64,000 nt of DNA, taken from the NCBI GenBank assembly GCA_014905635.1, contig JABVCE010000019.1, positions 496,001 through 560,000 on the forward strand. The letters are read 5' to 3'. This document shows, one piece after another, positions 1-64,000 of this stretch. A program made the translations under genes and the position numbers. The notes beneath the pieces were generated by a model. The model saw nothing but the letters and a program-made list of their open reading frames with translations, was not told where the DNA came from and did no database searches. The number at the start of each line of letters is the position of its first letter. Position 1 is the first letter of the stretch. Source of the DNA: Scenedesmus sp. PABB004 (lineage: Eukaryota).

Positions 1-211
1 GGCAGCTGGCACCTGAGCTTTATTTACGCTTGTAAAGACGAACTAGCATGCGCAGCGAGGCTCGCGGGGCCGCAGCGCGGAGCTGACGGGCCGGAGGGCG
101 CGCGCAACTGCGACTCGGCTGCCTCCGCGCCCGCGCGCCGGTCGCGGCACCGATCAAGACAACGGAGAGCTCACAGTGGTCGCACCCGCTGCCACGGCAA
201 ACGCGCGACGC

Positions 212-3200
212 TCATGCGCCGCCCGCGGCGGCGGCGCCACAGTCGTCGCGCGGCGCGCAGGCGCAGCGGGCCTCGTCGAAGCCGGCGGGGCCGCAGCAGG
301 ACGCAAAGTCAGCCACGCGCGCGCCGGTGGCGCGCTCGGTTGCGGCCCAGCGCCAGACGTCGGCCCCCACCTCGGCCTGGAACTTGCCGGCCGGGTCCAG
401 GGTTGCAACGGCGCAGCCGAACGAGCACCACGTCCGAGGGTGCTCCGTGGCGCCGTCGTAGCACCTGGCCGGCGCGGCGGCGTGGGCGCGCGCGACCGCA
501 GCGGCGCGCGGCGGCACACGGCGCGCGCGGCGGCACTCGGCGCGCGAGTCGCACCTGCCGTGCTGCGGCCAGCCCGCCTTGCCGAGGTGGAGGCGCGCGT
601 TGCCGCAGACGGGCGATCGGAAGACCGACATCACTGCGGCGGGCGGAGACGGAGGTGGCGGCTGGGAGCGAGCCCTGGGCGTTGGAGGTCTGACCAGGGC
701 CTGACCGGCGCGCGCCGCCGCCGCGGCGGCGAGCTCTCGGGGCGAGAGCGGGGCGGCGAGGCCGCGTGCGTGCGGGGGCGTGGCGGGAACTCAACCCTCC
801 CGGGCGGCGCAGGCGGGCTCCGTCGCCGCGGCGAGCTCTGCGTCCACGGCGCACCGGCTTGGAAGTCGTCGTTGGGGCGCCCCGTGGCGTATGTGAGGTG
901 GTCCTCCAGGTTGACGTACATCACCGGGCCGCCCTCCGCGGGCGACAGGTACGCGCGCTCGCCTGCGCCGGCGCGGCGGCACGCGGCGGCGGCGCGCGCG
1001 CGCGGGGGAGGTCGCGGCCGGCGGCGGGACAGGTCGCGCGGCGGGCGCGCGCCGGCCGGCGGCCGCCGCGGCGCCGCCCCGGGGGACCGCCCCCGCGGCG
1101 TGGCACCCTGGCGGGCCGCCCCCGCGGCGCACCCTTTATGAAGCGCACGAGCGCGGGCGCCCGGAAGCCCCGCCACGCGGCGCGCGGCCCGTACAGCACG
1201 GCCGTGACTGCGGCGAGGCACTCGCCCGCGCGCGCGAGCGGCACCGCGACCTGCGCAGGCCGCGCGCGCGCGCGCGCGCGCGGTGGCGACGCCGGCGGCG
1301 GCGGCGGCGGCGGCGTGGCCTGATGCCAGCCGGCAGCCTGCGGGCTGGTGCGCGCGCGCACGCACGCCGCGGCGGCGCAGAGCTGCCCCCCCCCCCCCCC
1401 AGGCCCCGGCCGCGCACCTCGTACTGGTCTGGGCGTGCGCGCGCGCGTCCATGCGCGGCGGGGCGGCGGGCATGTGTGAGCGCACGCCTGTCCCTCGCAG
1501 CGCTGGCGGCGCGCGCGAGCGGCGGCGCGCGCGCGTGTGGCGGCTCAGCGGCGCGCACCGTAGGAGTTGAACACGGCGTGCATGCGGTTCTCCACCTCGC
1601 TGATGCTCAGGTAGGACCTGCGGGGCGGCGGCAGCGGTTCAGGGCTCCGTACAGCGGAGGGACGCGCGCGCAGACCCCTCACGGGCTGCGCCCGGGCGCG
1701 CTGAGGCGTGGCGCGTGGGAGCATGGCCAGCTCCGGGACCGAGCCCGCGCCGGGGCTCACTCGCGCGCGGGCAGCGTGGCGGGCTGGACGTTGATCGACA
1801 GGTAGAGGCGGTACTGCTCCGACCACCAGCGTGGGTTGGCCTCGATGCCGACGCCTGCACCGCACCGCGGTTTTGACCGCGCGCGCGTGTGTTTGACCGC
1901 ATGCGTTTGACCGCGCGGCCGACGGTGGCGCGCCCCGCACGGGCGGGCGCGCGCGCACCCGTGCCCGCGCTCGCGACGGAGAGCTGCGCGTGCGCGCCGC
2001 GCGGCAGGCCGCCCGGCTCGGCGGGGCCGTCCTCGGCGATGACCTGCAGCGCCTCTGCGTCGCTCAGCGGCGTGAGCCGCGCGAAGCTCACCTTCCACAG
2101 CACCTCGCTGGGAATGAACCAGAAGAGCTGCCGAGTGCGAGAGTGAGCGTGTGTGTGACAGGGGTGAGACAGAGAGCAGCGGGTGCCCGGGCAAGGGAGG
2201 GTTGGGGCGGCGGCGGCCGGGGCGGCGCGGCGCGGCCGCGCAGCGCGATCGGCGTGGGCCGCGCCGCTGGCGCGAGTGCGGGGCTGGGGCGCGCTGCGCG
2301 GGCGGCCCGCCGGCGCGCACACCTGCACCTCGTTCCAGGGCTTGAGCGCCGCCCACACCGCCGCGCTGGTCAGGCTGTTGTTGGCCGCCGCGGCCGCAAA
2401 GTCGCGCGACAGCGCCGACACCGAGTCCACAAACGCGCCGGCGACGATGTCCTGCGGCGCCCGCACGGGCGCGGGCGTTCGCGCGCCGCCGCCACGGCCG
2501 TGCGCCGGCTGTGGCGCCTCGCCGCGCCGCCGCGAGCGCGCGCGCCTGCTTGTCGCGGCGCACGGGCGCGTTGCGCGTGATGGCCAGGGTGACTTCCAGG
2601 ATTATGCCGAGCCGGCCGGCGCTCACCGCGGCCGCGCGCCAAAGGTGCGGGTCGGACGCGGGCGTGAGGCGGCGCACCGCGCCGGTGCCGTCCATCAGCG
2701 TGAGCGCGCGCAGCTGCGCCGTGCACGTGGGGGGGGGGGGGGGGGGCGGTGAGGAGTCAAGGGGTGGAGGGGGGGGGGGTGCGGTCTGGGCGTCAGGGCT
2801 GCAGGCTGCCCGCTGCCTGCATGCAGGCAGCGGCCTGCGGGCGGCCCAGGGCCCAGCCGCCGCCGCGCGCCTGGCTGGAGAGCGAGCCGTACAGCAGCGA
2901 CGAGCCGTGCGTGGCCGTCGCGACGGCGCCGCCGATCGTCTGGTCTATGAACCAGCTGAACGCGGGCAGCGTGTAGCCGGCGGGCGACGCGCCCGTCCTG
3001 CGAGTGCGCGGGGTTCAGGGCATTGTGGGTTCAGGGTTCAGGGCTCAGGGTTTAGGGCTGTCAGAGGCTGCACTGGCAGGGACGGCCCGCGGCGGCGCGC
3101 GTGGCTGACGCGCCTGTGGGCGTCGAGGATGCGCAGCAGCGCGCGCTGCGTGAGGCCCGCCGGCGCAATGACGGTCATCGCCGCCTCGTCGATGGTCACA

Positions 3201-3655
3201 GCGCTCTCGCTGCGGGCGCCCGCCAGCTCGGTGGTGACCACGTTGATGGCGCTGGCGTTGGTCCCGGCGCAGAACTGGCCGCGCCACCAGCTGTGCCCGA
3301 CGCCGACGGCCTTGACGCGCGGGAACGCGCGCACGAGCGCGGCCAGCTGCGCGACGTCGGCGGGGCGCCCGACCAGCACCTCGCGCGCGCAGGCGTGGTG
3401 CCCCTGGAAGTTGCTGAGCGCGTAGGGAAGGCCGCAGAAGGCGTGCGTCGCGCCGGGCTCCATCCGGCAGTACCCGACCGCGCCGTCGCCGCCGCCCGCC
3501 GGCACGGGCGCGCCGGCGGTGCTCGCCCACGGCGCGCCGGCGGCGCTCGCCCACGGCGCGCCGGCGGCGCTCGCCCACGGCGCGCCGGCGGCGCTCGCCC
3601 ACTGCGCAGCCGCGGGGCGCGCGAGCGCCAGGAGAAAAAGCAAGAGCGGCGCCAT
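212..3655 (-). CDS. Secreted FAD-linked oxidase, L-gulonolactone oxidase / ALO family (multi-exon)
   Basis: Signal peptide MAPLLLFLLALARPAAAQ; LSNFQG...VKAVGVGHSWW (FAD His motif); QLNQFIDQTIGGAVATATHGSS; SAGRLGIILEVTL; C-terminal RLHLGKAGW and LDPAGKF; exons join at GT/GC-AG sites; stop at 212. Confidence 0.85.
3506..3601 (-). repeat. 4 x 24-bp coding repeat (WASAAGAP) after the oxidase signal peptide
   Basis: Read directly: WASAAGAP x3 then WASTAGAP. Confidence 0.9.
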
Positions 3656-4100
3656 GGCTGCGCAGCGCGCGCCGCACGTTCGCAACCTTGGTGGCGAATG
3701 CGGCTGGCGCACGCGCCGCTGCGGCGCGAAAGCGCGGTGCGAGCGTCGTAGGAGTGAGGGAGCGTCGCCGACGCGCCGTGCGGGGCGCCACGAGCGCGAG
3801 CGGGGTGCTGTTAGATTGGGCGGGCGCAGCGCTCAACCCCGCTGCTCGCCGCCCTGGGCCACGCACCCTCCGACCCGCTGCACGCCATCGTGCATCCCGC
3901 ACCCGCAGCGGCGGCCTGCCACTGCCGGGCGCCCCTCGGCCCGCGCCCGGCCTGCCCCGCGCGGCGCGCGCATGGCGTCCTGAGCGACGCGCCGGCAATC
4001 CTGTCTGCTCACCGCACCCGGGAGCCGCCGGGTGGAGGAGCAGCCCCCGGGAGCAGCAGCACATCCGCCGGCCTGCGCCCGCCTGCGCACACCGCCAGCC

Positions 4101-4174
4101 ATGTGCGGAGACCCGGCCGCCCGCGGGCCCTATCACCCGGGCAGGTGAGGCTCGACGGCCGCTGCCGCGCGAGC

Positions 4175-4210
<36 letters not shown>

Positions 4211-7041
4211 AGCAGCAACGGCAGCAGCAGCGGCAGCGGCGCCGACGGCGCCCGCTGCGCGTCGCCCGCCGCCCGCGCGCGCAGGGCGGAGCGCCTGCAG
4301 GCGCTCTGCGGCGCGCTGGGCCTGGACGCGGTGCTTCTGGTCACGGGCTGGGACGGCGCGCACAACCTGGGCAGCACTGCGCTCGCGTCGTGGCTCTGCG
4401 AGGGCTGCCCGGGGCACGCGGACGCGCTCGAGGAGGGCCTGTTCGTGGTCACGCCCACCGGCGTGGAGTGTTTCGTTGACCCCCTCCCGCCCGAGTGCGG
4501 CGACGACGAGCCGACCGGCGGCGGCGGCGGCGGCGCGGCGGTCGGCAACGGCGGCGCCGGCGCCGGCGCCGCCGGAGGCTGCTGCGGCGGTGACGCGGCG
4601 GGCGGCAACGCCGGCGGCGGCGGTGGAGGCTGCTGCGCCGGCGGGCGCGGTGGGGACGACCCCAACGGCAGCGCCGCCGGAGGCTGCTGCGCCGGGGGCG
4701 GCGGCGGCGACGCCATGCAGACGTCGCCGCGCCACGGCGGCGGCGCGGGGGCGTGCGCCGCGCCGGCGTCGCCGCCGCCGCCCGGCGCGCCCGACGGCAA
4801 GCTGTCGCTGCTGCTGGCGCTGCGGGGCGGCCTGCGCCGCGTGGGCGTGCCGCTCGGCGTCGAGGTGCTGCACGGCCAGCAGCAGCCGGTCGGCGCGGCG
4901 GCGATGTACGCATGGCCGCTCGTCCTCGCGCTCGCCGAGACGGTCGGCTTGATGCCGGAGCAGCTGTTCGAGGTGCGGGCGCGCACCCACTGCGGGCGGG
5001 CGGGCGGGCAGCGTTCAACGCACGACCGCGCGCGCCGCGCCGCGGGGCGCCGCCGACGCGCGCCGACCCGCGCCGCGCGTGCAGGAGGTGCGCGACGTGA
5101 GCCCCGCGCTGCCGGAGCTGCTCGCCGTCGTCGACGGCGTCGCGCTCGGCGGCGTGCTGCGCGGCCGCCGCCCGCTGCTGCACCGCGCCTGGCTCGACGC
5201 GATGGCCGCGTGCTGGCGCCGCGGCGGCGCCGCCGCGGGCGCCGCGGCCGCCGCGGGCGCCGCCGCCTCCTCGGGCGCCGCGACGCCGCCGCCGCGGCCC
5301 GACCTGGCCGAGACGAGCGTCGCGGCGCCGCTGACGGAGTTCATCGGCGGCTGCCCCTGCCGGCTCAAGCCGGGACAGTACCAGGTGGGTGGGTGTGGGT
5401 GTGTGGGTGTGTGTGTGTGGGGGGGGGGGGGGGACAGCAGCGCCACAGACAGCGCCGTGCAGACGGGCTCGCCGCCGCGGCCATGGCGCACGGGCCGCGC
5501 CTGGGAGGCCCCCGCACGCGCGCTCACGCCCCGGCCGACCGCCCCCGCTCCCTCCGCCGCGCCGCAGCCGCTCGCGCTGCCGCCGCGCGTGCTGTTTGGG
5601 CCGCGCACGTCCGCGCTCGACGCGCTCTCGAGCCCGTCGGTGACGCTCCGCGGCCTCGCCGCCGCGACCGGCCGCGCCGTGCTGCACGCGACGGTCGAGG
5701 CCGCGGACGCGTGCTCCGCGCTGCGCGTCGCGCGCACTGTCTTCTTCGCGCAGGCCGGCGCGGCCGCTGCCACGCCGCCGCCGTCGTCGGGCCCGGCCGC
5801 ACCCAGCGCCGCGGGCGCTGCCACGGCCCCGGCTGCTGCGCCTGGCGCGACGGCCGACTATGAGCCTGACGAGCAGGACCTGGCCGACCTGCTGCGTTGG
5901 TATGTCGCCACCGCCGACGCGGCGTGGGCGGCGATGGAGCACCTCGCGACGCAGGTGCGCGGCGCCTGCAGGGGGGGCTGCGCGGCGGCTGCGGCCCAGC
6001 GGGGCGCAGGGCGGAGCGCGCGTTGCCAGCGGGCGTGGCACGACGGCGCGCCACGCCGCGCCGCGCGCCCGCAGGCGGGTGCGACCTGGGAGTCGGCGCA
6101 GGCGGCGGCCGGCGCGTCGTTCGCGGCGGCCGCCGTGGCCGCGGGCCTGCCGCCGCCGGCGCCCGGCGGCGGCGGGCCGGCGCTGAGCCTGCAGCTGCTC
6201 AGCTGGACGGGCGGGCCGCGGCCGATGCCGCGCCCCGCGGACGTCGTCCGCGACGCGGGGCTGTTCAAGACGCTGCGCGCGCGCGCGGCCGGCGTATCGA
6301 GCCGCAGCGCCGCGCACCCGGGGCAGACCTCGGGGCGGTGCTTTACTCGGATACCTTTTTCGAGGTGCGCCGCCGGGCCGTGGGGGCCTCGAGTTTTGAG
6401 TTTCGAATTCAGACTCTACGGGCAGACCCCCCGCCGCCGGCTGCGCGCGGCGCGGCGCGCGCGCGCGCGCTGCGGCCCACGCCGCACGCCCGCGCCGCCG
6501 CCTGCGCCCGCAGGCGCCGCCGCTGCCGGGCTGCACGGGCGGGCAGCTGGTCAACCTTACCGCCACGCACTGCCCGGTCAACACCTTTTGCCTGTGGGGC
6601 TCCGAGGCGGTCGAGGCGAGCCAGTCGGTCGCGCTGTTCCGCCGCCACCTGCAGGCCCAGCTGCAGGCGGCGTTGCAGGCGCAGGCGGCCGCGCAGCTGG
6701 CCGGCATCACTGCGGCGGCGGCCGAGGCGACGACGCGGCGGTGCAGCCTCGAAGGCCAGCCCGCGCCCGGCGGCGGCGCCGGCGCGCCGGCGTCGCCGCC
6801 GCCCGGCGCGGGCGCCGGCGCGCGCGGCGCGGCGCGCCGCGCGTCGCTGCCGCAGCCGCCGCAGCAGCAGCAGCAGCTCCAGCTGCTGCAGCAGCAGCTC
6901 GCGGCGCAGCAGGCGGCGGGCGGTGGCAGCGGCGGCGCGGCTCGCCGCGGCACGCCGCCCGCGGCGTCGCAGCAGCAGCAACAGCAGCAGCACGCGACGG
7001 CGCTGCTGCAGCAGCTGATGAGCAGCAGTGGCAGCGGGGCC

Positions 7042-7084
<43 letters not shown>

Positions 7085-8288
7085 CGAGCAGCGCGCCGCG
7101 GCAGGCGGCCGTGTCGGGCAAGCACGCCGCCAAGGCCAGCAGCGGGCCGCAGGCCGTCAAGCGCAGCTGCTGTGGCCAGGGCGGGCCCAGCAGCGGCACG
7201 GCGTCGCCCGGCCCCAGCTGGAGCCTGCCCGCGCTCAGCCCGCCGCCCGGCTCCCCGGGCCCGCGCCGCGCGGCGCGGGCGGCGCCGGCCGCGCCGACCT
7301 CGCGGCGCAGCTCCAGCAGCTCGGGCGGCTGCTGTCGCCGGCGGGCGACGTGCCGGGCGAGCTTGGCCTCGTCCTCACAGGTGCGCAGGCGGCGCGGCGT
7401 GGGCTCGAACGCACGCACAGCCGCGACGCCGCCGCGGCTCCGGGCCGCCCCGCGCGCCGATCGCTGCTGCTGCGCCGCGCCCGCGACCCCCACGCCCCCG
7501 CGCGTCTGGCCGACCGCGCGCGCACGCAGGCGCGGCGCGCCTGCCCGTGCTGGATGGCCCTCTCTATGCCCACCGCAACGGCCTGGCCTTTGTCAGCCGG
7601 CCGAACAAGGTCCACCTGCTGCTGCTCAGCGAGGTGCGGGCGGCGAGCGCCGCCGCACGGGGCGCGCGGTCAATGCTGGGGCTGGCCTGGCGCTGGCGGC
7701 GACGCGCAGCGATCGGGCGGCCGCGCGACCGGCGCGCACGAGCGAGCTCGCGCCGCCGCGCGCGCCGCGCAGGTCGAGGCAGTGTGGCTGCAGGACCTCG
7801 CGAGCCAGCTGCCCGGCCACGCCGCGGGCGTGGGGCCGTGCGTCGTGCTGCGCGGGCGGCGGCCCGCGTGCGGGCTGCCGCCGGCGGCGCGGCTCACCGA
7901 CAACCGTCACCTCGCCATCCCGCTGCGCTGCCTCTCCCAGGTGCGGCTGCCGCCCCTGCATGGGCGGCGCAGGGCGCGCGGGGGCGCGCCGCGCGGTCGC
8001 TCGCGTGCAGCCGCTCACGCGCCGCCGCTCACGCGCCGCCGCCGCTCGCGCGTGCAGGCGTGCCGCGACCACTGGGTCGCCACGGTGCTGCCCGCCTGGC
8101 AGGCCGCGACGGGCGGCGTCGTCGCAGCGCGCGGCGCCACGGCGCCGTGGCCGCTGCCGCCGGCGCTGCTGCCCTGCTACCGGTACTGGCTGCAGGGCCC
8201 GCGCAAGCGCTTCCCAGTGCTGCAGCCGGACGACGCCATGGACGCGCTGCTGGCGGCGCTGGACCGGCCGCGCGGCGCGCGGGCGTGA
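4101..8288 (+). CDS. DNAAF9: DNAAF9/C20orf194 (Shulin)-like protein, N-terminal and middle regions; two apparent -1 frameshifts
   Basis: Exon 1 MCGDPAARGPYHPGR splices (intron 4145-4284) to AERLQALCGALGLDAVLLVTGWDGAHNLGSTALASWL; later LEEGLFVVTPTGVECFVDP, RRVGVP, WPLVLALA, DVSPAL, VLFGPRT, LGAVLYSDTF resemble recalled DNAAF9 motifs in the same order; polyQ insert; stop at 8288. Confidence 0.7.
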
Positions 8289-8739
8289 GGGCGGGCGTGT
8301 GGGGTTTGTGGTGGGGCGTGTGGGGCGTGTGCAGCGTGTGGGGCAGCGGTCGCGGCTTGCTTTCCAGGCGACAGGCGGCCCGGCGGGCCCTGGTCGGGCC
8401 GCCGGCACATCATCAGTTGGGGGCGCGGCGGCACTTGCCCTGTGGAGGAGGAGGAAACCCGGCGGGGTCGCCGTGAATGCCGATGGCGTGGGCGGGATCT
8501 CTTTTGCCGCGCCTGATCTCTGCTGCGGGGGGTTTTCATCAGCTGAGCCTGAGCTGCTGCGGCGCCGCCGCCGCGCGTAATGAGGCGCTGAAGCCCTCCG
8601 CCCGCCCGGCGCCCAAGCCACCGTCCCACCGCGCCCAGACCGCCCAGACCGGCCGGCGTGCGCTCGCTCGCGCGTCGGCGGCGCGGCGGTCAAAGCTCGG
8701 CCGCGGCTGCGGAGTGCGGCCCCAGCGGGCTCTCGCGCC

Positions 8740-9115
8740 ATGGTCGCGGCCTCTCGGATGACGCCCGTCGCCGCCGACAGCTGGTGGCGCTCGCGGGTGC
8801 GCCGGGCGCGGGAGCAGCGGCGCGCGCGCGCCGCCGCGGCGCCGCGCCCCTGGCTGGCCTCTCAGCCCTGTCTAACCACCCTCCCCGCGCGTCCCAGATC
8901 GCGAGGGAGGAGGCCGACCAGGCGGCGCACATCCAGCGCGCGTGGGCCGCAGCGGGCGCGCCGCCGGCGCAGCAGCTCGTGCTCAGCTCGATCGGCGCGC
9001 CGCAGCTGCTGCCGCCCACCTGCGCCCTGGAGTCGGGGGGCCCTGGCCCTGGCCAGGCCGCGGGGCCGGCGCCGTCACAGCAGGCCGCGCGAGCGCCGCT
9101 GAGCCGCGTGGCCAC

Positions 9116-9154
<39 letters not shown>

Positions 9155-9634
9155 CGCGCCTGGGGCGCCCAGCAGCCGGTGCGGGAGCAGCGCGGGCGCA
9201 CCGCGGCGCGTCAGCAGCGCCCGCGCTGCGTCGTGCGCGTCCGCGGCTCGCGGCCGCGGCACGCAGCCGGGGCTTGCGTCTGCGCCCCGCTCACGTGTGT
9301 CTGCGACCACGCCGGCGCTGAGCGAGGCGGCCGCCTCGTCCTCCTCGCGTGCCGGGAGCGCACAAGCGGTGGGGCCCCGCGGGCGCAGCGCGCGCACGCC
9401 TGCCGGCGGCGCCCGTGGCGCGCGGCCGCGCGGCGGCGGGCGCCGCCGACGGCGCGCCGCCCGCGCGCCACTGCCCGCCCGCAGCTCGGCCTGCGCCTCG
9501 TGCGGCTGGAGGCGGCGCTCGCGGCGGAGCGCGCGGCGCGGGAGGCGGCGGAGGCCGACATGCGCGCGCTGCTGGCGGCCGCGCGCGGCGGCGCGGCCGC
9601 CGGGGCCGGGAGCGGGCACGGCGCGGAGGGTTGA
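8740..9634 (+). CDS. Small hypothetical protein with C-terminal coiled coil (3 exons)
   Basis: MVAASRMTPVAADSWWRSR | IAREEADQAAHIQRAW...SAQA | LGLRLVRLEAALAAERAAREAAEADMRALL; two phase-0 GT-AG introns join in frame. Confidence 0.6.
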
Positions 9635-9835
9635 CGGGCGCGGCCGCGCGCGTGGCGGCGCGGCTGCTGCGGCGCGCCGGCGACGACCGGGGATGTGGCT
9701 GCTGGTGGTCATCTGGGACTCGCCGGCGCCGGCGGCTGCCAGCTGACCACCAGCAGCCACGCCCCGCGCGGAGCTGAACGCTGCCGCAGCGGCCGCGCGG
9801 CTGCGGCGCGGCTGACGGCCGGCTGGTGGGCCTGA

Positions 9836-11428
<1,593 letters not shown>

Positions 11429-11903
11429 CCCCCCGCGCCCCCCTGACACTGACCCCACCCCACCCCACCCCGGGGGGAGGCGGGCCGCGCGCGGCGGCGC
11501 GCTGCGACGCGGCCGCGGGCCGCGCTGCGATGCGCGGCCGGCGCGCACCCCGACGCATGACACTCTGACGGCTGCACTGCGCATGCGCGCCCGCGCGGGC
11601 GCGCGCCTCTCTCTCTCTCTGTCTTGTGCGCGGGCGGGGCGACGCGCGGCGACCGGTGGCACCGGCGCTGGTGCTGCCCGCCCGCCTTGACCACCACGCC
11701 GCGGCGCCGCGGCGCACTTCTGCTGTGAGAACACTGCTAGGCCGCCACGCATGCGTGGCGCGGGGGAGCGAGGCGCGCGAGCTGGGCATTGATTCAAGCG
11801 GCGGCTGGCGGGGGGATGGCTGCGTAACACACACGACACCGCGGTCAGTCGGGCCGGAATTCAAGTTCAAAGCGCGGCCAGCGCCTGCGCCACTCGGCCG
11901 CCG

Positions 11904-14577
<2,674 letters not shown>

Positions 14578-15176
14578 GAAAAGGCAGCGGTCCGGCCTCT
14601 GCTGCTGCTCTCGCTGCGCGCCGCGCGCTGCGGCGAGGCTGCCGAGAGCGCGGTGATCAGGCGGTTCCTCCGGATGCGACCGCGCCTGAAGCGGCTGCCG
14701 CGGCGGCACGGGGCGGCGGCGTGCACTGGTGCCCCGGGAGCGCTACGATGTGGCTCGGTCGTCGAAGCGGGCTGCGCGGCGGCGGGTGCGAGCGCGTGCG
14801 TCAACACTGCAGGCTACGTGCACATGCAGGCGCCGCCGGGCCTGCGCGGCGGCGCCGGCGACCGCCTCGTTGAACCCTGGAACGCCTCCCGTTCGCCGCC
14901 CCAGCCCCGAGCAAAAGTGCCTCCACGCCCTCGCCTCCGCTACTACTACTGCAATACCTCGCACACACGGGCGGCCGCGGCCCACGGTCGGGGCGGGCGC
15001 GGGGAGAGGAGGGCAGGTCCTCAAGTGCGGGCGCGGCGGGAGCGCGCCGCCCTGACGGCATTGATCATTGATCACCAGCAAGCACAAATACCAGCGCCAA
15101 ATGCGCAACGCAGTGGAAATGTATCCCAATACGCACACACACGCCAGCGCCGCAGCCGCCCGCGCTGCGCTCCCAC

Positions 15177-17818
15177 TCACGCGCCGCCGCCGGCGGGCGC
15201 CGCCGCGCCGCGGCCGCGTCCCCCGCCACCCGACGCGTCGCGCGCCGCCGCCTCCGCCTCCTCCTGCGCGAGCGCCTCGGCGACGCGCGCCCCGGTGCGC
15301 AGGTCGGTCATGAAGGCATAGTCCTGCAAGCAGAGGGGGCGGGCAAGGGTTTAGGGAGAGAGAGACGGTCAGGGTTTTGAGGTTCTCCTGAAGCACCATT
15401 CATTCGTGAGTGAGCGGGGAGTGAGACCGCCGCCGGCCCCCGGGGCCGCGCGGCGCGGCGGCGCCGCGGCGCCCAACAGCGCACCTGCTGCAGCTGCGCC
15501 TCGCTGAGAAAGTCGCCGGCGCGGTCCGGCGTGAGCAGCAGCTCGACCGCGAGCAGCTGCCCCGCGCCCAGCCGGCCGCAGAGCTGCGCGTTCAAGGGGC
15601 GGTCGGTGGCGGGCGAGTGCGGTCGGGCGGCGCGGCGGCTGCGCTGCGGGCGGCTGCGCGTGCCGACGGCTGGCCCGCCAAGCGCAGACCGCCCCCGCGC
15701 TGGCCGGCGCCCCCCCAGCCCGACACGACCACCCGCCCCCACGTGTGTGCGCGCGCACCTGCTTCAGCGCCGCGCGGAGGCTGCCCGCGTCGCGCGTCGC
15801 GCCGGGCGCCACGTCGACGCGGCCGCGCGCGAGCAGCACGAGGCTCACCACCAGGCAGGGCGTCGCCTCCTCGACGTCCTGCGTCTCCGCAGCTGCGTGC
15901 GTGGCGCAGGGCGCAGAACGCGGGGTGAAGGGCGGCAGTGGGCCCGCGCACGGCGGCCAGCGTTGACTCGCTGCCCAGCGAGCCGCTGCAAGCGGCTTCT
16001 GGGCGGAGACTGGCCACCAAGCCGCTGCAGCGGTTTGCTGGGCGGTGAGAGTTGAGGGGCCCCACGGCCTCGCCCTCAACCCCAAACCCCAAGCCCCACG
16101 GCCTCGCCCTCAACCCCAAACCCCAAGCCCCACGGCCTCGCCCTCAACCCCAAACCCCAAACCAGCGCGTCAAGTCACCGCCCAGCGGGCCGCTGCGGCG
16201 GCAGCGCCCGAAAAGATGGGCGCTCGCGCTGCAGCGGCTCGCTGGGCGGTGAGTTGACGGGCCCCCGAGGCCTCAACCCCACCCTAAACCCAACCTCAAA
16301 CCCTGCCGCCAGCTCACCACCCATGAGTCGCTGCAGCGGCGTGCGGTGGGCCGGCCCGGGCGGCCGCGCGGCGCCGCCGCGCACGCCGCCGGCCTCCTCC
16401 GCCGCCGCGGCGGCCGCCTCGGCCGCGGCGTGGCGCTTGAACAGGGCATACCCCGCCTGCGCGCGCGGCGCGCCGCGCCGCGCCGCGCTGTGCTCGGCGG
16501 CGGCGCCCGGCCGCGCGCACGCCAGGCCCAGCGGCAGGGCGGGCCTGCTGCGCTGAGCGCCTGCGCGTGCGCACACGCGCGCGGGCCCCGGCGGCGCCCC
16601 CGCGCCGCGCGCCTGCGTCGTCGGCAGGGCCTCCAGCGCCAGGTCAGCGTACGCGAGCTCGCTCCCGCGCGGCGCGGCGCACAGCGCGGCGATCGCCTCT
16701 GCGCGGCCGCAGGCGGCGGCGGCGGCGGCGCGGCGGGGCGGGGCGCGGCGGCGGCGGGGGTGGGGCGGCGTGGCTCAGCCCGCCGCGCCGCGCCGGGCGG
16801 CGGCGGCGCGCCAGGCCCGCAAGCCCTTGCGCCCTGGTGGCCCCTCCACTCCGGCCCGCCCGCGCGCTCGACACTCCCCCCCCCCCCCCCCCACCTTGCC
16901 CCCGCGCCCCGCCCCCGGCGCGCCCACCCACCCTCTGTGGCGTAGAACATGCCATGCTCCACCGCCATCATGCCTCGGAGGAAGTGCAGCCGCTCCTGCA
17001 AGTTATAACGAGTTATGACGGGCATTTGAAAGTGAGGTGAGTGCCCAAAGCGACCGCAAAGCCCGAGACACCCGCGCGGCCGCTAGCGCAGCCGGGCGTG
17101 GCGCGGCGCGTGAGTGCACAGCCCCGGACCTGCAGCGCGCCGTCCGCCACGCGCAGGCCGGCGTGGAGGCGCAGGACCGTGACGGGCGTGCCGCCTGGCC
17201 GGGGCGGGGGGCGCGCGCGCGAGCGTGGGCGGCCGCGGCGGTGGGCGGCCGCTGCGCCGCCGCCGCCGCCGTTTTGCAGCCGCGCGCGCAACTCACTGTC
17301 CTTGCTCCAGCGCAGCAGCGCCAGCACCGCCCACAAGCCGGCGACGTTGAGCGCGCCGACGCCCAGCACCTGCAGCAGCCAGTGCGCGCGCGGCTCCGGC
17401 GCCGCCGCGAGCGCGCCGAGCTCACGCCGGCTGGGACCGGGGGCCTCCGCCGCCAGCAGCGGCGGCGCGCGAGGCAGCGCCGCGGCGGCGCCGCGACGCG
17501 GCGCCTGCGTTGTCTGCTCCGCCGCCGGCGGCGGCGCCGCGCCCTGCAGCGGCAGCGCCCAGGCCGGAACCGGGGACGCCGCTGCTGACAGTAGCGCGGC
17601 AACGGCGCCCTGCGCAGCGGTGGGGGGCCCTGCGTGAGCCCGCGGCGCAACCGCTGCCGCGCTGCTGCTGCCGCTGCTGCGCCGCCGCGCACCAGCAGCG
17701 CCGCGTGCCCCGGGGCCGGGGGCATGCTGCGATCGGGTCGTCGCAGCGCCGACGCCGTCGCAGCGGGCCGCCGGGGCAGCGGGCGCGCCCCAGCGGGGGG
17801 GTGCAGGTGTCGGAGCAT
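15177..17818 (-). CDS. DUF1517 family (FLAP1-like) protein with transit peptide and a transmembrane segment
   Basis: TM segment WLLQVLGVGALNVAGLWAVLALL; VTVLRLHAGLRVADGALQ|ERL; CLVVSLVLLARG; LRAALKQL; LLAVELLLTPDRAGDFLSEAQLQQDYAFM matches the recalled DUF1517 C-terminus. Confidence 0.75.
16059..16160. repeat. 3 x 34-bp tandem repeat GCCCCACGGCCTCGCCCTCAACCCCAAACCCCAA (intronic)
   Basis: Units start at 16059, 16093 and 16127. Confidence 0.95.
16168..16259. repeat. Long inverted repeat: 33-bp arms with 3 mismatches plus a 7-bp inner stem
   Basis: 16168-16200 CGTCAAGTCACCGCCCAGCGGGCCGCTGCGGCG is nearly the reverse complement of 16227-16259; inner AGCGCCC/GGGCGCT closes the loop GAAAAGAT. Confidence 0.9.
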
Positions 17819-18108
17819 CGCTGCTGTCGCGAGACGCGGTTGCGGGCTGCGTGTGTGTCGCGACGCCGTTGGGGCGGGCGTCGTCTGTCGCGACAGCCCG
17901 TTGGAGGGCGGCGCGGCGTCGGCAGGCGATCGTGCGGGGTTGAGCTGCGCCGCCGCGCGCCGCGGGTCGCGCGTCACGCGTGGTTGCCGGCGGCAAAGCC
18001 AAGAGATACCTCGCGCCGCCGCCGCCGCTCGCTGGAGGGCCCCCGCGCCGCTTATTCTCGCTCGCGCACTCTCGCTGCCCCGAGGACCCAGGCGCGGCCG
18101 GTGGGCTC

Positions 18109-18115
18109 TCACCAC

Positions 18116-18146
<31 letters not shown>

Positions 18147-20130
18147 GCGCGTCCGCGTCCGCGGCCGCGGCCGCGCGCAGCGCCTCGCAGCGCAGCGCCG
18201 CGTCGGCGGCGTACGCGCCGAGCGCGGCGCGCGTCGCGGTCGAGCCCGCGTGGTTCTCCACGCCGCGCGCGACCATGCACATGTGCGCCGCGCGCACGAC
18301 GACCATCACGCCCGCCGGCGCAAGCAGCGAGTCCACCGCGGCCGCGAGCTGCGTCGTGATGCGCTCCTGCACCTGCAGGCGGCGCGTGAACGCGCGCACG
18401 AGCTGCCGCGCCTCGCCGTCGCTCAGCGGCGCCGCGACCGCGTCGTCGTCGCCGCCGCCGCAGCCGTCGTCGCCGCCGCCGCCGCCGCGCGGCAGCAGGT
18501 AGGTGATGTGCGCTGTGCCGTGGAATGGCAGCATGTGGTGCTCGCACTGGCTCACAAAAGGCACGACGTGCTCGTGGCACGCCAGCAAACGCATCTGCTG
18601 CGCCTGCTCCGGCTCCTGCTGCTGATCCTGCTGCTGCTCCTGCTGCTGCTCCTGCTGCTCCTGCTGCTGCTGCGCCTGCTGTGCCGACTGCTGGCGCAGC
18701 CCCCGCTCCAGCTGCTCCCCGCACGCGCGCGACCGCGGCGCGGCGCAGCAGCCGCCGCCGCCGGCCGCGGCGCCGCCGCTGGCGCCGCCGCTGCGGCGCC
18801 GCGGCCGACGCGGCAGCGGCGCGTGGTAGCCAGACGTCGCCGCGAGCAGCGCCAGCACGTACCCCCGCACCGCCGCCGCGACCGGCTCGGCCGACGCGTC
18901 CACGCCGGCCTCACCCAGCAGCAGCGCCATGGCCGCCTCCATGGCCTCCGGCCCCGCGGCGGCGGCGGCCTCGCCGCCGCCGCCGGGCGCGGCGCCGGCG
19001 CCGGTGCCGAGCGACAGCGAGAGCAGCAGCGGCGCCGCGCCGTCGGCCTCGCTGCCCTGCTCGCTGCCGTCCGTGTCGTCGTGCTCGCTCGGGTCGGGCG
19101 TGGCGGGGCCGCGCGGGCTGTCCAGCCCGCCCGCGCTCGCCGAGAGCCCGCGCAGCGCCGACGGCGCGAGCGCCGCGCCCGCGCAGCCGAGGCAGCCGCG
19201 GCCGGGGGCCGCCTTCTCGCAGCGGCACGCGCCGCCGCCGCCGCCCGCGGCGCCGGCGCCGCCGTGCGGCGGCAGGCGCAGCACGTCGTCCGCGCGCAGC
19301 GGCGCGCCGAGGAGGGCGAGCACCTCGTCCAGGCTCGGCGCGCCGCGCGGCGCGGCGCCGCGCGGCGCCGCGAGGCAGCCGACCGCCGCGGCGCTGAGCC
19401 GCGGCGCCGGCGGCGCGTCGTCTGTGTAGGAGAGGTGACGCGCGCACACGACGACCGCCGCGCCAGCGGGCGCGAGCTGCGCGTTGAGCTCGGCCAGCAG
19501 CGCCGCCGCGAGGTCCTCCTGGCTCGTGAGGCGCTTCGCGCAGAGCTTGGTCAGGCGCGCGAGCTTGGAGAGGCCCAGCACCACGCCGCGCGCGGGCACG
19601 TACGCGACGTGCGCGCGGCCGTAGAAGGGCAGCAGCGTGGCGGCGCTTAGCGCCGCAAAGTCGATGTCCCGCACCAGCACCAGCCCGCCCGCGCCCGCCT
19701 CGACGTCGGGCTCGTCGAACAGCGCGCCGTTGAGCAGCCTGCGCGGCGCGGGGCGGCGGTGAGGGGTGAGCAGCAGCAGCCGAGTGATGGCCCGTCCCAC
19801 CCGCGCCGCCGCGCAATTGGCGGCTCTCACGTGCCGCCGTCCTGGCGGTAGCCCTCCGTCATCGCCAGCAGGGCCTTGGCCACGCGCTGCGGGGCAGCGG
19901 CGCGGCCGTGAGGGCCCGGGCAGCGGTGGCTGCGCGCAGCGCGCGCTGCCGGCGCCGCGCCGAGCCCCTGCCGCGCGCCGCCGCACCTTGGGCGTGTCCT
20001 TCAGGCCCTGGCGAGCCGGGTCCTCGCCCACGCCCACCAGCAGCGCCGCGACGGCGCGCTGGGCCCGGTCCATCGGCCCGTGCGTGGCTTCGTGCCGCAC
20101 TGGCGGCTGCGGCTGCGCCTGGACCGTCAT
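18109..20130 (-). CDS. GCH1: GTP cyclohydrolase I, plant/algal tandem two-domain type
   Basis: GEDPARQGLKDTPKRVA; VLGLSKLARL...AKRLTSQE; second domain SQCEHHMLPFHG, RRLQVQERIT, AHMCMVARGVE. Confidence 0.95.
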
Positions 20131-20380
20131 GGCGGCCAGACGGGTGTGGGGAGGCCGGGTGGGGCGGGCACTGGAGGTGCGCGGGTGCACGCTGCTCAGC
20201 ACGCGATGTTAGATGCCAAACCAAGCCCCGCCGCGCCCCTCGCCGCGCCAACAAATTTTCTACGCCCGATCAAACCTCAGGAGCACCGCTCCGGGCCCAG
20301 GCGCGGCCCCGCAACAACAGCGCCTAGACGGGCCAGGCCTGTGGGCCCCCGCGCCCTCCCCCGCTGCTCATGACGCTGCC

Positions 20381-23300
20381 ATGACGCGCCGGAGCGAGCA
20401 GGAGCTCGTGGGCTGCGCCTATGAGCCCCTGCCCAGGTGGGGTTGCGCGTCCATCCTGGCAGGCGCAAATGCCGCGCCGTGCGGCGTCGGGGCGCCGCCA
20501 GGACCGCCCCGGGGCGCAGCCCGCAGGCCCAGCCGCCGCCACACGTCGTGCCGGCGGCGGTGGCAGCGCGCGCGGCGCGCGCGGGGCGGGCGCGCAGCGG
20601 CAGCAGCAGATACGCCGCGCCGCCGTGCCGCCGCGCCCTCTCCCCCGGCCGCCGCTCCCCTCCGCCGCCGCCCCGGTGGCGCCCTGCCCCGGCCGCCGCT
20701 GCGCGCCCGCCGCGCCGCCTCCCACGGCGCCGCGCGCCGCCCTCGCGCCGCGTTCCCGCCGCGCCGCGCAGCCTGCCGGAGGCGCCGCCGGAGCTCGGCG
20801 GCGCGGGGCTGCCCGGTGGCGAGTCCTGCGAGTGGGTCGCGAGCGACAACCTGGATGCGCTGTTCACGCGCATCTACAGGTGGGCGTTGACCGTGTCTCG
20901 GTGGTGGTTGAGGGGCCGGGGCGTCGACTGTGGCTCGGTGGTGCTCGAGGGGGCCGGGCGGGCGCAGGCGAGGGCAGCTGGTGCAGGCGAGGGTGGCGCG
21001 GGAGAGAGCAGCGGGCGGCGAGCGGCGCGGCGGCGGCGGGCGGGCGGCGCCCGGCTCGCGCGTGCAGCGCCGCGCCGCCGCCGGCCGCGGCGCCGGGCGG
21101 CCGCCGGCGGCGCGCGGCGGCAGCGGCCGCGCCCACCCGCCCCACCAACCCACCCACGCCCGCCCAACACACCGTCCTCGCCCCTGAACCCCACCGCCCG
21201 CCCCTAAACCCCGCCCAGGTACTGGGCGGACAAGGGCCTCGCGCCGTTCCTCCTCGGCCGGCTGCTCAACCTCGCCGCGCTGGCCTTCACCATCGCGTTC
21301 AGCACATTCCTGCTGATAGGCGTCGACTGGGCCGGCCTCTCCGCGCCCTGCCTGCGCCCGCACGAGGGCGCGGCGTCGTGCGACCTGCTCGCGGCCGCGG
21401 TGCGCGCGTCGCCGTGGGCGGCCGCGGGCCGCGGCGCCGCGGCGGCGGTCGGCGCGTACGCCGCGCTGTGCGGCGCCTACTGGGCGTGGGCGGCCGCGCA
21501 GCTCGCGCTGGAGCTGCGGGACGTGCTGGAGGTGAAGCACTTTTTGAACAACAAGCTCGGCGTCAGCGATCGACAGGCGCGCGCCGCGGCGGCCGCGGCG
21601 GCGGCGGCGGGCGGGGGCGGTGCAGGGTTGACGGGCGGGCCGCGCGGGCGCGTGCGTGTGGCGCGGTCGGCGCGCCCGCCGCTGCTCCGCGCGCCGGCCG
21701 GCCCTCGGCTGCCCCCGTCTGCTCCCTCAAACCCTCTCAACCCTTAAACCCTGCGTCCGCCGCCCCCTAAACCCCCAGATCCGCATGATGACGTGGAGCG
21801 AGCTGCTGCACCGCCTCGTGCGCGTGCAGGGCAGCGTGCGGCTGTGCGCGGCGCGCGACCTGGACGAGCTGGACATCGTCGGCTGCATCATGCGCAAGGA
21901 CGTGCGTAAAACCCCGGGCGGGCGGGTTAGGGGCGGGCGTGGGTCCTGGGTTTCAGGGGCTCGGGCCGAGGGGCCGCGCCCGCGCGGCGCGTCGGGGCGG
22001 CTGCAGCCGCGCCGCTGCCCCCCACCCGTCGACCCCGCGCCCCTTCAACCCACCCCCGCGCCCGCGCACCCCTCCTCGCACCCCTGCCCCTAAACCCTGT
22101 CCTGCATCCCCCCTTAAACCCCCTAAACCCCCTTAAAACCCTCAGAACTACCTGATCGCGATGCTCAACGCCGGCGTGCTCGGCCTGCACGTGCGCGCGC
22201 CGCTCGGGGGGCGGCGCTTCCTGCTGACCAAGACGCTCGAGTGGAACCTGCGGCTCTGCGTGCTGGGCCCCATGTTTGACGAGCACGCGCACGTCCGCCC
22301 GGTGCGCCGCCGACGCCCCTGCCGCCGCGGGGCGGCTGCTTGCTGGGGCGGGGGCGCGCGCCGGCGCCTTGGCGCGCGCTGCGCCTTGGCGCGCGCTGCG
22401 CCTTGGCGCGCGCGGCCGCGCTGCTTTTTGTACATGGGCATGAAGCCCCGTGCCAAGACGCAGCGCGGCCGCGCGCGCCGAGGGGCAGCGGCGGCCGCGC
22501 GCCGCGCTGCCGCGCGCGCGCGCGCGCGGGCCGTCCTTGCTGCCTCGCTGCCGCCGCCCGCCCGCCCCTGCCTTCTCGCTCGCCCCGCGCTCCCCTGCAA
22601 ATCCACAACTCCCCCCCCCCACCCCACACCCACCACCCACCCACCCACCACGCGCCGCAACCCCCGCCGCCAGGAGTTTCTGGCCGACGAGGCGTCGCTG
22701 CGCCGCCGCCTCGCCGCCGCGGGCGCGGCCAACCTGCTGCTCTCGCCCTTCCTGCTCACCTTCCTGGTCGTGTACTTCTTCATGAAGAACGCGGAGCGCT
22801 TCTACCACAGCCCGGGCGAGTGTTATTTTGTTACTTTTTGATGTTATTGTGTCACTCTGTGCGTCATGTTGATTCCTTGCGTTTCTGCGTGTGCGGTGCA
22901 CGCCAACAAGCGTTGCGCGGAGGACGGGGGCTGACGCGCGGCCGCGGCGGCCGCCGCCGCCGTCGGCACGCGCGCGCGCAGGCTCGCTCGGCAGCCGGCG
23001 GTGGAGCAGCCTGGCCAAGTGGCGGCTGCGCGAGCTCAACGAGCTGCCACACTACGTCCAGCACAGGCGCGTGGCTCAGCGGGGGGGGGGGGCTCGAGGG
23101 CTCAAGGGGTGGCTTGGGACTTAGGGGGCGCGCGGCACTCCACGCGCGCCGCGGCCGCGCGGCCGCACGGGCGCCCCTGCCCCCTCACCAGCCGCCCCGC
23201 CCCGCCCCGCCCCGCCCCGCCCCGCCCCGCGCCTGCCCTCCCCCGCGCTCCGCCGCGCTGCCTCGCCGCGCAGGCTCGATGCGTCGCACGAGGCGGCGGC

Positions 23301-24951
23301 CAGATATGTGGCCCAGTTCCCCTCGCCCCTCGTCAGCCAGGCGCGGCGCGGCGGCGCCCGCGCGGCGCACAGGCCGTCCGCGCGCGGCGCCGCCCGCGCG
23401 CAGCATGCGCAGCACGCGCCGCCGTGCGCTTCCTTTCTTCACACGCGCGCACGCACCCCACCCACGCCTACACCCACGCCCACACGCCAACCCACACACA
23501 CTCCCACACCTCCGCGCAGGTCGCGCGCTTTGTGAGCTTTGTCGCGGGCAGCTTTGCGGCGCTGCTGCTCGGCGTGTCGCTGCTGGACGCAAACCTGCTC
23601 GAGGCACGGCGCGGCGATGGGGGGGGGGGGGGGCTGGGGCAACGCGGGGGGCAACGCGGCGCGGTGGCTGCGCTGCTGGCCCTGCACGCGCCGCGCCCAC
23701 GGCCCTGCACGCGAGCGGCGCCCGTCGCCGCCGCTCGCTGAGCCGCCGCGCGCCGCGGTGTCGCGGCGCCGCGCAGGTGCCGCTGGCGGGGCGCAACGTG
23801 GTGTGGTGGCTCGCGCTGACGGGCATCCTGCTGACCATCAGGTGCGTGTGTGCGTGTGTGGGCGCGTGTGTCTAGACGTGTGTTCGAGTGGGTGTGCGAG
23901 TGGGCGGGTGTGGGTGTGGGTGGGTGGATGAGTGGGGGCTCGCGGCTTGGAGGCTCTCGCGGCGCGCGCGGCGCACGCGTCTGCGCGGGGTGCACTACTC
24001 TGCGGCCCAGAGCCCCCCTGCTGGCCGCCGCGCCAACCCTCTTGAACCTAAGACCTAAAACCCTGCCCCCGCCCTCTCTGCCGCCGCAGCCGTGCGTTCA
24101 TCAGCGACGCGCCGGTCGCGCTGGACCCGGAGGCGGCCATGGCGGAGCTGGTGCGTGGGTGTGGGTGTGCCGGGGGCAGGGCGGGGTGGGTGTGGGTGTC
24201 GGGGTGGGGCGGGGTGGGTGTGGGTGTTGGGGCGGGGCTCGGGAGATGCTGGGAGAGGGAGGGGGAGTGGCGCGGTGGACGGCGCAACGGGCGGCTGCGG
24301 GGACTGCGCCGCGGGCGCGCGCACACCGCAACCCGCGCGGCGGCGCCCGCGGGGGTGCACGCGCGCCCGCGCCCACGCCCCACGCCCGCGCCCGCGCGCA
24401 GGTGCTGCACACGCACCACCTGCCGCGCCACTGGCGCGGCCGCGCGCACACCGCGGAGGTGCAGCAGGCCGTGTCGGCGCTGTTCACATACAAGGTGCGA
24501 GCGTGTGTGTGTGTTTGGGGGGGGGGGGCAAGTCATGGCTGCGCGCGGCGCTGTGCGAGCCACCGCTGGCCTCCCCGCGCCCGCGCCGGGCCGCCCGGCG
24601 GCGCCCCGTCGGAGCAACCCCGCGCTTTGCGCCCGACCCCGCTAAGCCCCCGCCGCCCGCTCAACCCCGCCGCCCCTAAACCCTGAACCCCGCAGGTGCT
24701 GCTGTTCCTGGAGGAGCTCGCGAGCGTCGCGCTCACGCCCTTCATCCTCGCCTACAGCCTGCCGCGCTGCGCGGGTGCGGGCGGGGTTTAGGGGCTCGGC
24801 GGGGCCAGGGCTTAGGGTTTAGGCCTGCGGGGGGACCGAGGAGGGCCGCGGGGCGCCCGGGCCGCGCAGGCAGCGGCGGCGGCGGGGCGTTCAAGCGGCC
24901 GCGCCGGGGTCGGCACCGGGCGGGCCGGGCCGAACGCACGCGCACGATCTC

Positions 24952-24982
<31 letters not shown>

Positions 24983-25745
24983 GCACACACACACACGAAC
25001 ACACACGCGCGCGCAGGCGCGATCCTGGCGTTTGTGCGCGACACGACCACGCGGCTCGACGGCGTCGGCGACGTGTGCGCGCTCGCCGCGTTTGACTTTG
25101 GCCGCCACGGCAACGCCAAGTACGGCGCGCCCGCGCACGCGGCCAAGCGCCTGCGCAGCAAGCAGGTGCGGGCCGGCAGGCGGCGCCGGCGCGCGGCGCC
25201 GGCGGCGCGCGCGGGGCTGGATCTGCGGCGGCACGCGCGCGGCGGGCGCGGCGGGCGCGGCGCCGCGCGTGAACGCATGCGACCCGCGCATTCAAAGCCT
25301 CGTTTGAAACTGAAACTGTATGTTTGAATTCAAACGCGCAGGGCAAGATGGAGAAGAGCTTCGTGACGTTCCTGACCACCTACCCGACCTGGACGCCGCC
25401 GCCCGACGGTGCCGCGCTGCTCGCCACGATCGCCGGCGGCGGGCGCAGCAGCGGCGGCGGCGGCGGCGGCGAGCCGCGCGGCGGCGCCGGCGCCGGCACC
25501 GCCGGCGGTGCGGGGCAGGGCGCCGGGATGGCGCCGGGGCTCGGCGCGGGCGGCGAGGGCTCGGTGCTGTGGCAGCAGCCGTGCGGCAGCGCCGCCGGCG
25601 GCGGCGGCAGCCCGACGCCGCGGCCGCAGCCGCTCGCGCCGCCGCACTCGCCCGGCGGCGGCTTCGGCGGCAGCAGCCTGTGGGTCGGCGTGGCGGAGCA
25701 GCCGCCGGGGCTGCGGCGCCCGGGCGCCGCCTACGAGCAGCAGCT

Positions 25746-25802
<57 letters not shown>

Positions 25803-26529
25803 GGGCCCCGGGCTGGGCGGGCTCGGCGGCAGCCCCGAGGTCGGCCTGCTGCTGCTCGACCCGGGCGGCGCCGGCGGCGCCGCGGCCGACGACCCGGCGG
25901 ACCACCTCTTTGGCCCGCTCTCGCCGCCGGCGCAGCAGCAGCCGCTGCTGGCGCAGCCGCTCGCCGGTGCCGGCGCGCGCGGCGCGCGGCTGCAGCCGCA
26001 CCAGCAGCCGCACCACCAGCAGCCGCACCACCAGCAGCAGCAGCAGCAGCACCAGCACCAGCACCACCACGCGTCGCTGCTGCTGCCGGGCGCGCTGGGC
26101 AGCCAGCTGGGGCGCTTTCCTTCCACGCTGTACCCCGGCGGCCCCAGCGCGGCGGCCGCGCTCGCGGCGCTGCAGGGCGCGACGGCGGCGGCGCGCGGCG
26201 GCGGCTACGGCGGCGGCGGCGCCGCGGCAGTGCCGCTCGCCGCGCTCGGCGCGGGGCTGCTGCTGCGCGGCGGCGGCGGCGGCGGCGGCAGCGACCTGCT
26301 GCCGGCGAACGAGAGTGAGGACCTGGCGAGCCGCGTCGCGGCGAGCCAGTCGCTGCTGCAGAGCTTCTACGAGAGCCAAGACCTCACGGTGCAGCACCGC
26401 CAGACCAACGCCGCGCACGCGCGCAGCGTGCTGCTCGGCCGCAGCGGCGGCGCGGCGGCGGCGGCCGCCGCGGCGGCGGCGATGGCCGCGTCGGCGCACG
26501 CCGCGGTCCCGCGCGGCGGCGAGTGGTGA
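20381..26529 (+). CDS. ATG9: Autophagy protein ATG9 (15 exons) with long Gly/Gln-rich C-terminal tail
   Basis: NLDALFTRIYRYWADKG; IMRKDNYLIAMLN; LTKTLEWNL; LGSRRWSSLAKWRLRELNELPH; RYVAQFPSP; HTHHLPRHWRGRAH; LFLEELASVALTPFIL; GVGDVCALAAFDFGRHGN; GKMEKSFVTF. Confidence 0.96.
25738..25800 (+). repeat. (CAG)n polyglutamine tract in the last ATG9 exon
   Basis: Directly visible. Confidence 0.9.
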
Positions 26530-26854
26530 CGCGGCGCCGGGTGGGGCGCGCGCGCGGGGCGCGCCGGGGCCGCGCAGACCGCGGCGCCGGCGCGCGCCGC
26601 CGCGCGGGGGCGGGGCCAGCAGGAGGGACGGCGCGCGGCAGCCGCCGGCCGCTGTCATCGGCCGGTGCAGGGCGCTGACTGCACTGTACGGTCAGGTTGA
26701 CCGCCGGGGCGCGCGGGATGCCGCTCGCGTGCGCGCGCGCGCGGCTGACGCCGCCGCAGCGCATGCGCTGCGCGGCTGAGCGCGGGTTCGCTGAGAGCGG
26801 GTTTGGGCAGCGGATGCCCCAGCCAGATGTAGGCAGGCGAACAGTTCCTGTTCC

Positions 26855-26891
26855 TGTAACATCAATGCAACACCAATGTAACACAATGTAA
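26855..26891 (+). terminator. Three TGTAA poly(A) signals downstream of ATG9
   Basis: TGTAA at 26855, 26877 and 26887 in an AT-richer patch; TGTAA is the established chlorophyte poly(A) signal. Confidence 0.75.
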
Positions 26892-27618
26892 CACAACAAC
26901 ATAAATGAAACAAGCATAACATTGGCGCCGACGCCCCGCTGCAGCTGCCGCAAGTGTCTGCAGAGACCCCGGCCGCCCCGGCCACCCCGGCCCAACCGCT
27001 TGGGGGAGCTCTTTCTTGCACCCAAGCACCGACCTCTTTCTTTTTTCCCCCCGCGAGCAACCCGCCATCAAGCAATCACCGGATCAAGCGCGCGCGGCCC
27101 ACGAGCTCACGGGCGGCGCCGCAGGGTTTAGGCCCCGAGGTTTGAGGGGTTTCGAGGCAACACAGCAACAGAGAGGCGTGCAACATAGTAAGGCGTGCAA
27201 TATGTTGCTGGCGCTCCGAACGCGCCTGGGGCAGCCCAGCGGTGATAGCCCGCATGTGTTGGTGTGTGGAGCACAGCATGACTGATGTCCGTCATGGGTT
27301 GGTTGATCAGTCTGACCCAGCGGCCCAGCGACCCAGCGCCAGCGAGCGAAGCAGAGAGCTGCCGTGCGACATGCGTGCGACGCGGCCGTGGGCGCCCAGC
27401 GTCAACCCTGTCCCCGTTTGCCAACGTCATCTCCCCCCCCCCCCCCCCCACACACACACACGCACACCCACGCCTCCACATCATCACCGCCCAGCCTGGC
27501 GCGGGCGCAGGCGCGCCGCCCCCCCCCCCCTCTTTCACCCCCTTGCCCCTCATCCCCCGCCCTCGCGCCCACGTCCGGGCGTGCACCTTCCTGGTCGAGG
27601 CGAGCAAGGGCCGACACG

Positions 27619-27649
<31 letters not shown>

Positions 27650-27707
27650 CGGGGCGCAGCGCCCACCGCGCGGCTGCTGCAACGTCGGCCCGCGCAGCGC
27701 GCAGGCC

Positions 27708-30700
27708 TCAGCCGCCCAGGCCGCGCGCGACGGGCATGGCGTAGGGCGTGAACGTGCTGCTGTTGCCGGCAGTGCCGATGCCCAGCTGGCCAACATTGTT
27801 CCGCCCCCAGCACACCACCGTGCCGGTGTTGCGCAGCGCACAGGCGTGGAAGTCGCCGCCGCCGCCCAGCGCGGCCACGTCGGTCAGTGTGCTGCCAGCC
27901 GCGTCAGTCACCACGTACGGCGAGGGGAAGAGCTTGCCGGTCGTCGTGCCGTCGCCGAGCTGGCCAAAGTTGACAGGCGTGCTCGTGGAGTTGACGCCGC
28001 CCCAGCACTGCACGGTGTTGTCGGCGAGGACGGCACACGTGTGAACAAAGCCGGCGCCCATGCTCGCGACGCCGGTCAGCGCCGCGCCGCTGCTGGTGAT
28101 GGGCGTGACAAGTTGCGCCAGGGTCGGCGCGGGCGCAGTGCTTGCAGTCCCGTTGTTGCCGAACTGGCCGTTCACCTTGCCCCCAAAGCAGCGCGGCGTG
28201 GTGTCGGCGAGCATTAGAAAGCAGCAGTGGTTCCGTCCACACGCGATGTCGCGCACGCCGGCGATGGTCGGGCTGATGGCGCCCCAGCACTGCGCCGTGC
28301 CGTTGGACAGCAGCGCGCAGGTGGCCGAGGCAGCGGCCGCGACGCGCACGGCGCCAGAGACGACCGTGGCGACGGCCGGCGTCGCCCTCGGACCAATGGT
28401 TGTGCCGTCCCCGAGCTGGCGAGCGCTGTTCATGCCCCAGCAGCGCACACTGCCGTTGTTGAGCACGGCACAGACGTGGAAAGGCCCGCACGTGATGTCG
28501 ACGACGCCCGACAGCACCCCGCCGCTGGCGTCCGCCCAGACGGTGGCGGGGAAAGTGACGGTGGCACCGAGAGTTGCGTTGTTGCCCACCGCCCCTTGCG
28601 AGTTTGAGCCCCAGCAGCGCGCGGTGCTGTCCGCCATGAGCGCGCATGCGTGACTGCTGCCAACGCACACCTTGGCCACGCCGGTCAGCGGCGTGCCCGC
28701 CGCCGCCTGGACGACAGTCGGTGCTGCGTTGGACGACAAAGGAACAGTGGTGCTCAGTGCCGAGCCTCCCCAGCACCGCACGGTCGTGTCGACCAGCAGC
28801 GCGCAACTGGGAGCCGGTCCCACGGCGAGCGCCAGCACGCGCGGCACCTGCGGCCGGCCGGGCGGCGCGGTGAGAGCGCCGCGGTGCGCGACTTGAGCGC
28901 TGCATGCGTGCGCCCGTGCAGCGCGCGGGCCGCGCGCGCCCTCCACGCACGCAGCAGGTGCTCTGCGCCTCGGCGACGGTGGTGCCGTTGATGCTAGTGC
29001 CAACGCCCACACTGAATGGCCTCAAGGTGGTGCCTGCGTGTGCCGGCCGGTTGGGCACAACAGTGTGCGGGCAAGCTGGGTGCGTGTGGTGCCCGCGCCA
29101 CGCGGCAGCTGGTGGCACACTGCGGCCGCGGCTCAGGCAACCACGCGTGCGCGCACTCACAGGCAACGGGGGTGTTGCTGCCGTCAGTGTTGGTGCAGGT
29201 TGCGCCAGCTGGGTAGGCCTGCGGGCGGGCGCAGTGGTGAATAGCCGGACACCGCGGAAACAACGGGTGGAGCGGCGTACGCGCGCTGGCCGCGTGCCCG
29301 GGCCTGGCCCCTGCACAACGTGCGCCCACCGTGCAGCACGTGGCCTGCGCTTGGCCGGTCGTCTGCCCGGCAATGCTGGCGTTGACCCCCGCGTTGGCCC
29401 AGCCCGTGCCCGTGCCTGTGTGTGCGCAGCAGCAGTAGCACGCGGGCCAGGCCGCGTGCAGGGAGCTGAGCTCACGGGCACGTGGGCACGGCACACAGCT
29501 TACACGCTCCAAGCGCCGCCACCCACAGCTGAGGGAGGCCTGGCCTGCACCGGCGCCGTCGACGTCGATGCACGTGGCGGCAGCGGGGAAAACCTGCGGG
29601 GGCGTGCCTGCTGTGAGATGGCTGGTGGAGAGGCCGCCCAGCAGCAAGCACACGGCGTAGCTGCATGCCACGCTTTGCAGGCGCCGCTTCCACGCCGGCC
29701 GCACGCCTGCGTTGCGAGGCTGGCCCCTCATTGAGTGCGCGTGCGTGCACCCACCGTGCAGCACGTGGCCTGCGCTTGGCTGGTCGTCTGCCCGGCAATG
29801 CTGGCGTTGACCCCCGCGTTGGCCCAGCCCGTGCCCGTGCCTGTGTGTGCGCAGCAGCAGTAGCACGCGGGTCAGGCCGCGTGCAGGGAGCTGAGCTCAC
29901 GGGCACGTGGGCACGGCACACAGCTTACACGCTCCAAGCGCCGCCACCCACAGCTGAGGGAGGCCTGGCCTGCTCCAGCACCGTCGACGTCGATGCACGT
30001 GGCGGCTGCCGGGTACGCCTGCAAGAGGGAGGGAGGGGGCATGGCTGCTGTGGCACGGCTCGCAGCACCACCAGCAGGGCCCCGCCAAGGCTGCTGCCCG
30101 GCCGCGCGCGCCGCTACGGCGGGCTTGAGCCCAGCGCCAGGCCGCCGGCAGCGCACCGTGCAGCACACGGCGTCCGCTGCTGCACGCGTGAGGCCGCTGA
30201 TGTTGGCCGGCGCGTAGAGCGCGTTGGGGAACGCCTGGCTGGTGCCGGAGCAGTTGAACGCCAGCGGGGACGCAGCGCCGGTCGTGTTGCCGCACGTCGT
30301 GCCGGCGGTGTACGCCTGCGTGTGTGGGCAGCGGCATGAGCACACTGGAGCGGCCGCTCGCAGCGCGCGCACGGCTGATATTCAGGGGCCACCGCAACGC
30401 CAGGCGTGCAGCAGCAATGCGCACAAAGAGGTGAGCATCACGCGCACCGTGCAGCAGACCGCCTCTGCCGCCTCGGGGGTGAGGCCGCTGATGTTGGCCG
30501 GCGCGTAGAGCGCATTGGGGAAGGACAGCGCGGAGCTGGCACAGTCGTACACCGATGGGGCCGTCTTTGTGCCATCACACGTGCTGCCGACTGCATACAC
30601 CTGCGCTCGCGGCGGCAGCGGGCGCGTGACGACAAGGCCCGCTAAGCGCGATGTGTGCTTGTCACCATCTGGCAGTGTCGGCACAGGCGTGGGCAGGGCC

Positions 30701-32328
30701 ATGCCGCTGGGGCTGGTGACAGCTCCGGGCGTGGCTGCAGGCGTGGCGCACGTGTGCTGTGGCGGCAGCAGGCGAGCGGACGAACGAGCGTTGAGGTGTG
30801 GGCCGGTTAGGTTAAGGCTTGCGCTGGGGCCATGCGCCGAGGCAGCCCCAGCTCGCACTCACGCAGCATTCGGCGTCGGAGTTGCCAGCAACACCCAGCC
30901 GGCGCACGCCGCTCAGGCAGTTGTAGGTGTCGCAGGTCAGCGTCGGCGTCGGCGTCGGCACCCACCAAACGGGCTCAGGGGCCGGGCTGGGGCTGGGGCT
31001 GGGGCTGGGGCTGGGGCTGGGGCTGGGGCTGGGGCTGGGGCTGGGGCTGGGGCTGGGGCTGGGGCTGGGGCTGGGGCTGGGGCTGGGGCTGGGGCTGGGG
31101 CTGGGGCTGGGGCTGGGGCTGGGGCTGGGGCTGGGGCTGGGGCTGGGGCTGGGGCTTGGACTTGGGTTTGGACTTGGACTTGGGCTTGGGCTTGGACCGG
31201 GACTGGGACTTGGGCTGGGGCTCGGGCTCGGGCTGGCCGCTGCGGGCGGCGCCTCCTCGTCATCCACTGCGGCATAAGCGGAGCGGGCAGCGGCAGCGGG
31301 CGCGCCGCGTGCATGTCAGCGACGCGGCGAGATGGACGCGCGCTGCAGCAGCCAGGGGTGCTGGCGCAGCCATGCCCACGCCCCGCACCGGGAAGGCAGC
31401 CGGCCAGCGACGTCGCGCCGAGCTGAGCGCTCGTGGCGGTACCGGCAGGGCAAGCCAAGCAGGCCGTGGCGTCGGGCAGCCCGCCGGTCGAGTAGGTGTC
31501 GGCGCCGCACTGCGCACAACCGGCGCCGGCAAATCCGGGCGCGCAGGCTGCGAGCACGGGCAAGGTGGGGGGGGGGGCTGTGAGCCACGAGCGGGAGCCG
31601 CAGCGGGGGTGAGCCCCGCTGCGCCGTTGCCGCGCCGCGCAGCCCTGCTCACCGTCGCAGCTGGTGGCGGCGGGGCGCAGGCTGGTGAAGGCGCCACGGC
31701 AGCGCGTGCAGCGCTCGCGGCCGGGCGTGGGGCTGAAGGTCTTGGGCGCACACGGCCGGCACCGCCCCGGCTGCTTGCGGTGAGGGACGAAGCCGGCCTT
31801 GCAGCACAGGCACGTCCGGTTGCGCGGCGCCAGGTTGCGGTCGTTCACGCAGAACTGGCAGGCCGGGGCGCAGGTCGTGGTGGTGATGGAGCGCACGCCC
31901 CGCCCCGCGGCGCCGCAGACGCCGGGGACGGCGGCGGCGGCGGTCCGGCCGCCGCGGGCCCGCCCTGCCGCAACGCGCGTGCGGAGCGCGGGGCGAGCCC
32001 CGGCCGCCGGTGCTGGAGCTCTCCGCCGTCGCCGGCGCCAGCAGCAGCCGGCACAGCGGGCAGCGCGAGCGCCAGCATCACCCCCAGGGATGCCAGGCGG
32101 CGGCGCGGCGCGGCGGCCGCGAGGCGGCTGCGCTCGCCGAAGCCCTGCGAGCAGCGGCCGCCGGTGACGCCGCGCGTGCGCAGCGCTCACCGCTGCGGCG
32201 GGCCGTGGACACCGGGTCGGCCGCGCGCCTGTGCGCGTCCCACGCGGTCGCCGCAACCCGCCGGCGCCCCGCGAGGCCCCGGAACGGCCTGGCCGGCTGC
32301 TCACCTGACTGGGGGCGTGCAACTGCAT
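27708..32328 (-). CDS. Secreted/cell-surface protein: Cys-rich GCC2/3-like region, (SP)n rod, TC...CC repeats, RCC1/BLIP-II propeller
   Basis: Hydrophobic [46 protein letters not shown]; about 40 SP dipeptides; modules ending in CC(T); last exon with repeated H(A/V)CA(L/V)...(R/Q)CWGxN..GQLG motifs. Start codon and some internal exon limits are uncertain. Confidence 0.8.
29325..30006. repeat. Recent internal duplication of about 257 bp (29325-29581 and 29750-30006; exon-intron-exon)
   Basis: Nearly identical copies offset by 425 bp, intron included. Confidence 0.92.
30984..31234 (-). repeat. (AGCCCC)n encoding a Ser-Pro repeat (HRGP-type rod)
   Basis: Long GGGGCT array on + with synonymous variants at one end that keep SP. 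Confidence 0.95.
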
Positions 32329-32888
32329 GCTTGGAGCCGGCTGATCAGGTGCGTGGGCGAGCGCAGGCGCGGAGCGCGCGCCGCGGCCCTGGCGCGGGCG
32401 CTGCGTTGGCCGGTCGCCCGCGGTCGTCGTGATGCGCGTCGCACACTGCCGCGTGTGGCGGGCGCCCGCGTCTCCGCGTGGCTCGCACAGCTGTGGCGCA
32501 CCGGGGTTCGCAGAAAAAAGGGGGGAACCGGGCGCCGCACCTTCCAGGCGACCGCTCGCCGCGCGGCATGGAGCCGGACACGAACGTCCGACGACAGGGT
32601 AGTGTTGCAACCGGCTCGGCGGCGACGATGGGCGCGGCCGCGGTCAGGGTTGTCACCCTGTTCGTGCGCCAATCGTCGCCCCGCGCGCGCCCTAGCGCGG
32701 CTGTCGCAGCACCGAGAGTGGGCGACGAGCGGTGCCGGCGCGTGGCGCTGCCGCCGGGCAGCCGGCGGCAGCGGGCGCTGAGCGCGCGGTCGCCGCGGCG
32801 TGGCGGAGAGTGGGCCCCGCGGCGCCAGCAGCGGCGGCGGCCGGTTACGCTCCGCACGACGCCCGACTCTCGCCGCGCGCCCCGCTCG

Positions 32889-35749
32889 TCAGCTCGCGCG
32901 GCCGTCCGGGTCGCAGCCCAGCGGGAAGTCGGCGCTGTAGGGGCTCGCCACGCACAGCCCCGCGCGCGCCAGCTCGGGCTCCGCGCACAGCGCCGCGCTG
33001 CGCCAGACCGCGCACGGCGACGGCGCGTACGCCGCGGCGTTGCTCATGAGGGTGAGGGCCGCCTCGCCGACCGCGTCCGCGGCCGCGCCGGGCGGGCCCA
33101 GCACGGCGACGCGGAAGGCGTAGTTGCAGTACGACGCGCCCTGAGCAGCGATGGGGGGGGGGGGGGGTGCGGCGGGCGGGCGTGTGGGTGCTCGGGTCGG
33201 GCCGGCGGCGCGCGGGCGGGGTGCTCGGGCTGGGCAGGCGCGCGGCCCGGGCAGGCGCGCGGGCGCGGGCGCGGCGCGCGGGCGGCGGTGCGGCGCGCCG
33301 CACCTTGGGCTGCCACGCGCGGTCCGGGACGGTGCGGGCGGTGTAGGCCTTGCCGTCGCGCAGCGTGTCGAGCTGCAGGCGCCACCACGCGTCCAGCGCG
33401 GCCGCGAGCCGCGCCGGCGGCGCGGCGCCGCCGGCGCACGCGTCGCCCGGGTTGGAGAACACCGCGGCAAAGCTCGCGCCCGCGCCGGCGCACTGCGCGA
33501 CGGGCGCGCCGGCAGCAAACGCCGCCGACGCGCACAGCGCCGCGCCGCCGCCCGCGCCGGGGAGTTCGGCGCAGAACGCCGGCGGCGCGCCGCCGCCCGG
33601 CGCGCTGCACGGCGCGCCCTGCGCCGCGTTGAGCGCCGCGGCCGCAAACGCCGCCGCGCCGTGCACGTCGGTCTGCGCGCCCGGCGCGACCGTGGCGGGG
33701 ACCTGGTAATATGCATTACCCTGCGCGGCGCACGCGGGGCGGAGGCAGCGGTCAGCGGGGCCGAGCGCGCCGGGCGGGCCGGCGGCCGCACACGGCGCGG
33801 CGCGGGACCCCGCGGCCGACGGCCGGCGGCCGGCGCAGGCGCGGCGCGGCGCGCACCTGTCCGCGTGCGCAGCGCATGCCGGTGGTGCCCCAGGCGGGGA
33901 GGGCCACCGCATAGCCGGGCAGCAGCGCGGCCAGCTGCGCCTGCAGGCTGGCGGCGCCGTCGGCGCTCAGGCTGGCGTTCGCGCTGCAGGCCGCGCCCGG
34001 CGCGGCGAGCGAGAGCGCCATCGTCCACGGCGCCGGCGCGGCCGCGGCCGCGGTCGCGCAGCGCAGCCCGCCGTCCGGCGGCGGCGCGGCGGCGCAGAAG
34101 CCGGTCGGCCGCGCGGCGCCGCCGCAGAAGCCCGGCGCCGGCGCGCCCGGCGGCACGCTCGAGCAGAACGCCGCGCCACTCGCGCTGACGCTCGCCGCCA
34201 GGTACGCCGCGGCGCCGGGGCCGTCCCAGCGCGCGCCGCTCGGCCCCTGCACGCGCAGCACGCATGCGTACGTCGGCACGCCCTGCGGGCGGCGCGGGCG
34301 CGGGACGGCAGGCGGGAGGGCGGCGGCGGCCGGGGTGAGGGACGAGGGACGGTCAAGAGGGGCGCTGCGCAGCCCGGCGCGCCGGTGGGAGGAGAGAGCC
34401 TCCCAGGGTGAAAAGATGGGGAGAAGAAGGGTGGGCGGGGGAGGGTGGGCGGAAGGGGGGGGGGGTCAGGGCGCCGCGCCGCGCACCTCGCCGCTGAGGC
34501 TGCAGGGGCACGCGCCGTCCGGCGCGTCCAGCGCCGCGGTGAAGGTGCCGAGGCCGAGCAGCTGCAGCTGCTCGGTCAGGTAGGCCGCCGCCGCCGCCGC
34601 CGCGCCCAGCGCCAGCGTGCCGCAGGCGGCCTCGCCGCGTGCAAAGAGGCTGAGGGCCAGCGCCCCGGGCGTGCCCGGCGCGGGGCTCGGCGACGCGCGC
34701 GGGCGCGGGCTGGGGCTCGGGCTCGGGCTGGGGCTGCGCCGCGGCGACGGCGACGCCGCGGGCCGCGGCGACGGCGACGGCGACGGCCGCGGCGACGGGC
34801 TGCGGGCGGGCGGGCGGGCGGGGCGGGGCGGGGCGGCGTGAGCGGGCGCGCGCGTCCGCGCCGCGTGCCAGCTGCTCGCGGCCGGGCGCCGCTCACCTGC
34901 GCGGCCTCGGGCTGGGACTGGGTGACGGCGACCGCTCGGCCGCCCTGACCCAGCACGCGTCGCGGACCGCCGCGAGCGCGCCGGCCGCGGGCCCCGCGGC
35001 CGCGCAGCTCGCGCGCAGCCCCGCGAGCACGAGGCGCGCGCCCGGCGCGTCGTAGGTGCGCGCGCGGGGCGTGTTATTCGCGCCGCCGCCGGCGGCGCCG
35101 TTGCCGTTATTGTTGTCCCCCCGCCGCCGGGCGCGGGCGAGGGGGCGGGGCCGAGGCGGTCCATGCCATTGAGAAAGTCAACCACGCCGCCGCCGCCGCC
35201 GGCGGGCGGGCCGTGGCCCGGCGCCGCGTCCAGGAAGTCGAGGCTGCTGCCCGCGCCCGCGCGCGCGCCGGCGCCGGCGGCGGGGCGGCGGTAGCGCAGC
35301 AGCGCCGCGCTGCCGTCGTCGGCCGTCCACACGACCGCGGCCGCGGCGGGCGTGGCCGCGGCGGCTGCCGCGGCGTCCGACCCGGCGCGGCGGCGCGGCG
35401 CGCGGCAGGCCTGGGTGCGGCCGCCGGGCAGGCTGAACTCGAGCGCCGTCACCGCGGCGCCGACGCTGCGCACGGTCAGCCGGCTCACGCCCGTGCCGGG
35501 CCCGAAGGTGAGCGTGGTCCCGGGTCTCCCGGCGGCGGCGCACAGGGCCCGCCCGCCGCTGCGGGGGTCGCTCCGCAGCGCGAAGCGCAGGCCGACGATG
35601 GCCGTGCGCTGCGCGTTGTAGAAGCACTCCAGCGACGCCAGCTCCGACCCGCACACGCTCGGCACCGGCTCGGGCGCGCCAGGGCGCGGCCCGGCCAGCG
35701 CCAGCAGCGCCAGCGCGAGGCCCAGGCGCGCGGCCGCGCTGCTGCGCAT
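32889..35749 (-). CDS. Secreted protein: possible jacalin-like N-domain, SP-rich linker, Cys-rich C-domain; one apparent -1 frameshift near 35120
   Basis: Signal peptide MRSSAAARLGLALALLALAG; AIVGLRF, VTALEF, LVLAGLRASC; SPSPRPSPSP linker; Cys-rich exons ending CDPDGRAS-stop. Confidence 0.65.
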
Positions 35750-36594
35750 GCCGCCGGCGCGCCGGGCGCCGCCGCCAGGTCAGAGAGCGTCTTGTGAAAA
35801 CATGCGGAGCTCGCCGCCCGCCGCCGCGGGCCGCCGCGGGGGTCGCTCTCTCGCAGAGAGGGGTGGGCCGCGCCGTACTGGGGAGGCCGCGGCTCGTTGT
35901 GGCGTGCCAGGAAGATTGCGTGGAGAGCGAGGAGACTAGTCGCGGCCGCGGCGGGCCGGGAGGGAGCCCGGCGCTCCGGGCGGTCGGCGACCCGCCGGGC
36001 AGGAAGGGGCGGACCGCGGCTTCTCATTCATCGCCGTCACCCGCGGGCCTCGCCGGACACCCGGGCTTCACGCGACGGAGCCCCAGCCGCGGCGCCGCCC
36101 CTCGGCGGCGCCGCCGGCTTCTGTGACGCCGCCGCCGCTGCTGCGGCGCCCCGCGCGTCGCCGGAGCCGCTCTCGCTGCAGCTGCTCAGTCCTCGGCCCC
36201 GGGCTGGAGCAGACGAGCCACGGGCGGGACCGGCGCGCAGCGGGGCGCAGCGGGCGGGCGGCGCCTGCGCGGCCGCGCGGCGCAGCGTGGCACCGCATGC
36301 GGCGCGCCAGCGGCGGCGCCGAGGGGCGGCGGCGCCGAGGGCCTTCTCGGGACGTCTCGTGTGGATGCGGTGCAGTCGCGTGTGGGGTGTTCGGCGTCGC
36401 CCACCGCTCGGCAGAACAGCGCCGCCTGCGCGGCTGCCGCGTCTGCTGCTGCGGCGCGGCGCCGCGCCGCCACGGGCGCCCGAACGGTGCCACGACACTT
36501 TTCGGGCGCTCCGCACGACCCCCCGCCTCGAGGCGCGGCGACAGGCGGCCGTCAAAGCTTTGCGCCGCGCCGCAGCGCCGGCAGGGCCCGCCAA

Positions 36595-38194
36595 ATGGCC
36601 GCCAGACGGGGCGAGGAGCAGGAGGAGAGCATATACAACCTGCGCCCGCGGCCGCAGCTCGCGGCGCCGCGGCCGCCCATGCACCGCAGCGCGGTGCGGC
36701 GGCGCGCCGCGCGGCCGCCGCGCGCCGCGCGCCGCGGGCCGGGCGCCGCGACCCGCCCCGCCCCTCGCAGCACCCCGGAGAGGTCGACCCTGCGGCGCTG
36801 GGCGGCCCGCGGCCGCGCGCGGCGGCGACGTTTGGCAGGCCGCCCGGGGGCAACGCTGAGCACCCCGACGCGTTCCTGCGCAGCCATGCAAAGGAGCCGC
36901 TGCTGCCCGAGCGTGAGCCGGGCGCGCCGCCGGGCGCTTGGAGGGCTGCGCAGGCAGAGCGGGAGAGGCCGCGGCGGGGGCGTCTGCGCGCGGCGCGCGC
37001 GCGCCGAGACGGCGTGCGCCGCGCCCCGCGCGCGCAGCCGCGGCGCCCGCCGTGCGCAAGCCCAAGGTCAAGCCGCCGGTCCCGGGCCGCGCCGAGGCGC
37101 CGCTGATGGGCCTGGCGAGCAACAAAAACTACGTGACCTCCAACGCCGGTGCGCGGCGGCGCCGGCGCGCGTGCGCACGCGCACGTGGGCGGGCGGGCGA
37201 GCCCTCGGGGGATGCCGTGCAACGGCACTGATATCACGCACACGCACGCCGCGCAGTCGAGGCCATCCTCGCATCGCCCAAGCGGCGTCCGCAGGAGGCC
37301 GCGCGCTACGCCGAGCGCGCCGGCTTTGGCAAGGCGCGCGGCGCCGCAAGCCGGCTTGCCGCGCGCGCACGCGCCTCAGCCGCACGCCGCGCTGCGACCA
37401 GCTGGTCCTGCAGGGCGGCGCGGCGCGGGCCCCGCAAAGCAGCCGCCGCCCGCGCGCGACGGCTGCCTGCGGCGCCGCCGCAGGTCCCGGCGTACCTGCG
37501 GCGCAACCGCGCTGCGGTGGCCGCGGAGCAGCAGGCGCTGGAGGCGTACATGCGCCTGCACGAGCAGCCGGTGCGCCGCCGCGCGCGTGGCGGCGGTGCC
37601 CGCGAGCGGCCGCGTGCGTCAGCCGGGCAGCCGCGTGCCACGCGCATGCGCGTATGCGCACCAGCCCGGGGCCGCCGCACGGCGCACGCCGCGCCGCCGC
37701 CCGCGCGGCGCCGCCCGAGCCGCCCGCCGCTCCCACGCGCGCGCGCCGCGTGCCCAGGCGGGCCAGCCCGCGGCGGTGCCGATGTCCGAGGAGGAGCGCG
37801 GTGAGCTGCTGCGCCACCTGAAGATGAAGTGGGCGGCGGTCAACGCAGGTGCGCCGGCCGGCGCAGGGGGGCCAGCCGGCTGCCGCGCCGCGGGCTGCCT
37901 CGCCGCACCCCCGCGCCCGTGACAGCCGCTGGTCGCCAGCCGCCCGCGCGCCGCGCCTCGTGTGCCGCCCGTGCCCGCGCCGCTCCGACGACGGCTCGCC
38001 CGTGCCTGCTGCGCTCCCCCCTGAACCCCGCCCGCCGCTCAGAGTACCAGAAGCTGGGCTTTGTCATGGACATCGGCTCCAAGGTGCGCCGCCACGAGGC
38101 CATGGAGGCGGCGCTGGCGGAGATTGAGGCCGACATCGCCACGCTCGGCCGCGGCGACGTCGTGCTGGTGGTCCCCGGCGGCGGCGATGAGTAG
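36595..38194 (+). CDS. ENKUR: Enkurin (FAP106/CFAP106-like) ciliary protein
   Basis: EESIYNL, FLRSHAKEP, KPPVP, KNYVTSNAVEAI, FGKVPAYL, MSEEERGELLRHLKMKWAAVNAEYQKL, LAEIEADIATL. Confidence 0.9.
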
Positions 38195-38782
38195 CGCGCG
38201 CGGAGGCTGGAGCTCAGCGCAGCTTGAGCCGAGCTCGCGGGCTGGGCCGGCGGGCGGGCGGGCGGGCCGAGCGCGGCGCGGGTCGCGGCGGCGGCGTGCA
38301 CACGGCGGAGTGCGGGCAATGCGTGAGGCGGGTCTGTTGCCAGCGCGCAGCCGTGGTCCGTGTACTAAGGACGCAGCACCGTCGCAGCCCCCCGCCGCCA
38401 GCAATCACGCGCGGCGCCCCGCACGCCCCGCACTCGAGAGGACGGCCCGGCCGCGCGCGCCCGCACGTGCTCGCGGCGCCTGCGCCGGCCGGGGAGCGCG
38501 CGCCGCGCGCGAGCTGCCCGCCGCTCGCGCGCGCACGTGCGCGCCGCACACATGCAGGGAGGTCCAGCCTACAACGCTAAAATCCCGCCGCCCCGCTGCT
38601 GCTGCAGCTGCAGCGCCCCGCCCGCCCTGTCCCCCCCCCCCCCCGGGGCCCGCCCGCCCGCCCGCCCGCCCGCCTGCTCCGCCGCCCCGCGGGCGCGCGC
38701 GCGGCAGCCGCTGCTGCCGCGCCGCGCGCCCGTGGCGGCGCGCCCTCCAGCCCGCCGCGGCCGCTGCGGGCCCGCCCCCGCG

Positions 38783-39643
38783 TCAGTGGCCGGCGCCCTC
38801 GCGGCCAAAGTCCATCACGATCTTGATCTGCGCGGCGCGCGCGCAGGGCGCGCGTGCGCGCGGCAGCGCGGGGTGTGCCTGCAGCGCCGCCGGCGGTGGC
38901 GCTGCGGGGCGGCGCCGCAGCCGCTGCGCGTGCTGCCGCGACATGCGGTCGCCGCCCCCGCCGGCGCACCGCACCTGCTCCGGCATGGGCGGGTTTCGGC
39001 TGAACGCGGTGCCGCCCACGTAGTAGGGCGCTGGGGGCGCGGGGCGGCGCGGCGGGCGGGTGAGGCGCCCGCCCGCGCACCGCAGCGCGACCGGCGCCGT
39101 GCCGCCTGGCGTGCGGCTGCTGGCCGCGCCGTGTGCGCGGCCGCGGCGCGCGGCGCGCGGCACGCACGGACAAACGGGTCTGGGTGCTTCCACTCCGCCA
39201 GCAGCTGCTCGCCGTGCGTGAGCATGCGCTCCGCAGCCTCGCGGTTGTCCTGCGCGCGCGCGCGCACGGGTGCGGGCTCGTCGGCGGCGCCGGCAGCGGC
39301 CGCGGCGGCGGCAGCAGCAGCAGCAGCGCCCCGCCGCGCCGGCGCGGCGGCGCCCCGCCCGCGCCGGGGCTTTGCGTGCTCCTGGGGACCCCCGGGGCAC
39401 GCCCGCCGCTCACAATGTTCCGGTTTGCCTCGAACTCTGCCCGGATCGCCCGCGCCTGCGCCGGCGCAGCGGGGGCGTGGGCGGCGCCGCGGCGCGCGGG
39501 GCGTGGCTACCAGGGCGCGGGCGGGCCGGGGCACTCACCCGCGCATACCACTGCTGCCTGCTGCCGCTCCAGTCAAGGCAGGTCTTCAGCGCGCGGCGGT
39601 AGAGCTGCATCGCCCGCGTGCGGTGCGGGCTGAACGCAAACAT
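38783..39643 (-). CDS. NDUFB9: Complex I subunit NDUFB9 (B22), LYR family
   Basis: QLYRRALKTCLDW, AIRAEFEANRN, WKHPDPF, PYYVGGTAFSRNPP. Confidence 0.93.
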
Positions 39644-40024
39644 GGCGTCCGCGCCCGCCGGGGCCTGAGACGGGGGCGCCCGCGCGGGGCTGGCGGCAGC
39701 GCTGCCCTCGTGCACGGCTCTCCGCGCCTGCGCCGGCCTGCCTGTGGCTGCTCTGGCGGCGATCGCGGTGTGGCCGGGGACGGCGGTGAGCGCTGCTGGG
39801 CGGCCAGGGCCCTGGAGACCCGGCGCTGCGCCGCCGCCGTTGCGCCGCCCGGCGCGCGAATTGTGCCGCGTCGCCTTCCCTGCCACCCCTGAGCCGACAG
39901 AGCGCGCCCGCCCGCGTGCCCGCTGCCTCCGAGCATCACCAGCCGCAGCCGGCCGCCGCGCCGCGGCCAACGCCGCGCAGCAGCGTGCACACGCGCCGCG
40001 CAGGCCGCGAGCGCAGCCCGCGGC

Positions 40025-41076
40025 ATGCAGGCGGCCGCGCCGCCGCCGGACGGGGGCGGCCCGCAGCCAGCACAGCCCGTCGCCGTCTCGCTCGCGGCGC
40101 GGGGACTCGTGGCGCTCCGGGCGCGCCCGCTCGCGCCCGGCGCGGCGCGCCGCCTGCGCGCGTCCGCGGCCGCCGACGCGGGTGCGCGCGGCGCCGCCGC
40201 GGCGCCGCGCGCCGCCCCGCGGCGCCCCGCCGACCGCCGCCGTCCGCCGCGCGCCCGCCGCGGCGCGGTCCTGCAAGCCGACGCGGGCGTCGCGATCGCG
40301 GCGCACGTGCTGCTGCTGCCGTGGGCGTCGACGTGGGGCAGCGTGGTGCTCGTGGTGCTCTCGGTCTGCTTCTTTGCCTTCTTTCAGTCCGGCCGCCTCG
40401 CGGCGCTGCCATGCTGGACCCTGCTGCTGCCGCTCGCGGCGCTCGTGCAGCTGCCCACGGCCGCGCTCGCCGCCGGCGCGTGCGCACGGCGCCTGCGGGC
40501 GGCGGCGGCGCTGAGCGCGGGTGCGGCGCGGCGCGGCGCGGCGCGGCGCGGCGCGGCGCGGCGCGCGGTCGCGGCGGCGCCGCAGCTCGCCCAGCCGCCG
40601 CCGCCACCGCCGCCGCCGCGGTGCGCCGCGCAGTGCAGTCGCAGGTGGTGGCCGCGTACGTGCTGCACGCCGGCCTGGCGGCCTGCGGCGCACCGGCGCT
40701 GCTGCGTGAGCTGGACGACGCGCTCAGCGACACCATGCGTGAGGGGGAGGAGGGAGGGGGGGGGGCAGCTCGGCGCGGCGCGGCGTGTCGCGGTGCGGGC
40801 AGCGACCCCTGCCCACAGCCGCCCCCGGCCCAGGGTTTAAAGGCCCAAGCGGCGCACGCGCCCGCCCACTTGCCGCGAGCCCCCCCCCCCCGCAGTGGCG
40901 CTGCAGGCATACCTGACGCACGATCGGCCGCTGGCGGCCGCCCACTTCAGCGCCTCGTGCCTGCGCACAGAGACACTGCCGCGCAGCAGCCGGCTGGTGC
41001 GCGTCGCAGGCGCCCGGGCGCGGCGGGCGGCGGCCGCGCGCGGGCGCGGCGCGCCGCGGCTGCCCAATGAGGCTGT

Positions 41077-41107
<31 letters not shown>

Positions 41108-41109
41108 GC

Positions 41110-41147
<38 letters not shown>

Positions 41148-42093
41148 TCGACGACGACACCGCCGACGATGACGCCGGCGACAGTATGCGCTCGGCAGCG
41201 AGATTGCGCGGCGGCTGCGCCGGCTGCACGCGTGCCAGCGCCGCCTCACGGGCGCCGCGGCCGGCCTGCTGCAGCACTGCAGCAGCGCAGGCAGCGGGCA
41301 GGCGCACGCGCAGACGGTGCGGCGCCGACGGCGCGCAGCGGCGGCGGGCGGCGGCGCGCGCGCGCGGGCGGCCACGCCGCCGGCGGCTGCCCCGCGTGCA
41401 GGCGCTGGCGCTGGCGCAGCAGCTGGCGCGCCTGAGCGCGAGCGTGGCGGACCTGGCGGGCCTGAAGGACCTGCGCACGCCGCTGCTCGCGCGCGCGGCG
41501 CTGCGCTCGGGCTGCGGCCTGCTCGCGCCGCTGCTGAGCGGCGCGTGGCTCGCGGGCCTCGCCGGGCAGCCGGCCGGCGCGACAGGCATCGTGTTTGCCC
41601 TCGTGGCCGGAGCGATCGTGAGCGCAGTCCGCCTGCGCCGGGCCGCGCGGCGCCACGCGGCCGCCGCGCCGCGAGCGCGGCCACCGCGTGCCGTGGCGCG
41701 CGCCGCCGCGCAGTGCCAGGTGCTGCTGATGACTGCGCTCACGCTGGCGACGGGGCTCGAGGACCCCTTTGATACCGGCCCTGCCTCACCGCCCGACGCC
41801 CTCAGCCTCGCGGAGTGGGGCGCCGCGCTGGCATACGTGCGCGCGCGCCACCGCGGCCGCGGCTGCGCCCGGCGCAGCAGGGGGGGGGGGGGGGGGGTCA
41901 CGGTGGGGCAGCGCACACATGACCCGACGCAGCGCGCCCGCGTGCGGCACCGCCGCAGCTGACGGCGCCGCTTGACGACGGCGAGCCGGGGGAGCCGGAG
42001 CTGAGACCGGAGGAGCGCGAGGCGGCGCAGGTCAAGCACGCGCATCTGCCTGCGCGGCCGGTCAACGACGGTGCGTCTCCACCGGGGCCGTGA
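40025..42093 (+). CDS. Multi-pass membrane protein, bestrophin-like
   Basis: Two N-terminal and two C-terminal hydrophobic segments, LKDLRTPLLARA and GLEDPFD motif; family call is tentative. Confidence 0.55.
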
Positions 42094-42359
42094 GATTATA
42101 CGGCGGCGGCGGAGGCTCTACCCCTGTGTGACGCGTTGGCAAGGGCCCCTGCCCAGTGGCCGGACGCTGCATCGCCGTGCTGACGCGCTGCGCGCGCTGC
42201 GCGCGCGAGTTGCGCCAAGAAAACGGCCGCGGCGCGTCGGTGACGCTCGAGCGGGGAGCCAGACCCCCCACAGTGCTGTGGTGTGCGCTCGCCGCCGGCA
42301 CCAGCCGTCTCCCGCCGCACACGCCGCCCGCCGCCACCAGCTCGCGCGCGAACACAGCT

Positions 42360-42367
42360 GAATATTC
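42360..42367. promoter_or_regulatory. P1BS-consensus site GAATATTC upstream of PAP copy 1
   Basis: Exact match to GNATATNC about 140 bp before the ATG in a very GC-rich context. Confidence 0.5.
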
Positions 42368-42505
42368 AGTCACTCTCCAGTGCGCGACCGCGCGGCCCGT
42401 CCAGCCACGCCCAGCACTGCATACAGACGATCCTTGCGGCTGGAGCGTGGTCGCGCAGCCAGCGGTGCAGCGCCGCGCTGACTGTCAGCAGTGCCGCAGC
42501 TCACG

Positions 42506-45500
42506 ATGGCGGCTTTGCCGGGCACGGCCGCGCTGCTGGTCGCCCTGGTGGCGCTCTCGCTGGTGGGCGCCGTGACCATCTCCCCCGACGGCCCACCGGC
42601 GCAGCGCGTGTACAACCAGAGCGGCGAGGTGTCGGGCGCTGTCCCCGAGCTCCCGTTCAACTACACGCAGACGCTGCCCAACGGCGTCACGCTCACCACC
42701 GTCAAGACCGCTCCCGGCTGCTCGCCCGAGCAGGCGCGTTGGCCCCGGAGCTGTGCGGCGCCGGGGGCGGCCGGTGACGCTGCTGCTGCTGCTGCTGCCG
42801 CTGCCGCCGCTGGCTGATGCGCGCCCCTGCTCTTGTGCAGGTGAGCGTGACGTTCTACGGCATTGACAAGAACGGCTACGCCTCGGTGCTGGTGTCGTGG
42901 GCGACGTGCGACGCGGTGGTGAGCGGCGGGCTGGGGGACGCGTGCAGCCAGCCGGGACGGGAGCTCCAGGCCGCACCTGCAGGCCGCGCAGGCGACTCCC
43001 GTGATGCGCCGCATGCCCACACCCCAGGTGCAAACCACGGCGACGTCTGCCAACTGCACGGGCCCAGCCAAGCCGGGCACCGTGACGGGGCCGCTCTCGA
43101 CCGGCGGCCTCACGTCGCAGGTGCGCCTCCCCGGCATTGCGCGTTCTGCCGCTTGCGCCCCTGCTGCAGAGGCAACCAGTAAGCGCACGGACCGCGCCGC
43201 TTACCGCGCCTGCCTGCCGGCGCCTCCCCGCCCGCGCCGCCAGGTCTACTGGGTGGCCGCCGCATCCAGCCACGGCAAGACGCGGCTCTCGCAGGGCAAC
43301 TGCACCTCCTACGTCACACGCTATGCTCCGCAGTATGATGCGATGGTGTACGCCAGCCCGCTGCTGCACCACGTGCTGCTCGTCGGTGCGGTGCCTGCGC
43401 AGCAGGCGGCGCAGCGCCGCTCAGTGCAGTGCGTGCTGCGCTTGGCCGCTGCGCCGCCTGCTGAGCCCCTGCTGCACCTGCATGGCACGCCTAGGCCTCA
43501 AGCCCGGCGTGCGCTACAACTACACCGTGGTGGACAGCGTGCTCGCGGCCAGCTCGAGCGGCAGCACGCCGCGCCCGCTCGCGCCGGGCGAGACCGGGCC
43601 CCACCCCTTCTCTGGCCAGTTCATTGTGCGCAGCGCCACTCGGGCCGGGCTGGGGCGCGCCCATGTCCCGCCGCGCCAGGTCGCCCGGTCGGCTGCGTGC
43701 ACGCCAGCGCGGCGCTCACATGCGCTGCCGCCGCCGCTGGCGCCGCGTGCCGGCGCGTGCGCTCTCCGCGCGGCCGCAGGCGCCCGGTGCTGCGCCCGAG
43801 CAGAGTCCCTTTCCCTTCCAGATTGGGGTCATTGGTGCGGGGTCAGGAGCTGGGGCTGCATGGGTTTGATTGCAGCGCAAGCGGCTCGGCCCTGCTCCGT
43901 CGCTGACACCGAGACCGCCCCGCCACGCTGGCGCCGCAGGCGACCCCGGGCAGACCGCCAACACGACCGCCACGCTGCAGCACCTGATGGCACCTTGGGG
44001 CCTCGCAGCACCACGCCGCGCGTGGGACGAGGGCGGCATGAATCTGCTGATGATCCAGGGCGATTACACGTGCGGAGCAACGCGTCCCGCGACCAAGAAG
44101 CCCGCTCCGCGCTGCCGTGCCGCGCAGCCGGCCGTGAGAGTGCCTGCGCAGCAAACCGACCACCTGCCGCCGCCGGGCCCCCGCCTCGCCGCAGCTACGC
44201 CGATCGCCCTGACTACGCAGGCACTACGCCGCCGGGGTGCACGGTGTGCAACGCGAGCGGTGGAGCCAAGGGCTTCGAATACAGCCCCAGGTGTGCTGCG
44301 TGCTAGCACTACTTGACCGTAGCTTGCGTGCACGATGTGCGGGACACGCCCTGCGCACGCAGCAGGGGCCGCGCCTATGGATGAGCGCCCTCGCAATGCG
44401 TGCAGGTGGGACACGTGGGGCCGGCTGTTCCAGCCGCTGATGTCGGCGGTGCCAACCATCATGATCACCGGGAACCATGAATTGTGCTTTGAGCCCGACC
44501 CGCTGGCAGCGCCTCTTGACATCCCTCTGCGCCAGGTCGGGAGAGCGTTGGGGGCTCAGGTCATTTGCTGTTTTCAGCTCAAATCACAGCAGTCTCAGCG
44601 CTCAATCCTGCCTGCGCCCACCGCGCCGTGCCGCGCAGGCAACCTACAATGCGCGCTACCCACAGGCAGTGCGCGGGCCTCGCAACGCGCCCGACGCGAC
44701 GACGCTCGGCCCCGCGACCTCCGCGACGCCCTGGGCCAACGCGTATTACTCGGTCTCCGTGCCGGGCGTCGCGACCTGGATCGGGCTCTCCAGCTACAGC
44801 CCTGCGGAGATTGCCAACAGCAGCACGAGCAACGGCTTCACGAAGAACAGCGCGCAATACAAATGGCTCCAGCGCACGCTCGCGGTGCGGCGTGCGCAAG
44901 GGGCTTGGGGCCCAGGGTGCCGCGCTGGCGCCCGTGCTCGCGCCCGCGCCCGCGCCCGCCTCCCACGCCCGCTGAACGCCGCGGTTGACCGCGGTCCACC
45001 GCCGCCGGGCGCGCCAGGCGGTCAACCGCACCGCGACGCCGTGGGTGATTGTCAGCTGGCACGCGCCGTGGTACAACACCTACGTTAGCCACTTCAAAGA
45101 GAACGAGTGCATGCACCAGGCAAGCACGAATGCGGCGGGGCAGGCCAGCTGTAGCGTGCACTGGCATGGCCTGCTCAGCGCTCACCCCGCGTGCGCCGCG
45201 CCGCAGATGTACGAGCCGCTGCTGCTGGAGGCAAGTGTTGACATCGTGCTACTGGGCCACGTGCACGCGTACGAGCGCACCAAGCCGGTCGCAGACTTTC
45301 AGGTGCGTGACACCGCGTGACACCTCGCGCGACGATGCCGTCTAGTCGCACTGGGCCACTCAGCGCGCGGCGAGCAGCAGGCAAGGGTGAGCTGCCTCGC
45401 TGACGCCGTTGCCACCGCCGCTGTGCAGGTGGACGGCGGGGGCTGCGCGCCGATGTACGTCACGATCGGGGACGGTGGCAATGTGGAGGGCGTTTCGAGC

Positions 45501-46099
45501 GAATTCATCACAGGTGAGGAGGCTTGCCCGGATCCTGTGGTTGCTTTTTTTCAGTCGCGGCCTGGCGCCGGCCGCCCCACACCAACGCTGCCCTGCACCC
45601 GTGGCCCACCTCCGCCCGCGCCGCCCACACGAACGCCCGCGGCGATGCAGCCAATTACACTAGCAAATCACTCAACTGCGACACGCCCGAGACGTACAAG
45701 TTTCCCTCCTACCAGCCGCAACAGTGCTTCACCTATCAGTCGGGCCCCGGCAGTGGCTGCGCTAACGACGCGCGCTGCTACTGCTATGAGAGCCAGGTGC
45801 GGCGCGGCTGCAGGCGCGGCATGGGCTGGGGCCGAGCGGGCAGCCGGCCGCCTGTGCCCGCCGCCCGCCGCCCCACTCATCACGCACCCCCATCTCCCTC
45901 AACCACGTCCCGCCCCTCATACCAACGCCGCCAGCCGGCGTGGAGCGCGTACCGCGAGCCGAGCTTTGGGCACGGCCGGCTGCACCTCAACAGCGCGACG
46001 AGCGCGGTCTGGCAGTGGTTCCGCAACGACGGCGGCGTCATGGCCGTCACCGACGAGGTCACCATCACGCGCGACCCGCGCTGCACGCGGCGGCGCTGA
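42506..46099 (+). CDS. Purple acid phosphatase, PAP15/PAPhy-like, copy 1
   Basis: Signal peptide; PEQV; motifs GDPG, GDYTYAD, GNHE, VSWHAPWY, GHVHAYER; SAYREPSFGHG. Confidence 0.93.
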
Positions 46100-46404
46100 C
46101 GCGCCGCGGCCATCAGCTCGCGGGCGCTGGGCCACGCGCGCAGCGATTCGGCTCAACCATTGAGCAGCGAGTGTCGGGGCGCGCAGCCTCCATGAAGAAG
46201 AGGAGCGGCATTCTTCATTGCGTGGTTCCGCCCATCACCAAGGTTATATATACACCCAGACTGTGGCGCCCACATGCTAAGGTATGCCCGGAGCGTCTGC
46301 AGACACAGCTGGCTCCGCGGGGCGCGCCCCGCGGACGCGGCGCCGCAAGCAGGCTGCCGTTGACTGTGATGATGACCGAATTGCTGTCACACAGATCAAG
46401 TTCA

Positions 46405-46409
46405 TGTAA
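46405..46409 (+). terminator. TGTAA poly(A) signal of PAP copy 1
   Basis: About 300 nt after the stop codon. Confidence 0.55.
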
Positions 46410-46781
46410 TGTGTGACGCGTGGCAAAGCCCCCTGCCCAGCGGGCTCGCGGTCGGCCGAACGCTCCGCTGTGCTGCGTCGCGAGCAGCACAAAACGGCCT
46501 GCGGCGCGTCGGTGACGCTCGCGCGGGAAGCCGGCGCGCACAGTGCGGTGGTGCGCTCGACGCTCGACGCGGCCACCACCCGTGTCCAGCTCCCGCACCT
46601 TGCAGCAGCCTGAGCGCCGCAGGCAGCGCAAGCGCCGCAGCGGCGGCAGTCACTCCCAGCGCGATCGCGCCGCCCGGCGCGCCACGCCCGAGACTGCAGA
46701 CATACGATACCTGCGGCTGGCGGTTGTCGCGCGCAGCTTGCGCCGCAGCTGGAGCGCCGTGCTCCCCGGCAGCAGCACCAG

Positions 46782-49700
46782 ATGCCGAGGGCCGCGGTGG
46801 CGGGCCCGAGCGTGCTGCTGGTCGCCCTGGCGGCGCTCTCGCTGGCGGGTGCCGTGACCATCTCCCCCGACGGCCCGCCTAAGCAGCGCGTGTACAACCA
46901 GAGCGGCGAGGTGTCGGGCGCTGTCCCCGAGCTCCCGTTCAACTACACGCAGACGCTGCCCAACGGCGTGACGCTGACCACCGTCAAGACCGCGCCCGGC
47001 TGCTCGCCCGAGCAGGCGCGCTGGCCCCGGAGCAGCGCGGCCCCGGGGGCGGCCGGTGACGCTGCTTTTGCTGCTGCTGCCGCTGCCGCCGCTGGCTGAT
47101 GCGCGCCCCCTGCTCCTGTGCAGGTGAGCGTGACGTTCTACGGCATCGACGAGAACGGCTACGCCTCGGTGCTGGTGTCGTGGGCGACGTGCGACGCGGT
47201 GGTGAGCGGCTGGGCGTGGGCGCGCGTGCCGCCAGCCGGGACGGGAGCTCCAGGCCGCACCTGCAGGCCGCGCAGGCGACTCCCCTGGCGCGCCGCGTCC
47301 CCGCATCCAGGTGCAAACCACGGCGACGTCTGCCAACTGCACGGGCCCAGCCAAGCCGGGCACCGTGACGGGGCCGCTCTCGACGCGCGGGCTCACGTCG
47401 CAGGTGCGCCAGCCCGGTGATGTTTGTCGCGCAGCAGTCGTCTCCGGCTGGCCCTGTGGTGGTAAACAGCACCCACGCACCTCATTGCGTTGCCCTGCCG
47501 GCGCCTCCCCGCCCGCGCCGCCAGGTCTACTGGGTGGCGGCCGCCTCCAAGGGCAGCAAACCGCAGCTCTCGCAGGGCAACTGCACCTCCTACGTCACAC
47601 ACTATGCTCCGCAGTATGATGCGATGGTGTACGCCAGCCCGCTGCTGCACCACGTGCTGCTCGTCGGTGCGGCGCCTGCGCAGCGGGCGGCGCAGCGTGC
47701 GGCGCAGCGCGGCCCCGCTAGCGCGTGCTGCGCTTGGCCGCTGCGCCGCCTGCTGAGCCCCTGCTGCACCTGCATGGCACGCCTAGGCCTCAAGCCCGGC
47801 GTGCGCTACAACTACACCGTGGTGGACAGCGTGCTCGCGGCCAGCTCGAGCGGCAGCACGCCGCGCCCGCTCGCGCCGGGCGAGACCGGGCCCCACCCCT
47901 TCTCTGGCCAGTTCATTGTGCGCAGCGCCACTCGGGCCGGGCTGGGGCGCGCCCATGTCCCGCCGCGCCAGGTCGCCCGGTCGGCTGCGTGCACGCCAGC
48001 GCGGCGCTCACATGCGCTGCCGCCGCCGCCGCTGCCGCCGCGTGCGCTCTCCGCTTGGCCGCAGGCGCCCGGTGCTGCGCCCGGGCAGAGTCCCTTTCCC
48101 TTCCAGATTGGGGTCATTGGTGCGGGGTCAGGGTCTGCATGGGTTGGATTGCAGCGCAAGCGGCTTGGCCTTGCGCCGCCCCTCTCACCGGGACCGCCCC
48201 GCCACGCTGGCGCCGCAGGCGACCCCGGGCAGACCGCCAACACGACCGCCACGCTGCAGCACCTGATGGCACCGTGGGGCCTCACAGCACCGCGCCGCGC
48301 GTGGGACGAGGGCGGCATGAATCTGCTGATGATCCAGGGCGATTACACGTGCGGGGCACCGCGTCCCGCGGCCACGAAGCCCACTGCGCGCTGCCGTGCC
48401 GCGCAGCCGGCCGTGAGAGCGCCCGCGCAGCAAACCGACCACCTGCCGCCGCCGCGCGCCCGCCTCGCCGCAGCTACGCCGATCGCCCTGACTACGCAGG
48501 CACTACGCCGCCGGGGTGCACGGTGTGCAACGCGAGCGGCGGAACCAAATTGTTTGATTACGGCCCCAGGTGTGCTGCGTGCTTGCACCGCTTGGCAGTG
48601 GCTTGTGTGCGCGCCGTGGGGGACACGCGCTGCGCACACAGCGGGGGCCGTGCCCTTGACCGAGAGCGCCCTCGCATGCGCGCAGGTGGGACACGTGGGG
48701 CCGGCTGTTCCAGCCGCTGATGTCGGCGGTGCCAACCATCATGATCACCGGGAACCATGAATTGTGCTTGAAGCCCGACCCGCTGGCGGCGCCACTTGAC
48801 ATCCCTCTGCGCCAGGTCGGGAGAGCGTTGGGGGCTCAGGTCATTTGCTGTTTTCAGCTCAAATCACAGCAGTCTCAGCGCTCAATCTTGCCTGCGCCCG
48901 CCGCGCCGTGCCGCGCAGGCAACCTACAATGCGCGCTACCCCCAGGCGACGCGCGGGCCTCGCAACGCGCCCGACGCGACGACGCTCGGCCCTGTGACCT
49001 CCGCGACGCCCTGGGCCAACGCGTATTACTCGGTCTCCGTGCCGGGCGTCGCGACCTGGATCGGGCTCTCCAGCTACAGCCCTGCGGAGATTGCCAACAG
49101 CAGCACGAGCAACGGCTTCACGAAGAACAGCGCGCAATACAAATGGCTCCAGCGCACGCTCGCGGTGCGGCGTGCGCAAGGGGCTTGGGGCCCAGGGTGC
49201 CGCGCCCTCGCTCCGCCCGCCACGGGGCGCCCCCGCCCCGCCCGCCGCCTGCCGTGGCTGACCGCGTCAACCGGCGCCGGGCGCGCCAGGCGGTCAACCG
49301 CACCGCGAGGCCGTGGGTGATTGTGAGCCTCCACGCGCCGTGGTACAACACCTATGTTAGCCACTTCAAAGAGAATGAGTGCATGCGCCAGGCGAGCACG
49401 CACGCTGCAGAGCCAGCCAGAAGCTGCTGCTAACAGGCAGCTTGCACTGGCACGGCCTGCTCAGCGCTCACCCGCGTGCGCCGCGCCGCAGGTGTACGAG
49501 CCGCTGCTGCTGGAGGCAAGTGTTGACATCGTGCTGCTAGGCCACGTGCACGCGTACGAGCGCACCAAGCCGGTCGCAGACTTTCAGGTGCGCGACAACT
49601 CGCGCGACGCTGCCGTCCGGTCGCACTGGGCCGCTCAGCGCGCGGCAAGCGGCCGAGCTGCCTCGTTGATGCCGTTGCCTCCGCCGCTGTGGCTGCGCAG

Positions 49701-50387
49701 GTGGACAGGGGGGGCTGCGCGCCGATGCACGTCACAATCGGTGACGCCGGCAACGTGGAGGGCGTCGCGAGTGCTTTCATCACAGGTGAGGAGGCTCGCA
49801 AGGGGCCTGCCGCTGCTCTTAGCCGCGGCCTGGCGCCGGCCGCCCAACCAAAATCCCCCCTGCGCCCGTCGCCCGCCTCCGCCCTCGCTGCCCACACCGA
49901 CGACCGCCGTGATGCAGCCAACGTGACCGGCAAGTATTTAAGTTGCTCCACGCCGGAGACGTACAAATTTCCCTCCTACCAGCCGCAGAGCTGCCTCAGC
50001 TTCCATTCGGGCCCCGGCAGCGGCTGCGCGGGCGGCGCGCGCTGCTTCTGCTACGCCAGCCAGGTGCGGAGTGCTCGCGCGGGGTTGGCTCGGGCTGGGG
50101 CCAGGCGGGGTGGCCGGCCGCCTGCGCCCGTCGCCCACCGCGCCCGGCGCCGGCGTGAGCCTGGGGCCCCTCACTCCCGGCCTCCGTCACCCGCACAACC
50201 CTTCGACCCACGCCCCCACCAGCCGGCGTGGAGCGCGTACCGCGAGCCGAGCTTTGGGCACGGCCGGCTGTACCTCAACAGCCCGACGAGCGCGGTCTGG
50301 CAGTGGTTCCGCAACGACGGCGGCGTCATGGCCGTCACTGACGAGGTCACCATCACGCGCGACCCGCGCTGCACGCGGCGGCGCTGA
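46782..50387 (+). CDS. Purple acid phosphatase, copy 2
   Basis: Same exon structure; all five metal-ligand motifs intact. Confidence 0.93.
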
Positions 50388-51067
50388 CGCGCCGCGGCCG
50401 TGAGCTCGCGGGCGCTGGGCCATGCGGGCAGCAATTTGCTGCTATTTTTCTGCACGTGTTAGGGGCCCCGCTCGCAACACGGTTGCCTGTAGGAACTTGC
50501 ACTTGCGTCATGATCGTTGCATGGTTGCACAGCAGAATTCAACACTGAGAATGTGTGGCTCTCACTGCCAGGGGTGGTGTATGCGTGCCGTCAAAACATT
50601 GGAAGCCCGCCGAGTGCGTGTCGGACCCGCAAAACGGCGGAGGGTCGCGGCCGCGGGCGGGCTGACCGAGACAGCCGGATTGCGGTCACATAGACCAATT
50701 TCATGCATTTGTGACGCGTGGCACAAACCACTGCCCAGCGGCCACGCTGACGCGCCGGACGTCGCGGAAGCAGGAAAAACACGGTCGCAACGCGTCGGTG
50801 ACGCTCGCGCGGAAAGGCCGGCGCGCACGGGCGGTGGTGTGGTCCCGCCGCCACCTGTCTTCCCTAGCTATCTCGCGCACCTTGCAGCAGCTCAGCTGCT
50901 GAGCGCCGCACAGGCGGGCAGCAGCGGCGGCAGTCACTCCCAGCGCGATCGCGCCGCCCGGCGCGCCACGCCCGAGACTGCAGACATACGATACCTGCGG
51001 CTGGCGGTTGTCGCGCGCAGCTTGCGCCGCAGCTGGAGCGCCGTGCTCCCCGGCAGCAGCACCAGAG

Positions 51068-54000
51068 ATGCCGAGGGCCGCGGTGGCGGGCCCGAGCGTG
51101 CTGCTGGTCGCCCTGGCGGCGCTCTCGCTGGCGGGTGCCGTGACCATCTCCCCCGACGGCCCGCCTAAGCAGCGCGTGTACAACCAGAGCGGCGAGGTGT
51201 CGGGCGCTGTCCCCGAGCTCCCGTTCAACTACACGCAGACGCTGCCCAACGGCGTGACGCTGACCACCGTCAAGACCGCGCCCGGCTGCTCGCCCGAGCA
51301 GGCGCGCTGGCCCCGGAGCAGCGCGGCCCCGGGGGCGGCCGGTGACGCTGCTTTTGCTGCTGCTGCCGCTGCCGCCGCTGGCTGATGCGCGCCCCCTGCT
51401 CCTGTGCAGGTGAGCGTGACGTTCTACGGCATCGACGAGAACGGCTACGCCTCGGTGCTGGTGTCGTGGGCGACGTGCGACGCGGTGGTGAGCGGCTGGG
51501 CGTGGGCGCGCGTGCCGCCAGCCGGGACGGGAGCTCCAGGCCGCACCTGCAGGCCGCGCAGGCGACTCCCCTGGCGCGCCGCGTCCCCGCATCCAGGTGC
51601 AAACCACGGCGACGTCTGCCAACTGCACGGGCCCAGCCAAGCCGGGCACCGTGACGGGGCCGCTCTCGACGCGCGGGCTCACGTCGCAGGTGCGCCAGCC
51701 CGGTGATGTTTGTCGCGCAGCAGTCGTCTCCGGCTGGCCCTGTGGTGGTAAACAGCACCCACGCACCTCATTGCGTTGCCCTGCCGGCGCCTCCCCGCCC
51801 GCGCCGCCAGGTCTACTGGGTGGCGGCCGCCTCCAAGGGCAGCAAACCGCAGCTCTCGCAGGGCAACTGCACCTCCTACGTCACACACTATGCTCCGCAG
51901 TATGATGCGATGGTGTACGCCAGCCCGCTGCTGCACCACGTGCTGCTCGTCGGTGCGGCGCCTGCGCAGCGGGCGGCGCAGCGTGCGGCGCAGCGCGGCC
52001 CCGCTAGCGCGTGCTGCGCTTGGCCGCTGCGCCGCCTGCTGAGCCCCTGCTGCACCTGCATGGCACGCCTAGGCCTCAAGCCCGGCGTGCGCTACAACTA
52101 CACCGTGGTGGACAGCGTGCTCGCGGCCAGCTCGAGCGGCAGCACGCCGCGCCCGCTCGCGCCGGGCGAGACCGGGCCCCACCCCTTCTCTGGCCAGTTC
52201 ATTGTGCGCAGCGCCACTCGGGCCGGGCTGGGGCGCGCCCATGTCCCGCCGCGCCAGGTCGCCCGGTCGGCTGCGTGCACGCCAGCGCGGCGCTCACATG
52301 CGCTGCCGCCGCCGCCGCTGCCGCCGCATGCGCTCTCCGCTTGGCCGCAGGCGCCCGGTGCTGCGCCCGGGCAGAGTCCCTTTCCCTTCCAGATTGGGGT
52401 CATTGGTGCGGGGTCAGGGTCTGCATGGGTTGGATTGCAGCGCAAGCGGCTCGGCCCTGCTCCGCCGCTCGCGCTGCCCCACGCTGCCGCTGCACCACGC
52501 TGGCGCCGCAGGCGACCCCGGGCAGACCGCCAACACGACCACCGTGATGCAGCACCTGATGGCGCCGTGGGGCCTCACGGCACCGCGTCGCGCGTGGGAC
52601 AAGGGCGGCATGGATCTGCTGATGATCCAGGGCGACCTCAGGTGTTGTATTGGCACCGCCGTGCTCCTCCGGTTGCGGCTGCACTTGCGCGCACCACACC
52701 ACACACCAACCACCTGCCGCCGCGACGCGCGCCTCGCCTCGCCGCAGCTACGCCGACCAACCTCAGATTGAAGGCACCGTGCCGCCGGGGTGCGTAATGT
52801 GCAACGCGAGCGACGGGCCCGAGGATTTCGATTATGGCCCCAGGTGCGGCGCTGTGTGCAGTGTGCTGTGCCGTGGCTTGTGCCGGCGTGCGCGCCGTGT
52901 GGGACACGCGCTGCGCACACAGCGGGGGCTCTCGGCGCGGCCGCACCGAGAGCGCCCGCGCCGCGTGCAGGTGGGACACGTGGGGCCGGCTGTTCCAGCC
53001 GCTGATGTCGGCGGTGCCAACCATCATGATCCCCGGAAACCATGAATGTGGCTTTGAGCCCGACCCGCTGGCGGCGGCCCTGGACATCCCGCTGCGCCAG
53101 GTGTGAGGGTGCTGTGGCTCACCCTCAAACCACTGCGGGCTCAGCCCCATGACCCTGCCTTGACCTGCTGCGCCTCGCAGAGGGTCTACAATGCACGCTA
53201 CCCACAGGCGGTGCGCGGGCCGCGCAACGCGCCCGACGCGACGACGCTCGGCCCCGCGACCTCCGCGACGCCCTGGGCCAACGCGTATTACTCGGTCTCC
53301 GTGCCGGGCGTCGCGACCTGGGTCGGGCTTTCGAACTACAGCCCTGCGGAGATTGCCAACAGCAGCAGCAACAACGGCTTCACGAAGAACAGCGCCCAGC
53401 ACAAGTGGCTCCAGCGCACGCTCGCGGTGCGGCGTGCGCAGGGGGCTTGGGGCCGAGGGCGCTGCGCCCGCCGCCTGGCACGCGCGCGCCGCGGCTGACG
53501 GGGTCAACCGCCGGGCGTGCCAGGCGGTCAACCGCACCGCGACGCCGTGGGTGATTGTGAGCCTCCACGCGCCGTGGTACAACACCTACACCGAGCACTT
53601 CAAAGAGAACGAGTGCATGCGCCAGGCAAGCACGCATGCGCTGGGGCCAGCCAGGAGCTGCTCACACCTCGCACTGCCATGAGCTGCTCAGCGCTCACCG
53701 GGCGTGTGTACGGCCCGCGCCGCAGGTGTACGAGCCGCTGCTGCTGGAGGCAAGCGTGGACATCGTGCTGCTGGGCCACGTGCACGCGTACGAGCGCATC
53801 AAGCCGCTCGCAGACTTTCAGGTGCGCAGCACCTTGCGCGACGCTGCCTTCTGGCGCCACTGGGCCACTTAGCACGCGGCGAGCAGCAGGCAAGGGCGAG
53901 CTGCCTTGTTGAGGCATTGCCGTCGCCACTGCTTCTGCGCAGGTGGACAACAGGGGCTGCGCGCCGATGCACGTCACGATTGGCGACGCCGGCAACTCGG

Positions 54001-54631
54001 AGGACGTCGCTAAGACGTTTGTTACAGGTGAGCGGGCTCATGGGCTCGCGTGCCTCGGCAGCTTGCCCTTATCTGCGGCTGCCCCACACCGGCGCCCCCG
54101 CCGCCTGCCGCGCCGGCCCGTTGTGGCGGGGACGCCCCCTGTGATGCAGCCAACGCGGCACGTGGTCATCACTTCAACTGCTCCAAGCCCGTGAAGGACT
54201 TTACCTACGCGTTTCCCGCCTACCAGCCGCAGAGCTGCCTCAGCTTCCAGTCGGGCCCCGGCAGCGGCTGCGCTGGCGGCGCGCGCTGCTTCTGCTACGC
54301 CAGCCAGGTGCGGAGCGCTCGCGCGGGCTTGGCTCGGGCTGGGGCTGGGCGGGGTGGCCGGCCGCCTGCGCCCGTCGCCCACCGCGCCCGGCGCCGGCGT
54401 GAGCCTGGGGCCCCTCACTCCCGGCCTCCGTCACCCGCACAACCCTTCGACCCACGCCCCCACCAGCCGGCGTGGAGCGCGTACCGCGAGCCGAGCTTTG
54501 GGCACGGCCGGCTGTACCTCAACAGCGCGACGAGCGCGGTCTGGCAGTGGTTCCGCAACGACGGCGGCGTCATGGCCGTCACCGACGAGGTCACCATCAC
54601 GCGCGACCCGCGCTGCACGCGGCGGCGCTGA
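51068..54631 (+). CDS. Purple acid phosphatase, copy 3
   Basis: GDPG, GDLSYAD, GNHE, VSLHAPWY, GHVHAYER. Confidence 0.93.
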
Positions 54632-55313
54632 CGCGCCGCGGCCGTGAGCTCGCGGGCGCTGGGCCATGCGGGCAGCAATTTGCTGCTATTTTTCTGCACG
54701 TGTTAGGGGCCCCGCTCGCAACACGGTTGCCTGTAGGAACTTGCACTTGCGTCATGATGTTGCATGGTTGCACAGCAGAATTCAACACTCAGAATGTGTG
54801 GCTCTCACTGCCAGGGGTGGTGCATGGGTGCCGTCAAAACATTTGAAGCCCGTCGAGTGCGTGTCGGACCCGGAGAAGGCGGAGGGTCGCGGCCGCGGGC
54901 GGGCTGACCGTGACAGCCGAATTGCGGTCACATAGACCAATTTCATGCATTTCTGACGCGTGGCACGACCCACTGCCCAGCGGCCACGCTGACGCGCCGG
55001 ACGTCGCGGGAGCAAGCAAGCAAGCAAACGGTCGCAACGCGTCGGTGACGCTCGCGTGGAAAGGCCGGCGCGCACGGGCGGTGGTGTGGTCCCCGCCGCC
55101 ACCGGTCGCCGAGCTATCTCGCGCACCTTGCAGCAGCTCAGCTGCTGAGCGCTGCACAGGCGGGCAGCAGCGGCGGCAGTCACTCTCAGCGCGATCGCAC
55201 CGCCCGGCGCGCCACGCCCGAGACTGCAGACAGACGATACCTGCGGCTGGCGGTTGTCGCGCGCAGCTTGCGCCGCAGCTGGAGCGCCGTGCTCCCCGGC
55301 AGCAGCACCAGAG

Positions 55314-58220
55314 ATGCCGAGTGCCGCGGTGGCGGGCCCGGGCGCGCTCCTGGTCGCCCTGGCGGCGCTCGCGCTGGCGGGTGCCGTGACCATCTCCCCC
55401 GACGGCCCGCCAAAGCAGCGCGTGTACAACCAGAGCGGCGACCCCTCCGGCGCGGTGCCGTTCAACTACACGCAGACGCTGCCCAACGGCGTGACGCTGA
55501 CCACCGTCAAGACCGCGCCCGGCTGCTCGCCCGAACAGGCGCGCTGGCCCCCCGGAGCTGCGCGGCGCCGGGGGCGGCCGGTGACGCTGCTGCTGCTGCT
55601 GCTGCCGCTGCCGCCGCTGGCTGATGCGCGCCCCTGCTCTTGTGCAGGTGAGCGTGACGTTCTACGGCATTGACAAGAACGGCTACGCCTCGGTGCTGGT
55701 GTCGTGGGCGACGTGCGACGCGGTGGTGAGCGGCTGGGCGTGGGCGCGCGTGCGGCCGGCGGCGGCGGCAGCTGCTGCAGGCCGCACCTGCAGGCCGCGC
55801 AGGCGACTCCCCTGGCGCGCCGTGTCCCCGCATCCAGGTGCAAACCACGGCGACGTCTGCCAACTGCACGGGCCCAGCCAAGCCGGGCACCGTGACGGGG
55901 CCGCTGTCGACCGGCGGCCTCACGTCGCAGGTGCGCCTCCCCGGCATTGCGCGTTCTGCCGCTTGCGCCACCGCTGCAGAGGCAACCAGTAAGCGCACGG
56001 ACCTTGCCGCTCACCGTGCCTGCCTGCCGGCACCTTTCCGCCCTCGCCGCCAGGTCTACTGGGTGGCCGCCGCATCCAGCCACGGCAAGACGCGGCTCTC
56101 GCAGGGCAACTGCACCTCCTACGTGACACGCTATGCTCCGCAGTATGATGCGATGGTGTACGCCAGCCCGCTGCTGCACCACGTGCTGCTCGTCGGTGCG
56201 GCGCCTGCGCAGCGGGCGGCGCAGCGTGCGACGCATCGTCGCCCTTTGAGCGCGTGCTGCGCTTGGCTGGCCCCCGCAGCGCTGCGCCGCCTGCTGAGCC
56301 CCTGCTGCACCTCCATGCTCGCCCAGGCCTCAAGCCCGGCGTGCGCTACAACTACACCGTGGTGGACAGCGTGCTCGCGGCCAGCTCGAGCGGCAGCACG
56401 CCGCGCCCGCTCGCGCCGGGCGAGACCGGGCCACACCCCTTCTCTGGCCAGTTCATTGTGCGCAGCGCCGCTGCGGGGGCCGGGCTGGGGCGCGCCCATG
56501 TCCCGCCGCGCCAGGTCGCCCGGTCGGCCGCGCGCACGCCAGCGCAATGCTCTCACTTGCTGCCGCCGCCGCTGGCGCCGCGTGCCGGCGCGTGCGCTCA
56601 CCGTGCGGCCGCAGGCGCCCGGTGCTGCACCCGGGGAGAGTCCCTTTCCCTTCCAGATTGGTGTCCTTGGTGCGAAGTCAGGGGCTCGGGTTGCTTGGGT
56701 TTGGGTTTGATTGGAGCGCAAGCGGCTCGGCCCTGCTCCGCCGCTCACACCGGGACCGCCCCGCCACGCTGCCGCCGCAGGTGACCCCGGGCAGAGCGCC
56801 AACACGACCTACTCAATGCAGCACCTGATGGCGCCGTGGGGCCTGACAGCACCGCGTCGCGCGTGGAACAAGGGCGGCATGGATCTGCTGATGATTACAG
56901 GCGACCTCAGGTGTGTTTGGGGCATTTGCACCGCACTGCAGCGCCGGTCGCCAGCACGCCCGCAAACCAAACTGACCACCCGCCCCCGCCGCGGGTGCCT
57001 TGCGCTCGCTGCAGCTACGCGGATGACTCTGACACCCCAGGAGTGTCACCACCGGGGTGCGTAATGTGCAACGCAAGTGGCGGAAGCAAGGGCTTCGAGT
57101 ACGGCCCCAGGTGGGCGCTGTGCGCTGTGTGCTGTGCCGTGGCTTGTGTGCCGGCAGGCGCGCTGTGAAAAACACGCTGCGTGCGCACCAGGGGTCGAGC
57201 TCTGGATCAACAGCGCCCGCGCTGCGTGCGCAGGTGGGACATGTGGGGCCGGCTGTTCCAGCCGCTGCTGTCGGTGGTGCCGATGATCTCAATCAACGGC
57301 AATCACGAGGTCGGCTTTGAGCCCGACCCTCTGGCAGCACCGATCGACATCCCGCTCCGCCAGGTCTGAGGGTGGTGGGGGCACAGGCTGTTTGCTGTTG
57401 TGCCCAAACCACTGCGGGCTCAGCCCCATGACCCCGCCTTGACCTTGCTGCGCCTCGCAGGGGCTCTACAATGCGCGCTACCCACAGGCGGTGCGTGGGC
57501 CGCGCAACGCGCCCGACGCAACGACGCTCGGCCCCGCGACCTCCGCGACGCCCTGGGCCAACGCGTATTACTCGGTCTCCGTGCCGGGCGTCGCGACCTG
57601 GATCGGGCTGTCCAGCTACAGCCCTGCGGAGATTGCCAACAGCAGCACCAGCAACGGCTTCACCAAGAACAGCACGCAGTACAAGTGGCTCCAGCGCACG
57701 CTCGCGGTGCGGCGTGCGCAAGGGGCTTGGGGCCCAGGGTGCCGCGCCCTCGCTCCGCCCGCCGCGGGGCGCCCCCGCCCCGCCCGCCGCCTGCCGTGGC
57801 TGACCGGGTCAACCCCCGCCGCGGCGCGGCGCGCCAGGCGGTCAACCGCACCGCAACGCCGTGGGTGATTGTGAGCTTCCATGCGCCCTGGTACAACACC
57901 TATGTCAACCACTTCAAAGAGAATGAGTGCATGCGCCAGGCGAGCACGCACGCGGCAGGGCCAGCGAGGAGGTGCACACCTTGCACTGGCACAGCCTGCT
58001 CAGCGCTCACCACGTGTGCGCCGTGCCGCAGGTGTACGAGCCGCTGCTGCTGGAGGCAAGCGTCGACATCGTGCTCCTTGGCCACGTGCACGCGTACGAG
58101 CGCAGCAAGCCGCTCGCAGACTTTCAGGTGCGCGACACCTCGCGCGACGCTGCCGGCGGATGGCACTCGGCCGCTCAGCAGCGCGCGGCGTTCAACGCCG
58201 AGCAGTCCTTGACGCGGCCG

Positions 58221-58277
<57 letters not shown>

Positions 58278-58924
58278 AGGTGGACAACGGTGGCTGCTCG
58301 CCGATGCACGTCACGATCGGGGACGCTGGCAACACGGCGGAGTTGGACTCCAGCTTTATCACAGGTGAGGCGGGCCCTGCGTGGGTGAGGGCCGCGGCAT
58401 GGTGGTGCCGCCCAGCACCAACGCCCTGAACCCGCGGCCCACCTGCGCCCGCCACCTCCACCCAACTCCCCGCGTGACGCAGCCAACGCGACCAGCAAAT
58501 CGTTCGACTGCGCCACGCCCGAGACGTACGCGTTTCCCTCGTACCAGCCACAGAGCTGCCTCACCTACCAGTCGGGCCCCGGCAGTGGCTGCGCTAACGA
58601 CGCGCGCTGCTACTGCTACGCCAGCCAGGTGCGGAGCGCTCGCGCGGGCATGGGCTGGGGCCAGGCGGGGTGGCTGGCCGCCTGCGCCCGCCGCCCACCG
58701 CCCCACTCACACCTCACCCCGCATCTCCCCCAACCCCTCGCCCACCTCCCAATTCCAAGCCGGCGTGGAGCGCATACCGCGAGCCGAGCTTTGGGCACGC
58801 CCGGCTGTACCTCAACAGCGCGACGAGCGCGGTATGGCAGTGGTTCCGCAACGACGGCGGCGTCATGACGCTGACAGATGAGGTGACCATCACGCGCGAC
58901 CCGCGCTGCTCCACTTCTGCCTAG
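55314..58924 (+). CDS. Purple acid phosphatase, copy 4
   Basis: GDPG, GDLSYAD, GNHE, VSFHAPWY, GHVHAYER; ends CSTSA-stop. Confidence 0.92.
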
Positions 58925-59277
58925 CTCCCATCTGCCCGTCCACCCACATCACTGACTGTTACGGCAGACCATCAGGGGTGCTGTCGGGGCTTGTGAGGCC
59001 CGGCTCGTGGGGGGGGGGGGGGGGGGCATGGGTGGGGCTGCCGACGGGCTGCCTTGACAGGGCTTTGCACACCACGCAATATTATTGCGCGGCTCCCTCC
59101 CTTCCAGCTTGCTGCGCACTTGCCTGGGGGCTGGCGGCATGTCCGGCCCAGGGCCCGGCCGCTTGAGGCCCGCGCGCTGATTTACGCACGCCGCAGCCGC
59201 ACTCACGCGCGGGCTGTGATTGGAGCGGAATCTGATCTTCTCTCCACGTCAAGCACTTGACACATCCGGATAGCTTG

Positions 59278-59282
59278 TGTAA
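59278..59282 (+). terminator. TGTAA poly(A) signal after PAP copy 4 (repeated at 63260 after copy 5)
   Basis: About 350 nt after the stop codon in both units. Confidence 0.55.
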
Positions 59283-59328
59283 CAATGAACTCGTTGCTCT
59301 AGGGTCTGTGGCGGCGGCGGCGGCGGCA

Positions 59329-62300
59329 GCGGTGGCGGGCCCGAGCGTGCTCCTGGTCGCCCTGGCGGCGCTCTCTCTGGCGGGTGCCGTGACCATCTCC
59401 CCCGACGGCCCACCGGCGCAGCGCGTGTACAACCAGAGCGGCGAGGTGTCGGGCGCTGTCCCCGAGCTCCCGTTCAACTACACGCAGACGCTGCCCAACG
59501 GCGTGACGCTGACCACCGTCAAGACCGCGCCCGGCTGCTCGCCCGAACAGGCGCGCTGGCCCCCCCGGAGCTGCGCGGCGCCGGGGGCGGCCGGTGACGC
59601 TGCTGCTGCTGCTGCTGCCGCTGCCGCCGCTGGCTGATGCGCGCCCCTGCTCTTGTGCAGGTGAGCGTGACGTTCTACGGCATTGACAAGAACGGCTACG
59701 CCTCGGTGCTGGTGTCGTGGGCGACGTGCGACGCGGTGGTGAGCGGCTGGGCGTGGCGCGCGTGCGGCCGGCGGCGGCGGCAGCTGCTGCAGGCCGCACC
59801 TGCAGGCCGCGCAGGCGACTCCCCTGGCGCGCCGTGTCCCCGCATCCAGGTGCAAACCACGGCGACGTCTGCCAACTGCACGGGCCCAGCCAAGCCGGGC
59901 ACAGTGACGGGGCCGCTGTCGACGCGCGGCCTCACGTCGCAGGTGCGCCTCCCCGGCATTGCGCGTTCTGCCGCTTGCGCCACCGCTGCAGAGGCAACCA
60001 GTAAGCGCACGGACCTTGCCGCTCACCGTGCCTGCCTGCCGGCACCTTTCCGCCCTCGCCGCCAGGTCTACTGGGTGGCCGCCGCATCCAGCCACGGCAA
60101 GACGCGGCTCTCGCAGGGCAACTGCACCTCCTACGTGACACGCTATGCTCCGCAGTATGATGCGATGGTGTACGCCAGCCCGCTGCTGCACCACGTGCTG
60201 CTCGTCGGTGCGGCGCCTGCGCAGCGGGCGGCGCAGCGTGCGACGCATCGTCGCCCTCCGAGCGCGTGCTGCGCTTGGCCGCCGCGCCGCCTGCTGAGCC
60301 CCTGCTGCACCTCCATGCTCGCCCAGGCCTCAAGCCCGGCGTGCGCTACAACTACACCGTGGTGGACAGCGTGCTCGCGGCCAGCTCGAGCGGCAGCACG
60401 CCGCGCCCGCTCGCGCCGGGCGAGACCGGGCCACACCCCTTCTCTGGCCAGTTCATTGTGCGCAGCGCTGCGGGGGCCGGGCTGGGGCGCGCCCATGTCC
60501 CGCCGCGCCAGGTCGCCCGGTCGGCCGCGTGCGCGCCAGCGCGGCGCTCACTTGCTGCCGCCGCCGCTGTGCGCGCTCACCGTGCGGCCGCAGGCGCCCG
60601 GTGCTGCGCCCGGGGAGAGTCCCTTTCCCTTCCAGATTGGGGTCATTGGTGCGGGGTCGGGGGCTGGGGCTGCATGGGTTTGCAGCGCAAGCGGCTCGGC
60701 TCTGCGCCGCCGCTCGCGCTGCCCCACACTGCCGCTGCGCCACGCTGGCGCCGCAGGCGACCCTGGGCAGACCGCCAACACGACCACCGTGATGCAGCAC
60801 CTGATGGCGCCGTGGGGCCTCACGGCACCGCGTCGCGCGTGGAACAAGGGTGGCATGGATCTGCTGATGATCCAGGGCGACCTCAGGTGAGGGGCATGGG
60901 CTCCACACACTACCGCGCTGTGCCGCTGGTCACGAGCACGCCTGCACACCAACCTGACCACCCGCCGCCGCCCACGTGCCGAACCGCAGCTGTGCGGATC
61001 GCTCAGACCTGCCAGGAGTCACCCCGGCGGGTTGCAAGATGTGCAACGCCAGCGACACTCATGAGTTCGAGTATGGCCCCAGGTGCGGCTGCCACGTTTC
61101 ACCTCAGCCTGCGCCGGCATGCGCGCTGTGCGCCGCTGCAGCCGGGGTCGCCACGCCACGGACAAGAGGGTGCCCGCGCCGCGTGCGCAGGTGGGACACG
61201 TGGGGCCGGCTGTTCCAGCCGCTGCTGTCGGCGGTGCCGATGATCTCAATCAACGGCAACCACGAGGTCGCCTTTGAGCCCGACCCGCTGGTTCCGCCGA
61301 TCGACATCCCTCTGCGCCAGGTCTGAGGGTGCTGGGGGCTCAGGTCATTTGTTGTTTTCAGCTCAAATCACAGCAGTCTCAGCCCTCAGTCTTGCCTGCG
61401 CCCGCCGCGCCGTGCCGCGCAGGCGACCTACAATGCGCGCTACCCACAGGCAGTGCGTGGGCCGCGCAACGCGCCCGACGCGACGACGCTCGGCCCCGCG
61501 ACCTCCGCGACGCCCTGGGCCAACGCGTATTACTCGGTCTCCGTGCCGGGCGTCGCGACCTGGATTGCGCTGTCCAGCTACAGCCCCGCTGAGATCGCCA
61601 ACAGCAGCACCAGCAACGGCTTCACCAAGAACAGCGCGCAGTACAAGTGGCTCCAGCGCACGCTCGCGGTGCGGCACACGCAGGGGGCTTGGGGCCCAGG
61701 GTGCCGCGCCCTCGCTCCGCCCGCCGCGGGGCGCCCCCGCCCCGCCCGCCGCCTGCCGTGGCTGACCGGGTCAACCCCCGCCGCGGCGCGGCGCGCCAGG
61801 CGGTCAACCGCACCGCAACGCCGTGGGTGATTGTGAGCTTCCATGCGCCCTGGTTCAACACCTATGCCAACCACTTCAAAGAGAACGAGTGCATGCGCCA
61901 GGCGAGCACGCACGCGGCAGGGCCAGCCAGAAGCTGCTGCTAACAGGCAGCTTGCACTGGCACGGCCTGCTCAGCGCTCACCCCGCGTGCGCCGCGCCGC
62001 AGGTGTACGAGCCGCTGCTGCTGGAGGGGAACGTTGACATTGTGATTGTGGGGCACGTGCACGCTTACGAGCGCACCAAGCCGCTCGCAGACTTTCAGGT
62101 GGCGCCGCCGCGCGGCAGCTCACGCGGCTCCGTCGACAGAGTGCACTCGGCCGCTCAGCAGCGCGCGGCGCGTGGCAGGCACAGCCGAGCAGTCCTTGAC
62201 GCCGCCACCGCCGTCGCCGCCGCTGCCGTGCAGGCGGATAACACTGGCTGCGCGCCAATGCACGTCACGATTGGTGATGGCGGCAACGTGGAGGGCATGG

Positions 62301-62914
62301 CTGAGAGCTTCATCACAGGTGTGGGAGGGGTCGTGGAGGCGCGAGGCAGCTACAAAGGCAGTGACCCAGGCGCTTGCTCTCAGCCACGGCCTTGCGCTGG
62401 GCGGCCTCACCGACGCCCGCCCGCGCCCGCCCCGCCCGCGCGCCCCACGCGCCATGCTGGTGCCCATGGCAGCCAACGGTAGCACCCCGAACTACAATTG
62501 TTCCACGCCCGAGACTTACGCGTTTCCCTCGTACCAGCCACAGAGCTGCCTCACCTACCAGTCGGGCCCCGGCAGCGGCTGCGCTAACGACGCGCGCTGC
62601 TTCTGCTACGCCAGCCAGGTGCGGCGCGCTCGCGCGGGCATGGGCTGGGGCCAGGCGGGGTGGCTGGCCGCCTGCGCCCGCCGCCCACCGCCCCACTCAC
62701 ACCTCACCCCGCATCTCCCCCAACCCCTCGCCCACCTCCCAATTCCAAGCCGGCGTGGAGCGCATACCGCGAGCCGAGCTTTGGGCACGCCCGGCTGTAC
62801 CTCAACAGCGCGACGAGCGCGGTATGGCAGTGGTTCCGCAACGACGGCGGCGTCATGACGCTGACAGATGAGGTGACCATCACGCGCGACCCGCGCTGCT
62901 CCACTTCTGCCTAG
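59329..62914 (+). pseudogene. Purple acid phosphatase copy 5, probable pseudogene
   Basis: 326-bp deletion relative to copy 6 removes the upstream region and ATG; no in-frame ATG before the signal peptide; GDLSYAD changed to GDLSCAD (TGT at 60991); other exons appear open. Confidence 0.7.
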
Positions 62915-63624
62915 CTCCCATCTGCCCGTCCACCCACATCACTGACTGTTACGGCAGACCATCAGGGGTGCTGTCGGGGCTTGTGAGGCCCGGCTCGTGG
63001 GGGGGGGGCATGGGTGGGGCTGCCGACGGGCTGCCTTGACAGGGCTTTGCACACCACGCAATATTATTGCGCGGCTCCCTCCCTTCCAGCTTGCTGCGCA
63101 CTTGCCTGGGGGCTGGCGGCATGTCCGGCCCAGGGCCCGGCCGCTTGAGGCCCGCGCGCTGATTTACGCACGCCGCAGCCGCACTCACGCGCGGGCTGTG
63201 ATTGGAGCGGAATCTGATCTTCTCTCCACGTCAAGCACTTGACACATCCGGATAGCTTGTGTAACAATGAACTCGTTGCTCGAGGGTCTGTGGCGGCGGC
63301 GGCGGCGGCAGCGGCAGAGGCGCAACGAGTCGCGCCGCGGCCGTCAACTCAGGCCCTGCGGTGACCCCTCCCGGCTGTGGTGCGCTCCTACCTCCCTCCT
63401 CCGGCGCCGTTGCTCACTCCCGCACCTCTGAACGCTGCACAGGCCGCGCACACGGCAGCGGCGCGGCAGCAGCGGCGACAGCTCACTCTTGCAATCCCTG
63501 CACGCCACAGCGTCCGGCCTGGCACGCCCGGCGCTGCACCTCAAAGATCATCGCGGTTGGCGCTTGGTGGCGCAGCTTGCGCAGCTAGCGCCGCAGCTGG
63601 AGCGTCGTGCTCACCGTCAGCAAG

Positions 63625-64000
63625 ATGCCGAGGGCCGCGGTGGCGGGCCCGAGCGTGCTCCTGGTCGCCCTGGCGGCGCTCTCTCTGGCGGGTGCCGTGA
63701 CCATCTCCCCCGACGGCCCACCGGCGCAGCGCGTGTACAACCAGAGCGGCGAGGTGTCGGGCGCTGTCCCCGAGCTCCCGTTCAACTACACGCAGACGCT
63801 GCCCAACGGCGTGACGCTGACCACCGTCAAGACCGCGCCCGGCTGCTCGCCCGAACAGGCGCGCTGGCCCCCCCGGAGCTGCGCGGCGCCGGGGGCGGCC
63901 GGTGACGCTGCTGCTGCTGCTGCTGCCGCTGCCGCCGCTGGCTGATGCGCGCCCCTGCTCTTGTGCAGGTGAGCGTGACGTTCTACGGCATTGACAAGAA
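63625..64000 (+). CDS. Purple acid phosphatase copy 6 (cut by the window end)
   Basis: MPRAAVAGPSVLLVALAALSLAGAVTISPDG...PEQ | VSVTFYGIDK. Confidence 0.88.

Follow-up and report, generated by a model that had tools for sequence, protein, structure and literature searches.

Mosaic and concerted evolution of tandem gene arrays is well known from the globin and opsin arrays and from plant resistance-gene clusters. Purple acid phosphatases (PAPs) carry seven metal ligands that sit in five motifs: GDxG, GDxxY, GNH(D/E), VxxH and GHxH. Here we analysed a 64,000 nt stretch of DNA from Scenedesmus sp. PABB004 (the window), in which a tandem array of PAP units extends on the + strand from 42125 to 64000 and runs off the window end. 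The reading that we regard as likely is that this array, with six or more 15-exon PAP genes in tandem, is specific to the lineage and that neighbouring genes have repeatedly traded DNA through non-allelic homologous recombination.

Results

Layout of the array and gene models

Direct repeats in the array showed start-to-start spacings of 3,954–4,337 nt. Five complete head-to-tail units of 4.0–4.3 kb were found in 42125–64000, followed by a sixth that the window end truncates; every unit is on the + strand, with periods of 4282, 4286, 4237, 4012 and 4308 nt, in agreement with an initial annotation of this DNA that had proposed at least six tandem phosphatase copies in head-to-tail units of about 4.3 kb. 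Unit 1 is homologous to the later units from 42125 onwards, which is also where that annotation placed the start. The units were cut in register at 42106–46387 (unit 1), 46388–50673 (unit 2), 50674–54910 (unit 3), 54911–58922 (unit 4), 58923–63230 (unit 5) and 63231–64000 (unit 6, truncated by the window end). Rfam and tRNA scans of the window gave no matches.

Each unit carries one PAP gene of 15 exons and about 640 aa. Exon coordinates were derived by mapping the protein P0001 onto the DNA, and the 15-exon model matched the relative P0002 across exon junctions. The unit 1 gene spans 42506–46099 (+) from ATG to stop, with 15 exons, 640 aa and no internal stop, and a TGTAA at 46405 was noted for it. 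The unit 2 gene (46782–50387, +, 15 exons, 642 aa) resembles unit 3 at its ends and unit 1 in its centre. The unit 3 gene (51068–54631, +, 646 aa) has its 15 exons at 51068–51301, 51410–51487, 51597–51689, 51811–51952, 52073–52203, 52351–52405, 52512–52641, 52748–52843, 52971–53100, 53181–53426, 53524–53625, 53726–53821, 53943–54027, 54150–54307 and 54467–54631, all on the + strand. The unit 4 gene (55314–58924, +, 15 exons, 639 aa) ends with CSTSA at its C-terminus, while the gene body of unit 5 (59329–62914, +) has exons 2–15 intact and lacks a promoter, 5′UTR and ATG. Unit 6 (63625–64000, +) begins with the ATG and runs through exon 1 and intron 1 to the first 32 nt of exon 2, where the window ends. 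Splice sites were kept in all units, the model having GC donors at introns 1 and 11, none of the five complete copies had an internal stop, and the five distinct proteins were 86–92% identical in pairwise comparisons.

The only public model that fits, P0001 (PAP15 [Scenedesmus sp. PABB004]), matched units 1–3 letter for letter. It wrongly joins four genes into one, namely units 1–3 and an unrelated upstream gene (40411–42096, +, six annotated exons) that has its own in-frame stop at 42094–42096; the present analysis corrects this fused model.

Protein family and origin

P0001 matched Metallophos (PF00149) with 103.7 bits (E 2.3e-29; cut-off 21.5), while the matches from single exon ORFs of unit 1 were weak. 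Metallophos_C (PF14008) was matched with 75.7 bits (E 4.4e-21), and with 37.4 bits by the last-exon ORF of unit 1 alone. For PF16656, the N-terminal PAP domain, P0001 gave no match at E ≤ 0.01 and P0002 reached 20.9 bits against a cut-off of 30; homologues bearing this domain align across the N-terminal region of the array proteins. All five metal-ligand motifs were kept in units 1–4 (GDxG, GDxxY, GNHE, VxxH and GHVH). Among solved structures the best match was 6git, a purple acid phosphatase (E 2.6e-58), with 6gja also among the closest; we take both to be cereal phytase. Judged by homology, the array genes are PAPs of the plant PAP15/phytase-like type, and their products would be expected to have phosphatase activity. 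The N-terminus of the proteins is hydrophobic and NxS/T sites are numerous; the proteins are probably secreted, the hydrophobic N-terminus being the visible sign.

The nearest protein from outside the array was 40–42% identical, and GC3 of the array genes (0.86–0.90) was like that of the neighbouring gene (0.887); on these two measures the array is judged to be native and lineage-specific. A horizontal origin, suggested by the lower GC of the array, was rejected, since GC3 matches that of the neighbour and the drop in GC is confined to codon positions 1 and 2.

Exchange tracts along the unit

The longest tract lies in unit 2 at 46637–48165 (+), where 1,528 nt are identical to 50921–52451 (+) of unit 3. 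It spans the 5′ flank, exons 1–6 and introns 1–5, while the adjoining 300 nt on either side are 64% and 70% alike. The centre of unit 2 (approximately 48131–49725, +) was instead 82–100% like unit 1 (about 43851–45440) and 65–93% like unit 3 in 150-column windows. A tract in unit 4 (55548–56468, +) matched 59561–60468 of unit 5 with identical runs of 342, 332 and 185 nt and few differences between them, and a tract in unit 5 (59329–59692, +) was identical to 63637–64000 of unit 6 (364 nt, to the window end), with a left flank only 31% alike. The flanks of such fully identical tracts, which extend over introns and intergenic DNA as well, were 31–77% identical. A few of the edges are single homopolymer-length differences and may be assembly errors.

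In sliding windows, units 2 and 3 were 100% identical at columns 375–1650, 61–74% at 2025–2325 and 97–100% at 3900–4400; at columns 1875–2175 units 1 and 2 were 91–98% alike, against 65–91% for units 2 and 3. Near-identical introns within shared blocks, as had been claimed, were evident in units 2 and 3, whose introns 1–5 were 100% identical, while introns 7 and 8 ranged from 43 to 92% across pairs. Mean nucleotide identity was 0.72 in exon 8, 0.76 in exon 13 and 0.79 in exon 14, compared with 0.97–1.00 in exons 2, 3 and 5, and homogenising exchange fell mostly in the 5′ third of the genes. Between units 2 and 3, dS ranged along the gene from 0, over exons 1–6, up to 0.36; for units 4 and 5 it was 0 over exon 15. 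On this measure some of the exchange is recent.

By a hand count, 6 of 27 tract edges fell 4–16 nt past an exon end, where about one was expected. We dropped the idea that edges cluster there, because those inspected were isolated single-base or homopolymer-length differences. GC-biased conversion, evaluated as mean identity against GC over the 14 introns, gave a Spearman coefficient of 0.49 that was not significant (p = 0.078).

Statistical support for the mosaic

The initial annotation had described the genes as segmental mosaics, on the basis of seven protein motif groupings and one intron grouping that change along the gene, and all eight were correct. PPAQR occurs in units 1, 5 and 6 and PPKQR in 2, 3 and 4; GIDKN in 1, 4 and 5 (unit 6 reads GIDK before the window ends) and GIDEN in 2 and 3; STGGL in 1 and 4 and STRGL in 2, 3 and 5; and SSHGKTRL in 1, 4 and 5 and SKGSKPQL in 2 and 3. 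TATLQH with GDYT is found in units 1 and 2 and TTVMQH with GDLS in 3 and 5; unit 4 combines GDLS with a TYSMQH of its own. Intron 9, which follows the GNHE exon, groups units 1, 2 and 5 against 3 and 4, GCANDARC in 1, 4 and 5 stands against GCAGGARC in 2 and 3, and CTRRR in 1, 2 and 3 against CSTSA in 4 and 5.

The PHI statistic was 0.2607, compared with a permuted mean of 0.4105 (sd 0.0048), and none of 2000 permutations was as low; restricting the sites to the gene body, to exons or to introns likewise gave 0/2000. For each of the ten pairs of units, no permutation out of 2000 gave a run of agreeing polymorphic sites as long as the longest one observed. Together with the sharp-edged tracts and the incongruent trees, these values bear out the mosaic. 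Sliding-window trees, which had been proposed as a check, proved incongruent along the unit: the AU test rejected each of the 15 possible topologies in at least one of the 20 windows, as expected from the claim that no single duplication tree fits, and the best single tree was accepted in 15 windows. Exons 1–4 accepted only trees joining units 2 and 3, and exons 5–7 only trees joining units 1 and 2.

A backbone is also discernible. The tree ((2,3),1,(4,5)) fitted 10 of 12 exon and intron partitions, which indicates that part of the pattern is plain duplication history. Among the 360 biallelic sites that divide the units 2:3, 191 fitted this backbone and the remaining 169, which are clustered, supported conflicting splits. 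Counted conservatively from the conflicting blocks, the exchanges number about five or more. The Hudson–Kaplan minimum of 73 was rejected as an event count, being inflated by multiple hits in near-saturated divergent introns.

Unit 5, a damaged copy

Homology of unit 5 to the other units begins 12 nt past their start codon. The 3′ flank of unit 4 (58925–59332, +), which is 97.8% identical to that of unit 5 (62915–63314) and contains a TGTAA at 59278, ends in a (GCG)n run adjoining codon 5 of unit 5. As this run abuts the codon directly, about 300 nt comprising the promoter, 5′UTR and ATG are missing. In addition, the GDxxY motif of unit 5 reads GDLSC, with Cys replacing the iron-binding Tyr ligand, while the other four motifs are kept. 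Judging from this damage, unit 5 is probably a dead copy among the five complete units. A bacterial promoter and terminator scan of 58900–59400 was disregarded as meaningless for a eukaryote.

Comparison with metagenomes and literature

A search of sequencing runs returned six, five freshwater metagenomes and one unlabelled run, none of them listed as RNA, and all with small shares (less than half of the words). Contigs from the runs X1, X2, X3 and X6 were aligned to unit 3 only; they are at most 353 nt long, 95–100% alike and of low depth, and these short contigs bridge no long tract of unit 3. Of their 45 letters differing from unit 3, 40 were listed, and 30 of those 40 are the letter of another unit at that column; some of the letter combinations are absent from all five units. 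Scanning the metagenome contigs with P0001 gave one weak locus (L001, 35% identity) among 27 pattern matches. In the full-text literature we found no paper on PAP gene conversion, judged by title and abstract, or on microalgal tandem PAP arrays, judged by title.

Discussion

The array, its gene models and the mosaic with its statistical support are plain observations on this DNA. The recombination behind them, viewed through the one assembly compared, would be gene conversion, unequal crossing-over, or both. Under this mechanism neighbouring units would repeatedly swap DNA in non-allelic homologous exchanges of differing age. The youngest would leave letter-for-letter tracts of 0.3–1.5 kb across exons, introns and intergenic DNA, older ones would leave tracts 90–98% alike. 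The segments taken to have escaped exchange (introns 7, 8, 12 and 13; exons 8, 13 and 14) are only 50–75% alike. Each protein combines variants that it shares now with one sister, now with another.

An assembly or polishing artefact, in which the assembler hopped between units or polishing copied letters so that the block linkage or the 100% tracts are unreal, must be weighed, as 4.3-kb repeat arrays are difficult to assemble and some tract-ending differences are 1-nt homopolymer-length changes. However, the blocks in conflict with the backbone differ by 20–35% from the alternative type (intron 9, and the centre of unit 2 against unit 3), which polishing cannot produce, and the blocks switch at intervals of a few hundred nt, often with no long identical stretch where they do so, unlike an assembly-graph path error. 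Reading frames and splice sites are intact in every unit, and in the independent metagenome contigs 30 of the 40 letters listed are alternatives carried by other units. The assembly named by the matching protein is reported in PMC12571836 to have 77 contigs with an N50 of 1.3 Mb, figures that suggest a long-read assembly and were counted against an artefact, which we consider very improbable. The chance that no exchange took place, and that old duplicates merely seem mosaic through varying constraint along the gene, is negligible: exons are indeed more similar than most introns, but introns 1–5 are 100% identical between units 2 and 3 while introns 7 and 8 fall to 43–92% across pairs, introns alone gave PHI 0/2000, and adjacent exon blocks accept disjoint sets of trees.

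Recurrent exchange between neighbours may also have been adaptive. The initial annotation had proposed that gene conversion or unequal crossing-over shuffles modules into a repertoire of phosphate-scavenging enzymes; its exchange part holds, given the tracts, the incongruent trees and the dS of 0, while the useful repertoire fared poorly. In an extension of our preferred explanation, selection would keep exchange recombining active-site loops into a repertoire of secreted phosphatases or phytases with varied substrates. Protein differences are concentrated in exons 8, 13 and 14, two of these, exons 8 and 14, code for insertions that contain Cys and have aligned counterparts in 6git, and four copies keep all metal-binding motifs. 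We nevertheless find this extension unlikely. The dN/dS values, 0.26–0.60 over exons 7–9 and 0.27–0.58 over exons 13–14, exceeded 1 in none of the ten pairs, and the range of 0.14–0.63 across every region and pair gives no sign of diversifying selection; moreover, the variable exons are the least exchanged, the observed exchange mostly homogenises, and unit 5 is probably dead. It is quite doubtful that the array is a selected diversity generator, in which frequent exchange would maintain a uniform N-terminal domain and catalytic core and would reassort a limited set of old, divergent active-site loop cassettes (exons 7–9 and 13–14). If it were, the alga would have, and could rapidly alter, a range of secreted enzymes, phosphatases or phytases, suited to various sources of organic phosphorus, and wild relatives would carry other cassette combinations.

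The locus is a clean and well-bounded case of paralogue exchange in a green alga with a genome of about 78% GC, and its identical segments lying next to near-saturated ones are useful for studies of conversion tract length and GC bias. It also draws attention to a family of probably secreted phosphatases with a bearing on how an alga of interest to biotechnology takes up phosphorus.

Comparison with known systems

The array proteins share with the plant PAP15/phytase-type PAPs the Metallophos and Metallophos_C domains and the five motifs. Two insertions align as well, one with Cys that follows GDxxY and one that precedes the C-terminal domain. In contrast to that type, they are only about 30–40% identical to any non-array relative, they have an extra insertion in the N-terminal domain that they share only with P0002, and the Pfam N-terminal PAP domain goes undetected in P0001 at E ≤ 0.01. 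As in antigenic-variation cassette systems, new combinations arise by the transfer of segments among paralogues; unlike those systems, the PAP array has no expression site or silent-donor architecture and no sign of diversifying selection, exchange being mostly homogenising. Taken together, our results describe a genuine case of gene-family evolution, of a textbook type, that reveals no new mechanism. With the classical tandem arrays under conversion or crossing-over the locus shares head-to-tail paralogues, sharply bounded tracts, trees that differ from one part of the gene to the next, identical tracts of 0.1–1.5 kb that include introns and spacers, and a dead copy inside the array, whereas it differs from them in its family, the purple acid phosphatases, and in its host, a green alga at about 78% GC.

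Architecture and composition of the array

From position 42125 to the end of the window the sequence consists of direct repeats with a start-to-start spacing of 3,954–4,337 nt. The array was divided in register into unit 1 (42106–46387), unit 2 (46388–50673), unit 3 (50674–54910), unit 4 (54911–58922), unit 5 (58923–63230) and unit 6 (63231–64000), which is truncated at the window end. Whole-unit identity between pairs of complete units was 77–90 %. ORF pieces of unit 1 matched Pfam Metallophos and Metallophos_C, domains for which the public protein model PAP15 (P0001) scored 103.7 and 75.7 bits, respectively. The closest solved structures were the purple acid phosphatases (PAPs) 6git/6gja (E 2.6e-58), to which the Cys-containing insertions aligned, and units 1–4 keep all five metal-binding motifs. 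The units thus belong to an ordinary PAP family, PAP15/phytase-like in type, and a hydrophobic N-terminus and many NxS/T sites suggest that the array proteins would be secreted. The copies share 86–92 % protein identity, while the closest protein outside the array is only 40–42 % identical; the expansion is therefore lineage-specific. Two PAP homologues of Parachlorella kessleri, P0013 and P0014, lie on a single contig with locus tags that differ by two, so tandem PAP duplicates may be common in green algae.

The G+C content along the window (about 70–82 %) is consistent with the 78.5 % reported, among the assembly statistics of a comparative-genomics paper, for the matching assembly of 39.8 Mb, 77 contigs and N50 1.3 Mb (PMC12571836). 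The last 22 kb had a G+C of 0.69–0.73, as compared with 0.78–0.82 immediately upstream; between 42001–64000 and 32001–42000 the difference was 7–12 points, but GC3 was equal. The array genes have a GC3 of 0.86–0.90 and the neighbouring gene 0.887, codon positions 1 and 2 accounting for the lower G+C of the array, and the array genes are native. Within the array, most introns (0.72–0.85; intron 9, 0.64) were richer in G+C than the exons (0.60–0.73). Long microsatellites were found upstream of the array at 13856–14128 ((CACA)n, 273 nt), 30984–31236 ((GGGCTG)n, 253 nt) and 4516–4709 (a (CGG)n-rich stretch), and intron 12 of unit 4 carries a 62 nt (CGC)n run (58213–58274).

Gene model and public annotation

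When one ORF was searched against the database, the only protein found was P0001 (1977 aa; PAP15 of Scenedesmus sp. PABB004), which matches positions 40411–54628 letter for letter. It is a merged model in which an unrelated upstream gene, represented by six exons (40411–42069, with its own in-frame stop at 42094–42096), is fused with portions of units 1, 2 and 3. Exons are left out in units 1 and 2, and intron 4 is left unspliced in units 2 and 3. For units 4–6, the matches of the protein searches included no separate model of fitting size. We started from the annotated unit 3 junctions, removed one retained in-frame intron (donor GTGCGG at 51953, acceptor end at 52072), which brought back the HHVLL-x-GLKPG spacing common to all homologues, and transferred the exons to the other units by way of the unit alignment. 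A 15-exon gene with conserved acceptors and donors was obtained for every unit, and the spliced frames of units 1–5 (1,920–2,007 nt) had no internal stops. By homology, introns 1 and 11 are predicted to have GC donors in all copies, the putative GC-AG introns at these two conserved positions starting GCGCGT/GCGCGC and GCAAGC/GCGAGC (e.g. at 42734 and 45120). The alignment with P0002, a 630 aa relative on a 3,131 nt record that is probably a transcript, was ungapped across the model junctions except at the retained intron stretch. TGTAA, the green-algal poly(A) signal, was found at 46405, 59278 and 63260, 306–354 nt downstream of the stop codon in units 1, 4 and 5, and was absent from the plus strand after units 2 and 3. 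The 3′ flanks of these two units (50388–51067 and 54632–55313) are of another type, 95 % alike.

Mosaic relationships among the units

The initial annotation had described the units as segmental mosaics; its eight motif and intron groupings were all correct, and the proposed shift of nearest relative along the gene was borne out by pairwise identities in 150-column windows of the unit alignment. Units 2 and 3 were 100 % identical over columns 375–1650, 61–74 % over 2025–2325 and 97–100 % over 3900–4400, while over columns 1875–2175 units 1 and 2 shared 91–98 % as compared with 65–91 % for units 2 and 3. Similarly, units 4 and 5 were 98–100 % identical over columns 675–1575, 57–77 % over 2100–2325 and 100 % over 3975–4200, units 3 and 5 reached 96–97 % over columns 1800–1950, and intron 9 grouped units 1, 2 and 5 against 3 and 4. 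The longest identical tract (1,528 nt; unit 2, 46637–48165; unit 3, 50921–52451) has flanks only 64 % and 70 % alike. Units 4 and 5 share identical tracts of 342, 332 and 185 nt, and units 5 and 6 one of 364 nt that reaches the window end and has a left flank 31 % alike.

The 3,690 gap-free columns held 1,086 variable and 439 parsimony-informative sites. The tree ((2,3),1,(4,5)) was fitted by 191 of 360 biallelic 2:3 sites, and the other 169, which were clustered, backed conflicting splits. The PHI statistic was 0.2607, as compared with a permuted mean of 0.4105 (SD 0.0048), with none of 2000 permutations as low; the gene body (z=−27.6), the exons (z=−8.2) and the introns (z=−16.4), each tested separately, gave this outcome too. 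Each of the ten pairs had a stretch of consecutive agreeing polymorphic sites longer than any in 2000 permutations. When the 15 possible trees were submitted to AU tests in 20 windows of 400 columns, none was accepted throughout, in agreement with the earlier proposal that no single duplication tree fits; the best, ((2,3),1,(4,5)), was accepted in 15 windows. In exon-only tests, which are free of alignment doubt, only trees joining units 2 and 3 were accepted for exons 1–4 and only trees joining units 1 and 2 for exons 5–7. The backbone tree ((2,3),1,(4,5)) was accepted in 10 of 12 partitions, indicating that part of the pattern is ordinary duplication history, which is overlain by at least about five conflicting blocks. 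The Hudson–Kaplan minimum of 73 was discarded as an event count, being inflated by saturated introns.

Unlikely assembly artefact, selection and age of exchange

It is very unlikely that the mosaic is an assembly artefact. Judging from the sequence, the conflicting blocks differ by 20–35 % from the alternative type, which polishing could not yield, the switches occur every few hundred nucleotides, which graph path errors would not produce, and splice sites and reading frame are kept in every unit. Six sequencing runs matched, five from freshwater metagenomes and one without a label, each with only a small share; four were compared with unit 3 (50674–54910), giving pieces of up to 353 nt, 95–100 % alike and too short for bridging tracts. 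In the freshwater metagenomes, the gene family is present at this level of likeness. Among the differing letters listed (five more lay beyond these), 30 of 40 were another unit's letter at that column, and some combinations, e.g. 53758/53770/53773 within 16 nt, occur in none of units 1–5. The variants therefore exist in nature, and in reassorted form, within further copies or other strains.

The dS of units 2 and 3 varied along the gene; it was 0 in exons 1–6, 0.22 in exons 7–9, 0.36 in exons 13–14 and 0.026 in exon 15 (up to 0.79 in other pairs), variation indicating exchange at several times, some very recent. The 5′ third of the gene is the part mostly homogenized by exchange; mean identity was 0.97–1.00 in exons 2, 3 and 5 and 0.95 in intron 1. 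Introns 7, 8, 12 and 13 (0.50–0.61) and exons 8, 13 and 14 (0.72–0.79) escaped exchange, and exons 8 and 14 encode insertions near catalytic motifs. An adaptive reading of the array as an enzyme repertoire seems improbable to us: dN/dS was 0.14–0.63 in every region and pair, which is purifying selection, relaxed in places, with no sign of diversifying selection.

Unit 5

Homology of unit 5 with the other units begins 12 nt past their ATG, and unit 5 has no in-frame ATG. The 408 nt before the unit 5 gene (58925–59332) match the 400 nt that follow its own stop (62915–63314) at 97.8 % identity, indicating that they are the 3′ flank of unit 4, with TGTAA at 59278 and a (GCG)n run at its end. Unit 5 is thus without approximately 300 nt of promoter, 5′UTR and start codon, which explains the short 4,012 nt period, and the position of the break at the (GCG)n run suggests a microhomology-mediated deletion. 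Its GDxxY motif reads GDLSC, Cys replacing the Tyr ligand of the other units. Unit 5 is probably dead, or else transcribed solely through run-on from unit 4; its dN/dS was not raised, which is what continual refreshing by conversion would produce.

Comparison with known systems

Full-text searches, judged by title and abstract, yielded no paper on gene conversion in algal PAP arrays. Sequence exchange among tandem paralogues is a textbook phenomenon, and the array is a further case of it, in an ordinary PAP family.
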